Source: Minisyncoccota bacterium
GTDB lineage: Bacteria > Patescibacteriota > Minisyncoccia > Phycocordibacterales > UBA9973
DNA length: 64,000 bases
Assembly (NCBI GenBank): GCA_028718635.1
Contig: JAQULK010000001.1
Coordinates: 479,755 to 543,754, forward strand
Reading direction: 5' to 3'
Part shown: piece after piece, positions 1 to 64,000 of the stretch
How the letters are laid out: every line of letters begins with the position of its first letter
Position numbering within the stretch: the stretch's first letter is position 1
Position numbers and translations under genes: made by a program
Notes under the pieces: model-generated
Seen by the model: the letters and a program-made list of their open reading frames with translations, nothing else
Databases searched by the model: none
What the model was told of the DNA's origin: nothing

Positions 1-1640
1 CCTGATTTGATGGCGAGGATGGCAGGGTCATTTTCATTTTTTGTTTGGATAATAATTTTTTCTTCAGTGTTTTCGATTATGGAAAGTATGATTTGAATGA
101 TTTTTTCTCCCATTTTAAAATTTGGAATGCTCCAAAGTGAATCAAAAGAAGCCACGATAGAAAGCGGAATCTTGTCTTTGAGATAAAAAAATGCCATTTC
201 TGTGCCCATGAGAATTGCTCCTCCGCTTTCAGCAGAAAATTCCCTTATAATTTTTTTCGCTCCAGCTGCTGTTTTTGCTGATTCTTTATCCAGCTTAAAA
301 ATTTTTATTTTCGGCTCGCCCGTAGGGCTATGCCCGAGGTGAAAAGTCTTCTCTATTTCTTCAAATACAGTATCGGTGCCGATGCCGAGAGGCAGCAGAT
401 TCCAGCTTCCACAAGAAACGCAAGCTACGTCTCCCTCTTTGTTCATCTCACATCTATTGCATATAAACATTCTTTTTTTGTTTTGGTGAGAACTATAAAG
501 GACTAGGGGTGCTTTGCATTTTTCACAACTTACTATTTCATTGCAGTCTTTGCACAGAGTCATGGTTGCCAAACCTTTTCGGAGAGTAAAAATGAAGATC
601 TTCTTTTTATTTTCAAGCGTAGATTTTATTTCTTTTATACTTTCGTCATTAAATATTTGGAATTTTTTATTATCTTTTTTTTCCCCGCCTGCCAATTGGC
701 GAGCGGGTTTTCCTAAAACCTCTATTTTTCCATTAAAATCAATTCTAAAAGACAATGGATATAAGGAATTAAAATTACCAATATCTTTTCTCCCTATTGT
801 CTCGTAACGTAGGATCTTATCAGCCATTACAAATCTTGCATTTATTTTTGAAGCATAAATTTCTACAAAAACTCTTAAATCAATATGAGTCTTATTCATC
901 ATCCTATAAGCATTCGAATTTTCATGTTCTAAAATTATAGTGCCAATGTCTTTTTTAGGAATAGATAGAAATATCGGAGTACAAATGATCAGGACCGGAT
1001 GAGTTGAGTTCACAATTTTCTCATAAGTTGCTAAATTTTTTTTAGCACTTATTCCGCCGTGCAAAGAAAAAGTGAATTGTTCAATTCCTTTTGATAATTG
1101 ATCAGTAAATTTTTCTATATCTGTCTCTGTTGGCAGAATCATAAAGATAGATTTATTTCTAGCAAAGGATTCACGAACCAGAGTTTTATATATAGAGATG
1201 CGGTCTCTTAATGGATATTGAAACAATAACTTCTCTGCTTTCAACTTTAATGTTGATCTTTGTGCAGGCTCGGCTCGTACATTTTGCAACCTGGCAATCT
1301 TGTCGTATTCTTCTATAAAAATATTTGGAATTAATGAAGAAATAGTGCTGTTTTTATTTTGAGCAAAATATTTACTTGTATCAAAAATCGTATCTAAAAA
1401 TTCTTTTAAAAAAACTGAACTCCCTTTATCTTTTGAGACTTTTCTAAGATTAAAATTCATTTTTCGTACATTGCTTTTTTCTGCTTTTAATTCTTCACTC
1501 GCGGTAACCAATGCCAAGGTTTCTTTATTTCTTATTGAAACAGACACAATGTTTCCAACATTTATATTTGAATTGGTAAAATAAGTTAAATCACCACTCG
1601 GGACACTTTTTTTAAGCGGTATTATAGATATTATTTTCAT
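1..1640 (-). CDS. priA: primosomal protein N' (PriA), 5' portion; gene runs off left window edge
   Basis: Hand translation of minus strand from ATG (plus 1638-1640) gives MKIISIIPLKKSVPSGDLTYF... open to position 1. Contains PriA-type Cys-rich zinc-binding insert (CKDCNEIVSCEKCKAPL...CNRCE...CVSCGS) followed by GIGTDTVFEEIEK. Absent from ORF track because no in-window stop. Confidence 0.5.
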   Translation of the reverse strand, partial: MKIISIIPLKKSVPSGDLTYFTNSNINVGNIVSVSIRNKETLALVTASEELKAEKSNVRKMNFNLRKVSKDKGSSVFLKEFLDTIFDTSKYFAQNKNSTISSLIPNIFIEEYDKIARLQNVRAEPAQRSTLKLKAEKLLFQYPLRDRISIYKTLVRESFARNKSIFMILPTETDIEKFTDQLSKGIEQFTFSLHGGISAKKNLATYEKIVNSTHPVLIICTPIFLSIPKKDIGTIILEHENSNAYRMMNKTHIDLRVFVEIYASKINARFVMADKILRYETIGRKDIGNFNSLYPLSFRIDFNGKIEVLGKPARQLAGGEKKDNKKFQIFNDESIKEIKSTLENKKKIFIFTLRKGLATMTLCKDCNEIVSCEKCKAPLVLYSSHQNKKRMFICNRCEMNKEGDVACVSCGSWNLLPLGIGTDTVFEEIEKTFHLGHSPTGEPKIKIFKLDKESAKTAAGAKKIIREFSAESGGAILMGTEMAFFYLKDKIPLSIVASFDSLWSIPNFKMGEKIIQIILSIIENTEEKIIIQTKNENDPAILAIKS

Positions 1641-1679
1641 ATAATTTATGTTTCATTCTAGCATAAAAATGTGTTATAC

Positions 1680-1718
1680 CCCCACACCTATTTCCTTGAT
1701 TTTAAATAGGTGTGGGGG
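1680..1718. other. 12-bp-stem hairpin (cccacacctatt / aataggtgtggg) in priA-mreB divergent intergenic region
   Basis: Perfect inverted repeat read directly from sequence; no T-run typical of terminator on either side. Confidence 0.3.
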
Positions 1719-1736
1719 TATATTGCTTCTATGGGT

Positions 1737-1818
1737 CCTGTTAGAAACCGCGGTCGCAATTTAATAGAAATAATCAAAACTAGTCACGGCTTTTTGACCG
1801 CGACCTGTTTCTAACGGG
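1737..1818. mobile_element. MITE-like inverted-repeat element (TIR CCTGTTAGAAAC / GTTTCTAACGGG) abutting mreB start codon
   Basis: Arms CCTGTTAGAAACcgcGGTCGC and GACCgcGACCtGTTTCTAACGGG are complementary over ~18 bp. The right arm ends immediately before ATG of mreB. Same TIR core as element at 3557-3687. Confidence 0.3.
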
Positions 1819-2832
1819 ATGGCATTCTTTTCAAATAAATTAGGGATAGATTTAGGAACGGCTAATACGCTGGTATTTATGCCTGGTAAAGGCATCGTTT
1901 TAAACGAGCCTTCAGTTGTGGCAGTTTCTGAACAAGATAATAAAATTATAGCGATTGGTTTTGAAGCAAAAGACATGATAGGTAAAACCCCGGAATCTAT
2001 TATTACTTATTGTCCAATGAAAGATGGAGTTATAGCAGACTATCGAGTTACTGAAGCAATGCTCCGTTATTTTATTGGGAAAGCGATGGGTAAATTTAAT
2101 TTTTTTAAACCCGATGTAATGATTTCTGTTCCTGCTGGGGTGACTTCTACTGAAAGAAGAGCTGTGATTGAAGCAGCGATACGTGCCGGAGCTAAAAATG
2201 CTTATGTGGTTAAAGAGCCGATATTGGCGGCGATTGGCGCAGGGATTCCAATTTATGAATCTAAAGGCTATATGGTTGTAGACATTGGCGGAGGCACGAC
2301 AGATGTGGCAGTAATTTCACTTGGGGGAATTGTATCTTCTACTTCAGTAAAGTGCGCCGGAAATAAAATAGATCAAGCCATAGCAGATTATATTAAAAAG
2401 ACTTTTAACTTAGCGATCGGTGATAGAACCGCCGAAGAGGTAAAAATTAAAATTGGTGCGGCTGTTCTTTTAGAAGAAGAGCTTCGTGTTACCATAAAAG
2501 GCAGAGATTTTATCCAAGGATTGCCGAGAAGCGCCCAGGTGGGGACTAATGAAATTGCCAAGGCAATAAATGATGAATTGAAACAAATAATAAAAGCTAT
2601 TAAAGATGTCCTTCAAGAAACTCCTCCAGAGCTCGCTTCAGATATTATTGACCATGGGATCATTATGACCGGCGGTTCTTCTCAATTAAGAAATCTTACA
2701 GATTTGGTTTATAGAAAAACCGGAGTCAAAGCTACCCTGGCTGAAGATGCTCTTTTTTGTGTGGTGAAAGGCACAGGCATAGCTCTCGAGCATTTAGATG
2801 TTTATAAAAAAACAGTTTTAAGTAAAAAGTAG
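1819..2832 (+). CDS. mreB: rod shape-determining protein MreB (actin-like ATPase)
   Basis: LGIDLGTANTLV N-terminus, DIGGGTTDVAV phosphate-2 motif, full-length MreB/Mbl similarity. Confidence 0.9.
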   Translation: MAFFSNKLGIDLGTANTLVFMPGKGIVLNEPSVVAVSEQDNKIIAIGFEAKDMIGKTPESIITYCPMKDGVIADYRVTEAMLRYFIGKAMGKFNFFKPDVMISVPAGVTSTERRAVIEAAIRAGAKNAYVVKEPILAAIGAGIPIYESKGYMVVDIGGGTTDVAVISLGGIVSSTSVKCAGNKIDQAIADYIKKTFNLAIGDRTAEEVKIKIGAAVLLEEELRVTIKGRDFIQGLPRSAQVGTNEIAKAINDELKQIIKAIKDVLQETPPELASDIIDHGIIMTGGSSQLRNLTDLVYRKTGVKATLAEDALFCVVKGTGIALEHLDVYKKTVLSKK

Positions 2833-2834
2833 AA

Positions 2835-3548
2835 ATGAATATTTTAGAGCACTTAGATAAAAATAATTTACACCACGCATATTTGATAGAAGGCGCGCGG
2901 GAAGAAATTTTTTTAGAAATTAAGGAATTTTTAAAAAAAATTGACGTAGATACTGTCGGTAATCCTGATTTTGTCAATATTTCAATTGATAATTTCAAAA
3001 TCGATGACGCTTTTGCTTTACGTTCAATGTCGGCTGGTAAAAGTTTTTCTTCTGTAAAAAAAATATTTTTAATTTATGCTAATACTATGTCTATAGATGC
3101 TCAAAATGTTTTACTTAAAATGTTTGAAGAACCGATAGAAAATACACACTTTTTTCTAATAGTGCCGGATGCCAACTTTCTATTGAAAACTTTCATTTCT
3201 AGATTTTATTTAATTTCAGCTAGGCCTTGCCTAGATGAAGAAGAGGCGAAAGAGATAGAAAAATTTATTAAGATGCCATTAAAAAATAGAATCGATTATA
3301 TTAAAGAATTACTTGCCGTGCCTGAGGAAAAAGAGGAGGACATCGCTCCACTTGATTCTGCCCGTTCCAAAGCTTTAAGATTTTTAGATGCATTAGAATT
3401 TGTTTTACATAAAAAAATGTCAAAGGCGGCCTTTGACATTAATCCATTTCTTCATTTTTTCAAAGTCCGAGAATTTCTTCGTATGCCAGGAAGTTCCACA
3501 AAAAGTTTGATGGAATCTGTAGCTTTAATTACACCAAATATGTTATAA
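2835..3548 (+). CDS. holB: DNA polymerase III delta-prime subunit-like (clamp loader AAA+)
   Basis: HAYLIEG motif near N-terminus typical of HolB/delta-prime; size ~237 aa; 3 bp downstream of mreB. Confidence 0.65.
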   Translation: MNILEHLDKNNLHHAYLIEGAREEIFLEIKEFLKKIDVDTVGNPDFVNISIDNFKIDDAFALRSMSAGKSFSSVKKIFLIYANTMSIDAQNVLLKMFEEPIENTHFFLIVPDANFLLKTFISRFYLISARPCLDEEEAKEIEKFIKMPLKNRIDYIKELLAVPEEKEEDIAPLDSARSKALRFLDALEFVLHKKMSKAAFDINPFLHFFKVREFLRMPGSSTKSLMESVALITPNML

Positions 3549-3556
3549 TAGGAGTA

Positions 3557-3687
3557 TGCAATCCCGTTAGAGATCGAATAGTTAAAAAATCAATCGGGTT
3601 GTAAATAAAAATATCAGCGAGTTTTGTCGAATTATTAACTTAAATTACGAGAATCTAAAGATTCTCTATCTCTAACGGGATGCAATA
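3557..3687. mobile_element. MITE-like element with 12-14 bp perfect TIRs (ATCCCGTTAGAGAT / ATCTCTAACGGGAT) flanked by direct repeat ATGCAAT; right duplicate carries frr start codon
   Basis: Left: tATGCAAT|CCCGTTAGAGAT...; right: ATCTCTAACGGG|ATGCAATata; internal ~95 nt AT-rich with secondary hairpin gagaatctaaagattctc. Confidence 0.45.
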
Positions 3688-4231
3688 TAATTTTTCAAAT
3701 TTCAAAATGGAGTTAAAAAAAGTGGGAGGATTTTTGAGTAAAGAATACAACCAACTTAACATAGGACGTGCATCACCAATGGTGCTTGATGGTATATCTG
3801 TTGAATCATACGGAACATTTCTCCCTATAAAGAATGTGGCTTCTGTGTCTATCGAGGATCCGAAAACACTTCGCATAGCTCCTTTTGATAAAACTCAAAT
3901 AAAAGGGATAGAAAAGGCGATCATCGCTTCAAATTTAGGTTTGTCGGTGGCGACTGACGACATGGGCATCAGAGTTATTTTCCCGCAACTAACGACTGAC
4001 ACCAGAAAGACTCTCGTAAAAGTTTTAAAGGAAAAACTAGAAGAACAGAGGATCGCTGTGCGCAGGGAACGCGAAACTATTTTGAGTGATATAGAGGCGA
4101 AGGAAAAAGGCGGTTCGATGACTGAGGATGAAAAGTTTCGAGCCAAGGAAGAATTGCAAAAAATTGTCAACGAAACAAATAGCAACCTGGAAGCAATTTT
4201 TGAGAAAAAAGAGCGTGAAGTAATGGGGTAG
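3680..4231 (+). CDS. frr: ribosome recycling factor
   Basis: Full-length RRF similarity (LDGISVESYG, RIAPFDK, RRERE motifs), 183 aa. Confidence 0.9.
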   Translation: MQYNFSNFKMELKKVGGFLSKEYNQLNIGRASPMVLDGISVESYGTFLPIKNVASVSIEDPKTLRIAPFDKTQIKGIEKAIIASNLGLSVATDDMGIRVIFPQLTTDTRKTLVKVLKEKLEEQRIAVRRERETILSDIEAKEKGGSMTEDEKFRAKEELQKIVNETNSNLEAIFEKKEREVMG

Positions 4232-4258
4232 AAGTCAATTACGAATTAAGAATTACGA

Positions 4259-5392
4259 ATGAGCATAATTATTTTTATAATCATCCTTCTAGTACTAGTA
4301 CTAGTTCATGAAGCTGGGCATTTTTTTACTGCGAAAGGATTCGGCATCAGGGTGGACGAATTTGGCTTTGGTTTTCCGCCGAAATTATTCAGTTTTAAAA
4401 AAGGGGAGACAGAATACAGTTTCAATTTATTGCCCTTGGGCGGTTTTGTTAGAATTTTCGGAGAGAATGTTGATGAGGCTAATTTACTGGAAGTTGGATT
4501 TTTAGATAAAGAAAATACTCCTGAAAAGATTGAATTGGAAAAAAGAAGTCTAGCAAATAAGCCAAAATGGCAGCAAGCTTCAGTGCTTTTCGCCGGAATT
4601 TTGGCTAATTTTTTATTAGCTTGGATTTTATTTTCTATTGGTTTTATGTCTGGGCTTCCGACATCGGCCGGCAGTGAACTTGCTGGTTATAAATTGCAAG
4701 ATGTGAATTTGGTAATCGTTTCCATTCTGCCGAAATCTCCTGCTGAAAATGCGGAGCTCAAAATAGGAGATAAAATCGTAAATATAAAAAATGATAATAA
4801 TTTTTCAGCCTCTATAAGTCCTGAAATTATAAAATCTTTTGTGGTTGATGGCGGAGGTAAGGAAATTGACATTGGATACACCCGAGGCAAAAATCCCGAA
4901 GTAAACATTGCCAAAATAACTCCAAAAGAAACCAACGGAGAATTTACCATCGGTATTTCGATGGATGAAATCGGTACGGCAAAATTACCCTTTTTTAGTG
5001 CGCTTTCAGAAGGGATGAAGCTAACCTGGTTTATGACCAAAAATACAGCTATAGGTCTTTTTACGCTTATTGTTGACGGGTTACGAGGGCAGGGGAGCTT
5101 TGCTTCAGTGACCGGCCCTGTCGGCATGGTTGGAATTGTGGGAGATGCTTATCAATTTGGCTTCGTCTATCTTTTATCCTTCACTGCCTTAATTTCAATA
5201 AATCTTGCAATCATAAATTTGATTCCATTTCCAGCTCTCGATGGCGGGCGGCTTTTCTTTTTATTAATTGAAAAAATAAAAGGTTCGCGCATCAATCCAA
5301 AAATTGCGAACACTTTAAATATGGTTGGTTTTAGTATTTTGATATTGCTTATGATTGTCATTACTTATCACGATGTAGTTAAATTGTTTTAA
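4259..5392 (+). CDS. rseP: RIP site-2 zinc metalloprotease RseP (M50) with PDZ domain
   Basis: HEAGHF zinc motif in first TM, PDZ-like middle, C-terminal LDGG motif. Confidence 0.85.
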   Translation: MSIIIFIIILLVLVLVHEAGHFFTAKGFGIRVDEFGFGFPPKLFSFKKGETEYSFNLLPLGGFVRIFGENVDEANLLEVGFLDKENTPEKIELEKRSLANKPKWQQASVLFAGILANFLLAWILFSIGFMSGLPTSAGSELAGYKLQDVNLVIVSILPKSPAENAELKIGDKIVNIKNDNNFSASISPEIIKSFVVDGGGKEIDIGYTRGKNPEVNIAKITPKETNGEFTIGISMDEIGTAKLPFFSALSEGMKLTWFMTKNTAIGLFTLIVDGLRGQGSFASVTGPVGMVGIVGDAYQFGFVYLLSFTALISINLAIINLIPFPALDGGRLFFLLIEKIKGSRINPKIANTLNMVGFSILILLMIVITYHDVVKLF

Positions 5393-5449
5393 CCTCTCCC
5401 CAACCCCTCTCCATATTAATGGAGAGGGGAAAGCAAGGGGTGAGGAGAA
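5393..5449. repeat. palindromic GGAGAGGGG-family element, copy a (cccctctccatattaatggagagggg + ggggtgagg tail)
   Basis: Shares stem cccctctcc/ggagagggg and 3' flank gggg(t/a)gagg with copies at 39790-39850 and 42760-42802. Confidence 0.5.
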
Positions 5450-5454
5450 TTTTT

Positions 5455-6189
5455 ATGCAAAAAACGAAATTGATTCATGAAGTCAGGGCGGTAAAAAGCA
5501 AAAAAGAACTTGCAAATATTATTAAAGCGCAAAGAATCAGCGAAAAAGTTTTGCAAGATGTTTTGAAAATTCTAAAGACTGGAGTGAGCGAAATTGAAAT
5601 CGCTAATTTTATGAAAAGATCTTTTATAAAATACAGCGCACCCATTTTATCTTTTGCACCAATTGTTTCTTTTGGTAAAAATACTGCTGATATTCATCAT
5701 GAACCCGGAAGCGCAAGGTTAAAAGAAGGTGATATGATAATGCTGGATTTTGGATGTACGGTAAACCATTATTGCTCGGATATGACGAGAACTTATTTTT
5801 GGGGAGAGCCTAATAATCGACAAAAGAAAATTTATGAAAGTGTTTTAAAAGCTCAAAATCTCGCTCTAGAAAAAATACGAAAAGGGGAGAGAAGAGGAAA
5901 AATGATAGATAAGGCAGCCAGAGATTTCTTAAATAAAAAATATGGCGCGAAGAAGTTTGCTCATGGTCTTGGTCACGGAGTCGGCACAGTTATCCACGAA
6001 TGGCCGAATTTCAAACCGAAGAGCAAAGACGTAATTCCCACAGGTTGCGTGATGACTGTAGAACCAGGGCTTTATTTTAAAGGTTTTGGCGGAGTACGTA
6101 TAGAAGATATGGTTTTAATAACCAAAAATGGTTATAAGAATCTAACAAATGTGCCGAAAGATTTTAAAAGTGTTATATTAAAATCATGA
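5455..6189 (+). CDS. M24-family metallopeptidase (methionine aminopeptidase / Xaa-Pro peptidase-like)
   Basis: DFGCTVNHYCSDMTRT and HGLGHGVGTVIHEWP metal-ligand motifs of pita-bread fold. Start set at ATG 5455 (MQKTK) because upstream part of track ORF is the palindromic element. Confidence 0.7.
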   Translation: MQKTKLIHEVRAVKSKKELANIIKAQRISEKVLQDVLKILKTGVSEIEIANFMKRSFIKYSAPILSFAPIVSFGKNTADIHHEPGSARLKEGDMIMLDFGCTVNHYCSDMTRTYFWGEPNNRQKKIYESVLKAQNLALEKIRKGERRGKMIDKAARDFLNKKYGAKKFAHGLGHGVGTVIHEWPNFKPKSKDVIPTGCVMTVEPGLYFKGFGGVRIEDMVLITKNGYKNLTNVPKDFKSVILKS

Positions 6190-7151
6190 AGAAGAAATTA
6201 AAAATCGGGGTGTTAATGGGAGGAAAATCAGCGGAGCATGAAGTGTCGCTCAAGTCAGCCAACAATGTGATTAAAGCGTTGGATGAAACAAAGTATCACA
6301 TTACTCCGATAAAAATAAACAAAGACGGAAAATTCGATTTCAACAATCTTAAAAATTTTGATGTTATTTTTCCAGTAATGCATGGACCTTTCGGTGAGGA
6401 CGGCAGTATGCAGGGTCTTTTAAAACTCGCCAGTGTTCCTTTTGTGGGGCCAGGAGTGCTCGGTTCGGCTGTCGGAATGGACAAAGATGTTACCAAAAGA
6501 CTCTTGCGAGATGCTGGTATTCCTATTGGAAAATTTATCACTGTTAAATTTGGCGACAAAATAAATTTTAGTAAAATAAAAAAAGAACTTGGTTTGCCAC
6601 TTTTTATTAAGCCAGCCAATATGGGCTCATCGGTCGGAGTTAGTAAAGTGCGAAATGAAAAAGAATTCAAAAAAGCTCTTGGTGAGGCGTTTAAGTTTGA
6701 CACTAAGGTAATTATTGAAGAATTTATCGATGGACGGGAGATAGAGTGTGCGTTGCTTGGAAATGACATGCCTATGGCATCTATCCCAGGCGAAATTATT
6801 GCCAATCAGGATTTCTATTCTTATGATGCAAAATATATTGATGAAGGATCAGTGGCAGTCATACCAGCAAAAATCGATAAAAAGACCACAAAAAGAATTC
6901 AAGAATTAGCCATCAAAACATTTCAGGCGCTTAATTGCGAAGGAATGAGCAGGGTAGATTTTTTTCTTAAAAAAAATGGGGATATTTTAGTAAATGAGAT
7001 AAATACGATTCCAGGATTTACTGATATCAGCATGTATCCTAAATTATGGGAAGCGAGCGGTGTTCCTGCCTTGAAACTTTTAGACAAGTTGCTCGAGCTT
7101 GCAATAGAAAGATTTGAAAAAGAGCAGAAATTACAAACAACAGTCAAATAA
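6186..7151 (+). CDS. ddl: D-alanine--D-alanine ligase
   Basis: IGVLMGGKSAEHEVSL N-terminus, ATP-grasp body; adjacent to alr. Confidence 0.9.
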   Translation: MKKKLKIGVLMGGKSAEHEVSLKSANNVIKALDETKYHITPIKINKDGKFDFNNLKNFDVIFPVMHGPFGEDGSMQGLLKLASVPFVGPGVLGSAVGMDKDVTKRLLRDAGIPIGKFITVKFGDKINFSKIKKELGLPLFIKPANMGSSVGVSKVRNEKEFKKALGEAFKFDTKVIIEEFIDGREIECALLGNDMPMASIPGEIIANQDFYSYDAKYIDEGSVAVIPAKIDKKTTKRIQELAIKTFQALNCEGMSRVDFFLKKNGDILVNEINTIPGFTDISMYPKLWEASGVPALKLLDKLLELAIERFEKEQKLQTTVK

Positions 7152-7153
7152 TT

Positions 7154-8302
7154 GTGAAAAAGAATTTACCCCTCTCATATACAGAGCTTTCGAAAAGAAA
7201 TTTAATTCACAATATTAAACAATTTAAAAATTTAGCCAAAAAAGGGACCCAATTCTCCGTTGCTATCAAGGGAAACGCTTATGGTCATGGACAGAATGAA
7301 GTGGCTCAAATTCTTGAGCCGTATGTGGATTATTTCCAGGTTGATAGTTTTGAAGAGTTAAGATTGTTGCGAAAAGTAAGCAAGAAAAAAGTTTTAGTTT
7401 TAGGATATATACAAAAGCTAAATTTATTAGAAGCCGTTAAACTCAGTTGTATTTTGACTGTTTTTTCAATACAGCAAATAAAGCATATATCAGCCATGGC
7501 TGATATATTAAAAATAAAACAAGAAATACATTTACCCGTAGACGCATATCTAGGACGAGAAGGATTTTTATTAGACGAATTGCCAAAAGTTTTTGGAGAA
7601 ATAAAAAAGTGCAAATTTATAAAACTCACTGGCATTTATGCGCATTTTGCAAACATTGAAGATACTTCTAATTTTACTCATGCGCAAAAGCAAATAAAAG
7701 AATATCAAAAAGCTTTAAAATTGGCAGAAAAATTTAATTTTAAAAACCTACAAACACACATATCAGCGACTTCTGGACTTTTAGCTTATGAAACAGGAAA
7801 GGGGATTCATCCAATTATACGCTTAGGTATTGGCGTTTATGGAATGTGGCCTTCTGAAAATTTGAAATTATTATACAAGAATAAAATTAATTTAAAACCA
7901 GTGTTCACTTGGAAAACAAAAATAGCGCAAATTAAAATAATGCCCTCGGGGAGAACTATCGGCTATGGATTGACCTATAAAACAAAAAAAGAAACCAAGA
8001 TTGCCATTATTCCTCAAGGCTACGCAGACGGATTTGATCGAGGTTTTTCCAATAATGGCGTAGTGCTGATCAAGGGTACTCGATGCAAAATTTTAGGCAG
8101 AGTGTCTATGAATATGTTTACAGTAGATGTGAGCCATCTGAAGGGTGTTAGAATGGAAGATGAAGTGGTACTTTTGGGAAAACAGGGTAAAAGTGAAATT
8201 ACTGCAGAAGAAATGGCAAAAAGAATTAATACTATTAATTATGAGATGACCACGCGGATAAGTGCATTGCTACCAAGAATTATTGTGAATTACGAAACAT
8301 AA
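7154..8302 (+). CDS. alr: alanine racemase (GTG start)
   Basis: AIKGNAYGHG PLP-lysine motif; last five codons and stop lie inside 112-bp repeat copy 1. Confidence 0.85.
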   Translation: MKKNLPLSYTELSKRNLIHNIKQFKNLAKKGTQFSVAIKGNAYGHGQNEVAQILEPYVDYFQVDSFEELRLLRKVSKKKVLVLGYIQKLNLLEAVKLSCILTVFSIQQIKHISAMADILKIKQEIHLPVDAYLGREGFLLDELPKVFGEIKKCKFIKLTGIYAHFANIEDTSNFTHAQKQIKEYQKALKLAEKFNFKNLQTHISATSGLLAYETGKGIHPIIRLGIGVYGMWPSENLKLLYKNKINLKPVFTWKTKIAQIKIMPSGRTIGYGLTYKTKKETKIAIIPQGYADGFDRGFSNNGVVLIKGTRCKILGRVSMNMFTVDVSHLKGVRMEDEVVLLGKQGKSEITAEEMAKRINTINYEMTTRISALLPRIIVNYET

Positions 8303-8397
8303 ACTTTTCTCCGGTACGGATTTTTCGAAGCTTGAAAAATCCTGAAGTTCTCGCGCCGCCGCGCTCGAAACCCTTGCGAAAAGTTATGTTTCGTAAT
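8286..8397. repeat. ~112-bp palindromic intergenic repeat, copy 1 (orientation A)
   Basis: gaattacgaaacataaacttttc...ggatttttcgaagcttgaaaaatcc...cgcgccgccgcgctcgaaac...gaaaagttatgtttcgtaattc; six copies in window. Confidence 0.75.
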
Positions 8398-8438
8398 TCA
8401 AGCTTGCTTTTTAAGCTTTTTTATATTAATCTATAAGT

Positions 8439-8597
8439 ATGTCACAAGATAGACTTATAAAACTTGCTTGCGGAACTTGCAAACGCATAAATTACTGGTC
8501 CAGCAAGAACAAAAAACTCGTTACTAAAAAAATCGAGCTTAAAAAATATTGCAAATGGTGCAAAAAGCAGACGAAGCATAAGGAGGTTAAAAAGTAG
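8439..8597 (+). CDS. rpmG: 50S ribosomal protein L33
   Basis: Hand-translated 52 aa MSQDRLIKLACGTCKRINYWSSKNKKLVTKKIELKKYCKWCKKQTKHKEVKK; Cys4 zinc ribbon; too short for ORF track; canonical position upstream of tRNA-Trp. Confidence 0.8.
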   Translation: MSQDRLIKLACGTCKRINYWSSKNKKLVTKKIELKKYCKWCKKQTKHKEVKK

Positions 8598-8667
8598 ATT
8601 TCAGATAGATTTTTTACTTATTTATGTTACACTTTAAACGACCTTACAAAGGATCGTTTTGTTTATT

Positions 8668-8738
8668 GGGTCTATAGTTCAGTGGTAGAATAGCGGTCTC
8701 CAAAACCGTTGACCGAGGTTCGAATCCTCGTGGACCCG
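8668..8738 (+). tRNA. tRNA-Trp (anticodon CCA)
   Basis: Cloverleaf folded by hand: acceptor GGGTCTA/TGGACCC, D arm GTTC..GAAT, anticodon stem GCGGT/ACCGT with loop CTCCAAA, T arm CGAGG TTCGAAT CCTCG; CCA not encoded. Confidence 0.85.
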
Positions 8739-8739
8739 C

Positions 8740-9006
8740 ATGGAAGAAAGGATTCAAAAACTAGAGAAAGAAATTGAAGAAATAAAACAAAGGAATTTAA
8801 GGGTGGAAGGGGATAAGGCTTGGGAAACTAGCTATTTTCGAGTACTTTTAATTTCAGGAATCATTTATGTAGTGGCAGTGAAAGTTTTGTATTTTATTGG
8901 AAATAATAATTATTTTTTAAATGCCCTTGTTCCGCCGATAGGGTATTTTATTTCTGTGCAATCTTTGCCTTTTGTTAAAAAATGGTGGATTAAATCAAAG
9001 TCTTAG
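8740..9006 (+). CDS. small membrane protein (coiled N-terminus + 2 TM), unknown function
   Basis: ORF begins directly after tRNA-Trp; hydrophobic segments; no recognisable SecE motifs despite secE-like position. Confidence 0.3.
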   Translation: MEERIQKLEKEIEEIKQRNLRVEGDKAWETSYFRVLLISGIIYVVAVKVLYFIGNNNYFLNALVPPIGYFISVQSLPFVKKWWIKSKS

Positions 9007-10624
9007 CTGTATTTATAGCATCACGGGGATTGCTATTTTCGGAGGATTATTCATAATAATGAACATGGCGCGTTTGTGGAGAAAAACATTTTCGAAAATA
9101 AAAGAAATTTTAGCTACAATATGGCAATACATTTTTGCGCTTGATTATGTCAAATCGCACAAATTAGAAATGTCCGAAAGCGAGCAAAAATTCCGCCTTA
9201 TTGCCGAATCGGTAAACAATGCAATCATTACATTCGATGATGCCGGACTCGTGGTGTATTGGAACAAGAGCGCCAAACGCATTTTCGGCTATGATGAGAG
9301 GGAAGTCCTTGGAAAGTCATTTATTTTAGGTAAGAACGAAAAAGAGAACAACTGGAACGTAGAAAAAAATACCTCTGTCGAGATAATTGGTGTGCGGAAA
9401 AACGGTGAAGAATTTCCCCTGAAAGTTTCATATTCGTCGTGGAAAATCGGCGTGAAGATTTTTCATACAGCAATAGCCCGCGATGTCGGACGTTACCGTG
9501 AATCAGAACAGAAACTTCGGGATTATGCTCAAAAAATGGAGGAAGGCAAAGCATTCGATGATGCGCTTCTTTTGAGTATTGCCGACGGTATTCTGGTAAC
9601 CGATACAATCGGCAGAATTACTTACATCAACAAAGCGCTCGAGGGGCTCTGTGGTATGAAGTCTTCTGAGTTATTACACCATGATCTGGATGAAAGTATC
9701 CCTTTTTTTGATGAGTTTAAGAGAAGAGTGCCACGGGACAAACGGCCTATATATATAGCGCTCGATGCAGAAAAAAGAAAAGAATTCTCGTCAGTCGCAA
9801 AATCTGCTACCTTTTATTTGGCTAATAAAAAAAGTAAACGCCTAATTCCTTTATCTATTAGTTCTGCACCGCTCGTAATAGATGGCAGTGTCAGGGGAGC
9901 GATCGGAGTTTGGCGCGACATCACCAATGAAAAAGAGATAAATAAAGCGAAAGATGAATTTTTATCTTTAGCAGCACATCAATTACGAACCCCGCTCACT
10001 ACTATTTCTTTAACCACAGAAATGCTGATGAAAAATGTGGTAGGGGATATAAATAAGGAGAATAGAAAATATTTGAAAAGCATTTTTAAAGAGGTGAAAA
10101 ATATGACAGAGATGGTTCAAACATTCTTAAATATTTCCCGTATAGAAATGGGTAAATTTGAAATAAAGCCGAAACCGGTAAAATTATTCGAGGAGATAGA
10201 AGAAATAGCCGAAGCAGTATTGCCTCAAATTAATCACAAGAAAGTCCGTTTTAAGAAGAAATATGATAAAAATCTTCCTACTCTAAACTTAGACAGAAGA
10301 GTTTTTAGAATAATTCTTGAAAATCTTCTTTCAAATGCTATTAAATATTCGAGACTAAACGGTCAGATAACTCTACTTGCAAAAGAAACTAGTAATAATG
10401 CTATAATACAAGTTACGGATAATGGTATTGGTATTCCGAAAAAAGATCAAGACAAAATATTTACAAAAATGTTTCGAGCAAAAAATGTTTCTGAAATCAA
10501 AAGCAATGGTTCAGGATTGGGTCTTTATTTGGTAAAAAATCTTGCAGAACAAAATGGTTATAAGGTCTCTGTCAAATCAAAAGAAGGCAAAGGCACTACT
10601 TTTTCAATTTCTTTGCCTCTCTAA
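8972..10624 (+). CDS. PAS-domain sensor histidine kinase (start uncertain)
   Basis: HisKA box EFLSLAAHQLRTPLT, HATPase_c G-boxes DNGIGIP and GSGLGLYLV; two PAS-like segments; N-terminal TM. Confidence 0.8.
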   Translation: MLKNGGLNQSLSCIYSITGIAIFGGLFIIMNMARLWRKTFSKIKEILATIWQYIFALDYVKSHKLEMSESEQKFRLIAESVNNAIITFDDAGLVVYWNKSAKRIFGYDEREVLGKSFILGKNEKENNWNVEKNTSVEIIGVRKNGEEFPLKVSYSSWKIGVKIFHTAIARDVGRYRESEQKLRDYAQKMEEGKAFDDALLLSIADGILVTDTIGRITYINKALEGLCGMKSSELLHHDLDESIPFFDEFKRRVPRDKRPIYIALDAEKRKEFSSVAKSATFYLANKKSKRLIPLSISSAPLVIDGSVRGAIGVWRDITNEKEINKAKDEFLSLAAHQLRTPLTTISLTTEMLMKNVVGDINKENRKYLKSIFKEVKNMTEMVQTFLNISRIEMGKFEIKPKPVKLFEEIEEIAEAVLPQINHKKVRFKKKYDKNLPTLNLDRRVFRIILENLLSNAIKYSRLNGQITLLAKETSNNAIIQVTDNGIGIPKKDQDKIFTKMFRAKNVSEIKSNGSGLGLYLVKNLAEQNGYKVSVKSKEGKGTTFSISLPL

Positions 10625-10628
10625 TTTT

Positions 10629-11306
10629 ATGCAAACAAATCAAAAAAATTATAAATATCTTGGAGTGATCAGTGTTTTCTTTGTTTCTATTTTATTAATT
10701 TCTAATGTTGCTTCGACAAAGATTTTAGATTTTGGTTTGTTTACTTTTGATGGGGGAACTTTGCTTTTTCCTCTTTCTTATATCTTTGGAGATATATTAA
10801 CCGAAGTTTATGGTTATAAAAAAGGGAGAAGCGTTATTTGGCTTGGATTTTTTATGGCTTTATTGATGTCAGTTATTTTTATAATAGTGGGCAAACTTCC
10901 TCCTGCAGTAGGTTGGGATAATCAAGCTGCGTATGATGCCATTTTAGGGTTAACACCGAGAATTGTGATAGCAAGTTTAATAGCCTACCTCTGTGGGGAA
11001 TTTTCTAATTCGTATGTTTTAGCCAAAATGAAAATATGGACTAATGGTAAATGGCTCTGGACTAGAACAATAGGATCAACTCTCATCGGAGAGCTGATAG
11101 ACAGCACTCTTTTTATTTCGATAGCTTTCCTTGGCGTCCTTCCTAATTCTTTGCTTTTTACCTTAATAATTTCCAATTATATATTCAAAACTGCAGTGGA
11201 GGTGCTGTTTACGCCGGCTACTTATAAAGTTGTGAAATTCCTAAAGAGGGAAGAGGGCGAAGATTATTACGACAAAGACACAGATTTTAATCCGTTTAGA
11301 GTTTAA
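10629..11306 (+). CDS. queuosine-precursor transporter family (YhhQ/DUF165) membrane protein
   Basis: Start set at ATG 10629 (MQTNQ); multi-TM protein with YhhQ-like conserved stretches (GGTLLFPLSYIFGDILTEVYGY). Confidence 0.6.
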   Translation: MQTNQKNYKYLGVISVFFVSILLISNVASTKILDFGLFTFDGGTLLFPLSYIFGDILTEVYGYKKGRSVIWLGFFMALLMSVIFIIVGKLPPAVGWDNQAAYDAILGLTPRIVIASLIAYLCGEFSNSYVLAKMKIWTNGKWLWTRTIGSTLIGELIDSTLFISIAFLGVLPNSLLFTLIISNYIFKTAVEVLFTPATYKVVKFLKREEGEDYYDKDTDFNPFRV

Positions 11307-11313
11307 GAATCGT

Positions 11314-11425
11314 GAATTACGAAACATAAACTTTTCTTAGGTACGGATTTTTCGAAGCTTGAAAAATCCTGAAGTTCTCGCGCCGTCGCGCTCGAAACCC
11401 CTGCGAAAAGTTATGTTTCGTAATT
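11314..11425. repeat. ~112-bp palindromic repeat, copy 2 (orientation A)
   Basis: Near-identical to copy 1 (cgcgccgTcgcgc variant); its 3' end supplies the stop codon of 11424-11765 gene. Confidence 0.75.
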
Positions 11426-11765
11426 ATTCTCTTTTCTCAAATACTTGCAAGACCCAGCCTATGATTGCAAGGACAATACCGAATAAAAACGCAGACCAGA
11501 AACTGTCCACTGTAAACCCTGGGACGATGTAGCTTGCCAGCATGACCAACAATCCATTTATAACTAAAACAAAAAGACCGAGGGTGAAGATTGTGATAGG
11601 CAAAGTTAAAAATATAAGTATCGGACGCAAGATAAGATTAATGGCTCCAAGAACGACAGCTAGAACAAAGGCTGCCAATAATCCGCTGACATGCACTCCG
11701 GGCAAGATATAAGCTGTTATTAATATTGCTATCGTCGAAACGATAAAATGTATAAATGTTTTCAT
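11424..11765 (-). CDS. DUF360 / phage-holin-4_2 family 4-TM membrane protein
   Basis: ILPGVHVSGLLAAFVLAVVLGAINLILRPIL... pattern typical of PF04020 family. Confidence 0.55.
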   Translation of the reverse strand: MKTFIHFIVSTIAILITAYILPGVHVSGLLAAFVLAVVLGAINLILRPILIFLTLPITIFTLGLFVLVINGLLVMLASYIVPGFTVDSFWSAFLFGIVLAIIGWVLQVFEKRE

Positions 11766-11805
11766 ATATGTTTATTATAACAATCAACTATGATAAAATA
11801 CAAGT

Positions 11806-12009
11806 ATGAAAAATATTTCAAAAAATAAACAGGGCGGTTTTTTACAAATAATTATTCTTCTTATTATAGTTTTGCTTTTAATGAATTATTTTCATCTCAC
11901 TGTATCTGATATTTTGAATTATTTTAATCTTACTTGGGCTGAAATCATAAATTGGCTAAAGGGAGCTTTTGATTGGTTTAAATCATTATTTCAAAGCGTA
12001 GTAAGATAA
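11806..12009 (+). CDS. small hypothetical membrane protein
   Basis: 67-aa ORF with one hydrophobic helix; no homology recognised. Confidence 0.25.
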   Translation: MKNISKNKQGGFLQIIILLIIVLLLMNYFHLTVSDILNYFNLTWAEIINWLKGAFDWFKSLFQSVVR

Positions 12010-12048
12010 GTTAAATACAACATATATTTATTATTATGTGGATAAGTT

Positions 12049-12083
12049 CGCTTTACATATATTGTGCGAACTAGTATACTATT
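12049..12083 (+). promoter_or_regulatory. candidate sigma70-type promoter (TTTACA-17-TATACT) upstream of xer gene
   Basis: Hexamers read from sequence with 17-nt spacer, ~5 nt before ATG 12088. Confidence 0.3.
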
Positions 12084-12087
12084 GTTT

Positions 12088-13068
12088 ATGAACAGCAAAA
12101 ATGTCACTCAACCAATATCCCAATATATTCTCCCCTTTCTTGATTACTGTGAAATTGAAAAAGGATTATCTAATAATACACAACGCAATTATGAGCAGTA
12201 TCTTAAATTATTTACTGATTGGCTAAAGAAAAATAATAATGAAGACTTGAAGCCACATGAATTAACCGCAAACCATATTTGGGATTATAGGTTATATTTA
12301 GCTCGAAGCTATAAAACGCGTTCTGGCGAATATTTGGGTAAGAAATCTCAAAATTATTATCTTATAGCGGTACGCGCTCTCCTTGATTTTCTTGCTGATC
12401 GTGATATAGAAACACTTTCCTCTTCTAAGGTTAAATTAGCTAAACAAAAAACAGATGAAACTATTTCTTTTCTTGAAGTTCGCGACATTGAAGAAATGCT
12501 AAAAACATCTGATATAAAAACTTCTATTGGTCTTCGCGATCGCACAATCATGGAACTATTCTTTTCGTCTGGTATGCGTATTTCTGAATTAGTAGCATTA
12601 AATGTTGATCAGATGTCATTTTTGAAAGATAAGGATACAAAACGTACATTTGAGCTTTCTATTGTTGGAAAAGGGAAACACATACGAACTATATTTATTT
12701 CTCCTCGCGCGGCTCTATGGCTTAGGATTTACCTAGCGTCAAGAAAAGATGTTCAGAAGAAGCCCTTATTCATAAATCATCGCGGAAAAGATATAGATGA
12801 TGATCACAGACTTACTCCCCGCTCAATACAGAAAATGATTTCAAGATGTGCAATACTTGCAGGAATTTCAAAAAAAGTTACGCCACATACGCTTCGCCAT
12901 AGCTATGCTACCGATCTTTTGAGCCATGGGGCTGACTTACGAAGTGTGCAAGAGCTTCTAGGCCATAAGAATGTTGCTACGACGCAGATTTATACCCACG
13001 TAACAAACAAGGGGCTTAGAGATATACATGAAAAGTTTCATGGAGGAAAGGAGCTTGATAATAAATAA
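12088..13068 (+). CDS. tyrosine site-specific recombinase XerC/XerD family
   Basis: C-terminal HTLRHSYATDLL...LGHKNVATTQIYTHV catalytic box with Tyr; N-terminal SAM-like domain; start at ATG 12088 (MNSKNV). Confidence 0.85.
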   Translation: MNSKNVTQPISQYILPFLDYCEIEKGLSNNTQRNYEQYLKLFTDWLKKNNNEDLKPHELTANHIWDYRLYLARSYKTRSGEYLGKKSQNYYLIAVRALLDFLADRDIETLSSSKVKLAKQKTDETISFLEVRDIEEMLKTSDIKTSIGLRDRTIMELFFSSGMRISELVALNVDQMSFLKDKDTKRTFELSIVGKGKHIRTIFISPRAALWLRIYLASRKDVQKKPLFINHRGKDIDDDHRLTPRSIQKMISRCAILAGISKKVTPHTLRHSYATDLLSHGADLRSVQELLGHKNVATTQIYTHVTNKGLRDIHEKFHGGKELDNK

Positions 13069-13102
13069 CATATTATTATGACCAGATATTGTATAACTTT
13101 TA

Positions 13103-13564
13103 TTACCTACACGAGGTAGAAAGCGTATATCCGGCCGCTTGCGCCTCTTCCCCTGTTGTAAAGTAAACTCTGTTTTCTTGTTTGATAGTTTTCCCAGCAG
13201 AACAACCTAGAGAATAATATTTACTTCCCTTGCTTGAAGCAAAGAAATTTTTTCCTGAATTATTTGTATTATTTTCAGCTGGTGCCCTATTTTCGCTATT
13301 TATGAACGCAGATAGAACATTAGCCGTTTTGCCCGTAATTGGGTTCGTATATTCGATTTTTAGGCCTTTCTGGCTGTTTTTCTTTGATAGTCTACCTAGC
13401 TCAAATGACCCTATGCCCACTAGAATTACAATAACAACTACTAAAATATCCTTCCCCTTTTCGCTTTCTATGAATTGCTTGACCCCGTTAAAGACAGAGG
13501 GTCGCTGCGAGCCCTCGCGGTCTTTAACGGGGTTGATTTTTTCTTGGGAATTGTGTAGACTCAT
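13103..13564 (-). CDS. membrane-anchored protein with C-terminal Ada-like metal-binding domain
   Basis: Single TM (ILVVVIVILVGIG) then C-terminus ...KYYSLGCSAGKTIKQENRVYFTTGEEAQAAGYTLSTSCR resembling Ada_Zn_binding (YFxxxxEAxAAGYRPC). Start set at MSLHN to avoid overlap with rpmA. Confidence 0.4.
   Translation of the reverse strand: MSLHNSQEKINPVKDREGSQRPSVFNGVKQFIESEKGKDILVVVIVILVGIGSFELGRLSKKNSQKGLKIEYTNPITGKTANVLSAFINSENRAPAENNTNNSGKNFFASSKGSKYYSLGCSAGKTIKQENRVYFTTGEEAQAAGYTLSTSCR
13493..13532. mobile_element. 40-bp MITE-like palindrome (CCCCGTTAAAGAC ... GTCTTTAACGGGG) with flanking TTGA direct repeat, inside CDS 13103-13564
   Basis: 13-bp perfect TIRs related to CCYGTTAGARAY core of elements at 1737 and 3557; GC-rich loop; reading frame stays open through it. 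Confidence 0.35.
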
Positions 13565-13596
13565 ATTATTACTTATAAAGTATAACATAAAACAAC

Positions 13597-13872
13597 ATGG
13601 CACATAGAAAGGCGGGCGGAACCGCGAAAAACTTAAGAGATTCAAATCCACAATACCTTGGCATAAAGCTTACAGATGGCCAAAAGGCTCAATCTGGGTC
13701 TATTATCGTTCGTCAACGAGGTACAGCTATAATGGCTGGTGTAAACGTATCTACAGGCAAAGATCATACCCTTTTCGCTATTAAAGACGGGATAGTAAAA
13801 TTTGGCACTAAACGCAAAACATCTTTCAACGGCAAAACTGCGGTTAAAAAATTAGTAAACGTAGTATCTTAA
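13597..13872 (+). CDS. rpmA: 50S ribosomal protein L27
   Basis: [24 protein letters not shown]... canonical L27. Confidence 0.9.
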
Positions 13873-14312
13873 GCTTTCTCTACTTTTAGTTTAAAATAAG
13901 ACTTTTTATCTTTTACAGAAATTGGGATTTCAAACTCCCCTATTTCTTTAATCGGTTTTTCTAACACAATGGATTCTTCGCTGATCTCAGCTCCGTGTTG
14001 AGCTTTCATTTCTTTTATGATTTCCTTATTTTTTATTCCGGAAAATAAATGCCCTTTTTCATCCGCTTTAGATTTTATGGTGACGATTTTCCCTTTTATT
14101 TCTTCCAAATTTTTCAAGAGAAGGCTTTCCTGAGTTTCTCTTTCTATTCTGATATTTTTCATTTTCTTTTCCAGTTGAGCGATCGCGTTTGGAGTCGCCA
14201 TTTCTGCTAGCTTTCTTGGAATCAAAAAATTCAAAGCGTATCCGTCATTGACGTCCTTAATGACATATTTTTTTCCTACTCTCGGTACGTCTTTTAAAAA
14301 TATTACTTTCAT
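13869..14312 (-). CDS. rplI: 50S ribosomal protein L9
   Basis: [32 protein letters not shown] canonical L9 N-domain. Confidence 0.9.
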
Positions 14313-15592
14313 GATTTTAACAATAATTCTACTGCCTTATCCATTTGTGGATCTATTTTTGTATCTAAATCTTTTTGAGTTATTTCCACAGGGTAATCCG
14401 GCGTTAAACCCTTTTCAGAGATGGAAGTTCCATTAGGAGTCAGCCATTTTGCCACGGTAATTTTTAAAATCGTATCTGGAGTCACGTCGACGACTTCTTG
14501 TACTGATCCCTTGCCGAAACTTTGACTTCCTACTAATTTTGCCCTTTTGTTATCTTGCATAGCCCCAGCCAGAATTTCAGAAGCCGAAGCTGAACCGCCG
14601 TCTATCAAAATTACAAATTTCAATTTGTCATTAAAAATATTATAACCCTTGCTTCTAAAGATCTCCGCCTTTCTATTATTGCCGTAGTCTTCAGTCACGA
14701 CGGTTTTTCCGCTTGGCAAGAACCAGCTTGCCATATCCACAGCGGCATCCAAATATCCACCAGGATTTCCTCGCAAATCAAGCAAAAGTTTGTCTGAACC
14801 AGATTCTGAAAATTTCTTCATGGCATTGCGGAAAAGATTGGCGGAATTGGCAGAAAAACTATAAAGTTTTATTACGAAAATCCCATCGGTTCTTTTTTCC
14901 GTATCCAAGGTTGGTATGTTTATAGTATCTCGCACAATTTTTATTTCTTCCGGTTTGTCGCTTCCCTCTCTCAAAATTGTGAGCGTAACTGCCGTTCCTT
15001 TTGGCCCTCTTATTAATTTAATTGCTTCGTCAATACTTAAGCTAGAAGTCATAGTTGAGTCAATTTTAAGAATTTTATCGCCGGATTTTATATTTGCCTG
15101 ATAAGCGGGAGTATTTTTGAGCGGAGCGATAACCGTGAGTATTTTATCTTTTAATCCTACTTCAATGCCAATACCATCAAAATTACCGGCAATTTCTTCC
15201 TCAAAAGACTTTGTCTCGTCTGGATTAAAAAATACGCTGTATGGGTCGTTTAACGAGCTTACAAGCCCTCCAATAGCTCCGTAGACCTTGTCTTGGTCAG
15301 TAGTTTTACCTACAGACGGACTCTTTTCATTAATGATATTCCAAACTTTCCAAAATGGGGCAAAGTCTGTTTTTGTTATGACCTGGGTTTCTTTATTGGA
15401 AATACCTATGACCTTATCTATCTCCGGTCTGTTTGAGTCGCCGACATACACGCCTCCGATGAAAGTAATCATAAACAAAAAAACTATTAAAATAGTGAAA
15501 GCGACACGTCTTGTTTTTAAAAAATCAGCGAATTTTTGCATTATATTATATATTTTCTTCTTTTCTGAAATCGTTTTCTTTAAAATTGTCAA
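14309..15592 (-). CDS. ctpA: carboxyl-terminal processing protease (S41, with PDZ)
   Basis: [15 protein letters not shown] and [18 protein letters not shown]41 catalytic motifs; N-terminal TM anchor. Confidence 0.85.
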
Positions 15593-15776
15593 AAGTTTTT
15601 TCCATTTTTATTTCTTTAATTTTTGGTTCTTTACACAGAATATAACCTAAATAAACTAGCCCAAGCCCAGAAAGAGTAGTTAAAACATCTTTCCATGAAT
15701 ATGGAAAACCTAAATATGGCAATATCGTTATCCAAATACCTAAAAACAAAAATATGCGCACTTTTTTCATAAGCAT
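15546..15776 (-). CDS. small hypothetical membrane protein
   Basis: 76-aa ORF, two hydrophobic helices; overlaps ctpA 5' end so one of the two starts is probably shorter. Confidence 0.2.
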   Translation of the reverse strand: MLMKKVRIFLFLGIWITILPYLGFPYSWKDVLTTLSGLGLVYLGYILCKEPKIKEIKMEKTFDNFKENDFRKEENI

Positions 15777-15811
15777 ATTGTATCAGTAAAAGACGAATAT
15801 ATGCAAGCCCA

Positions 15812-16585
15812 TTATTTCAAAAAAGCATCTATATTTTTTTTGTGCTGTTCGTAAGTTGCCGCGCAGTGGATTTTTCTATTTTTATCGTGCAAGTAAAAAA
15901 GACAATTGGTTTTTTGCGGATTGTAGGCAGCATTGATGGCAGCCAGGCCTGGGTTTGCGATAGGTCCGGGCGGTAGTCCAGCATAGAGGTAAGTATTGTA
16001 TGAAGAGTTTATTTTTTTATCCTCAGAGGTTACATTTTGCCACCATCCATCTTCTTCGCTACCCTTGGCATATTGCAAAGTCGCGTCTACTTGCAGTTTC
16101 ATTCCATTGAAAATACGATTCCAAATTATTCCGGAAATCAAAGCCATATCATCTTTACTCCCCGCTTCCCGCTGGATGATAGAAGCGATTTTGATGACAG
16201 TGTCTTCATTGGTTATTTGTTTGGATTTTGGTTTTTTAACGGTACTTACTTGTTTATTAAATTCGTCAAGCATCGTTGTTTTGACCGTAGAAGGATCGTC
16301 ATCCTTGTAGATTAAATAAGTTTTTGGGAAATAATAGCCCTCCACGCTTGCATTAATAAAATCCTCTTTTTCCTGCGTGTTCCAATTGAGCTTGTCTGCC
16401 ACCACCTGCGCCACTTGTTCTTTGCGCAGACCCTCCTCCACCCTGACTATGCGCATAGAAGGGTTCGCCAGGCTCAAATAAAAAGAAATCCTAGTGAGCA
16501 GAGACGGATCGAATTTATAGTAAAAAACCAAAGTGGATATCAGTACAACGAAAAGAAAAATTAATGTAATAATATATTTCTTCAT
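15812..16585 (-). CDS. mltG: endolytic murein transglycosylase MltG (YceG family)
   Basis: N-terminal TM, YceG-like core with GLPPGPIANPG and C-terminal ...YLHDKNRKIHCAATYEQH. Confidence 0.8.
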   Translation of the reverse strand: MKKYIITLIFLFVVLISTLVFYYKFDPSLLTRISFYLSLANPSMRIVRVEEGLRKEQVAQVVADKLNWNTQEKEDFINASVEGYYFPKTYLIYKDDDPSTVKTTMLDEFNKQVSTVKKPKSKQITNEDTVIKIASIIQREAGSKDDMALISGIIWNRIFNGMKLQVDATLQYAKGSEEDGWWQNVTSEDKKINSSYNTYLYAGLPPGPIANPGLAAINAAYNPQKTNCLFYLHDKNRKIHCAATYEQHKKNIDAFLK

Positions 16586-16610
16586 TAATATAATTGTAAC
16601 ACAAAAAAGT

Positions 16611-17603
16611 CTAGTTCTGAATTGAATAATCTAAACTTTGAGTGATTATCATATTGTGATGGCTTAAATAATAGTTTATAGAAAAAATTGCCCCGATAAT
16701 AGCCAGAACGATTAAGCCATTTGTTATTAAATCAATATGATGATTTTTCATTTTTAGAATAATATATAAAAGCAATGCAATAAAAATTATTCCAAAAATA
16801 ACGTAAAGAATTATATTGGTAGTGTTGCGAGGCGAAGCCAATAATTTTTGCCAGAAAGTAGGATTTTGAATTGGATTTGTTGTGGTATTTAGAATAGCGT
16901 TGTTAGGGGTATTTTCTACATTTTCTACGGTCTCTGTTCCGAGAACATTTGCTGGTTCTTTTGTGTTTGCAACCTTAGGTGTTGTTACTGTTATTTTTGT
17001 AGTTGTTTTTTGGGGCTGGTTTTGAGTTACTGTTTCTGGTAAAGGATTTGCATATACTTGTGCCACGAATATTGTTTCTCTGCCTTGATAAATGCCTTTT
17101 GCGATTCCTGTGCCTATCTCTGTGTAGTTCCCTTTTACGATATTTGCTCTGTGGGTAGGGCTCGCCATCCACGCATTCGTAACATCTCTGGAGTCGCTAA
17201 AATTAATAGCGAGGTTTTCACCCGCGTATTGGTATTTGTAACCGACTTGCATGAGCCAATACCAAGGGGTTTTTCCTTCAGGACTGGTGTGGGAGAAATA
17301 GCTTTTTGTCGCCATGTCATTTGCTTTCATTTCGGCTGCCTTGTTTAAAATCGGACTCACGGTTAAAGTCGGAAGATTTTGAGATTGTCGTTCAATATTT
17401 GTAAGATCATCCAAAACTGCGGGCAAGACAGTGGCCATGCCCCCTTTGGTGTTTAGATGCGTGAGTGTCGGGATTAAGAAAGTGAAGAGCTCAAATAAAA
17501 TAATAATCGCGACGATATTGCGAGTGCTCACATCCCGCAAGATATGCGGGCGATGATTATTTCCTTCGTGTGGAATAAAATGTTTTTTAAGCCAAGAAAA
17601 CAT
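16611..17603 (-). CDS. CAP/SCP (PR-1-like) domain protein with TM segments
   Basis: CAP-domain signature stretch ...YTEIGTGIA...VAQVYA; hydrophobic N-terminal and C-terminal helices. Confidence 0.55.
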   Translation of the reverse strand: MFSWLKKHFIPHEGNNHRPHILRDVSTRNIVAIIILFELFTFLIPTLTHLNTKGGMATVLPAVLDDLTNIERQSQNLPTLTVSPILNKAAEMKANDMATKSYFSHTSPEGKTPWYWLMQVGYKYQYAGENLAINFSDSRDVTNAWMASPTHRANIVKGNYTEIGTGIAKGIYQGRETIFVAQVYANPLPETVTQNQPQKTTTKITVTTPKVANTKEPANVLGTETVENVENTPNNAILNTTTNPIQNPTFWQKLLASPRNTTNIILYVIFGIIFIALLLYIILKMKNHHIDLITNGLIVLAIIGAIFSINYYLSHHNMIITQSLDYSIQN

Positions 17604-17623
17604 TTGTATATTATATATAACAA

Positions 17624-17651
17624 AACCCTATCTGTAAAGATAGGGTTTTGT
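17624..17651. terminator. bidirectional rho-independent terminator (aaaaccctatctgtaaagatagggtttt)
   Basis: 10-bp stem, 6-nt loop, flanked by A/T runs, between CAP-domain gene and PBP2 gene. Confidence 0.5.
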
Positions 17652-17669
17652 TTGTTAGATTTAAAATGT

Positions 17670-19400
17670 TTATTTAAAATATTCTGGGGTATTTACAGAC
17701 ATCCAGTTTAGAAGCTGGCCCATAATAGATGCAGCGGCGCCACTGCCTGTTGAAGATGGCCCATTCTCCATCATTATTGCAAAAGCGTATTTGGGATTGT
17801 CGTAAGGGAAAAAGCCGATGACCCAGGAGTTCACTTTATTTTTTGCGAGGCCGACTTGCGCGGTACCGGTTTTTGCAGCGACTTGGGTAAAATTAACGTT
17901 GAGTGATTTTGCAGTTCCAGATGTAACAGCAAGCCTCATTCCTTGGTGGATGGTGTCAAAATAATTTTTGTTTAAATTTAGCAAAGTTTTTTGATTTTCC
18001 TTTTCTGTGTCTCCGAGAATTAAATGCGGAGTCAGCATTGTCCCCCCGTTTCCTATAGCGGCTACGGCGCGAACCATTTCCATCGGAGTCACTTGGAAAC
18101 CATATTGTCCGATGGCGGTGTGATAAGTGTCTCCAATGCGCCAAGGGTCATTTTTGAAATTCAAAGCTTTCCATTGCGGACTCGGGATTGTCCCCTTTTT
18201 TTCATCTGGCAAGTCGATTCCAGACCTGTCTCCAAAGCCAAAAAGCTTGGCATATTTTTCAATATTTGCTATTCCAAGCCCTTTTTGATCTTGAAATCCT
18301 CCCCCAATTTCATAAAAATATACATCCGAAGATACTGCCAAGGCTTCCATCATATTAGTCCAGCCGTTTACTTGCCAGTCCTTAAAAACAGTCTTTTGGT
18401 CAGGAAAATAAGGATTTGGAATAGAAATAGAACCCGTAGAAAGAATTTTTTTATATGGATCAATCACTCCTTCAGTCAGAGCTCCTAAGGCAAAAAATGG
18501 CTTCACGATAGACCCAGGGGTATAGAGTCCTGAGATATTTTTATCCAGAAAAACTTTCCTTTTATCCGTTAAGTAACTATTTATCGTCTGTACATCTTTT
18601 CCAAGAGATAAAATCTCAGAATTATACTCAGGAAAACTGGTAGTGGTTAGGATCTCTCCGTTTGTAGCATCCATTATCACCCCTGATCCGCCTGAAAAGG
18701 TTCTATTAGCTGAAAGATTTTTAATAAGATTAAATAGTTCTCCTTGAATTCGAGCGTCGATCGTAGTTACTAAATCTTTTCCTTGTTTGGGAGTATTTAC
18801 AATATTTTCTGAATAAATTTTACCGAAAGCATCAGTTTCCACTATTGTTGCTCCATTTTCGCCCTCAAGAGTATCGTTGTATTCTTTTTCCAATCCATCT
18901 TTTCCTATAAATTTACTTTGCCAAAAATTCCCAGTGTTGTCTTGCGAAGGATAGCTCACATATCCTAAAAGATGCGAAAATCCAGGAGATAAATATGCGC
19001 GAGCAGGAGGATTTGCGATTTTGTTTTCTTCAAGAGGTGGATTGATTCCAAGATCTCCTTTTTCGTTCCAGGCCAACTCCTTTTTATTTCGATCATAAAT
19101 TATCCCCCTGTCGGCAAAAATAAGAGTCTTTTCAAACATATTGTTTTGACTTCGGTTAAAATACGACTCACCTTTTTGTATTTGCAGATAGACTAGGCGA
19201 GCTCCAAAAATCCCAGAAAAAAATAAAAACAAAATACCCAGCACTAAAATAGTTTTTTTGGAGATCGGGCGCTCTATTCGCCCCTCAAATTGCTGGCGAT
19301 CAAAATTCTGCAAATTTTTTGAGTCTAGGAAAATTTCATCTGGCTCTACGAAGGAATTTTTATTTTTTAATTTATTTTTTTTAATTATTCTGGTGATCAT
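17670..19400 (-). CDS. penicillin-binding protein 2 / class B transpeptidase
   Basis: N-terminal TM, dimerisation domain, transpeptidase SIVKP (SxxK), SSD, KTGTA motifs. Confidence 0.85.
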   Translation of the reverse strand: MITRIIKKNKLKNKNSFVEPDEIFLDSKNLQNFDRQQFEGRIERPISKKTILVLGILFLFFSGIFGARLVYLQIQKGESYFNRSQNNMFEKTLIFADRGIIYDRNKKELAWNEKGDLGINPPLEENKIANPPARAYLSPGFSHLLGYVSYPSQDNTGNFWQSKFIGKDGLEKEYNDTLEGENGATIVETDAFGKIYSENIVNTPKQGKDLVTTIDARIQGELFNLIKNLSANRTFSGGSGVIMDATNGEILTTTSFPEYNSEILSLGKDVQTINSYLTDKRKVFLDKNISGLYTPGSIVKPFFALGALTEGVIDPYKKILSTGSISIPNPYFPDQKTVFKDWQVNGWTNMMEALAVSSDVYFYEIGGGFQDQKGLGIANIEKYAKLFGFGDRSGIDLPDEKKGTIPSPQWKALNFKNDPWRIGDTYHTAIGQYGFQVTPMEMVRAVAAIGNGGTMLTPHLILGDTEKENQKTLLNLNKNYFDTIHQGMRLAVTSGTAKSLNVNFTQVAAKTGTAQVGLAKNKVNSWVIGFFPYDNPKYAFAIMMENGPSSTGSGAAASIMGQLLNWMSVNTPEYFK

Positions 19401-19408
19401 GTTCGGTT

Positions 19409-19675
19409 TTATGCGGGGTAAAACTTTAACTTCTTTTTCATAATTTCTACGATTATGAAAATAATTACTGTCATAATAAAAGAAACAAAAATCATATTGT
19501 TGAATTTCGCTTCTTTTGCTCCAAAAAGCAAATCTGATAAAAGAAATAGAACAGCTGCTTCGAAGAATTTATTAAAATAAATCATGCCTCCTAATGCCAA
19601 AATTGCAGATACCCACCAAGGCATGAAAAGTATTGAAAGCAAAAGCAAAAAAAAAGCCAAAACTCTAAGTAACAT
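19409..19675 (-). CDS. small 2-TM membrane protein upstream of PBP2
   Basis: 88-aa hydrophobic ORF 9 bp from PBP2 start; no homology recognised. Confidence 0.3.
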   Translation of the reverse strand: MLLRVLAFFLLLLSILFMPWWVSAILALGGMIYFNKFFEAAVLFLLSDLLFGAKEAKFNNMIFVSFIMTVIIFIIVEIMKKKLKFYPA

Positions 19676-19713
19676 AATCTTATATTACACGCTTTATTTC
19701 AAAATACAAAATA

Positions 19714-19744
19714 TGCAAAAACGACTAGGTCTGACCTAGTCGTT
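19714..19744. terminator. rho-independent terminator (aaaaacgactaggtctgacctagtcgttttt) after cysteine-rich gene / pur operon
   Basis: 12-bp perfect stem with T-run. Confidence 0.55.
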
Positions 19745-19745
19745 T

Positions 19746-21473
19746 TTAATACACTTCCTGCTGATAACATTTTTCACAATACACTATTTCAGGCCGATCT
19801 GGGGCATAACTGGTTTCAAATTCAACTTCACATTTACCAGTATGGATATGATCTTCCTTATCACACATACATTGTCTATGCCAGAGCTTAAATGGGTTTC
19901 TTTGAGCGATACGTTGATAATGTCTGCAATTTGGACAAAGTTTCGGGATAGGTAAATTCATTCTTTTGTAAAAAGAAAATTCCTCGGCTATAACCTTAAA
20001 GGCTTCAGTGCATTGATCATTGCATTTCCCTTTGTGCTCGCATTCTATAACCTTACCGATTATTTCTTCTTTTGTGTCGGCAAAATTATCCGGAAGATCT
20101 TTGTTGTTGATTTCGATTTTATAGTTTCTTTCTTCGGTGTCTTTCCATTTGTAACCTTGTTTTAAAGCTTCTTCTTTAGTTAAAGGAAAGTATTCTTGAG
20201 CAATGGTTTCGTTGTAGCAGAAAGGACTTAATTCTGTTGGAAAGAACTCTCCGTATTTGTATATTCTACCTTTACTATCTATGTAGGGCATAGTGTTCAT
20301 ATGCTCTATAATTTTAGGGACTAATTCTTCGTATTGTTCTTTGGTGTATTGTTTGTTTAGGATGCAGTAGGATTTGTTGCGGAGACCGACGCAGGCGAAA
20401 CAATTTGAACATACATAACAAAAATCACAATAAGAAAGTTCATCAGATTCACCGCAAGTATTTGAAAATTTTGTATTAGTATTTTTCCAAAATGATATGT
20501 ATTCATAAGTAAGCTCCATAAATTCACAATAATTTGTATCGTAAACATTGCGACCATCAATCATTCGCATACAATATTTTTCATCTTCACATTTTTTAAC
20601 GTCGAAACAATTGTGAACATTTTTTGATTGAACGATGTTGTTTCCAGTCACGTTTTTGCACTGTATTTCTATGGCAAATTTATGCGGAACATTTCCTTTG
20701 ATTTTTAGAAATTCTTTTTGAATGTTTCTTAGTCCTTCTCTTCCATTTTTAAGCAACTCATTTTTCTTTTCAAGATATTGTTCCTTAGAATATGCTTTAT
20801 TGAAAATGTGATATTTTTGACTGCGCAGTCCTGTACAACCAATACAATCTTGGCAATTTTTGCAGTCAAAACAATAAATAAGGTCAAAAGAATTGGAACA
20901 TTCTTGAGCAAATATAGAATTTGATAATTTTTCGCAATCTATGCATTGGTAACAAAATTGACATTCTCGCGCTAGATGAGTATCAACGCAATTTTTTGAT
21001 TCATAGGGAGACCCATACATACAGTCCTCAATAGCGATGGATCCGAAACAAAGATAAGAATTTTTAACATCGCCAACATAATTGCAATAATCACTATTGT
21101 GAACAAAGTTAGCATTTAAATTTATCCTAGGAACTTTCTCTTGTAATTCCTTGAATTGGATAAAAAAATTCTTAGAGAAATCGTATTGTCTTCCATAAAA
21201 TAAAGCATCCCAATTATCAGACCAATAATAGTCGCGTTCATAAACTTTAAAGGGTTTATCTAAAGAATAAACAGAAATAATATTTTTACCGCTTCCGTCG
21301 CAAGTCCTTTTGTAAAGGGTTCTCTCGTTTCGAAAAACAAAACGACGCTGTAAACGGCAATCTGGGCAAAAAGTCGGAGGAGGTACTTTTATTTTTTGGT
21401 AAAATTTAAAATCCTCCGATTCTATCGTAAAATCTTTTTTACAATTTTGACAGATTTTTGTTTCACTTTGCAT
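19746..21473 (-). CDS. cysteine-rich zinc-ribbon-flanked protein, paralog 1 of 3 (function unknown)
   Basis: 575 aa, ~50 Cys. N-terminal CQNCKKDF...FCPDCRLQRRFVFRNER and C-terminal LCPNCRHYQRIAQRNP...CEKCYQQEVY ribbons. Internal repeats C-x2-C-x2-C-x2-C-x2-C...YCILNKQYTKEQYE. Paralogs at 27689-29458 and 39851-41617. Confidence 0.6.
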   Translation of the reverse strand: MQSETKICQNCKKDFTIESEDFKFYQKIKVPPPTFCPDCRLQRRFVFRNERTLYKRTCDGSGKNIISVYSLDKPFKVYERDYYWSDNWDALFYGRQYDFSKNFFIQFKELQEKVPRINLNANFVHNSDYCNYVGDVKNSYLCFGSIAIEDCMYGSPYESKNCVDTHLARECQFCYQCIDCEKLSNSIFAQECSNSFDLIYCFDCKNCQDCIGCTGLRSQKYHIFNKAYSKEQYLEKKNELLKNGREGLRNIQKEFLKIKGNVPHKFAIEIQCKNVTGNNIVQSKNVHNCFDVKKCEDEKYCMRMIDGRNVYDTNYCEFMELTYEYISFWKNTNTKFSNTCGESDELSYCDFCYVCSNCFACVGLRNKSYCILNKQYTKEQYEELVPKIIEHMNTMPYIDSKGRIYKYGEFFPTELSPFCYNETIAQEYFPLTKEEALKQGYKWKDTEERNYKIEINNKDLPDNFADTKEEIIGKVIECEHKGKCNDQCTEAFKVIAEEFSFYKRMNLPIPKLCPNCRHYQRIAQRNPFKLWHRQCMCDKEDHIHTGKCEVEFETSYAPDRPEIVYCEKCYQQEVY

Positions 21474-21478
21474 TTTTA

Positions 21479-22852
21479 TTACTTTGAAGCGAGTTTGGAA
21501 GCAAGACCGGTGTAATTTTCCGGAGTGATTGTTAAAAGTTCCTTTTTGATCTTTTCATTTACATCTAGGGATTTTATAAATTCGTGAATATCTGCGAGGG
21601 TTATTTGTTTACCACGAGTCAGTTCTTTTAATTTTTCATACGGCATAGCCACACCTTCACGTCGCAGAATAGTTTGGATCGCCTCAGTAATTACTTCCGG
21701 ATGATTGTTAAGATCTTCTTTTATTTTAATTTCGTTTATAGTAATTTTACTAAGTCCCTTAAGGAGTGAAGTATAAGCTACATATGAATGTCCAAAAGCC
21801 GTACCAAAAGCGCGTTCCACAGTAGAGTCCGAAAGATCCCGTTGTAGACGAGAAATAGGCAATTTTCTAGCAAAAAATTCAAAAAGCGCATTGGCTAAGC
21901 CGAGATTCCCCTCGCTATTTTCAAAATCGATAGGATTTATTTTATGGGGCATAGTTGAAGAGCCGACTTCCCCTCCCTTCACTTTTTGAGTTATCCAATT
22001 GTCGGAAATATATCTCCACATATCTTGATTGAGATCGATAAGCATGTTGTTCATTCTCTTGAAACGATCAAACAGCTCAATATAAGAATCATGAGGTTCG
22101 ATTTGGGTTGTGACTGAATTTAATTCAAGTTTGAATGTTAAATCTTTATTTAAATCTTTGATGAAATCTTCGGAAAATTTTACCCAATCGATTTTTGGAA
22201 AAGCTACTGCATGCGCATTATAATTTCCGGAAGCACCGCTCATTTTTACCATTATTTTTTGCCCGAGCAAATGATCCAAACCTCGTCCGAGCCTGGAAGC
22301 AAACACATTTATTTCTTTGCCGAAAGTGGTGGGGCTTGCCGGCTGACCATGAGTACGCGCAAGCATAGGTAAATATTTATGATTCTTAGCCAAAAGCTCG
22401 AGTTCCTTATTTATTTCTTTTAACGCAGGCATCAAGACATTTGCGACAGATTCGCTCAATATTAATCCATAAGCAAGATTGTTTGTATCATCGGAAGTAA
22501 GGGCAAAATGCACCCATTCTATGCTGTCTTTTAAAGACGTCTTTGAAAGTTCATTTTTTATAAAATATTCAACTGCTTTTACATCATGATTGGTCGCCCT
22601 TTCTATTTCTTTTATTTTTTTATATGAAATCTCATCAAATTTTTCGTAAAGATTTTTAACTATTTTTATTTCGTTTGGCAAAAACTTACGAAATATTTTA
22701 TTCTCTGATAAAGCAATTAAATATTCTGCTTCTATTTTTACTCGGTACTTCATCAATGCTTCCTCAGAAAAATACTGTACCAGTGCGCGAGTCTTTTCAA
22801 AATATCTTCCATCAAGTGGGTTTATGGAATTTTCTATTGTTTTATATTTCAT
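21479..22852 (-). CDS. purB: adenylosuccinate lyase
   Basis: Full-length PurB similarity (NPLDGRYFEKT..., fumarate-lyase signature region). Confidence 0.9.
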   Translation of the reverse strand: MKYKTIENSINPLDGRYFEKTRALVQYFSEEALMKYRVKIEAEYLIALSENKIFRKFLPNEIKIVKNLYEKFDEISYKKIKEIERATNHDVKAVEYFIKNELSKTSLKDSIEWVHFALTSDDTNNLAYGLILSESVANVLMPALKEINKELELLAKNHKYLPMLARTHGQPASPTTFGKEINVFASRLGRGLDHLLGQKIMVKMSGASGNYNAHAVAFPKIDWVKFSEDFIKDLNKDLTFKLELNSVTTQIEPHDSYIELFDRFKRMNNMLIDLNQDMWRYISDNWITQKVKGGEVGSSTMPHKINPIDFENSEGNLGLANALFEFFARKLPISRLQRDLSDSTVERAFGTAFGHSYVAYTSLLKGLSKITINEIKIKEDLNNHPEVITEAIQTILRREGVAMPYEKLKELTRGKQITLADIHEFIKSLDVNEKIKKELLTITPENYTGLASKLASK

Positions 22853-23786
22853 TTTTTATTTCGTATTTTTTTAAATTACTTGCAATTCTTTTTGCAATAT
22901 CCCCTATTTCGACTTTAAAAGGAATACCGGTAATTTGTTCGCAAATTCGGATGTATCGGCTGGATAATTCTTTTACCATTTCGATCGGTGCTTCCGGCAA
23001 AATTTTGTCTTTATAAGGGTCGGAATTATTTTTAAACCATAAACGCAAAAATTCTTTATCAAAATTTTCCGGTTCTAAGCCTTGGTCTATCTTGCCTTGG
23101 TATGAATTTGCTTGCCAATATCTAGAAGAATCCGGAGTGTGAATTTCATCCACCAATACTATTTCATTATTTTCATCCAAGCCGAATTCGTATTTCGTAT
23201 CTACTAAAATCAAACCGTGAGCTAATGCAATTTCTTCTCCGCGTTTGAATAATTTTAAAGAAATATCAGCAATTTTTTCCCATTGCTCTTTTGTCATATA
23301 CCCGCCATCGATTATATCTCTACTTGAAAGCGGTCGGTCGTGCTCTTCGTGTTTGGTGGTAGGCGTCAAGACGACTTTATCCAATCTCTGATTTTTCTTC
23401 ATACCATCAGGTAAAACAAAATCTCCGAAATCTCTTTGACCTCTTTGATATAAAGTCCAAAGGGAGGTTCCTGTAACTCCGGTAATGAACGCTCTCGGTA
23501 CGACTTCTACAGGAAAAACTTTACACTTTTTGCCTACCACTACATTCGGGTCTGGAAAATCTATTACATGATTTTTCACGATATCCTTTGTGTTTTCAAA
23601 CCAAAAACGGCTAACCTGGGTCAGCACCTGTCCTTTGCAAGGTATCAACGCAAGGTTGCGGTCAAAAGCGGAATACCTATCTGTAGAAATTAAAATTACT
23701 TTATCATCCTGGGTATACACGTCTCTCACCTTACCGACATATTTTTCTCCCAAGTTTTTGAAATCCGTTTTTTCTAAAATATTCAT
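22842..23786 (-). CDS. purC: SAICAR synthetase
   Basis: GKVRDVY...STDRYSAFD motifs. Confidence 0.9.
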   Translation of the reverse strand: MNILEKTDFKNLGEKYVGKVRDVYTQDDKVILISTDRYSAFDRNLALIPCKGQVLTQVSRFWFENTKDIVKNHVIDFPDPNVVVGKKCKVFPVEVVPRAFITGVTGTSLWTLYQRGQRDFGDFVLPDGMKKNQRLDKVVLTPTTKHEEHDRPLSSRDIIDGGYMTKEQWEKIADISLKLFKRGEEIALAHGLILVDTKYEFGLDENNEIVLVDEIHTPDSSRYWQANSYQGKIDQGLEPENFDKEFLRLWFKNNSDPYKDKILPEAPIEMVKELSSRYIRICEQITGIPFKVEIGDIAKRIASNLKKYEIKNEI

Positions 23787-23790
23787 TTAT

Positions 23791-24831
23791 TTATATTAAA
23801 ATTACTTTTCCTTCTCCTTTAATAATTTTACCAATTTCATATATTTTAAAATTCGGATATTTTTTAAAAATTTCTGTAATTTTTGTTTTTTCTGATAGTT
23901 CCGAAACCAGAACCATTCCAATTCCCATATTGAAGGCGGTATACATTTCTTGTTCACTAACATTACCAATTTTTTGTAAGAAAGGAAAAATGGGAAGAAC
24001 TGGCCATGAACCTTTTTGGATTTCTGCATCAAGATTTTTAGGAAGGATGCGAGGAATATTTTCCATAAATCCTCCGCCAGTTATATGCGCGATTCCTTTT
24101 ATCTCAACTCCGGAATCCAGAATTTCCAATATCGGTCTGGTGTAATTAGTGTGTACTTGTAAAAGCGCTTCGCCCACAGTCATACCAAGTTCGGGAATTT
24201 TTTCATTGACGTTGTGCTTAGCAATTTCAAAAATTAATTTTCTTGCCAAAGAAAATCCATTTGTGTGCAATCCAGAAGAAGCGAGCCCAAAGACGACATC
24301 TCCTTCTTTAATTTTTTCTCCAGTTATTATATTATCTTTTTCTACTATGCCAGTGATGCATCCAGCGATGTCATGTTCTCCTTTTATGTATACTCCGGGC
24401 ATTTCAGCGGTTTCACCGCCGATGATAGAAACTCCTGCTTCCCTGCAAGACTTTGCCATACCTGAGACCATCTGCTCCATTTCTTCTGGAACAAGTGTTT
24501 CATTTGCTACATAGTCTAAAAATGTGACCGGTCGAGCTCCCATTGCGAGGATGTCTCCACAACTATGCCCAACTATATCTTCACCTACGGAATCATATTT
24601 GTTTACCATTCTAGCCACTAATAGTTTTGTCCCTACACCATCAATACTTTGGACTAAGATTGGATGTTTGTAAGATTTTAAAATTTCTCCCAGATCATAC
24701 AGTCCGCCAAAGTGTCCTATGTTTGTAAGTACAGCATTAGTGTGAGTGCTCGCCACGCTTTCTTTTATTCGTTTTACGACTTCATTTCCAGCTTCAATAT
24801 TTACACCAGCTTGTTTGTACAAGTCACTCAT
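23791..24831 (-). CDS. purM: AIR synthetase (phosphoribosylformylglycinamidine cyclo-ligase)
   Basis: YKQAGVNIEAGNEVV N-terminus, PurM N/C domains. Confidence 0.9.
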   Translation of the reverse strand: MSDLYKQAGVNIEAGNEVVKRIKESVASTHTNAVLTNIGHFGGLYDLGEILKSYKHPILVQSIDGVGTKLLVARMVNKYDSVGEDIVGHSCGDILAMGARPVTFLDYVANETLVPEEMEQMVSGMAKSCREAGVSIIGGETAEMPGVYIKGEHDIAGCITGIVEKDNIITGEKIKEGDVVFGLASSGLHTNGFSLARKLIFEIAKHNVNEKIPELGMTVGEALLQVHTNYTRPILEILDSGVEIKGIAHITGGGFMENIPRILPKNLDAEIQKGSWPVLPIFPFLQKIGNVSEQEMYTAFNMGIGMVLVSELSEKTKITEIFKKYPNFKIYEIGKIIKGEGKVILI

Positions 24832-24832
24832 T

Positions 24833-25351
24833 TTATTTTTTTAGGTATTTTTTATATCCAACTTTTAAAAGTTTCTCACCTTTTATTTTAACTGCAATCT
24901 TCATTTTATCTTTATAAGCAATCAATTTCTTTTCTAAATTTTTATCATTTATTGCAAGCATGGCAATCGCCAGCAACCCTGCATTTTTTGCAGAGTTAAT
25001 GCCGACAGTCGCTACAGGTATTCCCGAAGGCATATTTATCGTAGAAAGAATTGAATCAAGGCCGTATAAATTTTTAGTTTTAATAGGCACGCCGATGACA
25101 GGCAGAGTCGTGAGAGAGGCGATCACTCCTGCCAAATGCGCTGCTCCGCCTGCGCCTGCAATGATGATTTTTAATCCGCGAGCTTTTGCGCTCACTGTAT
25201 ATTTATGAACCAAATCAGGGCTTCGGTGCGCAGAAGCCACTGTCATCTCAAAAGGCACATTAAATTCTCCGAGTATTTTCCCTGCTTCTGCCATTACCTC
25301 CAAATCTGAATCCGAACCCATAACTATGCCGACAATAGGTTTTTTACTCAT
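24833..25351 (-). CDS. purE: N5-CAIR mutase / PurE
   Basis: VGIVMGSDSD and AGGAAHLAGV motifs. Confidence 0.9.
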   Translation of the reverse strand: MSKKPIVGIVMGSDSDLEVMAEAGKILGEFNVPFEMTVASAHRSPDLVHKYTVSAKARGLKIIIAGAGGAAHLAGVIASLTTLPVIGVPIKTKNLYGLDSILSTINMPSGIPVATVGINSAKNAGLLAIAMLAINDKNLEKKLIAYKDKMKIAVKIKGEKLLKVGYKKYLKK

Positions 25352-25375
25352 GAAATTATCTTATCACATTTTTCA

Positions 25376-25488
25376 AAATTACGAAATATAACTTTTCGAA
25401 GGGGTTTCGAGGCTGACGAGCCGAGAACTTCAGGAATTTTTAAGCTTCAAAAATTCCGTACCGAAGAAAAGTTTATATTTCGTAATTT
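25376..25488. repeat. ~112-bp palindromic repeat, copy 3 (orientation B, subtype ggctgacgagcc)
   Basis: Reverse-complement orientation of copy 1; between purE start and purH stop. Confidence 0.75.
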
Positions 25489-25502
25489 ATTAGAACTAAT
25501 TT

Positions 25503-27020
25503 TTAATGTTTAAAATGTCGAAAGCCAGTCGTTACCATCGCCATATTATATTTATTCGCCATATCAATCGATGCTTGATCATTTTTCGAGCCTCCAGGAT
25601 GAATTACCGCGCTTACACCCTCTTCTCCTGCTAACTCTACGCAATCAGGAAATGGAAAGAATGCTTCAGAGGACATCACTGCGCCTTTGAGAGAAAAATT
25701 AAATTTTTTAGCTTTATCGACAGCTTGCTTTAAGGCATCAATGCGAGAAGTTTGCCCGCAACCCATCGCTAAAAGCGTCCCATCTTTTACTAAAGCAATA
25801 GAATTAGATTTTAAATGTTTTGTAATTACTGCAGCTACAAGCAAGTCTTTTTTTTCTTGATCCGTCGGTTCACGTTTTGTTGTTACTTTTAAATCTTCTT
25901 CAGTTTCAATATGCGTGTCTCGATCTTGAGAAAGAATTCCGGTAAAACAAGTTCGGTTTTGTTTTTGTGCAAGGATTGGTTTCTGCCATTTCAAAATTCT
26001 GCAATCTTTTTTCTCCATTAATATATCGAGCGCTTCTTTAGAAAAGTCTGGCGCGATGATTACTTCTACGAAAAGTTTTTGTTCTTTGATAAGCTTAGTA
26101 ATGTCTTCTTCTATGGTTCTGTTGGATGCCAAAATTCCACCAAAAGCTGAAAGCGGATCTGCGTTATAAGCTGCTTGATATGCTTCAAATAAATGCCCTT
26201 CTTCTCTAACTGCTAGACCGCAAGTATTCATATGTTTTACGATAGCAAAAGCAGGATCTTTAAAATCATAAACAGCCATAATGGCAGCCTCTGTATCTAT
26301 AAGATTGTTATAGGAAAGTTCTTTTCCGTGAAGTTGGATAAAACTTTTTTCTAGATTCCCGATAAATTCAGCTTTCTGGTGCGGATTTTCTCCATAACGC
26401 AATTTTTTTCCTTGAAAATATGCACGAATAGCATTGTCGTAAGCGCTCGTCACCTCAAAAGCATCACCTGCAAATTTTTTACGTTCTTCTAAAGTTGTTT
26501 CTGTGCCTTTTTTAAGTATCTCTGCTAATTCCTGATACTGATTTTTAGAAGGAATAACTACAACATCATTAAAGTTCTTCGCCGCTGCACGAATTAGAGA
26601 TATTCCGCCGATATCTATTTTTTCTATTATTTCTTCCTCGCCCGTCGAAGCATTGGCGAAGGAGGGCTCGTTTTCATATCTTTCTAAAGTTTCTTCGAAT
26701 GGATACAGATCCACGATTACTAAATCAATATTCTCTATGTTGTGTTCTTTCTTTTCTTTCTGATCGTCAACGTTATCTCGGCGATTCAAAATTCCGCCGA
26801 AAATTTGTGGTTGTAGTGTTTTTACTCTACCACCAAATAAAGCAGGATAATTGGTGATTTCTTCCACTTCAGTCACTGGCACGCCAAGCTTGCGAATAAA
26901 TTCTGCAGTCCCGCCGGTCGAAATAATTTTTACATTATGCTTGGCCAGAAGCTTAACAATTTCTTCTAGTCCATCTTTATTAAAAACTGAAATAAGCGCC
27001 GTTGTAATTTTTTTATTCAT
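25503..27020 (-). CDS. purH: bifunctional AICAR transformylase / IMP cyclohydrolase
   Basis: MGS-like N-domain (ALISVFNKDGL...STGGTA) and AICARFT domain. Confidence 0.9.
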   Translation of the reverse strand: MNKKITTALISVFNKDGLEEIVKLLAKHNVKIISTGGTAEFIRKLGVPVTEVEEITNYPALFGGRVKTLQPQIFGGILNRRDNVDDQKEKKEHNIENIDLVIVDLYPFEETLERYENEPSFANASTGEEEIIEKIDIGGISLIRAAAKNFNDVVVIPSKNQYQELAEILKKGTETTLEERKKFAGDAFEVTSAYDNAIRAYFQGKKLRYGENPHQKAEFIGNLEKSFIQLHGKELSYNNLIDTEAAIMAVYDFKDPAFAIVKHMNTCGLAVREEGHLFEAYQAAYNADPLSAFGGILASNRTIEEDITKLIKEQKLFVEVIIAPDFSKEALDILMEKKDCRILKWQKPILAQKQNRTCFTGILSQDRDTHIETEEDLKVTTKREPTDQEKKDLLVAAVITKHLKSNSIALVKDGTLLAMGCGQTSRIDALKQAVDKAKKFNFSLKGAVMSSEAFFPFPDCVELAGEEGVSAVIHPGGSKNDQASIDMANKYNMAMVTTGFRHFKH

Positions 27021-27064
27021 TTTTTTTATTTTCTTTTATTACTGTTTTTATAATTTTATTTACT

Positions 27065-27343
27065 TTATTTGAAAATAATTTCCCCACCAAATTTTTTTAT
27101 TGCTTCAGAAACCGAATTAAATCTTTCAGAACTTATCGGACGAACCGGAACTTTCGAATCATAAGTTTCTCCCGTTTGTTCTGTTGTAGTTAAATCAAAA
27201 CTATCACTAGGAACTTTATAAATACAAACACGAGGTTCAAATTCCTCTATATTTAAAACAGTAGATCCGTGATACAGAACTGGTGGCCTTTCCTGTTTTC
27301 CTTCAGGTGTTGTTTTTTTGATTTGTACTTGACTTTTTTCCAT
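27065..27343 (-). CDS. hypothetical protein
   Basis: 92-aa ORF, hydrophilic, no motif recognised. Confidence 0.35.
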   Translation of the reverse strand: MEKSQVQIKKTTPEGKQERPPVLYHGSTVLNIEEFEPRVCIYKVPSDSFDLTTTEQTGETYDSKVPVRPISSERFNSVSEAIKKFGGEIIFK

Positions 27344-27360
27344 ATATTTTTATATAATTA

Positions 27361-27420
27361 GGTTACTTTTGGGGTTACCCACTGATCCCCGCTTCGGCGG
27401 GGTGACAATTACGAAGAAAG
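27361..27420. other. structured element with C(UUCG)G tetraloop hairpin (ccccgCTTCGGcgggg) and ggttac...ggggttaccc repeat
   Basis: Read from sequence; supplies the last ~12 codons and stop of the MazF-like ORF. Confidence 0.3.
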
Positions 27421-27650
27421 CTACCGATTTTCTTTTTTGAGGTCAATGGTAATCCGATGAAACTATCACTAGATAATTTTCTTAATATAAGTACAGGTCT
27501 TCTGAAGATAATTCCCTTACCACAAGACTCTTTAGCAACATTTAAGCCTACGGACATCCACCAAATTTCACCTTCTTTAAAGAAGAATTTTTGTTCCTTG
27601 ACATCCAATTCTTTTTTAATTTCATTCCATTTATCAAAATCTTTTTCCAT
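27375..27650 (-). CDS. MazF/PemK-like toxin, apparently truncated (possible pseudogene)
   Basis: GEIWWMSVGLNVAKESCGKGIIFRRPVLILRK matches MazF core G-[DE]-I-W...G.E....RP.[VL][VI][LS]; C-terminal third replaced by read-through into hairpin element; no adjacent antitoxin ORF. Confidence 0.4.
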   Translation of the reverse strand: MEKDFDKWNEIKKELDVKEQKFFFKEGEIWWMSVGLNVAKESCGKGIIFRRPVLILRKLSSDSFIGLPLTSKKKIGSFLRNCHPAEAGISG

Positions 27651-27688
27651 ATTTTCTCTATTTTTTCTACTTTAGTTAAGTAAAGTAA

Positions 27689-29458
27689 TTAATAAACTTC
27701 TTGTTGGTAACACTTTTCGCAGTAAACTATTTCCGGTCTGCCAGGCGCATAGGAAGTTTCGAATTCATTTGGACAAGAATCATTTCCGTGAAAATGCTTC
27801 GCAGAATTTTGGTAAATATTATTTTCTGAAGCCCTACCCTTGCACATACATTTTCGATGCCAGAGTTTCAGCGGATTCCTTAAATTAATGCGTTGATAAT
27901 GTCGACAATTCGGACACAATCTAGGCAAAGGCAAATTCATTCTTTTATAAAATTTAAATTCTTCTGGAACTATTTTGAACGCCTCTGTGCATTGCTCTTT
28001 GCATTTACCGCCATGTTCGCAAGCAATAACTTTTCCCACTATATCATCTTTTACCTCATTAATATCGTCTGGAATATTTTTATTTTCTATGTCAACTTTG
28101 TAATTTCTTTCTTCCGTATCCTGCCAAGAATATCCTTTATCTAGAGCTTCTTCCTTTACTAGTGGAAAATACTCTTGCGCGATTGTTTCATTATAAGCAA
28201 AGGGAGATAATTCTGAAGGAAAAAATTCTCCGTATTTGTAAATAATTCCCTTTTTATCTTTATAAGGCATTTTCTCCATATGCTCTATAATTTTTGGCAG
28301 GAGTTTTTCATATTCTTCCTTTGTGTATTGTTTGTTTAAAATGCAATATTGTTTTTTGCGCAAACCCTCGCATCCGAAAATATTTAAACAATTATGACAT
28401 TCCTCACTGTAATAAGTATTTTGATTGCTTAAATTTCTAATACTAAAGGCTGTATTTGATCCGGCAAAACCGTGGGCAACTTCATATATAAGTTCTGCTT
28501 TAAAACCTTGAAAAGAAGTGTCATAACTATCTTTTGTTCCCCGTCTGCAAAAAAATAAATATTTTGAATCCTCTGCTTGGCCGGAAGTGAAAGACATGTG
28601 GACATTTCTAGCTTCCTTTAAATCATCCCCGTCTGAATTAACTGATTTATAAATCCGAGCATATCTATGGGGAAGTTTTGATTCTAACTCCTTTAGCTTT
28701 TGAATATTTTCCAAATGTTTTTTATAACTCCCAATATTTTCTTTTATAAATTTCTCATAATTTTCTTTTGAATATGGTTCATTGAATACGTGACATTGTT
28801 TATTTATGAGCCCGATACAGCCAAAACAATACATACAGTTTCTGCAGTCTATTAAATAATAACTTTCAATGCATTCTTGCGAGTAACGGCTAAAAAATAC
28901 TTTATTCAAACGCGTTGATTCAAAAATCTCATAACTAAATTCTATTTTTGATGAAAAAGCGACGTCCAAGGAATCCTGTGATTCCACCACTTGATTGCCA
29001 AAATATACTCTTTCATTATCTTTTCCTCCGAATAATAAATAGCATTCTTTGAAATCCAAACCGTAATTGCAATAATCGCTCAAAACAAAATTATCCCTGT
29101 AAAGATTTACTCTCGGAACAGATTTTTGAAGTGAATGAAATTGATCAAAAAAAGGAATCGAAAAATCATAATCACGGCCAAAAGTTATCGGATCCCATTT
29201 ATCAGAAAGCCAGCAATCACGACAATAAATTGTATAAGGTCTATCCTTGTGGTATATAGTCAATAATGATTTTTTACATAAAGCGCATTCACGCTTGTAA
29301 AAAACACGATTGTTTCTAAAAAGCAGTCTTCTTTGAAACCTGCAATCAGGGCAAAAAGTTGGCGCCAGCACTTTCATCTTCTCATAAAAATTGAAATCTT
29401 CTTTTTCTACAACAAACTTATTATTGCAATTTTGGCAAATTTTTGTTTCTGATTTCAT
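27689..29458 (-). CDS. cysteine-rich zinc-ribbon-flanked protein, paralog 2 of 3
   Basis: 589 aa; same terminal ribbons (ICQNCNNKF...FCPDCRFQRRLLFRNNR; ...LCPNCRHYQRINLRNP...CEKCYQQEVY) and internal Cys clusters; start overlaps fic stop by 4 bp. Confidence 0.6.
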   Translation of the reverse strand: MKSETKICQNCNNKFVVEKEDFNFYEKMKVLAPTFCPDCRFQRRLLFRNNRVFYKRECALCKKSLLTIYHKDRPYTIYCRDCWLSDKWDPITFGRDYDFSIPFFDQFHSLQKSVPRVNLYRDNFVLSDYCNYGLDFKECYLLFGGKDNERVYFGNQVVESQDSLDVAFSSKIEFSYEIFESTRLNKVFFSRYSQECIESYYLIDCRNCMYCFGCIGLINKQCHVFNEPYSKENYEKFIKENIGSYKKHLENIQKLKELESKLPHRYARIYKSVNSDGDDLKEARNVHMSFTSGQAEDSKYLFFCRRGTKDSYDTSFQGFKAELIYEVAHGFAGSNTAFSIRNLSNQNTYYSEECHNCLNIFGCEGLRKKQYCILNKQYTKEEYEKLLPKIIEHMEKMPYKDKKGIIYKYGEFFPSELSPFAYNETIAQEYFPLVKEEALDKGYSWQDTEERNYKVDIENKNIPDDINEVKDDIVGKVIACEHGGKCKEQCTEAFKIVPEEFKFYKRMNLPLPRLCPNCRHYQRINLRNPLKLWHRKCMCKGRASENNIYQNSAKHFHGNDSCPNEFETSYAPGRPEIVYCEKCYQQEVY

Positions 29459-30114
29459 TTAATTTTTCTTAATCTTTTAAGAATAAAATTTATCATAGGC
29501 TTATGATTTCCAATAGAACCAAAAATACAAGCTTTTATGTAGTCATTTTTTGATTTTGGGCTCCAATCTATCATTTCATAACCAATACTTGAAACCAATA
29601 AATCTAAAAACAATCGAATGGTTCGCCCATTGCCTTCTCGAAAAGGATGTACTGCGTTGTATTCGTTATGAATAAATGCAATTTTATACGCTATGTCATT
29701 TTTTTTATCTTGCTTTTTGGGAATATCTTCCTTCAAGATTTTATCTAAATATTTTAAAGATGAATCTAGGTGGTTAACCGAAGCAAACATCATTTTTCCC
29801 TTTGATATATCGACTTCTCTTTTGCGCCCTGCCCAATCATACAATGTGCTAAGAAAATATTTATGTATAGAAAACAAAAATTTAACATCAAATGTCGCAA
29901 TATCGCGATTCTCTTTTGAAAGAAAAAACTCATAAGCATCTACTAGTAATATAGTTTCAGCATCTTCTAGCTCTTTTTGACTGGAAATACCAAGCTTATT
30001 TTTCAAAACTCCTCCTTCTAGACCAGCACTCTTGTTTGTAATATTATAACGAGAATGCCCTGCCATACTTTTGCAATTTTTTAATGATAAGGTTGTTTTT
30101 TTGGGCGCGAGCAA
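29455..30114 (-). CDS. fic: Fic/Doc (Fido) domain protein
   Basis: Canonical Fic motif HPFREGNGRTIR; 4-bp overlap with downstream cysteine-rich paralog 2. Confidence 0.8.
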   Translation of the reverse strand: MLAPKKTTLSLKNCKSMAGHSRYNITNKSAGLEGGVLKNKLGISSQKELEDAETILLVDAYEFFLSKENRDIATFDVKFLFSIHKYFLSTLYDWAGRKREVDISKGKMMFASVNHLDSSLKYLDKILKEDIPKKQDKKNDIAYKIAFIHNEYNAVHPFREGNGRTIRLFLDLLVSSIGYEMIDWSPKSKNDYIKACIFGSIGNHKPMINFILKRLRKIK

Positions 30115-30228
30115 ATCTAATCCCCTCTATTTTTGAAGAGGCTGAAACAGCATTTTTAATTTGTTTTTTACTAACAAACTTAGATAATATATGATTTTTC
30201 ATATATATATTATAGCATAAAATTTCTC

Positions 30229-31779
30229 TTATTCAAATTCCGTTGTGGCTGGAGGTTTTGGGGTCATATCAAAAAATACACGGACAATACCTTTATGTTT
30301 TGTGAGAGCATTTGTGATTTCATTTACAATTTCTTCCGAGAAGTAATAGCCTTTAGCTGTCATAAAATCCACAGTCTGCACGGCACGGATAGCAAGAGAA
30401 TGTCCGTAAACTCTTTCATCGCCTTTTACGCCAACGGAATTAACCCCAAGAAGAGCGACAATGAGTTGGGAAATATCTTTTGTAACATCGTATTTTTTTA
30501 AAATATCATTTACTGTTTTGTCTGCTTCTCGCACAAGGTCAAGCTTTTCTTTTGAAACTGGCGTACCGACAATTCTTAAAAATAAACCGGGACCAGGGAA
30601 AGGATTACGTTCAGAAATACTTTTTGGAAGTTTAAGTGCGCGAGCAAGTTCTCGAACTTCATATTTAAATAAATTTCTAAAAGGATGCAAGTCTTCCACT
30701 TTCCAATTAAGGCCTACATTGTGATGAGTCTTTATCATTGCTGACTTCCCTGCTTTCCCACTTTCAATAATATCTGTAGCTAAAGTTCCTTGAATTATAT
30801 ACTTTGCGCCGGTTTTTTTAATTTGTTCTTCAAAAATTCTTTGATATACAGTGCGAAACTCAGCTCTTTTTCTCTCTCCATCAATAGTTTTCCCGATATT
30901 TTTTATAAATTCTTTCTCAGTAGAAATTACCTTAAGGTTTTTTATGCCAGCATTTTTAGTATTACTTTTTAATTCTAAAATTTCGTTTTTTCTCAATCCT
31001 CCAGTATCTATGGCGACACAGATGAGCCTACTCCCTAAAACTGGAGCGAGGACGGCAGCTAAAGTAGTGGAATCTACTCCTCCCGAAACTCCCAGGATAA
31101 CTTTTTCATTCCCGCCACGGCGGGCAGGCTTTTTTACAATATTTAAAACTTCTTTTTGAATTTCATGGATTAGATTTGAAGGATTCCAATCTTTCTTACA
31201 GTCAGCAATATCTAAGAAATTCTGCAATATTTTTTTACCTTCTTTTGTATCGGCCACTTCCGGATGAAATTGAATTCCGAGCACCCGATTATTTTTATTG
31301 CTCATGGCGTTTATTCCGCCTGAAGTGGCAATAGAGATAAAACCTTTTGGAAGTTTAGTAACAGTATCTCCGTGGCTTGCCCAGACTTGCGTCTTTTTAG
31401 GAACTCCATTGAAAAGCGGATGAGTTGTGTTTAAGGTAACTAGAGTTGGTCCATATTCACGATGAGCAAGAGGCCTTTCGACTTTTCCGCCATTTTGATG
31501 AGCTAAAAGTTGCATACCATAACAGATTCCTAAAATTAAATATTTATCATTTTTTTCGCTAGTGTTTAGATTTTTTGGCAATCCTGGCGCTCCTTCATTG
31601 TGAACACTCCAATTACTACCTGAGAGAATGACTGCTTTTGGGGTGTTGTTTTTGAGCCATCTGTCTGCTTTATTTGGAGGTAATATAATGCTTCGCACTC
31701 CGAGTTCGCGTAAAGTTCTGCCGATCACTAAAGTGTATTGCGACCCGTAGTCCACAATCAAGATTTGTATATCATTCAT
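30229..31779 (-). CDS. guaA: GMP synthase (glutamine-hydrolysing)
   Basis: GATase1 N-domain (ILGICYGMQL), PP-loop GVSGGVDSTTLA, C-terminal dimerisation. Confidence 0.9.
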   Translation of the reverse strand: MNDIQILIVDYGSQYTLVIGRTLRELGVRSIILPPNKADRWLKNNTPKAVILSGSNWSVHNEGAPGLPKNLNTSEKNDKYLILGICYGMQLLAHQNGGKVERPLAHREYGPTLVTLNTTHPLFNGVPKKTQVWASHGDTVTKLPKGFISIATSGGINAMSNKNNRVLGIQFHPEVADTKEGKKILQNFLDIADCKKDWNPSNLIHEIQKEVLNIVKKPARRGGNEKVILGVSGGVDSTTLAAVLAPVLGSRLICVAIDTGGLRKNEILELKSNTKNAGIKNLKVISTEKEFIKNIGKTIDGERKRAEFRTVYQRIFEEQIKKTGAKYIIQGTLATDIIESGKAGKSAMIKTHHNVGLNWKVEDLHPFRNLFKYEVRELARALKLPKSISERNPFPGPGLFLRIVGTPVSKEKLDLVREADKTVNDILKKYDVTKDISQLIVALLGVNSVGVKGDERVYGHSLAIRAVQTVDFMTAKGYYFSEEIVNEITNALTKHKGIVRVFFDMTPKPPATTEFE

Positions 31780-31804
31780 AGTATGGTATTATACACGATA
31801 TATT

Positions 31805-33331
31805 ATGGCTTTGAAAGCGAAAAAAATTATAACCGAAATTAAAACAAAAATTGGAAAAAACATCCAAAGAGAAAATTTTAAAGAAGGCCTCACGTATGAC
31901 GATGTTTTGCTCGTGCCTCAATACTCGGAAGTCTTGCCTCGGAATGTTGATATTTCTTCTAAGCTTACAAAAAAAATTACGCTTAGCGTTCCGATTGTTT
32001 CTGCTGCCATGGATATGGTGACTGAAGCCGCTATGGCCATAGCTATGGCTCAAGAAGGAGGCATAGGAATTATCCATAAAAATATGGATATAGAAAAACA
32101 AGCAAAAGAGGTTCGTAAAGTTAAGCGTTCTGAAAGCGGTATGATCCATGACCCTATAACTTTGACAGAAGATTCATTATTGAGTGAAGCTCTAGCTATT
32201 ATGAAGGAACATAAAATCGGCGGTATCCCAATAATTAATGAAAATAAAGAATTAAAAGGAATTTTAACCAATCGCGATTTGCGATTTCAGGAAAATCTAG
32301 AGCTTCGAGTGAGCGCAGTTATGACCAAGGAAAACTTGATTACTGGAAGTATGGGTATGAATTTAAAAGATGCTGAAAAAATACTGACAGAACACAAAGT
32401 TGAAAAACTGCCATTGATTGATGGTAAAAACAGACTCATTGGTCTTATCACTTACAAAGATATAATGAAAGTAAAATCTCGACCGAAATCTTCTCGGGAC
32501 AATTTAGGCCGCTTGCGTGTCGGCGCGGCAGTCGGAGTGTCAGATGACACACCCGAGCGAGTAAAAGCGCTTCTGCAAAATGGAGTAGACGTAATTGTCA
32601 TTGATACGGCTCACGGCCACTCAAAAGGAGTGATCGAGATGCTGAAGAAAATTAAAAAAGAGTTTCCTAAATTGGAAGTCATTGTTGGAAATATTGCTAC
32701 CAAGGAAGCAGCTTTGGATTTAGTAAAAGCCGGAGCAGATGCGATAAAAGTCGGCATTGGACCAGGTTCGATTTGCACTACTCGAATAATCGCAGGAGTG
32801 GGTTTTCCCCAATTTTCTGCCGTGTATGAAATAGCCGAGGCTATCAAGGGTTCGGGTATACCCATAATCGCCGATGGGGGTATAAAACACACTGGAGACC
32901 TCACAAAGGCGATCGCAGCTGGGGCAAGCTCAGTGATGGCTGGTTCACTATTTGCTGGAGTTGAAGAATCCCCCGGCGAAGTAATTATTTTTGAATCCAG
33001 AAAATATAAAGCATATCGCGGGATGGGTTCTATTGAAGCTATGCAACTCGGATCAAAAGACAGGTATTTCCAAGATATGGAAAATGACATAAAAAAACTT
33101 GTACCGGAAGGAATCGTGGGTAGAGTTTCTTTCAAAGGATCGTTGTCGGAAGTAATTTATCAGCTCGTGGGAGGGCTAAGAGCTGGTATGGGATATTGCG
33201 GAGCACCCAATATAAAAACTCTTCAAGATAAAGCTAGATTTGTTAAAATTACTTATGCTGGTATAAAAGAAAGTCATCCTCATGACGTCGTAATTACAAA
33301 AGAATCTCCTAACTATAGTATCGGACAGTAA
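31805..33331 (+). CDS. guaB: IMP dehydrogenase
   Basis: GLTYDDVLLVPQYSEVLP, CBS pair, catalytic GIGPGSICTTR loop. Confidence 0.9.
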   Translation: MALKAKKIITEIKTKIGKNIQRENFKEGLTYDDVLLVPQYSEVLPRNVDISSKLTKKITLSVPIVSAAMDMVTEAAMAIAMAQEGGIGIIHKNMDIEKQAKEVRKVKRSESGMIHDPITLTEDSLLSEALAIMKEHKIGGIPIINENKELKGILTNRDLRFQENLELRVSAVMTKENLITGSMGMNLKDAEKILTEHKVEKLPLIDGKNRLIGLITYKDIMKVKSRPKSSRDNLGRLRVGAAVGVSDDTPERVKALLQNGVDVIVIDTAHGHSKGVIEMLKKIKKEFPKLEVIVGNIATKEAALDLVKAGADAIKVGIGPGSICTTRIIAGVGFPQFSAVYEIAEAIKGSGIPIIADGGIKHTGDLTKAIAAGASSVMAGSLFAGVEESPGEVIIFESRKYKAYRGMGSIEAMQLGSKDRYFQDMENDIKKLVPEGIVGRVSFKGSLSEVIYQLVGGLRAGMGYCGAPNIKTLQDKARFVKITYAGIKESHPHDVVITKESPNYSIGQ

Positions 33332-33350
33332 ATAATTTTAAATTAATTTA

Positions 33351-34739
33351 ATGTCTAGAAAAAAAGAATCTAAAAATATAAAACCCCACTTGACTTCCCA
33401 TATCGGAAGCAAGCGAGGTTTTATAGATGTAGTCGTAGGTCTTCAATGGGGCGATGAAGGAAAAGGTAAAAATATTGATCAACTTTTATCTAGTGGTATT
33501 TATGGGGCTGTCGCTCGTTTCCAAGGCGGAGCTAATGCAGGGCATACTCTCAAATTAGGCAAAACCACTTTCATTGGCCATATTGTTCCGTCCGGATGTC
33601 TTCACAAGAAAGTAGAATTGTATATTGGCAATGGCGTGGTGGTTGATGCTCTGTCTTTAGTCACAGAAATTTCTCAATTGAAAAGTTTAGGTTTCGATGT
33701 TGCTCCCCGTCTTTATATTTCCAATCGCGCAAAATTGGTCTCATATCTGCATCCTTTTTTAGACCAGGCGGAAGAGCATCGTCGAGGTAAATTAAAACAA
33801 AAACTAGGAACAAGAATAGGCACTACAGCGAGAGGCATAGGGCCAGTTTACAGTGATGCGCGAGCAAGAAGAGCGCTCTCCGTCGGCGACATATTATTGC
33901 CGGATTTTGAAAATAAAGAATTAATTTTGTCAGAATTCCATATGAATCTTTTGAATATGTATAAAGAAAAATATGGTTTTGAAATTGACCTTAAAAAAAT
34001 TAAAGAGGCTAAAAAGAAATGGCTCGAAGCTGTGAAAAAAATCAAAAAACTTAAGATTTGCGATCTGTCATCTTTTATACAAAAAAGACTTAAAGAAGGG
34101 AAAAATATTTTAGCTGAAGGCGCGCAGGCGGTGATGCTAGATATTAATTTTGGAGATTATCCGAATGTAACAAGCAGTAATACCCTACCAGCGAGCGTTT
34201 GCTTGGGTTTGGGCATTCCTCACACTTATCTGCGGAATGTATATGGTGTGATAAAAGCTTATACGACCAAAGTGGGCGGTGGGAGCTTCCCTGCTAGAAT
34301 TAAAGATCCTGAATTAGAAAAGCTTTTCCAAAATGCGGGCTGTGAATTCGGATCGACGACTGGACGGCCTAGAATGTGCGGTTGGCTTGATTTATTTGCC
34401 TTGCGTTATGCCATAGAACTTTCTGGAGCTAATAAGATTTTTATTAATAAGGCTGATATTTGTCCAAGTGATAAAATAAAAGTTGTCAACGGGTATAAAA
34501 GCAGCAATAAAGTTTTGAAAGATTTTCCACTTTACCTAAATAAGGTGACCGATGTAATTACAGAAGAAATATCTGGCTGGGGCAATGCCAACTTTGGTGT
34601 TAATGATAAAAAAAGAGTATCCAAAGAGCTCGTTTCTTATTTAAAATATATAAAAAGTAAACTCTCCGACCTAGATCTAAAAATTATCTCCGTCGGCACA
34701 GGCCCAGACCGAGATCAATTTTTCAAATGGGATAATTAA
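33351..34739 (+). CDS. purA: adenylosuccinate synthetase
   Basis: VVVGLQWGDEGKGKNID P-loop, GIGP, full-length. Confidence 0.9.
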   Translation: MSRKKESKNIKPHLTSHIGSKRGFIDVVVGLQWGDEGKGKNIDQLLSSGIYGAVARFQGGANAGHTLKLGKTTFIGHIVPSGCLHKKVELYIGNGVVVDALSLVTEISQLKSLGFDVAPRLYISNRAKLVSYLHPFLDQAEEHRRGKLKQKLGTRIGTTARGIGPVYSDARARRALSVGDILLPDFENKELILSEFHMNLLNMYKEKYGFEIDLKKIKEAKKKWLEAVKKIKKLKICDLSSFIQKRLKEGKNILAEGAQAVMLDINFGDYPNVTSSNTLPASVCLGLGIPHTYLRNVYGVIKAYTTKVGGGSFPARIKDPELEKLFQNAGCEFGSTTGRPRMCGWLDLFALRYAIELSGANKIFINKADICPSDKIKVVNGYKSSNKVLKDFPLYLNKVTDVITEEISGWGNANFGVNDKKRVSKELVSYLKYIKSKLSDLDLKIISVGTGPDRDQFFKWDN

Positions 34740-34777
34740 TTTGTGCGAGGTCTTGCTTTGCACAATACCAGAAAATA

Positions 34778-34806
34778 TTGACAAAACAGTCAATATATGT
34801 TATCTT
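34778..34806 (+). promoter_or_regulatory. candidate promoter TTGACA-17-TATCTT with overlapping palindromes (ttgtgc..gcacaa; ttgac..gtcaa), followed by GGAGG SD
   Basis: Hexamers and spacing read from sequence; GGAGG 5 nt before ATG 34865. Confidence 0.35.
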
Positions 34807-34864
34807 ATATGCGGATAATGTCAGGTGGTGCGGATAGTACTACCTATAAAAAATTGGAGGGATT

Positions 34865-35311
34865 ATGAAATACTTTTTTGGTGGTGGTTCAGAAAAACTG
34901 TCTGAAAGGAAGATAGGAGAAGATGTGGGAGAATTCATTGATTTTATGTTACTCATTCAACATGCTGGCGAAGATATTTTGTTGACCAGTAATCTGTACC
35001 TAATTGAAACAAATCTTCAACTTTTAATTTCATATTTTTGCCACGTTGAACCTATCAATGTTGCTGATATTAATGTTTTGAAAATAATCAACGAAAGGTA
35101 TCAACACATTATCAAAAGAAATGGTTATAAAAAGGCGCAAAAAGAAGAAGAACTGGCAAATCTTCGAAGGGAAATCAGTGAAATCCTTCAAAAAAATTCT
35201 GTTACAATAATTGACATGTGGGATTTTGGATGTAATCCCTTACACTACCATTCTCTCAGAGATTTCCCTCACAACAAAGGAAATGCTTACCTTGCCTATA
35301 TAGGTAAGTAA
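34865..35311 (+). CDS. hypothetical protein (own promoter, strong SD)
   Basis: 148-aa ORF, no motif recognised; unlike neighbouring genes has canonical -35/-10 and GGAGG RBS. Confidence 0.45.
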   Translation: MKYFFGGGSEKLSERKIGEDVGEFIDFMLLIQHAGEDILLTSNLYLIETNLQLLISYFCHVEPINVADINVLKIINERYQHIIKRNGYKKAQKEEELANLRREISEILQKNSVTIIDMWDFGCNPLHYHSLRDFPHNKGNAYLAYIGK

Positions 35312-35321
35312 TCGCTATCAA

Positions 35322-35370
35322 GCCGTTCTAGAGCTGCGCCGAAAAGCCGCCTGAGGAACGGCTTTTCATT
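35322..35370. terminator. hairpin terminator between convergent 34865-35311 gene and purD
   Basis: gccgttc...aaagccgcctgaggaacggctttt + T-rich tail. Confidence 0.4.
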
Positions 35371-35416
35371 TGGGAAAATAATTTTCTTAGATTATCATAT
35401 ATGATATATTAAGAAA

Positions 35417-36736
35417 TTAAATTTTTTCTGTTTTTAAAGCAGATTGGCCGATGTCTTTGCGGTATTGCATGCCCCTAAATGAAATTTTTTCGATGGCTTT
35501 ATAAGCTTTTGCAAGGGCTTCTTCAAGAGAATTGCCTATAGCTGAAACTCCAAGCACTCGCCCGCCACTCGTAACAAGTTTGCCATTTTCCATTTTAGAG
35601 CCCGCATGAAAGACGACGATGTCGGGTTGCATTTCCGCTTCATCAATACCGGTGATTATTTTCCCCTTTTCATAATTTTCCGGATATCCGCCGGAAGCGA
35701 GCGCAATATTACAAGCGGACACATTTTTCCATTTTATTTCTTGTTCATTTAATTTTTTATCAACACAGGCATTCAAAATTGCTAATAAGTCCGTGTCGAG
35801 CAGTCTCATGTAAACTTGGCATTCTGGATCACCAAAACGGGTATTGAATTCAATAATTTTAGGACCGTCCTTAGTCAGCATTAGGCTCGGATATAAAATT
35901 CCTTCAAAAGGAACTCCATCATCCATCATGCCTTTCAGTGTGGGAGCTATCACTTCCTTTTCTATCCTTTCCATCATCTCCCCGCTCACAAACGGAAGCG
36001 GTCCTATTACCCCCATTCCGCCAGTATTGGGTCCTTTGTCCCCTTCAAAAATTCTTTTGTGATCCTGCGAGCTTGGGAAGATCTTATAATTACTGCCGTC
36101 TGATAAAGCATGAATTGAAATTTCATGGCCGATTAAAAATTCTTCTATCACTACTTCATTGCCGGAATCCCCGAATATTTTCTTTACCATGATTTCCTCA
36201 AGTGCAGTATTTGCCTCTTCAATATTTTGAGCGATGATTACACCCTTACCGAAAGCTAGACCGTCTGCCTTGATAACGATCGGAAATGACTGCCTGCTAA
36301 TGTAATCTTTTGCTTCTTCAAATTTATTGAATATTTTAAATTTGGCTGTCGGTAGATTATGCTTATACATGAAATCTTTTGAAAAAGTTTTAGACCATTC
36401 CAAATGCGCCGCAGCCTTGGTCGGCCCCCAGATCCGCAAATTTGCCTTTCTAAATTCTTCCACTAGGTCAGTAGCCAATACCCCATCCGAAGCAGCGAGG
36501 GTTAAGTCAATATTTTCTTTTTTAGCGAACTCTATCAACTTTGGAATATCCACAGTCTTAATGTCTACATTTATTCCCAATTTCAAAGTACCGGCATTTC
36601 CAGGGGCAAAGAAAATCTGTCCGCACTGCGGTGATTGGGCGATCTTCCATCCCAAGGCATGTTCTCGTCCGCCACCTGCACCGATAATTAAAATTTTTTG
36701 CCTCGCCCCAAGGGCTACGGCCGAGGGTTTTTGCAT
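35417..36736 (-). CDS. purD: phosphoribosylamine--glycine ligase
   Basis: ILIIGAGGREHALGWK N-terminus, ATP-grasp. Confidence 0.9.
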   Translation of the reverse strand: MQKPSAVALGARQKILIIGAGGGREHALGWKIAQSPQCGQIFFAPGNAGTLKLGINVDIKTVDIPKLIEFAKKENIDLTLAASDGVLATDLVEEFRKANLRIWGPTKAAAHLEWSKTFSKDFMYKHNLPTAKFKIFNKFEEAKDYISRQSFPIVIKADGLAFGKGVIIAQNIEEANTALEEIMVKKIFGDSGNEVVIEEFLIGHEISIHALSDGSNYKIFPSSQDHKRIFEGDKGPNTGGMGVIGPLPFVSGEMMERIEKEVIAPTLKGMMDDGVPFEGILYPSLMLTKDGPKIIEFNTRFGDPECQVYMRLLDTDLLAILNACVDKKLNEQEIKWKNVSACNIALASGGYPENYEKGKIITGIDEAEMQPDIVVFHAGSKMENGKLVTSGGRVLGVSAIGNSLEEALAKAYKAIEKISFRGMQYRKDIGQSALKTEKI

Positions 36737-36744
36737 ATTATTTT

Positions 36745-36856
36745 GAATTATGAAACATAACTTTTCGAAGGGGTTTCGAGCGCGACGGCGCGAGAACTTC
36801 AGGATTTTTCAAGTTTCGAAAAATCCGTACCGAAGAAAAGTTTATGTTTTGTAATT
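36745..36856. repeat. ~112-bp palindromic repeat, copy 4 (orientation B)
   Basis: Between purD start and purN stop; cgcgacggcgcg core. Confidence 0.75.
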
Positions 36857-36861
36857 AATGA

Positions 36862-37491
36862 TTATTGTGTTAATTCTTGTAATACTTCGACATACAATGC
36901 ATTTTCTTTGATTTTTAATCGCCCATACAAGGACTCAACATTGTCACCTTCCTTGATTTTTTCAAAAGTTCTCCCTAAAACTGGACCAAAATCAAAATTC
37001 AAGGTTAAAAAATGAACCGATGATCCAGCGAAAGTGGCCTTTTTGTCCAAGAAATTAGCAATCGCTTTATCAGTCATCATGCCTTTGTTCCAAAGAGCTT
37101 CTGTTCCGTCTGGATTTTTAAAACTTTCATTAACTGTATCTGGAATTAATCCAGGGTGTAGATTTAAGATCTTATTTGGAAACGCAAGGATTACTTCATC
37201 TAAAATAATTTGTTTCCAGCCAGCCAAACAAATATACGTTGGATCAATTTTTCTTAGAAGCGCGAGCAAATTTTCTTTAGATTCGCAAATCTCAATTTTT
37301 AAATTATTTTTTCGAGCATGCTCTAGGCCTTGAGCCTTTTCAGTATCTGAAACTACTGCACAAATTTCAGCCTTAATTATCCCAGAATTGACTCCATCAA
37401 TTATCGCCTTGAGGTTTGTGCCAGTACCGGCATTAGAAATTAATACGACTAATTTTATTTTATCTGATGTTTTATTTGGTTGAGACATCAT
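36862..37491 (-). CDS. purN: phosphoribosylglycinamide formyltransferase
   Basis: KLVVLISNAGTGTNL N-terminus, formyl-transferase fold. Confidence 0.85.
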   Translation of the reverse strand: MMSQPNKTSDKIKLVVLISNAGTGTNLKAIIDGVNSGIIKAEICAVVSDTEKAQGLEHARKNNLKIEICESKENLLALLRKIDPTYICLAGWKQIILDEVILAFPNKILNLHPGLIPDTVNESFKNPDGTEALWNKGMMTDKAIANFLDKKATFAGSSVHFLTLNFDFGPVLGRTFEKIKEGDNVESLYGRLKIKENALYVEVLQELTQ

Positions 37492-38872
37492 ATCTTACAT
37501 CTTTTTTGCGTTCTTTTAAATCAATAGGGTAAATACCAGTAAAGCATGAAGTGGATAATTTATCTTTTGGTAGTCCAATAGCTTTTATTAATCCATCGAG
37601 CGAGAGATAGTGTAGCGACGTAGCTCCCATAAATTTACGAACTTCTTCTACGCTCTTATAAGCTGCTATTAATTCATCTTGGTAGGGAGTATCCATGCCA
37701 TAAAAATCCGGATAGCGGATGGCGGGAGAAGAAATCAAAAGATGCACTTCTTTGGCTCCCGCTTTAAATAAAGTTTTGACTATTTTTTTACAGGTGTGTC
37801 CTCTGACGATAGAATCATCGATGACTATTATTTTTTTTCCTTTCAAGACCTGCGGAAGCGGTATGAGCTTGAGCGCTACGCTGTTTCGCCTGGATTGCTG
37901 ATCAGGTTCGATGAAAGTTCTATGAACATAGCGATTTTTTACTAAAGCCATCTCCATTGGAATACCAGAAGCTTGGCTGAAGCCCATAGCCACCGGTGTT
38001 GCCGTGTCTGGCACAGGTACGACAAGATCAACTTTTTTCTTAAATTCATGGGCTAAAGCTTTTCCGAAGTTTTCTCTAACCTGGTAAACTAATTTACCTG
38101 AGAGTACGCTATCGGGTCGGGCAAAATAAACATATTCAAATATATCGTGTTTTGGATTGGATGGCGCCAATTGGATGCTCTTTAGTCCTTTTTCATTAAT
38201 GACAACCATTTCTCCAGGTTTCACTTCTCTAAAAAATGTCGCCCCGATAGTTTGAAGCGCGCATGATTCTGAAGCAATAACATAACTCCGGCCAAGTTTT
38301 CCTATAGAGAGCGGACGCATTCCATAAGCATCGCGCAGAGCAACTAGAGTATCCTTGGTCATCATCACTAAAGAAAAAGCCCCAGTAAATAACGGGAAGG
38401 CTTTTTTTACAGACTCTGAAATTGAATTCCCCTCTTTAATATAAAAATCGATGGCATCCGCCATCAGCTCTGAATCATTGCGATCTTTTTTTAATGCTTT
38501 TTTTGAAGAAAGAAAATTCTCTAATGCTTTTGTGCTTGGGAGATTTCCATTATGCGCTAGCGCAAAAGATTTTTCTTTGTTTACGACGGGCTGAGCATGA
38601 TTGAGCGCGCCTCCCTTAGAGGTAGAATATCTATTGTGGCCGATAGCAATATTCCCTGTTAGTAATTTTTTTATTATTTTTTCCGTGTAAATTTGGGACA
38701 CGAGTCCTGCACCTTTGTGGGTTTTAAATTTTACTCCATTATTGGTGGTAATTCCGGAAGCTTCTTGACCCCTGTGTTGTAAGGCAAATAAAGCAAAAAA
38801 TGCCAGTCTGGAAATAGGCAAATCCTTACCGTATATCCCTACGATTCCGCACTTTTCTTTTAGTTCACTCAT
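37472..38872 (-). CDS. purF: amidophosphoribosyltransferase
   Basis: MCGIVGIYG Ntn-Cys start (after MSELKEK), PRTase domain DDSIVRG. Confidence 0.9.
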   Translation of the reverse strand: MSELKEKCGIVGIYGKDLPISRLAFFALFALQHRGQEASGITTNNGVKFKTHKGAGLVSQIYTEKIIKKLLTGNIAIGHNRYSTSKGGALNHAQPVVNKEKSFALAHNGNLPSTKALENFLSSKKALKKDRNDSELMADAIDFYIKEGNSISESVKKAFPLFTGAFSLVMMTKDTLVALRDAYGMRPLSIGKLGRSYVIASESCALQTIGATFFREVKPGEMVVINEKGLKSIQLAPSNPKHDIFEYVYFARPDSVLSGKLVYQVRENFGKALAHEFKKKVDLVVPVPDTATPVAMGFSQASGIPMEMALVKNRYVHRTFIEPDQQSRRNSVALKLIPLPQVLKGKKIIVIDDSIVRGHTCKKIVKTLFKAGAKEVHLLISSPAIRYPDFYGMDTPYQDELIAAYKSVEEVRKFMGATSLHYLSLDGLIKAIGLPKDKLSTSCFTGIYPIDLKERKKDVRYDVSTK

Positions 38873-38883
38873 AATTTTGTTTT

Positions 38884-38992
38884 AGTTATTTTACATCAAC
38901 TTTTTCCGGTACGGATTTTTTGAAGCTTAAAAAATCCTGAAGTTCTCGCGCCGTCGCGCTCGAAACCCCTCCAAAAGTTATGTAAAATAACT
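38884..38992. repeat. ~110-bp palindromic repeat, copy 5 (orientation A, degenerate ends agttattttacat...atgtaaaataact)
   Basis: Conserved core ccggtacggattttttgaagcttaaaaaatcctgaagttctcgcgccgtcgcgctcgaaacccct; 3' end encodes last 3 codons + stop of purQ. Confidence 0.7.
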
Positions 38993-39778
38993 AACTGCAT
39001 TTTTAAAAATTTGTAATCCTGCCCCTTCCCTCGGCCATAGCCCTACGGGCGAGGCCTTGGAAACCTTTTTATTAAATTGCCACATTGGATTTTGGTGCGC
39101 AAACATTGCCCTCTCCGGATGTGGCATCATGCCTAGTACTCTGCCATTATATGCTAAAACTCCCGCAATGTCATGTTCCGATCCATTTGGGTTTTTTTCT
39201 AGGTTTTGAAACTCGCAAATTTCTCCATTTGCATATACAAAAGCAATTTCCCCACTTTTTTTCATTTTTAGGTATTCTTTTTGAGAGATTTTATAACGTC
39301 CTTCACCATGAGCTATCGGTAATGATATCTTTCTGATATTTTTTAACCAAGGACTACTTGCCCCGCCATGGCGTGGGGTTCCTTTAGCCTCTAGGTCCAC
39401 CCACCTATCCAAATATTTTCCATTTTTATTATAGGTGAGCGCGCCGGGTAAGATTCCTAAATTTGTCATTATCTGAAACCCATTACAAATGCCTATAGCA
39501 AGAGTATTGCCTGATAAAAATTCTATTAACTCCTTCGCTAAATGATTTTTAAATTTATTTGCGTAAGCTTTCCCGCTTCCTGTGTCGTCTCCATAAGAGA
39601 ATCCCCCAGGGAAAACCAAAATTTGATAACCAGAGAGCATTTTCGGCTTTTTTATCAGATCATTAATATGCACAATATCCACGGCTCCGCCCACTCTCTC
39701 AAAAGCGAATTTTGTTTCTTCTTCGCAATTCAATCCGTATCCAGACATTATTATTATTTTTGGTTTTTTGTTTTTCAT
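38978..39778 (-). CDS. purQ: FGAM synthase I, glutamine amidotransferase subunit
   Basis: KIIIMSGYGLNCEEET..., catalytic GICNGFQ, HGEGR. Confidence 0.9.
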   Translation of the reverse strand: MKNKKPKIIIMSGYGLNCEEETKFAFERVGGAVDIVHINDLIKKPKMLSGYQILVFPGGFSYGDDTGSGKAYANKFKNHLAKELIEFLSGNTLAIGICNGFQIMTNLGILPGALTYNKNGKYLDRWVDLEAKGTPRHGGASSPWLKNIRKISLPIAHGEGRYKISQKEYLKMKKSGEIAFVYANGEICEFQNLEKNPNGSEHDIAGVLAYNGRVLGMMPHPERAMFAHQNPMWQFNKKVSKASPVGLWPREGAGLQIFKNAVSYFT

Positions 39779-39789
39779 GATTTTAAATT

Positions 39790-39850
39790 CTCCTCACCCC
39801 TTTCTTTCCCCTCTCCATTATTGATGTAATGGAGAGGGGCTGGGGAGAGG
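39790..39850. repeat. palindromic GGAGAGGGG-family element, copy b
   Basis: cccctctccattattgatgtaatggagagggg + ctggggagagg; between purQ start and paralog-3 stop. Confidence 0.5.
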
Positions 39851-41617
39851 TCAATATACTTCACTTTGATAGCATCGTTCACAATAAACTATCTCTTTCT
39901 TTGCTGAAATATGTCCGGTCTTAAATTCTTCTTTGCATGGTTCGTCTCCATGAAAGTGTTTTATGGTATTTTTGTATATATTAGTTTTATCACTTGAACC
40001 AGCACACATACAAGATCTTTTTTCTAATTTTAATTTCAACCTATCTTCTATTCTTCTTTCAAATCTACATTCATGACACAAGGTCGGAAGCGGAAGATTT
40101 TCTTTTTTATAAAACAAAAACTCATTTTCTAGAATTTTATATGGATTTTTACATTTTTCACATTCTATAACTTCTTTTAGGATTTCATCATCAATTTCAG
40201 TTATTGATTCTGTAAGTTCTGATGCTTTTTTTGTTATTTTATATTCTCCCCTAGGTACATCTATCCATAAATACCCTTTATTTTTTGCCTCAGCCTCAGT
40301 AAGTGGAAAATGTTGTATAGCGACAGTATTATTGTAGCCAAGTGGAGAAAGTTCTATAGGAAAAAATTCTCCGTATTTATATACAAGACCTTGTGAATCC
40401 ACATAGGGCATATCTTCCATGTGTTTTTTTATTTGAGGAATAAGTTTTTCATATTCTTCTTTAGAATATTGCTTATTTAAAATACAATATTGTTTCTTTT
40501 TTAACCCAACACAACCAAAACAATCAGACGAACTAAAAAGATGATGACAGTATTCATTATTTCTTGATGAAGGCCAACAACTACGTGAAAATTTATTATT
40601 ATAGGAATTTTCACCACATTCTAAAGTTTCATAATTTAATTCAGTATGCTCTCCCCAGTTGCAAGAATCATAGTTATCCTTATTTCCTGGTACTTGCATA
40701 TACTGACAATAACGCATATTTTCACTTTCTCTTATTAAATAGCTATCATTTACATTTTTACAATTCGTCACATGAGAACCACTTGAATTTAAATTTTTAA
40801 GACCGTGTTGATATTTTGTCGGCTGAGTTAGCCAAAATAAACGTGCTTTTTTTCTTGCCTCTAAAATTCCAGAAGTAGAATTCAAATTCATTTTCTTTAT
40901 TTCTTTTTCATATTCTTCTTTTGTATATTTTTTATTAAAAATACAATAAGATAATTTACGCAAATTTGCACAACCAAAACAATCATTACATCCTAAGCAA
41001 TTACGACAAAAATAAAGATTATATGATTCTGCGCACATTATAGAAAAATAGCACTGATAACAATTTTCCAACCAAAAACATTCATAACAACGTTCGCAAT
41101 TTTTAATATGAGAATTATCAACACAATTCTTGCAGGAATCTACGCCATTTCCATACATACAATCCTCAGAATAATTTGAATTCACAATCAAATAACTGTT
41201 TTTTATATAAGACGCATTAAAAACATACGGACTATTATTAATAAAAGTATTATTAAAATTATATACAGGTACAACCTTACTTAATTCTTCTATTTGTTGA
41301 AAAAATGGCTTAGTAAAGTCAATATCTAAAGCATGCTCCATTGGATCCCAATTATCTCCAAACCATTCTTCTCGAGTCATTATTTTTCTTCCACTTTCTG
41401 CAGGGTAAGTAGAGAACATATTTTCACCCGTTAAAAAATTTTTTACTTTGAATAATTTTCTTTCATTTCTCCAAGCTAACCGTCTTTGTGCGCGACACAT
41501 AGGACAAAAAGTTGGAGGTGGAACCTTCATTTTTTCATAGAAATTAAAATCCTCCGGTTCTATTGGGAAATTTTCCTTGCAGTTTTGACATATTCTATTT
41601 TCTGTAATATACGCCAT
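39851..41617 (-). CDS. cysteine-rich zinc-ribbon-flanked protein, paralog 3 of 3
   Basis: 588 aa; RICQNCKENF...FCPMCRAQRRLAWRNER N-ribbon; LCHECRFERRIEDR...CERCYQSEVY C-ribbon; C-x2-C clusters and YCILNKQYSKEEYEKL repeat. Confidence 0.6.
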   Translation of the reverse strand: MAYITENRICQNCKENFPIEPEDFNFYEKMKVPPPTFCPMCRAQRRLAWRNERKLFKVKNFLTGENMFSTYPAESGRKIMTREEWFGDNWDPMEHALDIDFTKPFFQQIEELSKVVPVYNFNNTFINNSPYVFNASYIKNSYLIVNSNYSEDCMYGNGVDSCKNCVDNSHIKNCERCYECFWLENCYQCYFSIMCAESYNLYFCRNCLGCNDCFGCANLRKLSYCIFNKKYTKEEYEKEIKKMNLNSTSGILEARKKARLFWLTQPTKYQHGLKNLNSSGSHVTNCKNVNDSYLIRESENMRYCQYMQVPGNKDNYDSCNWGEHTELNYETLECGENSYNNKFSRSCWPSSRNNEYCHHLFSSSDCFGCVGLKKKQYCILNKQYSKEEYEKLIPQIKKHMEDMPYVDSQGLVYKYGEFFPIELSPLGYNNTVAIQHFPLTEAEAKNKGYLWIDVPRGEYKITKKASELTESITEIDDEILKEVIECEKCKNPYKILENEFLFYKKENLPLPTLCHECRFERRIEDRLKLKLEKRSCMCAGSSDKTNIYKNTIKHFHGDEPCKEEFKTGHISAKKEIVYCERCYQSEVY

Positions 41618-41628
41618 AGCTGATATGT

Positions 41629-44600
41629 TTATTTCATTTTATTTGAAAAATTATGATAAGCATCATATAACTTTCTCACACTCGTTTCCACTACCTTATT
41701 CCCGACACGGCGGGCAAGTTTTCCATCTGCAATAATAAATTTATTATCTTTAGTCGTTTTACCCAGTTTAGTGCAAGGGATATCCTTCATCATTTTTTCA
41801 AAAGCGGAGACATTTCTCGGCGACACAGAAACTAAAATTCTCCCATGGCTCTCTGAAAATAACTTTATATCTGTGGGTAAAAAGGAAGCCTTGCTTCCTT
41901 CTTGAGGATTACTTAGAGAAATATCGCATCCAATCATTCCTCCCACGCAGGATTTGGCGAGCGCTATTCCTAGCCCGCCAGAATTTACAGGCATAGCCGA
42001 GGCTATTAATTCTTTTTGAATTGCTTTTTCCAAAGCGCAATAAATTTTTATATTTTTCTTTAAATCTACGTTAGGCACGTTTCCTAAATTCCCCTCTTGA
42101 GGGGTGCCTTTGGCGGGGTGGATCATTTTTAAATATTCTCCCCCACCAAGTTCATCTTTCGTTTCTCCAAGTAAATAAATTATATCGCCAACATTTTTGA
42201 ATTCTGGAGAAACAGTTTTATTCAAATCAGGCATAATGCTGATGGCTGAAATAAGAAGAGTCGGCGGAATGGAAACGGCCACAGGATTCCCTTTCTCATC
42301 GTAACCTTTGAAATCATTAAACATACTATCTTTGCCGGATATGAACGGCGTACCATAGCCCACAGCATAGTCATAACAAGCCTTAACGGAGGCCACGAGC
42401 TGAGCCAAGCGTTTTGGATCGTTGGAAGAACACCAACAGAAATTATCTAGAATTGCCATATGTGAAAGCGTTCCTCCTGCTGAAATAGCATTTCTAATAG
42501 CAGTATCTATAGCGCAGGAAGCCATATGGTAAGTACTAATGTCTCCATATGAAGGATATGTACTTGAAGATAAGACGACACCTTTATTTGAATTTAAAAC
42601 TGGCCGAAAAACTTGCGCCTCAGTATTTATGCGACCTCTTCCAGAAAGCGGTTTTAAAACAGAAGATCCTTGGACTTCGTGGTCATACTGCTCTGAAATA
42701 AAAGAAAATCCGCTAATATTTTTATTAACTAGTAAATTTTCTAGGACTTTGGTATATGTTTCCCCCCTCTCCTTATTAAGGAGAGGGGCTGGGGGTGAGG
42801 TGAATTTAATCGGTTCTGTATGCAAATGCTGTTTCGGTAAGCCATCATGCAAGAAATCCATAGGGATATCCATAATCTTTCTTGTCCGTCCTTTGGCGGA
42901 TTGCTTCCAATTAACAATACATTTTCCGGAATTTGTGAATTCACCTATCACTGTCGCTTCTACTCCCCGACTTTCCATCAATTTTTCAAATATTTTCCAA
43001 TTTTTCTTTGGCACAGATAAAGTCATACGTTCTTGTGATTCTGAGATCCAGATTTCCCATGGGCGAAGACTCGGATATTTCAAAGGAACTTTTTCGAGAG
43101 TAACTTTCGCCCCGCCGCACTCTTTTGCCATTTCAGCCACCGAACAAGAAATTCCTCCAGCGCCATTATCCGTGATGCTATTATATAAATTCATATCTCG
43201 CGCTTCTTTTATTATTGCATCACTTAATTTTTTCTGAGTTATTGGGTCACCGATCTGCACCGCAGTTGCCGGAGAACTGGAATCCATCACAACCGAAGAA
43301 AAAGTCGCTCCGTGAATGCCATCGAGCCCTACTTTTCCGCCGATCATCACAATATAATCTCCTGCCTGTGCCTTTTTAATATGAGAAGGTCGGGTTTTTG
43401 TTCCTGACTTAGGTAGGTTCCTTGGGATTAATCCCACTGTCCCAGCAAAAACTAAAGGCTTGCCTCTATATCTGTCGTCATAATGTACGAAACCGTTTAA
43501 AGTCGGTATACCGGAACAATTTCCTCCTACATTTATTCCTTTTACTACTCCTTCCATGATGCGTTTAGGTGACAACATTTTATTTTTCAAATCTTTATCA
43601 CGGAAAAGAGGTCTTTTATCCTCAGGATTGCCAAAACAAAAACCATAAATATTTGCTACGGGCTTTGCGCCTAGACCAAAGCCAATCGTGTCTCGATTTA
43701 CTCCCACGATACCCGTGATAGCTCCGCCAAATGGATCTAAGGCTGAAGGACTGTTGTGGGTTTCTACTTTATGCGTTATCAAATAATCTTTATCAAAAAT
43801 TATTCCACCAGAATTATCAGAAAACACAGAAACGCAAAAATCATTTTTACCTTTTTGTTTACGAATTATGCTTGTTGCGCCTTTTATGTAAGTTTTATAC
43901 AAACCATCCTTAATATCATCGATCGGATTTGCAAAAATAGTGTGTTTGCAATGCTCAGACCATGTTTGTGCGAGAGATTCCAATTCGATATCCGTCGGAT
44001 CTCGTTTAAGTTTTCTGAAATGTGCTTGAATTACTTTCATTGAGGCCAGATCGAGAGCCAAAGGACCTCGTCTTGCGCCTGTTCCGTCCAATATTCCTTC
44101 TTTGCCGATTTTTATAAGTTCTTCGTCGGGCACTTTTAAAGAAACATTAATTACCGGAGTAGTCTTTTTTAAAACAACCTTAGGCACCTCTAAGGGCAAA
44201 CCTTTCTTTTTTAGGTCAACAAAACTTATTATGTGTGAACGTTCGATCAGTGGATTGTGAAGTGACAAAGCAATTTTTTCTACCTCTTTCAACTTAGAAT
44301 TTGAAACTAAATAAATTTTAGAAGTATAGACAGCGAGATCATTTTTATTTTTTAGATGCAACAAGTCTAAAATAGTTTCCTCTACAGTATGCCCGACGTT
44401 ATCTGTGACTCCGGGCTTGAAACCTATTTCAATGGCATAGGTAAACTTATGTGTTGTTGGCTTCACCCGTAGGTCTATAGCCGAGGGAAATTTGTTTATT
44501 GAAAATTCTTCGAGGATGGGATTAGTGAGAGCTTGGGCTATCTTGAGAATTTTATCTCTTGAGTCACTTGCTAATTTGTGTGAAATTAAATAAGAGCTTA

Positions 44601-44646
44601 TAAAGCCAATCTTTTCTTTTGGCGTCACATATATTCGGGAAATCAT
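41629..44646 (-). CDS. purL: FGAM synthase II (PurL), likely with fused N-terminal PurS-like segment; carries in-frame palindromic insert
   Basis: PurM-like N/C repeat domains (GAAHDVSDGG-like motifs), 1005 aa; residues ...FTSPPAPLLNKERGETY... are encoded by palindromic element 42760-42802. Confidence 0.85.
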   Translation of the reverse strand: MISRIYVTPKEKIGFISSYLISHKLASDSRDKILKIAQALTNPILEEFSINKFPSAIDLRVKPTTHKFTYAIEIGFKPGVTDNVGHTVEETILDLLHLKNKNDLAVYTSKIYLVSNSKLKEVEKIALSLHNPLIERSHIISFVDLKKKGLPLEVPKVVLKKTTPVINVSLKVPDEELIKIGKEGILDGTGARRGPLALDLASMKVIQAHFRKLKRDPTDIELESLAQTWSEHCKHTIFANPIDDIKDGLYKTYIKGATSIIRKQKGKNDFCVSVFSDNSGGIIFDKDYLITHKVETHNSPSALDPFGGAITGIVGVNRDTIGFGLGAKPVANIYGFCFGNPEDKRPLFRDKDLKNKMLSPKRIMEGVVKGINVGGNCSGIPTLNGFVHYDDRYRGKPLVFAGTVGLIPRNLPKSGTKTRPSHIKKAQAGDYIVMIGGKVGLDGIHGATFSSVVMDSSSPATAVQIGDPITQKKLSDAIIKEARDMNLYNSITDNGAGGISCSVAEMAKECGGAKVTLEKVPLKYPSLRPWEIWISESQERMTLSVPKKNWKIFEKLMESRGVEATVIGEFTNSGKCIVNWKQSAKGRTRKIMDIPMDFLHDGLPKQHLHTEPIKFTSPPAPLLNKERGETYTKVLENLLVNKNISGFSFISEQYDHEVQGSSVLKPLSGRGRINTEAQVFRPVLNSNKGVVLSSSTYPSYGDISTYHMASCAIDTAIRNAISAGGTLSHMAILDNFCWCSSNDPKRLAQLVASVKACYDYAVGYGTPFISGKDSMFNDFKGYDEKGNPVAVSIPPTLLISAISIMPDLNKTVSPEFKNVGDIIYLLGETKDELGGGEYLKMIHPAKGTPQEGNLGNVPNVDLKKNIKIYCALEKAIQKELIASAMPVNSGGLGIALAKSCVGGMIGCDISLSNPQEGSKASFLPTDIKLFSESHGRILVSVSPRNVSAFEKMMKDIPCTKLGKTTKDNKFIIADGKLARRVGNKVVETSVRKLYDAYHNFSNKMK
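42760..42802. repeat. palindromic GGAGAGGGG-family element, copy c, inside purL reading frame
   Basis: cccccctctccttattaaggagaggggctgggggtgagg; perfect 12-bp stem; ORF stays open through it. Confidence 0.55.
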
Positions 44647-44745
44647 ATAAGTATATATTATAATATGTGAGAATTAAAGACAAATATTTGTTTTTTACTA
44701 TTAGTTATTGTATGGTATAAAAAATTGAAAGGAGGTTATGTTCTT

Positions 44746-44961
44746 ATGAAAAATAATTTTTTGAGATTAGGGCCTATTACTAAAAAGGCAATGAATCTGC
44801 CTGGGGCAAAATTAATCAGAAGTACAGAGGGGGTAAGAATTTCCTTCGTTGTACCTGAAACAGGTAAGGTTTCAAGAGGATGCTTTTATTCCTCAGGTGA
44901 AGCAGCCGCACGAAGAGCACTTTCTAGGTGGGAGAGATTGCAAAAAAAGAAGAAGAAGTAG
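44746..44961 (+). CDS. small basic hypothetical protein with canonical AGGAGG RBS
   Basis: ATG 44746 preceded by aaaggaggtt; 71 aa ending in K-rich tail. Confidence 0.35.
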   Translation: MKNNFLRLGPITKKAMNLPGAKLIRSTEGVRISFVVPETGKVSRGCFYSSGEAAARRALSRWERLQKKKKK

Positions 44962-44972
44962 GAAAAAGAATT

Positions 44973-45016
44973 TATGCGTTAGAGAGAGTAAAGCTCTCTC
45001 TAACGCATTTTTATTT
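44973..45016. terminator. bidirectional rho-independent terminator (tatgcgttagagagag taaag ctctctctaacgcat + T-run)
   Basis: 15-bp stem, 5-nt loop, T-tract; between convergent small ORF and trmB-like gene. Confidence 0.65.
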
Positions 45017-45785
45017 ATAAATTTTTCCAATTATATTCAAAGATCAATTTTTGAGTGTGATAAATCTCTTGATTCTCTATCACTACGCCGACAGGATTCT
45101 CTGCATTATCTAGACTAATATGCGCTACTTTATTTCCACCATAAATTATTTCATAAGTGGAACGCAAATCCTCCTGCCCTTTACTACTTTTACTGCTTGA
45201 TAATTGCATCCATTTTCTTTCATCTAGGCCTACGGTATTACCCCCTTCACCAAGTGCGATTGTTTTAACTTTAATTTTTCTTCGAATTCTTTTATTACTA
45301 AAATCCCTCATTGCCTGATACACATTTTTCCTGACTGTGGCAGAAGAATAGACATAATAAGTTTTATCTTTGACCTTATCCATACTTTTCAAAACATCTT
45401 CGAGGATGTGCCTAATGCCTATCACTCCCTCATATAATTTTACTACTGGTTTCCCTCCTTGTTTTTCAAAGATAGTTTTAAAAAGTGGCAAGCTTTCCTC
45501 GATATTTTCTTTCACTTCCTTGAGCTCTTCTTGTTTTTTGTCTATCACTGCGAGTAAGGTTTCCGGTCGTTCGGCTATAAAATATTGTTTTGATTCTTTG
45601 TTGTAATAGGAAATGATTCCCAGATTGATCAAGGATTTTAAAATATCATAAGTAGTACCGCGATTTATTTTTGCTTTTTGGGATATTGTCCGCACAGAGG
45701 AAGACCCGAGCTCGATCAAAGCCAAATATACAGCTATTTCTTTTTCTGAAAGACCAAAATTTTTTAAAGCAACTTGAACCTGCAT
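45015..45785 (-). CDS. TrmB-family transcriptional regulator
   Basis: N-terminal wHTH LSEKEIAVYLALIELGSSSVRTISQKAKINRGTTYDILKSL typical of TrmB. Confidence 0.7.
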   Translation of the reverse strand: MQVQVALKNFGLSEKEIAVYLALIELGSSSVRTISQKAKINRGTTYDILKSLINLGIISYYNKESKQYFIAERPETLLAVIDKKQEELKEVKENIEESLPLFKTIFEKQGGKPVVKLYEGVIGIRHILEDVLKSMDKVKDKTYYVYSSATVRKNVYQAMRDFSNKRIRRKIKVKTIALGEGGNTVGLDERKWMQLSSSKSSKGQEDLRSTYEIIYGGNKVAHISLDNAENPVGVVIENQEIYHTQKLIFEYNWKNL

Positions 45786-46000
45786 ATATGTATATTATAT
45801 TTTTATGACTAATTTGTCAACTTTTCTCCTGCAGTTTATTGATATTTTGCTAAAACCCTTTGTTTATTAGATTTTTATATAAAAAACTAAAGTAAATTTT
45901 CTACACATTTGACACAGTTATTACTTTTTTACTATTCTAGAGATAGATAAAAATCGCAAATCGAAAATAAAATAAAAATAAAAAAGGATAAGGAGGATTT

Positions 46001-46954
46001 ATGAAAAGACCTAGAGTTGCTGTTCCTTTTGATGCTGTAGTAGGAGTATCAGTTAACTCCGAATTTGAATTAGTAGTCAAAGATACACCAGGGCCGAAGA
46101 AAGAATTGGATATAAGCCTTTGTTCGTGTCCATCAGGTTCCTCAGGCAATGCAGATGGAGCGATCAGAAATTTAGGAGGACATTCAAGCCTTGTGGGTCT
46201 GGTTGAAGTCAACTATGACAAAGAAGAAGAAACTCTTGAGAGTTTACTTCTCAAGAGAGTAGTTAAGCAGAGCGGAGTATCATTTACACCAGTCCCCGTC
46301 CTTTCTAAAACCAACATCGCCGCAATTCCGATTATTAAGGGTAGTAATGGCCAGGTGTGGGGAAAGAAGGGTGAGATCATTCACTCTGAAGTGTCTCAAG
46401 CACTACAGATTCTTTCAGGACCAGAAGTCGGCATTGGCCCAAAAACCTTTGTTGTAATTACCGGTCTTCGTGCTGTAGAATTGCCGTTCGCTAAGGCACT
46501 TCTTTCTCAAGCACAAAAAGGTTATAGCGTATTAAACGCGAAAGAATCTTTTTGTAAAAGCAGAGAATTCAAGAAGATATTACCTTTAGTGGACCTTCTT
46601 GTGCTTAACCAGCGCGAATTCTTTAGCACGGGTATGTGTTTTTCAGAGATTTATGATTGTGGTCCAACACACATGGTGATGACTGACTCAGACAAAGGAG
46701 GGATGCTTTATTTTGGTCGCGGATACTATGAAAAATTTGCTCCTGTTAAATTTCCTAACAATAATTATGAAACAGGAGCGGGAGATTGGTTTTTAGGAGC
46801 ATTGGTTTCTGAATTGATAAGGCGTAAAATATCAACAGAAACCATGACTCTCAATAAGTTCAGAAATGTGGTTGCTTTCGCGGCACGTGTCGCAGGAAAG
46901 AAAATCACCATGACGGGCGGAGGGAATGGCCCTTCGCGGCACCAACTCCGTTAG
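46001..46954 (+). CDS. PfkB-family carbohydrate kinase (ribokinase-like)
   Basis: C-terminal ETGAGDWFLGALV anion-hole motif (DTxGAGD); AGGAGG RBS 6 nt upstream; locally higher GC than neighbours. Confidence 0.7.
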   Translation: MKRPRVAVPFDAVVGVSVNSEFELVVKDTPGPKKELDISLCSCPSGSSGNADGAIRNLGGHSSLVGLVEVNYDKEEETLESLLLKRVVKQSGVSFTPVPVLSKTNIAAIPIIKGSNGQVWGKKGEIIHSEVSQALQILSGPEVGIGPKTFVVITGLRAVELPFAKALLSQAQKGYSVLNAKESFCKSREFKKILPLVDLLVLNQREFFSTGMCFSEIYDCGPTHMVMTDSDKGGMLYFGRGYYEKFAPVKFPNNNYETGAGDWFLGALVSELIRRKISTETMTLNKFRNVVAFAARVAGKKITMTGGGNGPSRHQLR

Positions 46955-47045
46955 TAGTTGGAATATCGAAGTATTATCACAAGCCTGCTTTGCGACACTA
47001 TGTGTTTGCGAAGTGGGCTTGTTTATTTTATGCTATATTATATTT

Positions 47046-47618
47046 ATGAAATTTATTTTTGATTTTGATGATGTGTTGTTTTACAATAGCGATAAGCTAA
47101 AAAAACGTATATATTTTTGTTTAGATAAAGCGGGTATTCCTTATGGTACCGCCGAAGCTTATTATAAAAAAGTTCGAGGGGGAGAATTTTCTTTAAAGGA
47201 TTTTTTATCTGAACTAGTAGATCTTGAAAATAAAAAGGATATCGAAGCAGAAGAATTACATGAAGAAATAATGAGTGAATGCCCTAATTTTATCAATACT
47301 GAATTAGTGAATCTTGTACAAAAATTCGGAAAAGAAAATTGTTATCTAGTAACTTATGGTGGATATGAACATAATAAAAATAAAGTGGAAAGAAGTGGAC
47401 TCGCTCCTTTATTTTCTGAAATTCATATAGTGTCAAAAAGTAAAAAGGAAGCTGTAGAGAAAATATGCGCCAAACATAAAGATGAAAAAGTAATATTTAT
47501 AGACGATAAAATAAAACATTTTGAAAATTTAGATTTTAAAAAATATCCCAATTTACAAACGATACTTTTTGATGACAATGGTTTTGAGAAATTTCTTTCT
47601 ATTTTACCCCCTCTGTAA
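47046..47618 (+). CDS. HAD-superfamily hydrolase (putative phosphatase)
   Basis: Motif I FIFDFDDVLF at N-terminus, motif IV-like FIDDKIKHF near C-terminus; start at ATG 47046. Confidence 0.5.
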   Translation: MKFIFDFDDVLFYNSDKLKKRIYFCLDKAGIPYGTAEAYYKKVRGGEFSLKDFLSELVDLENKKDIEAEELHEEIMSECPNFINTELVNLVQKFGKENCYLVTYGGYEHNKNKVERSGLAPLFSEIHIVSKSKKEAVEKICAKHKDEKVIFIDDKIKHFENLDFKKYPNLQTILFDDNGFEKFLSILPPL

Positions 47619-48774
47619 GCGCAGGTTCTGTGTCTGTTTGAATTATATTAAATCGCAAAACCCCGATGGTCTGGCCTTGCTTCGTCTTTACATTTACTCG
47701 CCATTTACCCTCGGCTAAATTGTAGCGCATAGAATACGTGCGGAAACCGCCATCTCGCCCGCCTACTACAGGTAAATTTATCGTACTTCCAGTTACCCAT
47801 TTCTTCTGTATTTCATCATAATATTGCCATTCGTGAACAATAGTAAGGTTTAGATTTTTAGGAGAAAAAATAGCACTAAAAGCATAGATGGGTTCCCCGG
47901 AAACCTGATTGAAATTTTGATATAAATTGAAATAACCTCTCCAACCATAATCCTCAAAAGTCACATCATAATTCCCTTCTGAATTTTTTTGTATCGAATG
48001 ATACACTCCGGCATCTTTTAAGGATAAAGGAATCGGGGGAATCAGATTCGTAAAATACAAAAAATTGATTAGAATAGAAATTCCTAAAATTAGGAATAAT
48101 AAATCACGAAACATAAACTTTTCTTCGGTACGGATTTTTTGAAGCTTAAAAAATCCTGAAGTTCTCGGCTCGTCAGCCTCGAAACCCCTTCGAAAAGTTA
48201 TGTTTCGTGATTTAAGGTTAATAAAATAAAATAAAATTAAAAGGAATACGGTAATAAAAAGTAAACTAAGAAATCCGGAAAGTAAAAATACCCAAGCACC
48301 TATTCTATGTAAAATCACCGGCACGATAAAAATGGCAAAGGAATAGATCGAAAGAAAAAATAAGCTTATTTGGAAACTAAGGCGAATATAATGACGTTTA
48401 AGTGATTCATTCGCTATAAAAGCAAGAGCAAGAAGGACAATAAAAGGCCAAGTTACAAATATATCTGCGCTTCTGAAATAAAACACCAAGTAGGTAGACA
48501 AAATTCCTCCAAAGAAAAATTGCAGTATGTTCACATACCAAAAATGCGCTTTTTGAGGATTTTTCTCAGCCCCTCTTTCGTTTTCTTGGAGGTGAATAAG
48601 GGTGATAAAGATGCCCACAATGAGCAAATGTCCTAAAACCCATAAATTCTCCCATAATGTGTCTACCCTATGAAGCGTGAGCGCATCAAAAACGAAACCT
48701 CCAACTAGGGATAAAGATGAGATAGGTCGTTCAAATCTTCCATAGAAATTGCGAATTGGATCTAGAAAAAACAT
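47599..48774 (-). CDS. polytopic membrane protein with C-terminal extracytoplasmic domain; carries in-frame copy of 112-bp repeat
   Basis: 5-6 TM helices N-terminally, then residues NLKSRNITFRRGFEADEPRTSGFFKLQKIRTEEKFMFRDLLF encoded by repeat copy 6, then a further TM and soluble domain. Confidence 0.5.
   Translation of the reverse strand: MFFLDPIRNFYGRFERPISSLSLVGGFVFDALTLHRVDTLWENLWVLGHLLIVGIFITLIHLQENERGAEKNPQKAHFWYVNILQFFFGGILSTYLVFYFRSADIFVTWPFIVLLALAFIANESLKRHYIRLSFQISLFFLSIYSFAIFIVPVILHRIGAWVFLLSGFLSLLFITVFLLILFYFINLKSRNITFRRGFEADEPRTSGFFKLQKIRTEEKFMFRDLLFLILGISILINFLYFTNLIPPIPLSLKDAGVYHSIQKNSEGNYDVTFEDYGWRGYFNLYQNFNQVSGEPIYAFSAIFSPKNLNLTIVHEWQYYDEIQKKWVTGSTINLPVVGGRDGGFRTYSMRYNLAEGKWRVNVKTKQGQTIGVLRFNIIQTDTEPALTEGVK
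48101..48213. repeat. ~112-bp palindromic repeat, copy 6 (orientation A, subtype ggctcgtcagcc), inside CDS 47599-48774 in frame
   Basis: aaatcacgaaacataaacttttcttcggtacggattttttgaagcttaaaaaatcctgaagttctcggctcgtcagcctcgaaaccccttcgaaaagttatgtttcgtgattt. Confidence 0.75.
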
Positions 48775-48780
48775 TAAATA

Positions 48781-49380
48781 TTAAAGTAAATTATTTCTAG
48801 CATTTTTAAGCATACTCGCCCACCATATAAGCTGGGTTATCATAGTTTTAGCTTTTTCTGTGTAATTCAAAAAAAGTTCTTCGGGAGTAGACTTGCCAAA
48901 ACTTACCGGAAAATATTTTTCTCCATTTATTTGTATTGCTTCGCGAATGGGAACCATTTTTAACTCGATGGATGTCAGGCGCAAATGTTCGACCGAACGT
49001 GCACCGCCAGCTGTTCCATAACTCACAAAAGCTATCGGTTTATTGTGCCATTCAGAATAGACCCAATCAAGAGCATTTTTTAAAACCGCTGGAACTCCAT
49101 GATTGTATTCCGGAGTAGCCACCACGAAAGCATCCGCTTCAGCAATTTTCGCTGTAAATCTGGCAACTGCTTCATTCTTATAAGGTTCTTTCTTAGCAGA
49201 AGGAGTTATCGCTTCATTAAAAAAAGGCATTGCATAATCTCGCAGATCGAGCACTTCCACCGCCACACCCTCATGCTTTTTAATTTCTTCATTTATCCAA
49301 AAAGCAGCTTTATCACTAAAACGTCCTTCCCTAGTACTGCCCATGATCACTTTTATGTTTAATTTTGTATTTTCTTTCAT
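48781..49380 (-). CDS. NAD(P)H-dependent FMN reductase (flavodoxin-like)
   Basis: IKVIMGSTREGRFSDKAAFW N-terminus and NALDW motif typical of NADPH-FMN reductase family. Confidence 0.7.
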   Translation of the reverse strand: MKENTKLNIKVIMGSTREGRFSDKAAFWINEEIKKHEGVAVEVLDLRDYAMPFFNEAITPSAKKEPYKNEAVARFTAKIAEADAFVVATPEYNHGVPAVLKNALDWVYSEWHNKPIAFVSYGTAGGARSVEHLRLTSIELKMVPIREAIQINGEKYFPVSFGKSTPEELFLNYTEKAKTMITQLIWWASMLKNARNNLL

Positions 49381-49409
49381 AGTATTTTTTTATAAAAATG
49401 GAGTAAAAA

Positions 49410-49745
49410 CTAATATAACCTTCCGCCCACAACTGCATTTTCTTTATCTGGAACCAATAGAACAACTTTTCCTTCATTATCCGGCACACCGAGGGTCAGC
49501 ACCTCTGATTCAAAAGAACCGATTTTTCTAATAGGAAAATTCAAAACACCTAGCACGAGTTTTCCAACCAATTCTTCTTTACTATAATAAATAGCTATTT
49601 GAGAAAAAGAGTTTTTGATCCCGACCTCAGGGCCAAAATCAATTTTTAATTTATATCCAGGTTTTCGAGCTTCTGGATGATCGTTTACTTCCATGATTTT
49701 TCCAACTCTGATATCTAATTTTTCAAAATCTTCAATAGTTGCCAT
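49410..49745 (-). CDS. csaA: tRNA-binding protein (CsaA/Trbp111, EMAP-II-like OB fold)
   Basis: DFEKLDIRVGKI...E.HP.A.K...L.ID.G hallmark. Confidence 0.75.
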   Translation of the reverse strand: MATIEDFEKLDIRVGKIMEVNDHPEARKPGYKLKIDFGPEVGIKNSFSQIAIYYSKEELVGKLVLGVLNFPIRKIGSFESEVLTLGVPDNEGKVVLLVPDKENAVVGGRLY

Positions 49746-49748
49746 TAT

Positions 49749-50345
49749 TTATTCTAAAATTTTAAGAGCTTCCTTAAAAGCTACATCAATATTTGTAAAT
49801 ACAGGATAATTATATTTTTCAGCTTCCGCTTTAAAGTATGGCTGGTCTCCCAAGAAAAAAGCGGCAGACTGCAATTCAAGTTCGGTGTTTTCCCAAATAG
49901 GTTTGTCCTTATTTTTCTCCACTACCTCCTCGAGCGTTGACCCGGCTATCACGATGCAAGGAATATTTAAATCCTTATGTACCAGATGCGGTAAAAAGCT
50001 TACTCCTTCGAAAATAACGGGCTTCTCTTCTTCCGCAAAACTATTTATCTTGGCGAGCATCCCCTCCCATAATTTTTCGGATTGAGAAACAATATTTTTC
50101 CATTGTTGAGCATAGGATGTTTTTATATAATAAGTTCTCTTGTTTTTATTTTTCCAAAAATTTGTCGCATCGGTAAATTTCGGATCTGGACGAAGCTCAT
50201 GGCGAATATCGTCAGCGGATACATAAATTCCTCCAACTGTTTCGGCAAGCCTTTTAGCTAAGCTAGTTTTACCAATAGTGGGAATTCCAGTTATAACTAA
50301 TCTTTTTCCTTTATGTGGTAAAACTTTTTTTGATTCCATAAACAA
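49749..50345 (-). CDS. P-loop NTPase, kinase-like (AAA_33/zeta-like fold), unknown substrate
   Basis: Walker A GIPTIGKTSLAKRLA; no other motif recognised. Confidence 0.4.
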   Translation of the reverse strand: MFMESKKVLPHKGKRLVITGIPTIGKTSLAKRLAETVGGIYVSADDIRHELRPDPKFTDATNFWKNKNKRTYYIKTSYAQQWKNIVSQSEKLWEGMLAKINSFAEEEKPVIFEGVSFLPHLVHKDLNIPCIVIAGSTLEEVVEKNKDKPIWENTELELQSAAFFLGDQPYFKAEAEKYNYPVFTNIDVAFKEALKILE

Positions 50346-50389
50346 ATTTTAGTACAATAATGCGAATATATCAAATACCACTTTGAGAT

Positions 50390-50629
50390 TTAATTTTTCC
50401 CCCAGCCTATATTATCCCAGAATCTTTCATGGAAAAAATAGACGAGCGTGGTGTAAATATTGCTCAAAATCATAAAGCCAATAGCTACTTCTACTTTTTT
50501 TGTAAAAATAAAGATAATAGAAAAATCAAGCACAATGATGACCAATCTGTAAGTAATGGCTTTTATAATAGATCTGCGTAGCGTCTCTCCTGGATGATGA
50601 TGTGTATGAGGGAAAAATTTTTCAATCAT
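50390..50629 (-). CDS. DUF2061-family small membrane protein
   Basis: KAITYRL...FHERFWDNIGWG pattern. Confidence 0.5.
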   Translation of the reverse strand: MIEKFFPHTHHHPGETLRRSIIKAITYRLVIIVLDFSIIFIFTKKVEVAIGFMILSNIYTTLVYFFHERFWDNIGWGKN

Positions 50630-50696
50630 AAATCGCTTGTTATTGTTTGAGTCATTGGGAAATTATATCATTAATAAATTATAAAAGCCATGAAAC

Positions 50697-51323
50697 TTAT
50701 GATTTATTTGCTAGTAGAACTTTGCCAAGCCTTATTCCCCCGTAGACTATCAACAGCAACCCCACTATAAGATTTAATGCCTGAATCAAAATCATAGGAA
50801 TAGTTCCTTTTATAAAGGAAAAAACAATCACAAAGGTCCCGATAAATACAAAAGTCGCCAGACCTGTTGAAAATCCAAAAACAAGCAATTCTTTTTTTGA
50901 ATAATTATATTCCATAGCTTTGGCTGTAAACAAACTCGTCCAAAGAAATATAGTTAAAGGACTTGAGAGAGTGAGAAAAAAGGTATAAATAAAACTCGAC
51001 AAAAGACTTATTGAATTTATGTTCGGGTTGATTGAGACACTTTCCGTAAAAATATTTTTGATTATAAAAATACCAAATATTATCAAAACAAAAGAACTAA
51101 TAATTCCGAAAATTCTTTTTACTTTTTCTTTTTCTAATAATTTCCCGATCCCGAATATTGCGAGTGTAATGTAAATATAATCAGCGAAAGTGGCTCCCAA
51201 GGTGGCGACTAATCCATCGAGAGCGGTTTTCTGCAGAGTCAAATTGATAATGAAAATGAAAACAGGACCTATCGCCAACTGGAGGACTAGCCCTGTAAAT
51301 AAGCCATTTTTGAAAATTTTCAT
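50697..51323 (-). CDS. LysE/RhtB-family amino-acid exporter
   Basis: N-terminal LQLAIGPVFIFII (GP motif), 6 TM, ~208 aa. Confidence 0.65.
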   Translation of the reverse strand: MKIFKNGLFTGLVLQLAIGPVFIFIINLTLQKTALDGLVATLGATFADYIYITLAIFGIGKLLEKEKVKRIFGIISSFVLIIFGIFIIKNIFTESVSINPNINSISLLSSFIYTFFLTLSSPLTIFLWTSLFTAKAMEYNYSKKELLVFGFSTGLATFVFIGTFVIVFSFIKGTIPMILIQALNLIVGLLLIVYGGIRLGKVLLANKS

Positions 51324-51356
51324 ATTTTAATATTAACACAAAACACTTTTCACTTT

Positions 51357-51593
51357 TTAGGTATTTTTGTTTTGAGGTTTAAGTAAAGACGTGCTTATAA
51401 CAACAACAATTGTAGTGATAATAATTGCGTAGAGAAATTTGACCAAAAGACCAGAGTTGTCTAAAGGGAAAAAGAAAGCAATAAGAGCTTTAATCGCGTC
51501 ACTCCAAGCAAGCCCAGCCACCAAGGAAAGCGCAGCTACGATATACCCCGAAGTCTGATTCCTGATTTGTGTTTTAAGTTCATCCTTTAGCAT
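51357..51593 (-). CDS. small membrane protein
   Basis: 78-aa, two TM helices; no homology recognised. Confidence 0.3.
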   Translation of the reverse strand: MLKDELKTQIRNQTSGYIVAALSLVAGLAWSDAIKALIAFFFPLDNSGLLVKFLYAIIITTIVVVISTSLLKPQNKNT

Positions 51594-51657
51594 GGAATAA
51601 TTATAGCAAACTTATCAACTAAAAACGATCTTTCGTTACAATTAAATGCAGGTGAAA

Positions 51658-52869
51658 TTAATTATTTTTTATTTTTCTTGGTTCTAATAGCAATACCAAC
51701 TCTTCTGATTTGACTCTCGACTTTTTTGTAAGCTTATTTTTATTTAACTTATTATTACCACCCAAAGTACTAAATTTTCCTGTAATTGCATGTGTATGAA
51801 TGCGACTGTTTTTTTTATCTAAATTAAAATATTTTTTAGCAGATTCAAGTACTTGGTCCCCTGATAAACCATTACTGCATTTACCTTTAGGAAAAGTAAA
51901 AATAACCTTCACTTCTCTTTTTGATAAACCTGAAAGAAGTTCATCTAATGCTTTGAGTGATTGTCCTGCATTACTAAATTTGGACTGTGGACGTTCAGAA
52001 ATATCTGGATATCTTCCAACACCAGTTACCGGCCCACATTTTCCCCGGGCAATAGTTTCAAGTACATGATAGAAACGACTATACTGTACTCCGGAGTATG
52101 GTGGGTCGAGAAGAACTAAGTCACCCTTTTTTAATTTAGATATAAGTTTTTTTGCATCAGATATCACTGCTTTTCCCTTAACTAAAGAATGAAGAGGGGT
52201 GATTTCCTCCAAAGCTTTTTCACAAGATTTAAACACATCTATGTGCCAAGCAATTTTAATAAATTTTCCAGCACCAGTTGTCGGTTGAAAAGGTTGAGCA
52301 GTATGTCCAGGAGCAGCAGCAGCTCTTGAAGCAGCAATAATTATTGCAGCCAAGCAAACATTTCTGTATTTAGTTTTTTTTGGTAACGTCTTTAGAAGAT
52401 AATCAAGAATTAATGCTTGTTTGGGGCTGAAATAGTGACCGCCATAAGCATTCCAAATTGGACCTATTTTTGGAAGGGTTTCGCAAAGTTTTCTAGCTTT
52501 ATTTACTCTAATTTTAATACTTTTCTTGTAATTTTTATCAATCTCTTCTGCCTGATTTAAAAGTTTTGAATCTTTTATTTCTTTTTTAGTCTTTTCTATC
52601 CAAATCTCTTTTAAATATTCAGGATTAAGAATATTAGTCCGCTCTATAACTGCTTTTGAAAGAACAACTGCATATTTTTGTAGATCACCTGCAATAATTT
52701 CTCCTTTAAAATTTTGATTTGTGGCAACAAAGTTAACTACGCCTCCAGAACCACAAAATGGGTCTATGAATCTTTTTGCACTGGGAAGTTGCTCTCGAAG
52801 TAATTCTCCAAGACCATTCGCCAACATATATCTTTTTGATCCCATGTATTTCATATGCCAAGTCCCCAA
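51658..52869 (-). CDS. Dam-like (D12 class) N6-adenine DNA methyltransferase
   Basis: N-terminal KYMGSKRYML (motif X), FIDPFCGSGGV (motif I, FxGxG), LVLLDPPY (motif IV, DPPY); start overlaps stop of upstream gene. Confidence 0.8.
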   Translation of the reverse strand: MGTWHMKYMGSKRYMLANGLGELLREQLPSAKRFIDPFCGSGGVVNFVATNQNFKGEIIAGDLQKYAVVLSKAVIERTNILNPEYLKEIWIEKTKKEIKDSKLLNQAEEIDKNYKKSIKIRVNKARKLCETLPKIGPIWNAYGGHYFSPKQALILDYLLKTLPKKTKYRNVCLAAIIIAASRAAAAPGHTAQPFQPTTGAGKFIKIAWHIDVFKSCEKALEEITPLHSLVKGKAVISDAKKLISKLKKGDLVLLDPPYSGVQYSRFYHVLETIARGKCGPVTGVGRYPDISERPQSKFSNAGQSLKALDELLSGLSKREVKVIFTFPKGKCSNGLSGDQVLESAKKYFNLDKKNSRIHTHAITGKFSTLGGNNKLNKNKLTKKSRVKSEELVLLLEPRKIKNN

Positions 52870-54227
52870 AGGGATATTCTTTCACACTCACTTAAACTAA
52901 ACATTTGTTGAGAAATACCCCTTATTAAATCATTATAAGAATAAGTTGTTCCCTGTGCATTCTCCCACGTTTTTATATCTTGAAGTGCTGCATCAATATC
53001 GGTCCAAAGGTCAAGAAAGTCAGCAATAGTTGTACCGTCTTTGATTAGTCCATAATCAGTTGCATATGGTTGCCACCAAAATTCTAGATCTGCTTTTGTA
53101 AAACCAGCCTCTCGAATCAGGCTTCCATTTATGCCGGTCGAAATTCTCAATAGAAGAGTGGCTCTCGCTAAAACCTGTAAATGGTGATTTGGGTGATCAG
53201 TAGAAGTAACCTTAGAAGCTTCTTCGATAATTCTCGATTCATTGGGTTGCGTCTGCCATGTAAGAAAATCTACCCAACCATTTTGTATCGGTAGGGCAAA
53301 GCCGAGAGCCGGAATATGTTTCATAACCCAAGCTCGATAATTCGCCAAGTGAGTAGGTAAACGAGGGTCTACACCATGAACAGCTCGGTATGACTGCGCC
53401 AAGCCTATTCTTAAAAGGTGTTTGTCAATCTCATCAAATCTGGATGAGGGATTTGGTTCGCACATACGCCATAATTCATTCAAAAAAGAAAGCGAGTCTG
53501 GTGCAGGAGCATTGGTTTTAGGAAGAATTCTAGATGGTCTATAACTAGAATGGTTTCGTAGTATTTGGTCATCACCAAATTGTTTTATATCTATTCCCCA
53601 AGATTTTAACCAAGAACGACCAATAGGATGGAGATTTACATTGAAGGCACCTAACCAAACAGAAAGAGCTATTGACCCAGGCGTAATAATTTCGGAAAGT
53701 GTTTCTGCAGATGGTTTTCTATCAGCCCAATGCTCAAGAGCTTCCCATGTAAATTTATGTGTTCCCTTTTGACTAGATGTCGTGACCGACCTTCTTGTTG
53801 TATTTGTTACAATTACATGTGTTCTATTAAATACCCCAACCCCGATGGATCCAAGAATGGACATTGCAGCACGCAACTCAGCATAGTAAGCAAGATGAAC
53901 AGAGCTACTTGAATCTCCTTTTATATGAAGATTGAGTGCTCTACCCAGTAGACTCCAACCATCACTACAGTGATTAAAAATTGAGGCAGCTATATAATTT
54001 TCAATCTGCCTCTGATATAAGGATCTTCCTCGAGCAATTACCTCTGTAGGATTTCCTCTATTTGCTGGATTTCTTTGGTAAGATTTGGAATATCTATTTT
54101 GTGGATTAATCCATCGCCTAACAGAGATGTGAGAACGAAGATTTTTTACCCCCTCCTTAATCGCATCAGGAGAAGCATTTCTTAACTGTTTTTTTAGTGA
54201 GTTTGCTGGCATGAATTTTTTTATCAA
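52851..54227 (-). CDS. 458-aa protein of unknown function, middle gene of DGQHR-MTase operon
   Basis: No recognisable motif by eye; overlaps both neighbours by 4-19 bp (translational coupling). Confidence 0.5.
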   Translation of the reverse strand: MIKKFMPANSLKKQLRNASPDAIKEGVKNLRSHISVRRWINPQNRYSKSYQRNPANRGNPTEVIARGRSLYQRQIENYIAASIFNHCSDGWSLLGRALNLHIKGDSSSSVHLAYYAELRAAMSILGSIGVGVFNRTHVIVTNTTRRSVTTSSQKGTHKFTWEALEHWADRKPSAETLSEIITPGSIALSVWLGAFNVNLHPIGRSWLKSWGIDIKQFGDDQILRNHSSYRPSRILPKTNAPAPDSLSFLNELWRMCEPNPSSRFDEIDKHLLRIGLAQSYRAVHGVDPRLPTHLANYRAWVMKHIPALGFALPIQNGWVDFLTWQTQPNESRIIEEASKVTSTDHPNHHLQVLARATLLLRISTGINGSLIREAGFTKADLEFWWQPYATDYGLIKDGTTIADFLDLWTDIDAALQDIKTWENAQGTTYSYNDLIRGISQQMFSLSECERISLWGLGI

Positions 54228-55750
54228 ACAACATCTCCATCAAATCCGAGGTTTTTATAAATTGCTTTAGCATCTTTTCCTAATTTATTATCTTTAGATA
54301 AATGTTTAAGTAGCAAGCGTCTAAATTCTCTGTAACCACTACCACCTCTAAATGAAAGTTTGAGCGTTCTCTCTATTTCAGAGAGATTTTCAGCAGCCGA
54401 TGATCTCCAATCAAATGTTGAAAGTGCAATTGTAAGCTGGTCTATAAACACAGTAATCTGTTGTTGTTTCTTTAATAAATTATCAAGAGCTTCTGATACA
54501 GTCACTTCTGGATTCAGTTTCCATTTCTTCAAATTTAATTTATCCGTATTTCTGAATAGTATATCGTTGGTAATATTTAAAACGACAGAAATGCCTTGAT
54601 CATTATTCAGGAGTGTATGTGGTCCATAAAAAGCAGGATCTTTCTTGATCTTCCGCTTATAGTCAGTTTCTCTTAGTTTTTTTGCCCAATCAACTTTAAG
54701 TTCTTTAATAGATTTTTCTAGTGAGTTCCAAAGGTAAATTAAGAGAGCCGCTTGCTGGCTGCGATTCCAAGGAATCGTCATTTCATCATGCCCTGCTGGT
54801 GCTCCAAATAAACCCCCAATTGTTACTCCCTTACCTTCTGATGTTTTAATATATGTTTTTAATAAAGCTCTTATCCAAGCGGCTTGGGTAACAGAACTAT
54901 CTCCACTTTCACCAAGCATATTTATACGCTGATACCAAGAACTTGTTGGCTCAGACCAAAGTAATTCAACTATTTCTTGTGCTCTCGCTTCTCGGTATAC
55001 TTTGTGGCCCTCGAATCGATCTAACCAATCCTCAGTACGCAAAAGAGGATAAAGATCAAAAGCAAGACTTGGATTGATCCTCTTTGGCTTAATGTTTATT
55101 GTCCAGAATAAATAAGCCTGCCAGCTTAGATCTAAACCATAAAAAGCAACTACCGGTAACTCGTAATCCTCGTTAATATTTTCATCAAAGGCCAATAATC
55201 TATGTTGGCCATCAATTACTTCCAATGGATGAACTTGTTCTGGTTTCCATTTTTTTGTTTCTTTAGAAAAAGGAAGTTTTATTTCAGTGATGACAGCATT
55301 CTGGTCTATTGTTATTAAATCCTTAAATGCTACGAACCCCCCATTTCGTTTATCTTCTTTTGTTAAAATATTCACAACAATTGCTGTAGGTAGCCACCCT
55401 GGTTTACGAAGATCATCAAACCTACCATCTTGTCGTTGAGATTTTGTTAAATCTGACCATGGGTAACCATACTTAACATACTCCGCAATATTTTTTGAAC
55501 GAGATTGTTCGTAGGCACGTTGGATCCCCATGTCGCCAGACCTTTTTTTGCCATCTTTTGCATCTCTGCGATTTACACCAGACAAAAAACGCAGCTGGCG
55601 AGCAGACAATGAAAATATATAGAAACACTTTTCTGGTTCTCTTCGATGATTCTTTTTAATAAACTCAACTGATCCCCATTCTTTTAACCATTGATTTACC
55701 TTTAAGGCATTAATGGTTACATTTTTATTTGACTTAGATTTATTTTTCAT
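54224..55750 (-). CDS. DGQHR-domain protein (DndB-like, ParB/Srx-fold superfamily)
   Basis: Contains VIDGQHRLLAF (DGQHR signature) and upstream GIQRAYEQ box, typical of TIGR03187/DndB-like family. Confidence 0.65.
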   Translation of the reverse strand: MKNKSKSNKNVTINALKVNQWLKEWGSVEFIKKNHRREPEKCFYIFSLSARQLRFLSGVNRRDAKDGKKRSGDMGIQRAYEQSRSKNIAEYVKYGYPWSDLTKSQRQDGRFDDLRKPGWLPTAIVVNILTKEDKRNGGFVAFKDLITIDQNAVITEIKLPFSKETKKWKPEQVHPLEVIDGQHRLLAFDENINEDYELPVVAFYGLDLSWQAYLFWTINIKPKRINPSLAFDLYPLLRTEDWLDRFEGHKVYREARAQEIVELLWSEPTSSWYQRINMLGESGDSSVTQAAWIRALLKTYIKTSEGKGVTIGGLFGAPAGHDEMTIPWNRSQQAALLIYLWNSLEKSIKELKVDWAKKLRETDYKRKIKKDPAFYGPHTLLNNDQGISVVLNITNDILFRNTDKLNLKKWKLNPEVTVSEALDNLLKKQQQITVFIDQLTIALSTFDWRSSAAENLSEIERTLKLSFRGGSGYREFRRLLLKHLSKDNKLGKDAKAIYKNLGFDGDVV

Positions 55751-56156
55751 ATTTAAAATAATGCTTAAATTAGTACTTACTATTGTACCAAATTAGGATC
55801 CACAAAGCACGCAATTTAAGGTATGAAATAGTTAGTAATCCACCTTTATATATTTATCTTTTGACGCCGTTAACGCTAAAATAGTTTTTGCCCACGGGCT
55901 CACAAAATCAGAATCCAAGGATTCGATAAGTGAGTTCGTTTTGCGTTTAAGAGCAAAATATTTTAGATGATTATTAATTAATTTTGTTTAAAAAAACATA
56001 TGAATAAAATAAAAAGTTTGGTTTGGCACACAGAGAAGCGTATCGTATCTCAGTAGGTATGCTATGACGAATAGTTCTTGAGTAAGTTTCAACGCATCTC
56101 GTGCGGGATAACTGCGCTCAAACTGGCTGGGTGTCTGGTGCGAAGTTGGAACATTT

Positions 56157-56864
56157 TTAACGTTTGAATAAAGTTTTAATATTCTTTTCAAGATAGTATA
56201 TCCAAGAAAATAAAGTACAATCCAAGAAAATACCTGTAATTGTTAGGCATGTAATCCCAAAAAATACATATGGTAAATAACCATATTCTGTGGCACTGTT
56301 ATAAGCCCATTTTCCACTAACAACTATAAAGATTATGAGTGCAAGTACATTTAGAAGAGCGTCAGAGTGAATATTCTTACTTGTACTTTCTACTGCTTCC
56401 TCTTCCCATTCATGACTATAAGTACCATTACTCTCACTTTTTGTAATACTAGTTTTAAAGTAATCCTTATTTATAGGAAGAAAGTCGTAATGCCATTTAC
56501 GTCTGCTTTTATAGCCATGATTATCGTATTTCCATATCACCCTATCCATGAGTATGCTTAAAGGAGCAATTAATATAATTAATCCACATATCATATAAAG
56601 CCACCTGTATTCTGGAAGAAACGGTAAATAACTATTTAAACCATCAAGGCCATGGAGCAAAACTACGAGCAGAGAAAGAGTAAGAAATGTGCGATTCACT
56701 TTTGATGCATGTTCTTGAGGTTTAAAGTATATGTAACGACCAAGGGCTTTGTATACGACATACATTAAAACATAAACTATTGCCACATGAAATATCGTTA
56801 ATTCGTGAAGTAAAAGATTTTTTAGTTCATCAAAAGAAGATAGAAATAAAGATTCATTTAACAT
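56157..56864 (-). CDS. hypothetical polytopic membrane protein
   Basis: 235 aa, ~5 hydrophobic helices. Confidence 0.4.
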   Translation of the reverse strand: MLNESLFLSSFDELKNLLLHELTIFHVAIVYVLMYVVYKALGRYIYFKPQEHASKVNRTFLTLSLLVVLLHGLDGLNSYLPFLPEYRWLYMICGLIILIAPLSILMDRVIWKYDNHGYKSRRKWHYDFLPINKDYFKTSITKSESNGTYSHEWEEEAVESTSKNIHSDALLNVLALIIFIVVSGKWAYNSATEYGYLPYVFFGITCLTITGIFLDCTLFSWIYYLEKNIKTLFKR

Positions 56865-56882
56865 AATATTTTTAAGTTAAGA

Positions 56883-57599
56883 TTATTTTTTCTTACTACC
56901 AAATACTATATATAAAAAGATTTTATAGTAGAAAATAATAATCCCTGCAAAGAGCAAAAAGGAAAATACCAAAACGACAGGAATCATTTCTAGAAAGTAC
57001 ATTATAGTTTTACCAACAGATTTTTCATAAAAGAACCAGTTATCTTGGTACGATTTATCGGGTTGCAAAAAAGTAACCTTTGTATTATTAAAAGATGTGT
57101 AAGCATCAACAATTAAACATTTTATATCATTTTGTTTTATGTAATTTGAAAATGCTTCCGATGAGATTTTATTTCTGTAATTATTCTCCATTATAAATAA
57201 TTCATACAATATATCCGTATTTTTATTATCCTTAATTTTTTCATAATTATTGGCAAGTTCAGTAGAACAATAAACGTTATTTAAAGTACCCATATAATAA
57301 TCGTCTGGAGGACTATTTAATACATAAGTTCTATTACTGTCTCCTATCTTTTCCCCCATCTTAATAAGTGCACTTATTGGTTTAATCTCAGAAGTTATTC
57401 TTTCAGATATAGTTGCAACTTTTTTCCATTCTTGAACTCCAATATCACCCTTAAACAGATTAGAATTACTATAAACTATTAAATTATAAATAAAAAATAG
57501 AATAAAGGAAAAAATAAAAATAATTGATAGAAGTCTATGCCACCATTTATTTTTAAGATTCAAATCTTCTCTAGATAACCAATTTAATATTTTTTTCAT
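56883..57599 (-). CDS. hypothetical membrane-anchored protein
   Basis: 238 aa, N-terminal and C-terminal hydrophobic helices flanking soluble domain. Confidence 0.4.
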   Translation of the reverse strand: MKKILNWLSREDLNLKNKWWHRLLSIIFIFSFILFFIYNLIVYSNSNLFKGDIGVQEWKKVATISERITSEIKPISALIKMGEKIGDSNRTYVLNSPPDDYYMGTLNNVYCSTELANNYEKIKDNKNTDILYELFIMENNYRNKISSEAFSNYIKQNDIKCLIVDAYTSFNNTKVTFLQPDKSYQDNWFFYEKSVGKTIMYFLEMIPVVLVFSFLLFAGIIIFYYKIFLYIVFGSKKK

Positions 57600-57602
57600 A
57601 AA

Positions 57603-57977
57603 TTATTTTTTTAATACTCTTTTAAAAATCTCAGGGTCTCTTTTTGCTGAACTTAAAATAACATCAAAATTAAAACGACCATACCCAAATGTTTCCTCTT
57701 CATAATCTTCATCCTCTTTGTCTTTTTCTTGGTCAAAATAATTAACAAAGTCTAATATGGCATTTATTAAAGTACCCATTATCATAATCGGTTTTTCAAG
57801 TTTCTTTGCATTATCAGAACCAGAAGTTTCATCACTTTTAATAAAAACAGCCATCATGTCTGCTTTCTGATAAATCTGTTTCCATAAGTACTCAACAATA
57901 GTTTTCCAATGGAAGGTATTACGATTAACCCACCAAATAATAACCCCTACGACAACTATTATTAGTAAATATCCCAT
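57603..57977 (-). CDS. hypothetical protein with N-terminal TM and acidic tail
   Basis: 124 aa; EDEDYEEE acidic stretch. Confidence 0.35.
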   Translation of the reverse strand: MGYLLIIVVVGVIIWWVNRNTFHWKTIVEYLWKQIYQKADMMAVFIKSDETSGSDNAKKLEKPIMIMGTLINAILDFVNYFDQEKDKEDEDYEEETFGYGRFNFDVILSSAKRDPEIFKRVLKK

Positions 57978-58552
57978 ATGATTTTAATCATACAACTCTC
58001 GCTAAAAAAATCAATGGTTGTTTGACATTCCTTTTTTAAAGGCATATACTAATAGCGAGTACGGAACTGCACCTTGATTTATAAAGCACGCAAAAAATAA
58101 AAAAATAACAACACTCTCGCCTAAAAAAATTAAACCCTTTGTGGCTAGCATAAAATATATAAAAAATTAAAACACAGCTAGAAATATAAAATAAAAAAAA
58201 ATAAAGAGAGCCTAAATAATAAAAAAAATTAATTAGTGCCAAACAAAACAGGAACCAAAATTTGGGTTCTTTTTTCGTTTATTTCAAGCTGTTTTTCTGT
58301 ACCCGAAAAAAGGGTATGGAATTAAAATATAGCCAAATTCTAATAACTCGTACTATAAACCACTTTAAGAAAAAGTATGGTTTAGACATTTCTGCCGAAA
58401 CAGCAGATGTCTATTTGGCTTCGTTCGCGGTGGTGTTCCGTTCGTTCGTCCGCCCGTCCTCTGTGGACGGCGGACGAACGGATACACCCGATGATTATTA
58501 ACACTCGTTCTGCGGGTGGTAGTAACACCCGCAGAACATTGCAGATTGCAAT
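57978..58552. other. AT-rich non-coding region with direct repeats (ctcgc(c)taaaaaaat) and two GC-rich hairpins (58438-58483, 58509-58537): candidate replication origin / regulatory region of the integrated element
   Basis: 575 bp without credible ORF; poly-A tracts; hairpins ccgttcgttcgtccgcc...ggcggacgaacgg and ttctgcgggtg gtagtaa cacccgcagaa immediately upstream of Rep-like gene. Confidence 0.3.
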
Positions 58553-59608
58553 ATGATAGACACGATTAAATTTTTAATACCAATTGATAACAGTGAGGTT
58601 TTTGAGAGTATTAAAAATCAGCTTACTCGTACTCGTAGAGAAAATATGAAAACGAATGAATTAAAATTTGAATATTTTACAGAAGAAATTGAAGTAGGAA
58701 GTTATGAACGAACTGTAAGAATTTATCTGAAACAAGATAGCCCGAAAGGTGTATTCGTAGAATTTTCTTTGCCTAAACAATATTATGATAATAATGTAGA
58801 AATGATACACGCTTATGATATTGAATATGTTTTAGATAATTTTAAAAATGATGTTTGCCAATTTTTCCAAGAACGTATTCCTCCAATAGAACAATGGATT
58901 ATTTATCGTCTTGATGTTTGCTATAACTGGACTTTTGAATCAGAACAAAAATGCCAGTCCATTATGAATTTTATTCAGCGTATAGATTTCCCTAAAAAGA
59001 AAAAATATGTCTATGATACTTCTGTAATGTATAAAGGGTCTGCCTATACAATTAAATTCTATTTAAAGGGTGCAGAATTTAAGAGGCATGACTATAAAGA
59101 CATTTTTAAAAAAGATATGGATAAAGCTGATTTACTTCTTAATTGGGCAGAAAAAGTTTTACGATTTGAGGTTGAATTTAAGAAAGGATATTTAAGTAAT
59201 TTATTTCCTCATGGAAAAGTTTTAGTTTCTAGTATTGTTTACGATAAAATTATTGAGGACATATTAAAAAAATATCTTACTTTGGTTTTTCGCTACGTTA
59301 ATAAAGAAAATATGAAATATGAAAATGTTAGGCAGTTAATAGATAAAAGTTTCAAGCCAGCTAAAGCATTACGCTTGTATCAATTTTATAAGGGCTACTT
59401 TTACGAGCAAGATGAAAAGTTTCATATTAAAAAAGGACTTAACCCGTCTACGATTTGGCGATATAAAAACGATTTAAAAAATATTGGTGTTTCATTTGAG
59501 GAAAATTTAGGTGATTCCAGTTTCGTAGCGGTTGAGGAATTGATTGTACCCTCTGGAAAAGGAAAGTTTGATTTGCTTGATTATAAGCTAACTAGTGATT
59601 ATAGTTAA
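58553..59608 (+). CDS. putative rolling-circle replication initiator (Rep_trans-like)
   Basis: Blocks RLDVCYNW, YVYDTSVMYKGSAYTIKFYLKGAE, VLRFEVEFKKGYL resemble Rep_trans (PF02486) motifs including the catalytic Y-x-K region; sits next to serine recombinase. Confidence 0.4.
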   Translation: MIDTIKFLIPIDNSEVFESIKNQLTRTRRENMKTNELKFEYFTEEIEVGSYERTVRIYLKQDSPKGVFVEFSLPKQYYDNNVEMIHAYDIEYVLDNFKNDVCQFFQERIPPIEQWIIYRLDVCYNWTFESEQKCQSIMNFIQRIDFPKKKKYVYDTSVMYKGSAYTIKFYLKGAEFKRHDYKDIFKKDMDKADLLLNWAEKVLRFEVEFKKGYLSNLFPHGKVLVSSIVYDKIIEDILKKYLTLVFRYVNKENMKYENVRQLIDKSFKPAKALRLYQFYKGYFYEQDEKFHIKKGLNPSTIWRYKNDLKNIGVSFEENLGDSSFVAVEELIVPSGKGKFDLLDYKLTSDYS

Positions 59609-59612
59609 ATTT

Positions 59613-61079
59613 ATGAAATACGTTATCTATTGCAGAAAATCAACCGATACCGAGGACAGACAAGTCCAATCCCTAGAATCCCAAGAAAACGAGCTTAAAA
59701 GGCTCGCAGAGGCTCAAGGACTGCATGTTGTTGCTATCTTACATGAAAGTATGTCCGCCAAGTCAGAGGGTCGCCCTGTATTCAATAAAGTGTTAGAAAT
59801 GTTTATTAAAGGAAAAGTTGACGGTATTATTTGTTGGAAACTAGACCGCCTAGCTAGAAACTTTATTGACGGTGGACGAATTATTGATTTACTGCAAAAA
59901 TCTGTTATCAAAGAAATTCGCACTCCTGAAAGTATTTATTTACCCAATGATAATGTGTTAATGATTTCTATGCAGTTTGGAATGGCTAACCAATACAGCC
60001 GTGATTTGAGTATGAATGTTAAGCGTGGTCTTCGTACTAAACTTGAAAAGGGCGAATGGTTAAATAAGGCACCACTCGGATACTTGAATGATAAAATTGC
60101 ACACAAAATTATTATTGACCCAGTACGCAGTAAATATATTATCCGTGCTTTTGAACTTTTTACGACTGGAAAATACGGACACAAAGATATTTCTAATATT
60201 CTTTTTTCCGAGGGATTTAGAAGTAGTGGTAATTTACAAGTGCCAAAGTCGGCAATCCAAACGATTCTTTTAAATCCTTTTTATTGTGGTTTAATGAAAA
60301 CAGGCGGAAAAATTTATAACGGAAACCATACACCCATTATTTCTAAAGCTATTTATGATAAAGCCCAAGAGGTAATGCAAGAACGCCTACACCCAAGAAA
60401 GAAAACTTTACTATTTCCTGTTAGAGGTTTGATTAAATGTAGCGAGTGCGGTTGTATGTATACCGCTAGTAGAAAAAAAGGTCATGATTATTACTACTGC
60501 ACTAATGGCAAAGGCATTTGTACTTCTGATAAAAAATATTTGAGAGAAAATGATTTGTATAAAAAATTACTTCCTATTCTTGAAAAAGTTGCGTGGGATA
60601 AAGAAGAAATTGAGTTGTTATACCTTGCATCAAAAGAGGACATTAAATACGAAACTGGATACTTAAATAAAACTCTAGAAAATCTTAAACAAGAGGCAGT
60701 CGTTATTTTAGAACGCCAAGGCAAACTTCTTAATTTATATTTAGATGGCTCTATGTCTAAAGAATTATACGAGGAAAAAAATATCGCTATTGAAAATCAA
60801 AGAGTGTTATTAGCCAAGCAAATTTCTGAAATTGAGGACAAAACCCAAAAGGCAGTTTCTGCTTTGGAACCGACTAAAAAATTGTTTTTAGATTGTGTTG
60901 TATGGGCGAAAGAGTTTTTAACACTTCCACCAGAGAAAAAACAAAATATTGTCCACGAGATACTTTGGAACCTTAACATGAAAGAGAAAAATATCGTTGA
61001 TTACCAACTTAAAAGTCCGTATTCTGCTATCGCAAATTTACCTCAAAATGCTAATTTCCACGCAAGGCTGGGAGACTAG
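59613..61079 (+). CDS. large serine recombinase (integrase)
   Basis: Resolvase N-domain YCRKSTD...SLESQ...DRLARN, recombinase domain, zinc ribbon CSECGCMYTA...YYYCTNGKGIC, C-terminal coiled coil; last 4 codons overlap tRNA-Gln 3' end. Confidence 0.85.
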   Translation: MKYVIYCRKSTDTEDRQVQSLESQENELKRLAEAQGLHVVAILHESMSAKSEGRPVFNKVLEMFIKGKVDGIICWKLDRLARNFIDGGRIIDLLQKSVIKEIRTPESIYLPNDNVLMISMQFGMANQYSRDLSMNVKRGLRTKLEKGEWLNKAPLGYLNDKIAHKIIIDPVRSKYIIRAFELFTTGKYGHKDISNILFSEGFRSSGNLQVPKSAIQTILLNPFYCGLMKTGGKIYNGNHTPIISKAIYDKAQEVMQERLHPRKKTLLFPVRGLIKCSECGCMYTASRKKGHDYYYCTNGKGICTSDKKYLRENDLYKKLLPILEKVAWDKEEIELLYLASKEDIKYETGYLNKTLENLKQEAVVILERQGKLLNLYLDGSMSKELYEEKNIAIENQRVLLAKQISEIEDKTQKAVSALEPTKKLFLDCVVWAKEFLTLPPEKKQNIVHEILWNLNMKEKNIVDYQLKSPYSAIANLPQNANFHARLGD

Positions 61080-61138
61080 GAATCGGACCTAGATTAAAGG
61101 CTTCAAAGGCCTCTGTCCTACCGTTAGACGATCTCCCA
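61068..61138 (-). tRNA. tRNA-Gln (anticodon UUG)
   Basis: Hand-folded: acceptor TGGGAGA/TCTCCCA, D stem GTCT/GGAC, anticodon stem GAGGC/GCCTT loop CTTTGAA, T arm CTAGG TCCGATT CCTAG. Confidence 0.6.
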
Positions 61139-61236
61139 ATATTTTTTAAACAACTTAGTTTATAACATAAATAATGAAAAAAATCTATATTATAGATATA
61201 AAATTAGGTTAAAATTTGACATATCACCACAACCTA

Positions 61237-61272
61237 AAAACCACTTACAAAAGTAAGTGGTTTTTAGGTTTA
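61237..61272. terminator. bidirectional terminator (aaaaccacttac aaaag gtaagtggtttt)
   Basis: 12-bp perfect stem flanked by A- and T-runs. Confidence 0.55.
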
Positions 61273-61285
61273 AAAAACAAAATTC

Positions 61286-61444
61286 TTACATCATCTTATC
61301 CTTTTTCATCAAACCCCAAATTACGCCGATGACTCCAAGCACTATCAAAACCCACATCCAAGTTGAAGAGAAGCTCATCATTAAACCGATGATACCTACT
61401 ACAGCTAAAATAATACCGACTACTAACAATGTTGTTTTGTTCAT
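61286..61444 (-). CDS. 52-aa hydrophobic hairpin membrane protein
   Basis: Hand-translated MNKTTLLVVGIILAVVGIIGLMMSFSSTWMWVLIVLGVIGVIWGLMKKDKMM; followed by terminator. Confidence 0.3.
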   Translation of the reverse strand: MNKTTLLVVGIILAVVGIIGLMMSFSSTWMWVLIVLGVIGVIWGLMKKDKMM

Positions 61445-61572
61445 AATTCTTTTTTAAATAGCTACTTATAATCGACCTTTATCTTCTTTAATTTTATTAT
61501 GCACGAAAAAAATAATCAAACTAATTTTCCACATTTAATCAAAACACAAAATGATTTCAGCTTTTTCGAATT

Positions 61573-62607
61573 CTATTTTTGAATTATCTCCACTAATGCA
61601 AGCTCAAGGGGTAATTCGGAGACAAAGGCATTATCAATATTTTTATATGCTTCAAGCAACACAGCCAATGTAGAAGAATTAAATGCCTCTTTACCCACAC
61701 CTCTAATTAAATCTTTAAGAAATTCTAAATCTGTTTCTCCCAAATCCCCTATCATTTCTTTTTCTAATTTTGGCGCATAGCGCAGGATTATAGCCATGCG
61801 GAATTTCTGAATTATGAGTTTGAAATATAATTTCATATCTAAATTCGCTTCTCCGGCAATGCGCACAGCAGAGACTCCTTTCTCTAGATCCTTTTCCGCA
61901 ATGGCAAAAATAAAATCATTAACCAGAGTCGTCTTCGGCGCACCAGTTATCTTTTCCACATCTTCCCTTTTAATTTTTTTACTCTTGCTAAAATTGAGAA
62001 TCTTTTGCAATTCCCCTAAACCATCCCGAAACGATCCATCGGCTAAAATAGCCAAAAGTTCTGCTGAACCAGCATCTAATTCAAACCCCTCCAACTTCGC
62101 GACGTCCAGCAATAATTTTTTACATACCACGTCAGAAGCTTTTTTGAAAGTGAAAACCTGGCAACGAGAAATAATTGTCTCGGGAACCTTATGAAGTTCA
62201 GTCGTAGCCAAAATAAAAATAACATGTTTCGGAGGCTCTTCTAAGGTTTTTAATAGCGCACCCCAAGCATCCTTGGAAAGCATATGCACCTCATCTATAA
62301 TGTAAACTTTGTATTTCGAATCAAAAGGTAAAACTCGCACACCGTTACGAAGCTCTTTTATGTCTTCAATTCCTCTATTGGAAGCAGCATCGATTTCGTA
62401 AAGATCATTGGCGGACACTCCTATGCTCGTCGCAAAGATTCTAGCGAGAGAGGTCTTGCCAGTACCGCGTGAACCGACAAAAAGATACGCATGCGAAACT
62501 TTATTTGTCTCTACAGAACTTTCTAGTATTTTGACAATATGGTCTTGTCCTAAAACCTCTTTAAAAGTTTTGGGTCGGTATTTGCGATACAAGGCTAAAT
62601 CATGCAT
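61573..62607 (-). CDS. dnaX: DNA polymerase III subunit gamma/tau (short form)
   Basis: YRPKTFKEVLGQDHI, Walker A GSRGTGKTS, sensor motifs; 344 aa. Confidence 0.85.
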   Translation of the reverse strand: MHDLALYRKYRPKTFKEVLGQDHIVKILESSVETNKVSHAYLFVGSRGTGKTSLARIFATSIGVSANDLYEIDAASNRGIEDIKELRNGVRVLPFDSKYKVYIIDEVHMLSKDAWGALLKTLEEPPKHVIFILATTELHKVPETIISRCQVFTFKKASDVVCKKLLLDVAKLEGFELDAGSAELLAILADGSFRDGLGELQKILNFSKSKKIKREDVEKITGAPKTTLVNDFIFAIAEKDLEKGVSAVRIAGEANLDMKLYFKLIIQKFRMAIILRYAPKLEKEMIGDLGETDLEFLKDLIRGVGKEAFNSSTLAVLLEAYKNIDNAFVSELPLELALVEIIQK

Positions 62608-62647
62608 AAGCTTACTATATCAAAATTTTTCCTGCCCTGCCATAGCT

Positions 62648-63670
62648 TTAGCGAAGGCGGGTTAGAAAATCATTGATTATTTTTTCAACTTGTTTGGCGT
62701 TTTCGGTTTCCATTAATTTTACTCGGAGTTCTTTGGCTCCATGAAAATCGTTTACGTATGCCTTAAAATGCTTTTTCATAACAGCGAAACTTTTATGTTT
62801 AGGTTTTGAAAGTTCTTTTTCAAAGAGCTGAGTATGTTCTACTAAAACTCCTAGCTTCTCTTTTGAACCTATTTCTCTTCCAGAGAAAAACCACGGATTG
62901 CCGAAAACTCCACGTCCGATCATTACTCCATCACAACCATACTTCAAAGCTTTTTCTTCTCCATCTTTTATATCTTTTATGTCTCCATTGCCAATGAGCA
63001 TCATGTCTTTCCCGCTTTTTTTGATAAGCTTCTTTATTTTTTTAATGTGACTCCAATCAACCGGAACAAGCGAAAGCTCTTTGACGGTGCGCAAATGAAT
63101 AGTGAGTGCAGAGATATCTTCTTTTAATAATTCGGGAATCCATTTGTCTATTTCTTCTTTAGAAAAACCAATTCTTGTTTTGACAGACACTGGAATAGAG
63201 AGACCCGCAGATTTAATGCCTACGTGCGCTGCTTGGATAATTTTTCTTGCGAGTTGTGGATTTTTAATTAATGCAGACCCCGCTCCTTGGCTTATTACGG
63301 ATTTATCCGGACAACCCATATTTATGTCTATCCCATCAAAACCAAGGCTGGCGACATACTGACAAGCAATCTTCATATTGTCGGGATTGGCGCCGAAAAC
63401 TTGAACCACGATCGGCCTCTCGCTTTCTTTGAATTTTAAAATGTGGGCTAATTTTTTTCTGGCAAATTTATTGGCAAGACCATCTGCTGAGACAAACTCT
63501 GTCCAAAAAACAACTCTATTTTTATTTTCTCTATTTTTACCATATTTTGAGAGTACCGTTCGAAAAGCTATATCCGTAACATCAGACATTGGAGCAAGAC
63601 AGAAAAATGGTTTTTTAAGATTTTTCCAGAAGTTTTTTTTATTGGAATTTATCATAAACTTTGTTTCCAA
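62648..63670 (-). CDS. tRNA-dihydrouridine synthase
   Basis: LAPMSDVTDIAFR..., TIM-barrel Dus motifs (GFDGIDINMGCP, catalytic Cys). Confidence 0.85.
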   Translation of the reverse strand: METKFMINSNKKNFWKNLKKPFFCLAPMSDVTDIAFRTVLSKYGKNRENKNRVVFWTEFVSADGLANKFARKKLAHILKFKESERPIVVQVFGANPDNMKIACQYVASLGFDGIDINMGCPDKSVISQGAGSALIKNPQLARKIIQAAHVGIKSAGLSIPVSVKTRIGFSKEEIDKWIPELLKEDISALTIHLRTVKELSLVPVDWSHIKKIKKLIKKSGKDMMLIGNGDIKDIKDGEEKALKYGCDGVMIGRGVFGNPWFFSGREIGSKEKLGVLVEHTQLFEKELSKPKHKSFAVMKKHFKAYVNDFHGAKELRVKLMETENAKQVEKIINDFLTRLR

Positions 63671-64000
63671 ATCTCAAGTCAATATATTCCAAGGTTGAAT
63701 ATTTATTTTTGAATTTTGATTTTAAAGGTTCTGTATCTAGGGCTGCTTGCAAATTTTCTGCAACATTCTGAAAATCTGCATCTGCTTTAAGGATTATTTT
63801 TGGCTCTGTTCCAGATGAATTCTTGCCTGAAAGAAATACTTGCAGGTCTCCATCGTTTGTCGCATACATAGCTATGGGCTTCAACCCCATGCCGACCAGG
63901 ACGTCTCTAAATAAAATTAATTGCTTAAAATTTTGCTTGGAAAAATAAGATTCTGACTGGGTACCATAAAATTTAAAATAAACATTTCCAGAAAAATATG
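63639..64000 (-). CDS. phosphohexomutase (GlmM/ManB family), C-terminal part; gene continues beyond right edge
   Basis: ORF open to window end on minus strand; C-terminal domain-4 signature LSGKNSSGTEPKII (SGTEP loop). Confidence 0.5.
   Translation of the reverse strand, partial: YFSGNVYFKFYGTQSESYFSKQNFKQLILFRDVLVGMGLKPIAMYATNDGDLQVFLSGKNSSGTEPKIILKADADFQNVAENLQAALDTEPLKSKFKNKYSTLEYIDLRFGNKVYDKFQ

Follow-up and report, generated by a model that had tools for sequence, protein, structure and literature searches.

Palindromic elements at the starts of mreB and frr

The window, a 64,000-nt stretch of DNA from a Minisyncoccota bacterium (contig JAQULK010000001.1), contains three copies (E1, E2, and E3) of a 50–120 bp palindromic element with ends of the form (T)CCCGT[TA/AC]GA...TC[TA/GT]ACGGG(A). 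They are located at mreB (1737–1818), at frr (3563–3679), and, in frame, within a coding sequence (13483–13532). The features of the three sites are as follows.

1719–1724, (+): mreB promoter of the leaderless type; −10 box TATATT, 6 nt from the left ATG
1731–1736, (+): left copy ATGGGT, i.e., the ancestral mreB start plus the duplicated TGGG (1732–1735) and the 5′ T of the element (1736)
1731–1814, (+): uORF from the old start, MGPVRNRGRNLIEIIKTSHGFLTATCF*; its TAA (1812–1814), part of the right arm, is 4 nt upstream of the mreB ATG
1737–1818, (+): E1, 82 bp; helix 1 CCTGTTAGAAAC / GTTTCTAACGGG; helix 2 CGCGGTC / GACCGCG, with an ACCT bulge on the 3′ side
1819–2832, (+): mreB (MreB_Mbl Pfam, E = 1.5e-132); the ATG is the first triplet after E1
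3541–3549, (+): frr promoter, extended −10 box TGTTATAAT; overlaps the holB stop
3550–3555, (+): AGGAGT, spacer between the frr −10 box and the left ATG
3556–3562, (+): left copy ATGCAAT, i.e., the ancestral frr start plus the duplicated TGCAA
3556–3570, (+): frr uORF MQSR*, 4 codons; the stop is the TAG of the left arm
3563–3679, (+): E2, 117 bp; arms CCCGTTAGAGAT / ATCTCTAACGGG; inner hairpin GAGAATC-TAAA-GATTCTC just before the right arm
3680–4231, (+): frr (ribosome recycling factor; RRF Pfam, E = 1.5e-47), starting with the right ATGCAAT (3680–3686)
13479–13536, (−): E3 with its duplication; 50 bp (13483–13532), terminal pair C/G, TTGA on both sides

Evidence for mobility came from orthologous sites in relatives, among which both filled and empty alleles occur. 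The mreB site was empty in 72 of 80 relatives and filled in 7, plus the window, and the frr site was empty in 69 of 74 and filled in 5, plus the window. Filled sites have two copies of ATGGG (mreB) or ATGCAA (frr), and empty sites have one. These alleles bear out the first-pass annotation, which had described MITE-like elements inserted at the start codons of both genes and, at frr, terminal inverted repeats within a target-site duplication that includes the start codon. Furthermore, each of the two sites is occupied by at least three subfamilies, one 76-nt subfamily is present both at mreB (L026) and at frr (L050, L054, L059, and L097), and contig L163 contains two near-identical copies.

E1, whose subfamily is characterized by a CGCGxxC helix and a gene-proximal NCCT bulge, folds with a dG of −32.5 (z = −3.4 versus shuffles). 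Its left junction, ATGGGT/CCCG, also occurs in L001, L012, L028, L047, and L057, with the variants ATGAGT in L065, the copy of which is orthologous to E1, and GTGGGT in L026. The A of the mreB ATG is probably the last base of the element and its TG part of the duplicated target. The promoter, TTGATT-17-TATATT, ends at 1724, and the arrangement TGnTATATT-N6-ATGGG is kept in the 72 empty-site relatives; mreB looks leaderless.

At the frr site, the ATGCAAT repeats and arms are present as first annotated, but with coordinates shifted by one. E2 folds with a dG of −37.7 (z = −5.5 versus shuffles), its subfamily is found at other genes (L057, L075, L091, L109, L121, and L167), and the ATGCAAT left junction recurs in L009, L050, L054, L059, L075, and L097. 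An exact-protein lookup of Frr matched no record. The 69 empty sites consist of TGnTA(T/C)AAT, six variable nucleotides (seven in a few), and ATGCAATA; across all frr relatives, this extended −10 box lies 6–9 nt before the ATG, with 6 nt in most empty sites. The 6-nt stretch at the AGGAG position, which had been taken for a displaced Shine-Dalgarno (SD) sequence, is conserved neither in the 69 empty nor in the 5 filled relatives, and what is conserved is the −10 box. Thus frr, like mreB, looks leaderless.

A third copy lies in frame within a coding sequence

E3 (CCCCGTTAAAGAC...GTCTTTAACGGGG) is a true member of the family and resides in the minus-strand coding sequence 13103–13564, which encodes a membrane-anchored protein with an Ada-type zinc-binding domain. 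The first-pass annotation had correctly noted a TTGA-flanked relative here, but the element is 50 bp long, not 40 bp. Together with its 4-bp duplication (TTGA, or TCAA on the coding strand), E3 contributes 54 bp in frame, translated as (N)PVKDREGSQRPSVFNG(V), at a point four codons past the ancestral start of the host gene. Homologues lacking E3 begin MEKIKQF, and those bearing it read ...EKINPV(K/R)(D/N)R...(F/S)NGVKQF; the peptide is kept in homologues down to 58% identity. The fold of E3 is also strong (z = −6.3 versus shuffles), and other in-frame internal copies were seen in metagenomic contigs (L086, L116, L129, and L136).

The hairpin at 44973–45016, once suspected to be a further relative, exists, but all it has in common with the family is the 8-mer GTTAGAGA (6 occurrences in the window versus 1.65 expected). 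We rejected it as a member and regard it as an ordinary terminator, since it does not have the CCCGT/ACGGG ends and sits between two genes that converge, with a run of T after it.

A census of the family

A scan for further copies collected 163 family elements from genome and metagenome contigs, the metagenomic ones being picked by a pattern that demanded the T and A beside the arms but not the TG. Their consensus is T-CCCGT(TA/AC)GA..(35–100 nt variable, mostly self-complementary)..TC(TA/GT)ACGGG-A. Census copies are 60–154 bp long and contain no reading frames other than short uORFs; the arms span 12–14 bp, with complementarity at 12/12 positions in most of the 163 copies. Within the window, CCYGTTAGARAY (≤1 mismatch) occurs 9 times versus 1.5 expected, a number reached by 0 of 100 shuffles. 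The hosts comprise dozens of different genes; they are housekeeping genes in conserved synteny. Like MITEs, the family is short and non-coding, has terminal inverted repeats and a target-site duplication, and occupies multiple non-homologous loci.

A scan of 1.64 Mb revealed no autonomous copy, no transposase, and no long element, only 12 solitary arms; nor did a search for an autonomous version find any arm pairs >200 bp apart in the same 1.64 Mb. IS1380-like ends (CC..., with a 4–5 bp duplication) are a possible lead to the cognate insertion sequence. Just 3 copies came from viral contigs, so phages play no major part in carrying the family. In Rfam 15, neither E1 nor E2 was matched at gathering thresholds or at E ≤ 1; the whole window gave two tRNAs and nothing else at gathering thresholds, and a permissive scan of 1600–3800 gave only chance miRNA-like matches on a neighbouring 19-bp hairpin. 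Our literature search found no description of a start-codon hairpin element family. E1, E2, and E3 are members of a large family of small mobile elements of Paceibacteria (CPR bacteria) that is apparently undescribed.

Elements abut start codons in one orientation

An ATG follows the element immediately in 144 of the 163 copies, and 136 of these ATGs begin an ORF that is ≥50 aa long or runs off the contig. In ~0.8 Mb of unselected DNA, fetched regardless of the element, all 18 elements found were at gene starts (18/18). The left copy agrees with ATGNN at 5/5 positions in 91 elements and at 4/5 in 12, and the usual layout is ATGNN-T(element)-ATGNN-gene. The target duplication is usually 4 bp (TGNN) and at times 3 or 5 bp; the A of the new ATG is probably supplied by the element rather than by a 5-bp duplication. 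The two N positions of the duplication are broadly in line with the usual choice of second codons, and GTG or TTG stands in the left copy roughly as often as alternative start codons are used. We rejected the idea that the element brings the left ATGNN with it, because one subfamily has different NN at different genes.

Upstream of the element, the flanks showed no further conserved motif and no purine-rich motif before the left ATG. No more than 45 nt separate approximately half of the host genes from the end of an upstream ORF on the same strand; a −10 box 4–9 nt before the left ATG is present in ~40%. Among the 52 genes of the window, an SD-like motif precedes only ~6, and a −10 box lies directly before the ATG in at least 17.

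The orientation of the element relative to the gene is nearly fixed. A CCT bulge precedes the gene-proximal arm in 37 elements and is mirrored in 1, and 32 elements have an internal ACGGG ~19 nt in from the 5′ end, against 4 with the mirrored position. The interiors are skewed as well, with A exceeding T in 88 elements versus 41 and G exceeding C in 87 versus 42.

The palindrome looks maintained at the DNA level

The first-pass annotation had read the compensatory arm changes between E1 and E2 as consistent with selection for pairing. The changes are real, but selection on RNA pairing is not borne out, as G-U-type and A-C-type mismatches are about equally frequent (5 versus 8 in helix 1; 34 versus 34 in the helix 2 region). 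Likewise, the sense strand gave the lower fold energy in 70 elements and the antisense strand in 64 (p = 0.16). We therefore rejected RNA-level selection on the stem; with no G-U bias in the arms and no sense/antisense asymmetry in the folds, the palindrome looks to be maintained at the DNA level. Accordingly, the G-U-tolerant covariation and more stable sense fold of a generic structured cis-regulatory RNA were not found. A promoter in the right arm was rejected on inspection, TTCTAA being without the essential A-11 and T-7.

The old start codon opens a frame that is depleted of stops

The frame of the left ATG is stop-free through the interior in 55 of 104 elements, compared with 17 and 20 for the other sense frames, 22, 27, and 16 for the antisense frames, and 18.7 for shuffled interiors; that is, it is open about three times as often as any other frame. 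The commonest ending of the uORF is a TAA 4 nt before the new ATG (n = 28), followed by ATGA overlaps (n = 15) and in-frame fusions (n = ~11). The TACG-type right arm offers no in-frame TAA. In 48 of the 104 (46%), including the MQSR* of frr, the uORF stops >12 nt before the rebuilt ATG. Obligatory in-frame read-through, which requires a fixed length modulo 3, was rejected because the element lengths are spread over all three classes (27, 46, and 31 elements). The open left-ATG frame is consistent with uORF-coupled re-initiation, and we infer both uORF translation and re-initiation from frame statistics alone.

A proposed mechanism and its alternatives

On balance, we lean towards the view that E1, E2, and E3 are copies of non-autonomous, hairpin-shaped mobile elements of Paceibacteria/Nomurabacteria that rebuild the start codon of the host gene and couple its expression to a uORF. 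At the DNA level, the element inserts with a short target duplication, usually TGNN, is found almost only where the TG belongs to a start codon, and has one orientation relative to the gene; the product, (old start codon)NN-T-hairpin-A+TGNN-gene, has an intact start rebuilt against the 3′ base of the hairpin and an unchanged protein. As for expression, the old start codon would still be used in its original context for initiation, which is a leaderless 5′ end (mreB and frr) or coupling to an upstream ORF. Ribosomes initiating there would translate into the element, melt helix 1, stop at or near the rebuilt ATG (UAA-CGGG-AUG or an AUGA overlap), and then re-initiate; alternatively, in-frame read-through would yield an N-terminal extension. 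Where the uORF stops early, as at frr, the ribosomes would merely unmask the rebuilt ATG. Copies within coding sequences, such as E3, would survive only if in frame and stop-free. Leaderless and 70S-scanning initiation are both listed in a review (PMC9031893).

A bolder version, which we consider possible but hold only tentatively, is that the element homes to start codons as such (or to the initiation region) in one orientation, with its terminal base rebuilding the start, and that hairpin and uORF form a portable translational control module, a 5′ regulatory structure delivered by a transposon and common to tens of housekeeping genes per CPR genome. These would include mreB, frr, and atp genes and, judging from their N-termini, ssb and ribosomal-protein genes.

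The strongest competitor, although rather unlikely in our estimate, is a selfish MITE with direct SD-independent initiation at the rebuilt ATG, in which the upstream ATG and the uORF are leftovers and the location reflects target preference (N^TGNN) plus the purging of all harmful insertions. SD sequences are hardly used in this genome, so that an ATG edging an unstructured, A-rich coding region may suffice, and the early stop in 46% of uORFs, the arms behaving as DNA-level inverted repeats, and the ordinary second-codon usage of NN all agree with such an element. However, a threefold, frame-specific depletion of stops is unexpected for a leftover. Neutral intergenic TGNN sites should, moreover, exceed starts by ~10:1 (a rough estimate from a TGNN frequency of 1/16 and an assumed intergenic fraction of ~8%), yet 136 of the 163 elements were at starts, and the frequency of GTG/TTG left copies suggests that start codons, and not a DNA word, are what matters.

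It is less probable still that the element is an exapted cis-regulatory module, the basal stem of which binds a trans-acting protein or acts as a switch, with transposition having joined tens of genes in each genome into a single regulon. In that case, the internal ACGGG could pair into an alternative mini-hairpin at the 5′ end and so release the right arm. Such a role would fit a 12–14 bp stem base that is sequence-conserved across very diverse genomes around a variable interior, the zero spacing between stem base and ATG (the A of the ATG takes part in the closing T-A pair), the conserved asymmetric bulge with a third copy of the arm end inside 32 of 136 elements, and the repeated hits on mreB and frr by different subfamilies. 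But the stems carry no G-U signature of RNA selection, transposase binding equally predicts conserved ends, and there is no known candidate for the binding protein. A regulatory role of this kind is compatible with uORF coupling and not strictly exclusive of it.

RNA processing, with endonucleolytic cleavage of the stem at its 3′ base (GGG/AUG) yielding a leaderless mRNA that begins with the rebuilt AUG, seems very unlikely to us. The zero spacing in 144 of 163 elements, the many host genes that are otherwise leaderless, and the conserved stem base that a structure- and sequence-specific RNase would need speak for it, but it leaves the open uORF frame and the conserved left ATG unexplained. 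Furthermore, the half of hosts that closely follow a same-strand ORF have no obvious leaderless promoter, in-frame copies are translated and not removed, and neither a known enzyme nor an Rfam ribozyme match supports such a cut.

Translational bypass across a hairpin has precedents in phage T4 gene 60 and the mitochondrial ‘byp’ elements of Magnusiomyces. A programmed bypass here, with take-off at the left ATGNN and landing on the identical right ATGNN, would make use of matching codons on either side of a stable hairpin and of the frr stop codon three codons after the would-be take-off site, but it is hardly credible given a stop-free uORF that would be needless, in-frame copies that are translated through (the conserved E3 peptide), and gaps of 66–127 nt that exceed known bypasses. 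Equally implausible is the first-pass annotation's model, a split ribosome-binding site akin to that of T4 gene 38/25, in which the insertion cut frr from its SD and folding of the inverted repeats rejoins SD and ATG: the AGGAG does lie just upstream of the left ATGCAAT, but at 1 nt it is too near to work as an SD, it is kept in 0 of 74 relatives, in which TGnTA(T/C)AAT-N6-ATG is kept instead, mreB and >100 other hosts have no SD there, and SD sequences are rare in the genome. Since the AGGAG is not an SD but a mere spacer in a leaderless promoter (TGnTATAAT-N6-ATG), stem folding does not rejoin SD and ATG, and a conserved SD with proper spacing once folded was not found. The sequences also rule out pairing between this variable spacer and the anti-SD of the organism.

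Implications

Transposable elements are normally excluded from start codons. Here, a family resides on them in tiny, densely packed genomes that mostly do without SD initiation, which raises the question of whether a DNA element finds start codons or is retained only there. If the proposed mechanism is true, these elements would make a natural system in which leaderless initiation, 70S re-initiation, and uORF coupling could be studied in CPR bacteria, and would account for many odd N-terminal extensions that run from an MNPVR(N/S) start to a (T/I)SNGM end as well as for mis-called CPR gene starts. Presence or absence of the element at fixed sites can also serve as a simple marker for strain-level population genetics in groundwater metagenomes.

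Comparison with known systems

The family resembles the Correia/NEMIS elements of Neisseria, which are likewise small, non-coding, and multicopy, with terminal inverted repeats and a short target duplication (see also PMC10969869). In both cases, presence or absence differs among relatives, and Correia hairpins are co-transcribed with neighbouring genes. However, Correia elements duplicate TA and occupy varied intergenic positions in both orientations, whereas the present elements sit at start codons (136/163) in one orientation, duplicate TGNN, and rebuild the start. Start codons are nowhere mentioned in the 2024 review of MITEs (PMC10969869).

Rickettsia palindromic elements (RPEs) are similarly palindromic and selfish, inhabit reduced genomes, and are translated in frame inside genes (PMC10969869, PMC1779305), a behaviour shared by E3, L086, and L116. 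RPEs differ in being ~150 bp long and scattered within genes without a link to start codons; in-frame internal copies are a minority here, and the RPE pattern of in-frame insertion and translation applies to E3 and a few metagenomic copies but not to the 136 start-codon copies.

REPINs are mobilised by RAYT transposases and are extragenic, usually located 3′ of genes, with no target duplication. They share with the present family two inverted conserved arms around a variable spacer and the evolution of these arms by compensatory changes. Integron attC sites are imperfect palindromes of 57–141 bp, conserved only at their ends (GTTRRRY / RYYYAAC-like), with extrahelical bases that give polarity. 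The GTTAGAA / TTCTAAC ends and variable interior of the family recall them, but the core order is reversed (5′-GTTAGAA...TTCTAAC-3′ versus 5′-RYYYAAC...GTTRRRY-3′) and the TACG variant is without the motif; in addition, a target duplication is present, and neither arrays of cassette ORFs nor an integrase was seen.

In function, the family would resemble uORF or leader-peptide coupling and 70S re-initiation (for example, ermC-type leaders and MS2 coat-replicase), in which translation of a short upstream ORF melts a hairpin that masks or adjoins the main start, and in which the stop codon either overlaps the start codon (ATGA) or is only a few nucleotides away from it. The present case differs in that the leader would be made by a transposable element and the uORF would start at the former start codon of the gene itself.

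Hairpin elements at the starts of mreB and frr and their empty sites in relatives

The features described in the first-pass annotation were all confirmed by reading positions 1-5000, 13000-13700 and 44900-45100, with three hairpin elements (E1 to E3) arranged as follows:

E1: ATGGGT at 1731-1736, CCTGTTAGAAAC...GTTTCTAACGGG at 1737-1818, then the mreB ATG at 1819
E2: ATGCAAT at 3556-3562, CCCGTTAGAGAT...ATCTCTAACGGG at 3563-3679, then ATGCAAT at 3680-3686, the frr start
E3: TTGA, CCCCGTTAAAGAC...GTCTTTAACGGGG at 13483-13532, TTGA; within the minus-strand ORF 13103-13564

According to Pfam, the genes around the elements encode MreB, DNA polymerase III delta' (holB), RRF, an M50 protease and an M24 peptidase. 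Nine matches to the arm motif are present in the window, where 1.5 are expected, and the folds of the three hairpins beat shuffles by 3.4-6.3 SD. The terminator at 44973-45016, earlier described as sharing a core with them, does not belong with the elements.

Empty-site alleles, which an insertion had been predicted to leave in relatives, were found for both genes. Among 80 Nomurabacteria/Paceibacterota loci collected through an MreB scan (one genome per species), 72 have an element-free mreB start that reads TGnTATATT, ~6 nt and ATGGG, which looks like a leaderless-type promoter. The site is filled in seven loci (L001, L012, L026, L028, L047, L057 and L065; L-numbers denote fetched loci or contigs of relatives or metagenomes), where the element lies between two ATGGG copies at a position identical to that in the window. 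Similarly, frr is empty in 69 of 74 loci (TGnTA(T/C)AAT-N6-ATGCAATA) and filled in five (L009, L050, L054, L059 and L075), all with the junction ATGCAAT-CCCG.

These alleles decide against a split ribosome-binding site, i.e., the proposal that AGGAG before frr is a displaced Shine-Dalgarno (SD) sequence reunited with its ATG by folding of the stem. Because the empty frr sites read as a -10 box, six variable nucleotides and the ATG, AGGAG is a mere spacer before a leaderless start. Across the 52 genes of the window, SD-like motifs precede only ~6, and a -10 box lies directly 5' of the ATG in at least 17. The accompanying reading as MITE-like insertions is supported and can be enlarged to a big family.

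A large family located on start codons

A search of the loci from the MreB scan (~0.8 Mb) that left the flanking bases unconstrained gave 18 elements, all of them at gene starts (mreB, frr, M50 protease, atpD, atpC and M24 peptidase). A metagenome scan with both arms, whose pattern demanded T and A beside the arms and left TG free, added at least 120 stretches. The count over all 201 sources (1.64 Mb) is 163 elements, the metagenomic share being the matches listed. A scan of viral contigs gave only 3 copies. An ATG directly follows the element in 144 of the 163, and 136 of these ATGs begin an ORF that has at least 50 aa or leaves the contig. The left flank is ATGNN-T, and its first five bases equal the right ATGNN in 91 elements, with one mismatch in a further 12; the flank profile of the counted elements revealed no other conserved motif upstream of the left copy. 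Since an upstream same-strand ORF ends within 45 nt of about half of the host genes and a -10 box lies 4-9 nt 5' of the left ATG in ~40%, the feature common to the hosts is the start codon, not a leaderless promoter.

Two variants deviate from this arrangement. In L047 (723-842, between atpD and atpC), ATA instead of ATG follows the right arm, and atpC shares the reading frame of an internal ATG just 5' of that arm (TATAAA-AACTAT-ATG-ACC-TCT-AAC-GGG-ATA...), so that the element seems to supply the atpC start codon and perhaps its -10 box too. About eight copies have AC(T/C)TGT-CCCG as the gene-distal flank in place of ATGNNT, perhaps because another target was used or because a second element is joined to them:

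L021, 6419-6483
L025, 997-1061
L090, L091, L094, L134, L173 and L196

Could survival alone explain the location? By a rough estimate (TGNN frequency of 1/16, assumed intergenic fraction of ~8%), random TGNN insertion with survival of harmless copies would leave ~10 times more elements at intergenic sites than at start codons. The actual ratio is the opposite, with 136 of 163 at starts. The left copy begins with A in 83%, T in 9% and G in 4%, a spectrum like that of start codons and unlike a DNA word, and the duplicated NN is distributed roughly as in ordinary second codons. Two readings would fit: targeting of start sites, or retention of copies there alone.

Anatomy and orientation

The conserved ends are T-CCCGT(TA/AC)GA(A/G)nn on the 5' side and its complement closing in ACGGG-A on the 3' side, and lengths cluster at 60-70, 75-84 and 92-121 bp. 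The interiors sort into subfamilies and are otherwise highly variable. E1 belongs to the largest subfamily, in which a second helix, CGCG(G/A)(T/A)C / G(A/T)(C/T)CGCG, varies in a compensatory way and carries a bulge of 4 nt, (A/T)(C/T)CT, on its 3' side. Another subfamily, that of E2, has a local hairpin, GGAAATC-TAAA-GATTTCC, ahead of the right arm. In a quarter of copies, an internal ACGGG that could pair with the left arm lies ~19 nt from the 5' end. Relative to the gene, the bulge (37 vs 1), the internal ACGGG (32 vs 4) and the interior composition (A>T in 88 vs 41; G>C in 87 vs 42) are all asymmetric in one direction.

Reading frames opened by the old start codon

The left ATG opens an upstream frame (uORF), ATG-NNT-CCC-GTT-AGA-A.., i.e., M-x-P-V-R-N/S. 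The interior is stop-free in this frame in 55 of 104 elements, compared with 17 and 20 in the other sense frames and 22, 27 and 16 in the antisense frames, and the uORF extends to the rebuilt ATG at the element's 3' end in 56, compared with 18.7 of 104 in shuffled interiors. It ends at the right-arm TAA, 4 nt 5' of the rebuilt ATG, in 28 cases and at a TGA overlapping the ATG in 15; in ~11 it is fused in frame as an N-terminal extension closing in (T/I)SNGM. The two uORFs in the window are:

E1 uORF, 1731-1814: MGPVRNRGRNLIEIIKTSHGFLTATCF, then stop; right-arm TAA type
E2 uORF, 3556-3570: only MQSR, then stop

We infer from the sequences that this frame-specific signal is what would be expected if ribosomes began at the old start codon, its native context intact, and then passed to the rebuilt one. 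Such a hand-over would not be universal, because 48 of 104 uORFs stop early and that of E2 is limited to MQSR; in E2, translation of these first codons could melt the left arm and thereby free the right arm and ATG.

Mobility and upkeep at the DNA level

Members of the 76-nt TACG subfamily occur at mreB in L026 and at frr in L050, L054, L059 and L097, and at least three subfamilies have occupied each site, which implies that independent insertions have repeatedly hit an identical position. A 4-bp duplication (TGNN) is the best reading, with the T and A beside it probably the element's own: the T following the left copy lacks a right counterpart (only 28% have T at position +6), the duplication at E3 is exactly the 4 bp TCAA, and elements with C...G termini yield GTG on the right (L116). 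At frr the duplication is 5 bp (TGCAA), and at a few sites 3 bp.

The compensatory arm changes, previously ascribed to selection for pairing, are real, but a structure selected as RNA is not supported. Mismatch types show no such selection in helix 1 (G-U 5 vs A-C 8) or around helix 2 (34 G-U-type vs 34 A-C-type), and the sense strand folds no better than the antisense strand (energy lower in 70, higher in 64; p=0.16). Such changes would also be expected of a DNA hairpin or of inverted repeats that co-evolve. The elements thus look mobile, with upkeep at the DNA level; neither a long element with the same ends nor a transposase was seen in the 1.64 Mb.

E3 within a coding sequence

An NCBI protein from a Candidatus Pacebacteria MAG matches the E3 host protein P0001 (13103-13564, minus strand) at 100% identity. 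Homologues of P0001 fall into a short class, beginning MEKIKQFIESEKGKD, and a long class, MS.H.S.EKIN-PV(K/R)(D/N)REGSQRPSV(F/S)NG-VKQF. The insert of 54 bases (50 bp element plus 4-bp duplication) is in frame and stop-free, uses the uORF frame (P-V-R/K-N/D ... S/F-N-G) and encodes a peptide retained in homologues down to 58% identity; the ancestral ATG is lost, with a replacement seven codons upstream. A few more in-frame internal copies occur in the metagenomic sample (L086, L116, L129 and L136).

Other palindromic repeats in the window

A separate palindromic family of ~115 nt has six copies in the 64 kb, in both orientations and mostly intergenic, with arms AATTACGAAACATAAACTTT / AAAAGTTATGTTTCGTAATT 71 nt apart and a conserved core (GGATTTTTCGAAGCTTGAAAAATCC hairpin plus a GC-rich stretch). 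A third element, CCTCTCCCCA(A/G)CCCCTCTCCAT, a loop of 4-10 nt and ATGGAGAGGGGAAAG(C/A)AAGGGGTGAGGAGAATTT, sets a strong SD-like GGTGAGGAG ~8-14 nt 5' of the likely ATG (~5455, M24 peptidase; 39778, another gene), although SD sequences are scarce in this genome. A perfect 19-bp hairpin in the mreB promoter is an insertion polymorphism, present in the window, L002, L008, L013, L020 and L041 and lacking in most relatives; TATA is duplicated at its flanks, which rebuilds the -10 box TATATT on the right side.

~115-nt family: 8286-8400, 11315-11425, 25376-25488, 36737-36865, 38882-38994, 48100-48214
Third element, directly at gene starts: 5385-5452 (+), 39785-39850 (-)
mreB-promoter hairpin: 1675-1722, TATACCCCCACACCTATTT-(10)-AAATAGGTGTGGGGGTATA

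Comparison with known systems

The elements do not qualify as integron attC sites, since their core order is reversed, and no Rfam family matches them. Neither the full-text literature searched nor a 2024 review of prokaryotic MITEs (PMC10969869) describes this family, an absence that does not prove novelty. Four of the five MITE criteria hold; for the fifth, a cognate autonomous element, the 1.64 Mb yielded no copy. Like the Rickettsia palindromic elements (RPEs), which have in-frame copies within genes (PMC10969869), E3 and the copies in L086, L116, L129 and L136 sit in frame in genes; the 136 copies at start codons do not share this. The rules of location and orientation are surprising and can be tested directly in existing metagenomic and metatranscriptomic data: unlike described bacterial MITEs, REPINs and RPEs, this family sits on start codons, in a fixed orientation, and rebuilds the start codon.

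Follow-up and report, generated by a model that had tools for sequence, protein, structure and literature searches.

What kind of element is repeated six times in a 64-kb stretch of a Minisyncoccota genome (64,000 nucleotides, hereafter the window), where five copies sit between genes or at their very ends and the sixth lies inside a gene? The host genome belongs to Candidatus Pacebacteria (Parcubacteria/CPR). Genomes of CPR/Patescibacteria are tiny and densely packed with genes; they are generally held to be poor in mobile DNA, and to our knowledge their non-coding sequence has hardly been studied. The six repeats are probably copies of a non-autonomous transposable element, forming a MITE family widespread in Parcubacteria/Paceibacteria-type CPR genomes. 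Below we present the evidence for mobility, examine the intragenic copy, and discuss signs that the element is conserved once inserted.

Six copies of one structured element

Scanned over the entire window with its filters off, a covariance model gave exactly six full-length matches of about 113 bp (E ≤ 1e-29, 115-128 bits; Table 1); the next-best matches, at 19.6 bits or less, were the reverse strands of the same six copies or unrelated plain hairpins. With a 36-nt core pattern, five matches at three mismatches or fewer were found in the window vs none in 100 shuffles. Once oriented and aligned, the copies have a mean column identity of 83%, flanks included, and each folds into an outer stem with two inner hairpins (-32 to -44 kcal/mol, z -5.4 to -7.1). 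All six near-identical palindromes listed by an earlier sequence-only reading were recovered in this way, together with the outer stem and inner hairpin that it had described. Its two subtypes of GC-rich core are also present, CGCGCCG(C/T)CGCGC in c1, c2, c4 and c5 and GGCTCGTCAGCC in c3 and c6, and the differences between them are paired changes.

Table 1. Copies of the element in the window and the gene that hosts c6
Feature	Position	Strand	Covariance model (bits)	Fold (kcal/mol; z)	P3 subtype	Context
c1	8287..8399	+	120.4	-40.1; -5.8	CGCGCCGCCGCGC	directly 3' of alr (7154-8302; Pfam), same direction
c2	11314..11426	+	125	-43.8; -7.1		between convergent Vut_1 (10542-11306, +) and DUF360/PF04020 gene (11424-11765, -) (Pfam)
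c3	25376..25488	-	126.3		GGCTCGTCAGCC	between purH (25503-27020, -) and purE (24833-25351, -) (Pfam); sense to both
c4	36745..36857	-	115.1			between purN (36862-37491, -) and purD (35417-36736, -) (Pfam); sense to both
c5	38882..38994	+	118.4			between purQ (38978-39778, -) and purF (37472-38872, -); antisense to both
c6	48101..48213	+	127.6	-43.6		inside DUF2914 gene, antisense to gene
c6 host gene	47599..48774	-				polytopic membrane protein, C-terminal DUF2914, 391 aa (Pfam PF11141, E 2e-14)

The element rewrites the ends of its neighbours. As the sequence-only reading had proposed, c1, c5 and c2 donate the stops of alr, purQ and the DUF360 gene, respectively. The last four codons of alr and its TAA stop (N-Y-E-T-stop) come from c1, the TAA of the minus-strand DUF360/PF04020 gene is made by the final bases of c2, and purQ ends 16-17 nt inside c5, whose divergent outer stem (AGTTATTTTACAT / ATGTAAAATAACT) overlaps the final purQ codons (Y F T stop). 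That reading counted four copies in the pur operon; there are only three, at the purH-purE (c3), purN-purD (c4) and purQ-purF (c5) junctions.

In the 99 loci and the window together, 115 copies were found with the covariance model. The units are 110-140 bp long and non-coding, nearly every frame of the intergenic copies carrying stops. By gene context, which in the loci is based on crude longest-ORF calls, the neighbouring genes are tandem for 54 copies, convergent for 29 and divergent for 10, and 5 copies are inside an ORF; the median placement is 1 nt past the upstream stop and 12 nt ahead of the next start. Landing sites are almost exclusively the 3' ends of genes and the gaps of tightly packed genes, and the last codons or the stop of the upstream gene are often supplied by the element. 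At least 109 of the 120 genome blocks among the matches listed for the core pattern are CPR, from at least 53 CPR assemblies, and the core does not occur in phage, plasmid or viral-contig collections or in Rfam.

The common structure is an outer stem of 22-25 bp around a three-way junction, with two hairpins, P2, which is AU-rich, and P3, which is GC-rich (pattern CUCGG-NN-CGYC-NN-CC); optional extra hairpins are found within the loop of P2 or between it and P3. Compensatory changes on both sides are seen in 41 of the 43 base pairs, with 91% of the cells paired, and the covariation score is 0.519 vs 0.128 when shuffled and at most 0.125 when slid. RNAalifold recovered the same structure independently. 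Because the loci were gathered with the core pattern, part of the invariance seen in the junction strands is built in. Tests for known RNAs were negative: Rfam 15 at gathering thresholds detected two tRNAs only in the window; for c1, matches at E ≤ 10 were chance ones (the best, a plant miRNA hairpin, at E 1.3); and ARAGORN found no tRNA-like gene at the copies. As to intrinsic terminators, a consensus scan of positions 35000-40000 left c4 and c5 unflagged, and no consistent T-run follows the outer stem of the copies.

Evidence for mobility

That the element is mobile is established by empty sites in relatives, by terminal inverted repeats and by 7-bp duplications on related copies. Copy number is lineage-specific, with six copies in the 64 kb of the window vs none in 71.5 kb of four relatives whose PurE is 85-90% identical. 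When filled and empty sites are aligned, the c3 site is a 47-57 nt spacer in two relatives (L184, L185); at the c4 site, purN and purD overlap or are 1 nt apart in L182 and L183, and the c5 site is a 2-nt gap in L183. With the c6 site, empty in DUF2914 orthologs of 362 aa, four window sites (c3-c6) are thus empty in relatives. The c5 site is filled in two other loci (L125, L075), in the opposite orientation.

In the best-defined subfamilies the terminal inverted repeats read 5'-YNNT-GAATTACGAAAC... / ...GTTTCGTAATTC-ANNR-3'. Copies within a genome have such ends in common (five of the six window copies; MFTH01 copies L007, L012, L035, L038, L076, L092, L115 and L117), and identical ends flank the different interiors of families B and C; many other copies have different, locus-specific arms. 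Perfect AT-rich target-site duplications of 7 bp surround at least 12 copies from related genomes and metagenomes (TAAGTAA, ATAAAAA, TGTAAAA, TATACAA, TCAAAAC, AATTTAT, TAACATT, TACTGTA, TAAACAT, TATAATA, TAATAAA and ATATTTT). The window has no clear duplications except an imperfect pair at c4 (ACAATAA / AAAATAA, 6/7), and over all 105 copies the enrichment is modest, 9 with n ≥ 7 vs about 4 expected.

Small size, lack of coding capacity, multiple copies, terminal inverted repeats, target-site duplications and presence/absence polymorphism at orthologous sites are the traits of a MITE, and the family has all of them. A further trait, an autonomous IS relative that has these ends and encodes a transposase, was not seen within the 185 loci; there was likewise no transposase or autonomous parent near the copies or in viral contigs. 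Copies insert into AT-rich DNA and make a 7-bp target-site duplication; they would be moved by a DDE-type transposase acting in trans.

Another possibility is that these are REP/REPIN-like hairpins, moved as single-stranded DNA by a RAYT/IS200-type Y1 (HUH) transposase for which the hairpins would be the recognition structures. As would suit this idea, the stem is kept as a structure and not as a sequence, with mismatches symmetric between strands, and the P3 loop has CGTC or CGCC, CGTC being a known REP tag (PMC3733652). Moreover, a hairpin-flanked Y1_Tnp gene is found exactly at the purN-purD junction in L185. However, Y1/HUH transposition yields neither target-site duplications nor terminal inverted repeats, and the family has both, the duplications being perfect over 7 bp. 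The L185 hairpins (TGTTCAAC-N7-GTTGAACA) are unrelated in sequence and absent from the window and the 184 other loci, L185 itself is without any copy of the family, and no Y1_Tnp gene was seen, by clustering, adjoining family copies. We therefore regard such a mode of transposition as very improbable.

A copy inside a membrane-protein gene

Copy c6 reads as KSRNITFRRGFEADEPRTSGFFKLQKIRTEEKFMFRD, about 38 codons, in the sole stop-free frame of the strand concerned. The sequence-only reading had described it as read through in frame, which is what the continuous host ORF indicates, and had proposed comparison with orthologs as the test of whether the segment is native. It is not: insert-free DUF2914 homologs lack the 38-residue segment, the orthologs having 362 aa and nearly all of the best 120 homologs 361-368 aa. 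Where the aligned insert-free homologs have an 11-residue loop, KDKFKESKRLI, the window protein has 40 residues. In terms of nucleotides, c6 took the place of about 26 bp of host loop sequence, which lengthened the gene by a net 87 bp (29 codons).

Could c6 nevertheless remain untranslated, either because it is cut out of the mRNA as an intron would be, or because the ORF represents a pseudogene or a pair of genes? Its fold within the mRNA is very stable (Table 1) and the AlphaFold model of the region is of low confidence. But c6 is 113 nt long, not a multiple of 3, and replaced about 26 nt, so that excision would put the conserved C-terminal DUF2914 domain out of frame. The ORF stays open across c6 by way of its only stop-free frame, insert and frame both persist in a relative at 83% protein identity, and the insert in uvrB (see below) uses the same frame (GFExDxxRTSG). 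No ribozyme or intron model of Rfam matches the element. As for two genes, the ORF is continuous, both of its halves align to full-length orthologs and DUF2914 is intact. We consider an untranslated c6 extremely improbable.

Independent in-frame insertions exist in lepA (L101) and uvrB (L053), from an Adlerbacteria-labelled genome: the LepA insert is of 38 aa relative to 5imq, and that of UvrB is a clean 39 aa (117 nt) at residue 429 of 9gy7. Judging from the intact frames, in-frame insertion with translation would apply to DUF2914 (window and L121), LepA and UvrB. Intragenic insertions are rare and survive where a tolerant loop is hit with the stop-free frame in register, as in these three proteins.

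Conservation after insertion

At shared intergenic sites (mraZ-rsmH, rpsT-grx, ftsZ-trxB and purQ-purF), the cores are mostly 88-98% identical vs 57-90% for the flanking proteins, and the arms are more alike than elsewhere (0.70 vs 0.63, p 3e-4). The intragenic copy behaves similarly: c6 and its L121 ortholog are 94.7% identical (third codon positions 0.895), with one compensated stem change among the differences, vs 77.8% (third positions 0.575) for the rest of the gene. Conservation of the core beyond that of the flanking proteins, and of c6 beyond that of its gene, points to constraint acting on the sequence after insertion. Besides, most copies do not have the GAATTACGAAAC ends, yet their stem is perfect and their core intact, which a purely selfish MITE would not predict. 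Orientation also differs between the two groups: TIR-less copies are 36 sense vs 9 antisense to the flanking genes (p 7e-5), and TIR-bearing copies, including those flanked by duplications, are 15 vs 12.

These observations raise the possibility that the element is primarily a structured RNA or DNA signal of the host, its mobility being secondary and the MITE-like copies a derived, mobilised form. It could then act in intercistronic or 3'-end processing, in stabilisation or termination, or as a site for a conserved CPR factor. The slow evolution of cores and arms at shared sites, the conservation of c6 down to its third codon positions, the sense bias of the TIR-less copies and the optional hairpins, such as many structured RNAs have, would all agree with this. 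On the other hand, there is no copy in 71.5 kb of close relatives, and at empty sites the genes directly abut; the element is thus dispensable at those sites. A single site can be occupied in either orientation, and antisense copies have just as intact a core, which speaks against the core working as a strand-specific RNA. Among outer-stem mismatches there is no excess of G.U over A.C (70 vs 91), different interiors are found at one site in two relatives, no Rfam match emerges even at E ≤ 10, and the copies do not look like canonical intrinsic terminators. A primarily host-functional origin is therefore unlikely in our opinion.

For the MITE family that we favour, the hairpin and junction core would be kept under nucleotide-level constraint once a copy is in place: in the transcript, the hairpin may serve as a structure at the mRNA 3' end or between cistrons, or the junction may be bound by a conserved factor. 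We may go further and suggest, tentatively, that the junction core is a functional module read, as RNA or DNA, by a conserved CPR factor, so that transposition spreads it and selection retains it. It could for instance provide operon "punctuation" for transcript processing, 3'-end protection or termination. Such a module would explain why the core evolves slowly compared with proteins, why it is preserved in a coding region and why the older copies have a 4:1 sense bias.

Implications and relation to known repeats

Within one CPR lineage this family can reach about 1 copy per 10 kb and yet be missing from a close relative; it wedges between translationally coupled genes and rewrites their ends, and conserved proteins (EF4/LepA, UvrB, a membrane protein) gain segments of 29-39 residues from it. 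With these three properties it is a useful marker for following recent genome dynamics among uncultured lineages. It also gives rise to annotation artefacts, since C-termini and stop codons come from the repeat. Its folded core, unusually strongly conserved, is a well-defined candidate for a nucleic-acid signal specific to CPR that can be put to the test, and the 7-bp duplications and defined ends offer a handle for tracing the transposase responsible.

Elements of this kind are well known elsewhere; the CPR family itself appears to be undescribed and unusually strongly conserved. The sequence-only reading knew of no precedent in a genome of this type, and indeed no description of such a family for CPR/Patescibacteria was found in the searchable literature, including a 2024 review of MITEs (PMC10969869). 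REP/REPINs resemble it as intergenic hairpin repeats at gene 3' ends, with compensatory stem evolution and many copies per genome, but they are units or doublets of 20-40 nt, without terminal inverted repeats or target-site duplications and linked to Y1, while the CPR family has such repeats and duplications. ERIC/IRU of enterobacteria and Correia/NEMIS of Neisseria are also imperfect palindromes, roughly 100-155 bp in size and bounded by long terminal inverted repeats, and are intergenic, transcribed and often in operons; they form long RNA hairpins, and orientation-dependent effects on mRNA have been reported. They duplicate TA, in contrast to the 7 bp of the CPR family, share no sequence similarity with it, and have for interior an IHF site, for example, instead of a conserved three-way junction. 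The bcr1 and related repeats of the Bacillus cereus group are likewise small and dispersed in a low-GC genome, with structure-preserving compensatory changes and signs of mobility; sequence, size, ends and host differ, and bcr1 belongs to one species group, whereas the CPR family spans many lineages of differently labelled candidate phyla. QMITE1/2 of Coxiella burnetii and the cyanobacterial Nezha and Anabaena MITEs have terminal inverted repeats, an intergenic preference and some in-frame fusions (PMC10969869, PMC5896051). They differ from the CPR family in sequence, length of the target-site duplication and host. We know of no report of cross-species conservation of the interior for any of them.

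The closest parallel in behaviour is with the Rickettsia palindromic elements (RPEs), palindromes some 100-150 bp in length that are scattered over a small genome, with in-frame copies translated as extra loops (PMC10969869). A dispersed palindromic family with RPE- and ERIC-like behaviour and an in-frame copy was what the sequence-only reading had proposed, and the empty sites, the terminal repeats and duplications and the lepA and uvrB inserts all bear this out. It had also taken in-frame insertion as the RPE hallmark; the behaviour is present here, but it is not unique to Rickettsia, in-frame fusions being also listed for ERIC, BOX, QMITE1 and Anabaena MITEs (PMC10969869). The CPR family may thus be called RPE-like by behaviour, as distinct from any sequence comparison with RPE families. 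RPEs are intragenic unusually often, compared with some 3-5% of the copies of the CPR family, which belongs to another host lineage and is set apart by its clear terminal inverted repeats, its 7-bp duplications and its deeply conserved three-way-junction core.

Six copies of one folded element in the window

A covariance model built from 57 family members, run without filters across all 64 kb, finds exactly six full-length copies of the palindromic element in the window (c1 to c6, see the table), scoring 115–128 bits, all other matches staying at or below 19.6 bits. Aligned in common orientation and with flanks included, the six have a mean column identity of 83%, and a 36-nt core pattern occurs five times in the window at ≤3 mismatches versus 0 times in 100 shuffles. 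Each copy is predicted to fold into a 22-bp outer stem (P1) around two hairpins, the AU-rich P2 (GGAUUUUUUGAAGCUUAAAAAAUCC) and the GC-rich P3 (UUC-UC-GGCU-CGUC-AGCC-UC-GAA), at energies of -32 to -44 kcal/mol (z of -5.4 to -7.1). Compensated differences among the copies are seen in P3 (CGCG/CGCG vs GGCU/AGCC), in P2 (C-G vs U-A) and, for c5, in P1 (CGAAA/UUUCG vs UUUUA/UAAAA). The six near-identical elements, the stem-plus-hairpin architecture and the two subtypes of GC core described in the sequence-only reading are thus all recovered, as are the gene ends provided by the repeat, since alr, purQ and the DUF360 gene terminate within copies; of its four copies in the pur operon, the Pfam gene order leaves three in purine clusters (c3, c4 and c5).

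Positions of the copies (covariance model), with gene order from Pfam annotation, and of other features; L-numbers are loci collected from other genomes or metagenomes
Feature	Sequence	Position	Strand	Context or content
c1	window	8287–8399	+	alr-[c1]
c2	window	11314–11426	+	Vut_1-[c2]-DUF360, genes convergent
c3	window	25376–25488	-	guaA ... purH-[c3]-purE-purM-purC-purB
c4	window	36745–36857	-	same cluster as c5
c5	window	38882–38994	+	purL-(588-aa ORF)-purQ-[c5]-purF-purN-[c4]-purD
c6	window	48101–48213	+	within DUF2914 membrane-protein gene
purine gene set	window	21479–44646		purB, purC, purM, purE, purH, purD, purN, purF, purQ, purL and guaA
guaA-purH interval	window	27065–30114		two small ORFs, 589-aa ORF without Pfam match, Fic/DOC-domain gene
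purL-purQ ORF	window	39851–41617		588 aa, no Pfam match
counterpart of purL-purQ ORF	L125	17122–18882		586 aa
tRNA-Trp	window	8668–8739		~270 nt downstream of c1
tRNA-Gln	window	61066–61138		adjoins one unique long hairpin
unique hairpin	window	1674–1723		gene 3′ end
unique hairpin	window	17618–17653		gene 3′ end
unique hairpin	window	44973–45009		gene 3′ end
unique hairpin	window	61231–61270		gene 3′ end
GC-rich hairpin	window	13482–13533		within predicted ORFs
GC-rich hairpin	window	58439–58484		
Y1_Tnp gene	L185	1067–1806		IS200-like, 221 aa
copy with P2-loop hairpin	L043	976–1110		
copy with P2-loop hairpin	L055	3092–3225		
copy with P2-loop hairpin	L035	6257–6389		
copy with P2-loop hairpin	L112	1428–1568		
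copy at DAO|DUF2914	L125	9868–9976		
copy at DAO|DUF2914	L121	5866–5996		

The host is a CPR bacterium; an identical DUF2914 protein is listed at NCBI for "Candidatus Pacebacteria bacterium". Nucleotide biosynthesis is thought to be absent from many CPR lineages; here a near-complete de novo purine set, with a purL encoding 1005 aa, is found in a genome whose main contig is only ~0.67 Mb. No purine riboswitch was detected in the window with Rfam. The ~3 kb between guaA and purH look like an inserted island, because purH directly follows guaA in the relatives L182–L185. The ORF between purL and purQ has a counterpart of conserved position and size in the syntenic locus L125.

Distribution and identity of the family

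An exact-pattern scan, with one genome per species, matched at least 120 blocks; among the 120 matches listed, 109 come from 53 CPR assemblies, labelled Nomurabacteria, Paceibacterota, Yanofskybacteria, Adlerbacteria, Yonathbacteria, Minisyncoccia and Parcubacteria, with some Saccharibacteria-labelled MAGs, and the remaining 11, which the covariance model does not recognise, are chance matches. A phage or plasmid origin was rejected, since BLAST gave no family match in either and no viral contig contained the core.

Across 115 copies, 91% of cells are paired, 41 of 43 base pairs are changed on both sides, and the covariation score is 0.519, versus 0.128 for shuffled and at most 0.125 for slid partners; RNAalifold predicts the identical fold. 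At almost every position of the outer stem each of the four Watson-Crick pairs occurs, and the junction core (~65 nt) is nearly invariant, in part because it served as the search pattern. The architecture is retained by diverged subfamilies, some of them GC-rich, others having additional hairpins within P2 or between it and P3. Some copies have short GC-rich hairpins inserted into the loop of P2 (CTTGCCCCGCC...GGCGGGGTG and CCCTGCCTGCCGGCAGGCAGG are examples), possibly a further small mobile hairpin or else a structural arm that is optional.

Known structures were tried against this fold. Rfam returned nothing at gathering thresholds, nor at E ≤ 10 on c1. The junction (GGUAC / CUGAAGU / CGAAAC) could not be threaded by hand onto the hammerhead ribozyme core, where A9 and the 1.1-2.1 pair do not fit. 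Inspection alone served to reject integron attC sites (R″/R′ motifs), parS and a sarcin-ricin-like motif; a tRNA-like element was dismissed because ARAGORN gives just two genuine tRNAs, and a canonical terminator because the terminator scan of 35000–40000 did not flag c4 or c5.

Evidence for mobility

The number of copies is lineage-specific: six in the 64 kb of the window versus none, with filters off, in 71.5 kb from four relatives with 85–90% PurE identity. At the empty sites of those relatives, purN either overlaps purD or is separated from it by 1 nt, the purQ-purF gap is 2 nt and the purH|purE spacer 47–57 nt. Five window copies and those of the MFTH01 assembly have common ends, YNNT-GAATTACGAAAC... 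/ ...GTTTCGTAATTC-ANNR, which also enclose the different interiors of families B and C (the window element being family A). Many of these copies lie between perfect AT-rich direct repeats of 7 bp (TAAGTAA, ATAAAAA, TGTAAAA, TATACAA, TCAAAAC, AATTTAT, TAACATT, TACTGTA, TAAACAT, TATAATA, TAATAAA and ATATTTT); duplication-flanked copies occur in MFTH01, JAGXAA01 and JBAZSF01, and in the window a duplication is seen only at c4, in the imperfect form ACAATAA/AAAATAA. At the DAO|DUF2914 site, the copy belongs to family A in one relative and to family B in another, with ends alike, which could reflect either a hot spot that received insertions repeatedly or replacement of the interior by recombination between copies. 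Together, lineage-specific numbers, empty sites, shared ends, 7-bp repeats and the differing copies at DAO|DUF2914 are the defining features of MITEs, and we consider it probable that the family arose and spread as such.

A duplication of the kind left by staggered cuts suggests a DDE-type transposase, which would act in trans. No transposase was found near the copies, in the loci or among metagenome matches to the right end, and when 969 ORFs from all loci were clustered, no transposase-like family was enriched beside the copies, their recurrent neighbours being housekeeping genes. Nor was an autonomous IS found in the loci or the metagenome matches: single GAATTACGAAAC-like matches are due to chance, and the right-end scan (56 stretches) gave only complete copies of ~133 nt with constant ends and varied interiors, one core-less mini-element and one nested case. 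The mini-element (L166, metagenome contig Ga0209541_10371906) is 62 nt long and consists of terminal repeats and a stem with a short loop; as it lacks the three-way-junction core, ends and core can be uncoupled. In the nested case (L145 and L146, same site; Ga0209343_10024349 and Ga0155365_110), the left half of a family-A copy is replaced by another palindromic element nested in it (ends GAATTATGAACATAATCGTGAAAA...).

A link to RAYTs was considered for the Y1_Tnp gene of L185 (Pfam E 3e-12), which sits exactly at the purN|purD junction, the window site of c4. This gene has its own, unrelated hairpins, TGTTCAAC-N7-GTTGAACA, a motif absent from the window and all other loci, and the link was rejected.

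The unique long hairpins of the window also suggested that the core might insert into pre-existing terminator hairpins. These unique hairpins are perfect over 15–19 bp (z about -7 to -8), lie at gene 3′ ends, look like the outer stem of the repeat minus its core and are probably the genome's ordinary terminators. This alternative was rejected, as no empty hairpin with matching arms is found at the empty sites. Two other long hairpins are GC-rich (62–65%) in a genome of 35% GC.

Insertion contexts and in-frame copies

Of 108 copies, 54 lie between tandem, 29 between convergent and 10 between divergent genes; five are inside an ORF, and 10, at a locus edge, are not classifiable. The median copy starts 1 nt past the upstream stop and ends 12 nt ahead of the next start, and many upstream genes terminate within the repeat.

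Copy c6 had been read as translated in frame within a membrane-protein gene, and comparison with orthologs supports this reading. The DUF2914 protein has 391 aa, nearly all of its 120 best homologs 361–368 aa; where the window has 40 residues, aligned insert-free orthologs have an 11-residue basic loop (KDKFKESKRLI) flanked by two hydrophobic segments. Relative to L125, which is insert-free, ~26 bp have been exchanged for the 113-bp element, a net gain of 87 bp or 29 codons. Since removing c6 from the mRNA would put the conserved C-terminal domain out of frame, and c6 is read in the sole stop-free frame of the coding strand, the full protein could be made only by translating through c6. An AlphaFold model (pLDDT 52) is too low in confidence to place the insert.

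In a second relative (L121; 83% protein identity), this insert is present at the identical place and shares the unusual end variant (AAATCACG), so that the two represent one old insertion. The elements are 94.7% identical (0.895 at third codon positions) versus 77.8% (0.575) for the rest of the gene, and their five differences include one in the stem that is compensated (A>G opposite T>C).

Two of the five cases inside ORFs are genuine in-frame insertions, both in an Adlerbacteria-labelled genome of 57–59% GC: 38 residues in EF4/LepA relative to 5imq and, in UvrB, a clean insert of 39 residues (117 nt) at residue 429 of 9gy7, read in the same frame as c6 (GFExDxxRTSG). This agrees with the RPE-like behaviour proposed from the window alone.

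Signs of constraint after insertion

Several intergenic sites (mraZ|rsmH, rpsT|grx, ftsZ|trxB and purQ|purF) are occupied in three or four species. Arms at shared sites are related but diverged, and cores are mostly 88–98% identical, versus only 57–90% for the flanking proteins; at purQ|purF, the arm over the last purQ codons varies by genome and the opposite arm matches each version. Copies without GAATTACGAAAC ends are found 36 times in sense and 9 times in antisense to flanking genes (p 7e-5), those bearing terminal inverted repeats, duplication-flanked ones included, 15 and 12 times, neither set of counts being phylogenetically independent. The shared-site cores, the orientation bias and the rate contrast at c6 indicate constraint at the nucleotide level after insertion.

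Other observations speak against a strand-specific RNA role of the core, a reading that was rejected: antisense copies have a core no less intact than sense ones, orientation is not always constant at a given site, outer-stem mismatches show no asymmetry (70 G.T vs 91 A.C) and no G.U excess, and there are close relatives without the element. That the antisense strand has a marginally better fold in 106 of 121 copies is uninformative here. That the junction has a host- or element-level function in addition to its MITE origin is a live but tentative proposal, to which we give less than even odds.

Relation to known elements

Small palindromic MITE-like repeats that reside in operons and are sometimes fused in frame are of an already known kind; a 2024 review (PMC10969869) gives in-frame fusions for ERIC, BOX, QMITE1 and Anabaena MITEs as well. 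That review contains nothing from CPR, and literature queries, sequence strings included, found no description of the family, in agreement with the initial statement that none was known for a genome of this type. The element appears to represent a new family, and its lineage one from which no such family seems to have been described before. It should interest specialists in CPR genomics, mobile elements and RNA, and what makes it stand out among such repeats is the well-defined 7-bp duplication together with the exceptionally conserved three-way-junction interior.

Follow-up and report, generated by a model that had tools for sequence, protein, structure and literature searches.

A likely FicT/FicA-type module beside a cysteine-rich gene in the purine-biosynthesis neighbourhood of a Minisyncoccota bacterium

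Between guaA and a large cysteine-rich gene of a Minisyncoccota bacterium lies a pair of overlapping genes that we judge likely to be a toxin-antitoxin module built on a class I Fic protein (FicT/FicA type, as in VbhT/VbhA). Its neighbours in the window (the whole 64,000-nucleotide stretch of DNA that was analysed) are purine-biosynthesis genes, and no defence-island context was seen at the Fic locus. The initial annotation had read the Fic gene as coupled to the cysteine-rich gene and had offered the cysteine-rich protein as a possible regulator, target or antitoxin-like partner of Fic. The toxin-antitoxin flavour of the locus survives, but the part given to the cysteine-rich protein as an antitoxin-like partner does not: the inhibitory motif sits in a 52-aa open reading frame (ORF) upstream of Fic, and it is this small protein that, to judge from its sequence, is the likely antitoxin-like partner. 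The sequence features that mark class I FicTA systems occur here together, namely a Fic domain and its motif, a small gene upstream, the inhibitory motif in the small protein and no internal helix in Fic itself (for the class I definition, the inhibitory motif and the Glu-R2 salt bridge, see PMC5033356). Table 1 collects the features discussed.

Table 1. Features of the Fic locus and related genes in the window; positions are those of the window.
Feature	Position	Strand	Description
Promoter-like site of the module	30209..30236	(-)	-35 TTGAAT 30236-30231; extended -10 TGcTATAAT 30217-30209
FicA/VbhA-like antitoxin candidate	30044..30202	(-)	52 aa; hypothetical PHT16_02795, MDD5721348.1; motif, conservation, profile match
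Fic toxin-like AMP-transferase, FicT type	29455..30066	(-)	203 aa, PHT16_02790; Pfam/NCBIfam/PDB matches
ATGA junction	29455..29458	(-)	Fic stop TGA 29457-29455; cysteine-rich ATG 29458-29456
Cysteine-rich paralogue 2	27689..29458	(-)	589 aa, PHT16_02785; zinc-ribbon/treble-clef at both ends, two beta-solenoid segments
Truncated MazF/PemK-like toxin remnant	27375..27650	(-)	PHT16_02780; N-terminal half only
92-aa ORF	27065..27343	(-)	hypothetical PHT16_02775; DUF6886 mid-profile match, E 0.042, below threshold
Cysteine-rich paralogue 1	19746..21473	(-)	52% identical to paralogue 2; directly after purB; no Fic nearby
Cysteine-rich paralogue 3	39851..41617	(-)	42% identical to paralogue 2; between purL and purQ; no Fic nearby

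The Fic protein consists of the Fic domain alone. It matches Pfam Fic (PF02661) above the gathering score (E 1e-14), the NCBIfam VbhT model (E 9e-31), VbhT in the PDB (3zcb/3shg, E 2e-23, residues 16-198 of 203) and, over its full length, the PADLOC family PDC-S04 (E 3e-51), with further PDB matches to 8wt0_A (E 1e-16) and 5jff/5jfz (E 3e-13); by these comparisons its nearest match is VbhT, a Fic protein of class I. The Fic/Doc motif HPFREGNGR reported at the outset is indeed present, as part of the full catalytic motif HPFREGNGRTIR at 29649-29614 (residues 140-151), which conforms to the canonical AMPylation motif HxFx(D/E)GNGRxxR. Across 28 Fic homologues the H, P, F, R, G, N, G, R, T and R151 of this motif are invariant, and position 144 is either E or D. 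The gene is shorter than first drawn: its listed start was a TTG at 30114, and the ATG at 30066 is most likely the true one, since both the exact public protein and the homologues are 201-203 aa long and begin M-x-x-x-S-R-Y, with M1, S5, R6 and Y7 invariant.

Where Fic might carry its own inhibition, little was found. The sole [ST]xxxE[GN] match in the protein is SAGLEG (residues 13-18), which is kept in only 1 of the 28 homologues and reads as a chance match; single matches elsewhere in the sequence occur in two further homologues, and no conserved C-terminal inhibitory motif exists among the 28. Because the Pfam, NCBIfam and PDB matches span nearly all of the 203 residues, there is no room for an inhibitory extension at either terminus, and in length the protein does not exceed the Fic core of VbhT. 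The search for (S/T)xxxE(G/N) that the initial annotation proposed for the cysteine-rich partner likewise came back empty, as the motif occurs nowhere in paralogue 2. That annotation had also named two findings that would speak against its proposal, an inhibitory helix within Fic and a pairing not conserved in related genomes; the former is not seen beyond the unconserved SAGLEG, and the latter proved true in part.

Immediately upstream, on the same strand, the 3' end of the small ORF overlaps the Fic start by 23 nt (30044-30066), an overlap that 12 of the 13 Patescibacterial loci share, even where Fic identity falls to 53%. The order small ORF-then-Fic is kept in all related loci examined, and the ORF stands upstream of Fic in L103-L105 and L009 also; in several assemblies it has been called as a gene independently. 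Its inhibitory motif, S22-S-K-I-E26-G27 (30139-30122), lies in the middle of the peptide and far from the overlap with Fic, and S22, K24, E26 and G27 are invariant in 13/13 loci. The pattern S-x-x-x-E-G is present in all 13 homologues derived from these loci and in 10 of the 11 distant representatives retrieved by a search over 1.8 billion proteins. Outside the Fic overlap, 44 codons evolve under purifying selection (median dN/dS 0.18), and the identity of the small protein follows that of its Fic partner, at 73-81% where Fic is 68-84% identical and at 44-58% where Fic is 53-56% identical.

The path from this small protein to known antitoxins is an indirect one. Neither the ORF nor its 13-sequence profile has a usable direct match in PDB or Pfam, Phd included; the only direct match within the family is that of one member to DUF4172 (E 0.002), searches of PADLOC, PHROGs and NCBIfam returned nothing, and the ORF is essentially absent from the viral contigs searched. 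The link to FicA and VbhA was made instead through an intermediate profile, built from the upstream ORFs of distant Fic loci found in a scan of genome contigs for HPFR[ED]GNG, in which the matches listed have Fic proteins of at most 48% identity and include no close Patescibacterial Fic locus; a metagenome scan for Fic loci gave 6 loci only. In an hhalign comparison with these ORFs, which come from class I loci, the small ORF aligns over 30 columns, motif on motif (probability 76%, E 2.3e-5). The profile of the distant ORFs in turn matches 8wt0_B, the DUF2559 chain of a Fic complex (E 4e-11), and also VbhA (3zc7_B/3shg_B). Kinship with FicA and VbhA is thus suggested by the 30-column profile alignment (76%), the motif and the position of the gene taken together.

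The module also appears to bring its own promoter. Its -35 hexamer overlaps the guaA stop codon, its extended -10 element ends six nucleotides before the ATG of the small ORF, and the site as a whole has 10 of 12 consensus matches with the TG present. Support for this site comes from conservation and not from the promoter scan of the window, because the scan found no more sites than shuffled sequence would give (19 found against 19 expected): nine of the 13 related loci have the box TGCTATA(A/C)T 6-8 nt 5' of the ATG, irrespective of the gene that lies upstream, and L007 has TGATATGAT where the -10 box stands in related loci. A -10 box six nucleotides before the start codon would imply a leaderless or near-leaderless mRNA. 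Just upstream of the start of cysteine-rich paralogue 2 the scan found no promoter-like site, and this gene is probably co-transcribed with the Fic module.

How such a module would work can be sketched from its relatives. The small ORF and Fic would probably be carried on one mRNA with their translation coupled, and the small protein, if it behaves as its family does, would supply the inhibitory helix. By analogy, Glu26 within S-S-K-I-E-G may pair with the second arginine of Fic HPFREGNGRTIR and so block productive ATP binding; upon loss of the small protein, Fic would then be free to AMPylate a cellular target. That target might be DNA gyrase or topoisomerase IV, a suggestion made purely by analogy with VbhT, which acts on gyrase and topoisomerase IV (PMC5033356), and with other FicT toxins. 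EcFicT, the founding member, has no demonstrated activity (PMC5033356), so the word 'toxin' may overstate the case for Fic here.

The junction that first drew attention to the locus is real, the Fic stop and the cysteine-rich start sharing a 4-bp ATGA overlap on the same strand as originally described, and it is also commonplace. Exactly this length of overlap is found in 4 of the 46 same-strand neighbouring gene pairs of the window, 27 of which stand no more than 30 nt apart, and the Fic/cysteine-rich overlap does not rise above that background. Adjacency across genomes is another matter. Among the ten genomes whose Fic is at least 67% identical, eight have a cysteine-rich family member or a remnant of one adjoining the module, far above the ~1-2% expected for a few copies among ~700 genes, and a functional or mechanistic link is therefore possible. 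The ATGA junction itself is shared with L092, L095 and L103 (four genomes with the window), and L007 has TAAATG. Past the junction, L095 retains a cysteine-rich remnant of 19 codons and L103 one of 82 aa, with Fic and the small ORF intact in both. The adjacent copy lies in most genomes upstream of the module and not downstream, and adjacent copies belong to different subfamilies, scattered over the family tree without forming a clade and with identities that do not follow those of Fic. No copy adjoins the module in L104/L105 (Fic 84% identical, the nearest relative whose flanks could be used), in L089, L096, L097 or L099, or in Fic relatives of 48-56% identity, and orthologues of paralogue 2 stand elsewhere without Fic. 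The outer flanks differ from genome to genome (guaA, rpoC/dnaG, GrpE, SIMPL, TrwB-like, ABC transporter); no flanking direct or inverted repeats were found, and a GC-rich hairpin has no repeated copy. Conservation of the Fic/cysteine-rich pairing is thus partial, and its recurrence is confined to a narrow clade. The pairing had been put forward as a handle on the function of the whole paralogue family, and with copies decayed or absent beside intact modules it offers no real one; on these comparisons paralogue 2 is not the antitoxin and is dispensable to the Fic module. Their adjacency is best understood as inherited from a small-Fic-cysteine-rich gene order that was ancestral in one Paceibacteria clade, inside or next to tandem arrays of such paralogues, and that was later reshuffled or eroded genome by genome.

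Such recurrence nevertheless invites other readings. The cysteine-rich protein might belong to a three-component system, as the target of Fic AMPylation or as a sensor or scaffold controlling release of the antitoxin, which would explain both the translational coupling and the frequent adjacency; the persistence of a member or remnant in 8/10 genomes despite differing outer flanks, the exact ATGA junction in four genomes and a cysteine-rich start without a separate promoter-like site all favour it. Against this, the adjacent copy keeps no fixed place (it may lie upstream, downstream or on both sides), adjacent copies are of different subfamilies with identities that do not follow that of Fic, the downstream copies of L095 and L103 have shrunk to 19 and 82 codons beside intact modules, and the copy is missing altogether from L104/L105, from L089 and from the relatives of 48-56% identity, while most family members, two of the three in the window included, have no Fic nearby. 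Since paralogues elsewhere in the genome could act in trans, these points only weaken the three-component reading, which we hold to be distinctly unlikely. It is possible, if somewhat improbable, that the small ORF and Fic travel together as a mobile cassette, moved by homologous recombination with the conserved ends of cysteine-rich genes as its arms; adjacency would then reflect the movement of the cassette and not function. The genomic context changes in nearly every genome around a conserved small ORF, Fic and promoter; two cysteine-rich genes typically flank the module, one with its 3' end and the other with its 5' end (as in L007 and L092); partial cysteine-rich pieces are left beside the module in L095 and L103; the family is best conserved in its N- and C-terminal portions; and neither terminal repeats nor a transposase were found near the module. 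Yet the upstream flank in the window is guaA, separated by a 26-nt spacer with no cysteine-rich remnant, L104 and L089 have no family sequence at either junction, and the number of independent genomes is small. A wider proposal, that in this Paceibacteria clade FicTA is linked to a cysteine-rich zinc-binding family whose members serve either as physiological substrates or sensors of Fic or, through their conserved gene ends, as portable homology arms by which the cassette passes from one tandem paralogue or genome to another, we consider unlikely.

Doubt might also fall on the small ORF, which could be a leader peptide, or a spurious frame held open by the start and promoter of Fic, with Fic otherwise regulated or not regulated at all. 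Overlap with the Fic N-terminus constrains its last seven codons, its family has no direct Pfam or PDB match apart from that to DUF4172, and by a rough estimate the bare motif would arise by chance in ~5% of 52-aa peptides, as SAGLEG in Fic illustrates. A leader or spurious frame would, however, have to accommodate purifying selection on the non-overlapping codons, S, K, E and G invariant in mid-peptide, retention of the ORF down to 53% Fic identity, a profile match to FicA-type antitoxins centred on the motif, and gene calls made independently in several assemblies, and we regard it as highly improbable.

The cysteine-rich paralogues, three of which were recognised in the window from the start and are confirmed here, belong to a Paceibacteria family with upward of 7,756 homologous clusters, each labelled 'hypothetical' and none with a Pfam domain. 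Members stand mostly without Fic, and the family is essentially absent from the viral contigs searched. Paralogue 2 has a weak match to zf_Tbcl (E 0.003); PADLOC, PHROGs and NCBIfam gave nothing for it, and structure searches returned no significant fold relative (AF2 model, pLDDT 78.9, pTM 0.76). The slot between purL and purQ that paralogue 3 occupies is also filled by a family member in L102. A role for the gene in this position as a stand-in for PurS was considered and rejected, because an N-terminal extension already precedes the linker domain in the 1005-aa PurL. Downstream of paralogue 2, the truncated MazF-like ORF of the initial annotation is borne out as such, matching positions 5-80 of 144 in PHROG 9567 (E 7e-17) and positions 1-48 of 109 in Pfam PemK. 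No continuation was found in other frames and no antitoxin ORF upstream, and by its sequence it has neither the complete domain nor the adjacent antitoxin gene of a MazF/PemK system. The 92-aa ORF that follows is possibly another gene fragment. Over the whole window Rfam found two tRNAs and nothing else.

These results give the 52-aa 'hypothetical protein' and its Patescibacterial relatives a likely function as candidate antitoxins of the FicA type, and FicTA modules of class I, equipped with a conserved promoter of the leaderless type, would seem to occur in the reduced genomes of Patescibacterial episymbionts. Adjacency to Fic does not annotate the huge and strongly conserved cysteine-rich family, and a tempting lead is thereby removed. 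What the recurrent cysteine-rich junction and its decayed remnants leave behind is a small puzzle about the movement of accessory cassettes in genomes with almost no intergenic space.

Among systems already described, the locus differs from Doc/Phd, the kinase branch, with which it shares the Pfam superfamily PF02661 and an antitoxin gene upstream. Doc carries the motif H-x-F-x-[DN]-[AG]-N-K-R and phosphorylates EF-Tu; identity with Doc/Phd was ruled out, as the motif here is of the AMPylation type (G-N-G-R) and the small ORF has no Phd match. PADLOC PDC-S04 is a candidate single-gene Fic family of anti-phage defence, and the small ORF has no PADLOC model. Like EcFicT/EcFicA (E. coli Fic/YhfG) and the Pseudomonas complex of PDB 8WT0, which we take to be Fic-1/AntF, the locus pairs a single-domain Fic of ~200 aa with a preceding gene for 50-60 aa that bears [S/T]xxxE[G/N]. 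Its Fic is only ~30% identical to EcFicT and the 8WT0 Fic, however, and the small ORF, unlike EcFicA/YhfG, has no match to DUF2559 (the YhfG family). The Fic N-terminus here has an invariant S-R-Y, whereas EcFicT has the DPY 'lock' (PMC5033356). The nearest relative is VbhT/VbhA of Bartonella schoenbuchensis (class I FicTA; 3SHG, 3ZC7, 3ZCB), the best match of Fic in both the structural database and NCBIfam. The HPFREGNGRT core of the catalytic motif is identical in VbhT, and as with VbhA the small gene lies immediately upstream, reading S-x-x-x-E-G-[IL] here against ASQRLEGL in VbhA. The antitoxin candidate is nonetheless shorter, at 52 aa against ~62, and too diverged for a direct HMMER match, and whereas a BID secretion domain follows at the C-terminus of VbhT (419 positions in the NCBIfam model), Fic here ends after the Fic domain. 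Unlike VbhT/VbhA, finally, this module has a Patescibacterium as its host and is joined to a large cysteine-rich gene through the ATGA overlap.

In class I Fic systems the inhibitory helix, [S/T]xxxE[G/N], is carried on a separate small protein. At this locus the motif is absent from cysteine-rich paralogue 2 (589 aa), which the initial annotation had proposed as a regulator, target or antitoxin-like partner of Fic, and is found instead in a 52-aa product (MKNHILSKFVSKKQIKNAVSASSKIEGIRFARAQKNNLIIKKLQKYGRAFSL) encoded directly upstream of Fic, where S22-S-K-I-E26-G27 is an exact match. The last 23 nt of this small ORF overlap the start of Fic in another frame. An equivalent ORF was recovered from every related Patescibacterial Fic locus that could be fetched, yielding 13 sequences from loci whose Fic identity to that of the window falls from 84% to 53%; the overlap is 23 nt in 12 of these and 35 nt in one, S22, K24, E26 and G27 are invariant, and divergence of the small ORF follows that of Fic. 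With a median pairwise dN/dS of 0.18 over the 44 codons outside the overlap, it is a constrained coding sequence. Among 1.84 billion representative proteins a search recovered 11 relatives, ten carrying S-x-x-x-E-G and all with GRAF[SA] at the end (followed by one further residue in nine and by five in two), an ending that the overlap with Fic requires.

NCBI annotates the small ORF only as 'hypothetical protein PHT16_02795', and one family member matches DUF4172 (E 0.002), an N-terminal domain of Fic proteins. Since direct searches of PDB and Pfam with the small ORF and its profile found nothing, an intermediate profile was built from small ORFs that carry the motif and closely precede class I-like Fic genes of distant kinds from other phyla (such ORFs were extracted at 27 of 78 loci, and 17 were aligned). 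This comparison profile matches the DUF2559 chain of the Fic complex in the PDB entry 8wt0 (8wt0_B, E 4e-11), and VbhA (3zc7_B, 3shg_B; E 0.012-0.019). The Patescibacterial family in turn matches the comparison profile with 76% probability (profile-profile, E 2.3e-5), setting AVSSSSKIEGI on NyaaSmrLEGi.

The Fic gene, with its motif HPFREGNGRTIR at 29649-29614, stands as initially annotated, but the TTG at 30114 probably places its start 48 nt too early. ATG 30066 is favoured because it fits both the length of homologues (about 120 and the public protein; 199-216 aa, mostly 201-203) and their invariant M1 followed by S5-R6-Y7; the PDB alignment to VbhT starts at the matching position. The exact protein is already public as a 'Fic family protein' of Candidatus Pacebacteria bacterium. 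It matches Pfam Fic at E 1e-14, and among named proteins it matches VbhT best, both in NCBIfam (E 9e-31) and in PDB (3zcb/3shg, E 2e-23). The PDB match covers residues 16-198 of 203, so that the Fic domain makes up the whole protein. The catalytic motif, invariant across 28 aligned homologues save for an E/D exchange at position 144, is of the AMPylation type, and the Doc type was rejected. Nor does Fic carry an inhibitory helix of its own: the sole match to [ST]xxxE[GN], SAGLEG at residues 13-18, is conserved in only one of 28 homologues and is a chance match, and the homologues share no conserved N- or C-terminal inhibitory motif, which excludes Fic from classes II and III. The invariant S5-R6-Y7 (30064-30046, Fic residues 1-7) may be the counterpart of the 'lock' (DPY), an N-terminal element with a tyrosine that PMC5033356 proposes for Fic proteins of class I. 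Among PADLOC families Fic also matches PDC-S04, a candidate for defence, but its genomic context adds nothing in favour of such a role. In one distant relative (L097, 2455-3537) a second, larger, class II-like Fic protein (Fic_N + Fic) lies 1.5 kb upstream of the module of small ORF and Fic, adjoining a phage-type integrase.

Features of the insert and its surroundings, in minus-strand gene order
Feature	Position	Strand
Cysteine-rich paralogue 3	39851-41617	minus
148-aa ORF without family match, between purA and purD	34865-35311	plus
guaA	30229-31779	minus
Small ORF, 52 aa	30044-30202	minus
Fic, 203 aa	29455-30066	minus
Cysteine-rich paralogue 2	27689-29458	minus
MazF-like fragment	27375-27650	minus
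92-aa ORF	27065-27343	minus
purH	25503-27020	minus
Cysteine-rich paralogue 1	19746-21473	minus

The surrounding 25 kb (window G+C 35.5%) hold a purine-biosynthesis cluster of purL, purQ, purF, purN, purD, purA, guaB, guaA, purH, purE, purM, purC and purB. All three cysteine-rich copies (about 580 aa) lie within it, the other two between purL and purQ and after purB. Flanking repeats, RNA families and phage signal were looked for around the insert and none was found. The MazF-like ORF is indeed truncated, retaining its N-terminal half only, and the 92-aa ORF, which weakly matches DUF6886, may be another gene fragment; the pair, between the cysteine-rich gene and purH, suggests an accessory-gene graveyard at 27065-27650. 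A GC-rich perfect hairpin (CCCCGC-cgaa-GCGGGG, 27371-27404, minus), unique in the window and followed by no T-run, is located where the similarity of the MazF-like frame ends and may be the trace of a breakpoint, from a deletion or an insertion.

On the minus strand, TTGAAT, 16 nt and TATAAT with a TG extension end 6 nt before the small-ORF ATG. The promoter scan as a whole was no richer than shuffled sequence, but a TGCTATA(A/C)T box recurs 6-8 nt before the ATG in nine of 13 related loci, irrespective of the upstream gene, and L007 carries the variant TGATATGAT at the same place. We infer from these sites that a dedicated promoter drives the module and that the antitoxin mRNA is leaderless or nearly so. 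The stretch just upstream of the cysteine-rich start showed no such site, so this gene is probably co-transcribed with the module in this genome.

The ATGA overlap between Fic and the cysteine-rich gene (29455-29458) is correct but unexceptional, since of the 46 neighbouring gene pairs that share a strand in the window, four have exactly this overlap and 27 are no more than 30 nt apart. Among ten informative genomes with Fic at least 67% identical, the pairing holds in part: eight have an adjacent copy or remnant and two have none.

Cysteine-rich genes beside the Fic module in related loci
Locus	Fic identity	Cysteine-rich neighbour
Window	100%	intact, directly downstream, ATGA overlap
L104/L105	84%	none; upstream 255-aa unrelated protein, downstream epimerase
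L090	83%	directly upstream of small ORF
L001	81%	directly upstream
L089	81%	none adjacent
L103	78%	82-aa remnant downstream after ATGA (6606-6851), a mosaic joining parts of the N-terminus, middle and C-terminus in frame
L003/L091	77%	directly upstream
L007	73%	one copy upstream, another immediately downstream across a TAAATG junction
L092	68%	one copy upstream, another immediately downstream across an ATGA junction
L095	67%	disrupted copy upstream; on the downstream side, ATGA followed by a stub of 19 codons (~5615-5675)

More distant loci (L096, L097, L099, L009; Fic 48-56% identical) have the small ORF and no cysteine-rich neighbour. Related genomes repeatedly have TrwB/TraG-like (DUF87) ATPases close to the module and the cysteine-rich genes (L001 1-2095 and 8218-8606, L003 4624-6186, L095 8362-10618); some of these ATPases bear a zinc finger of the zf_Tbcl_2 type.

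The initial annotation chose the wrong partner for Fic. The cysteine-rich protein is unlike any antitoxin. It has at least 7,756 homologous clusters at 90% identity, all 'hypothetical' and without a Pfam domain among the matches listed; in Pfam, paralogue 2 reaches no more than a treble-clef match below threshold, at its N-terminus. An AlphaFold2 model (42-sequence alignment, pLDDT 78.9, pTM 0.76) shows predicted zinc-ribbon-like ends and two beta-solenoid segments, and no fold match to it was found. Paralogue 2 has its nearest orthologues, at 70-77% identity, in other contexts without Fic, one on the contig of the L001 Fic module and another between purL and purQ, and paralogue 3 has orthologues at 65-90%; each with orthologues of its own within 65-90% identity, the paralogues are old subfamilies under strong constraint. 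The slot between purL and purQ holds a family member both in the window and on an unrelated 813-kb Paceibacterota contig (L102 6001-7710, overlapping purL by 4 nt). In L100 (7778-9483) a decayed, split copy directly follows an intact one.

Adjacency in eight of ten genomes is not random, chance predicting roughly 1-2% if there are few copies among some 700 genes. Several observations nevertheless speak against dependence of the module on its neighbour: adjacent copies differ in their position and come from mixed subfamilies (Fic-adjacent copies are scattered among non-adjacent ones in a neighbour-joining tree), downstream copies have decayed twice next to modules that are intact, and an adjacent copy is missing altogether from two genomes of the clade. 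The simplest account would be inheritance of an ancestral small ORF-Fic-cysteine-rich arrangement, in or beside tandem paralogue arrays such as those evident in L091 and L007, that was then reshuffled. Less probably, the conserved ends of cysteine-rich genes could act as recombination arms for a module cassette, or module and cysteine-rich proteins might be linked functionally in trans.

The class I definition, its motif, the salt bridge from the motif glutamate to R2 and the ficA-ficT operon arrangement have been described (PMC5033356). As far as sequence can speak, every class I FicTA feature is present here, and the locus is on that footing a new Patescibacterial member of this known kind; by analogy with the family, Fic would be toxic, restrained by the small protein and directed at gyrase/topoisomerase.
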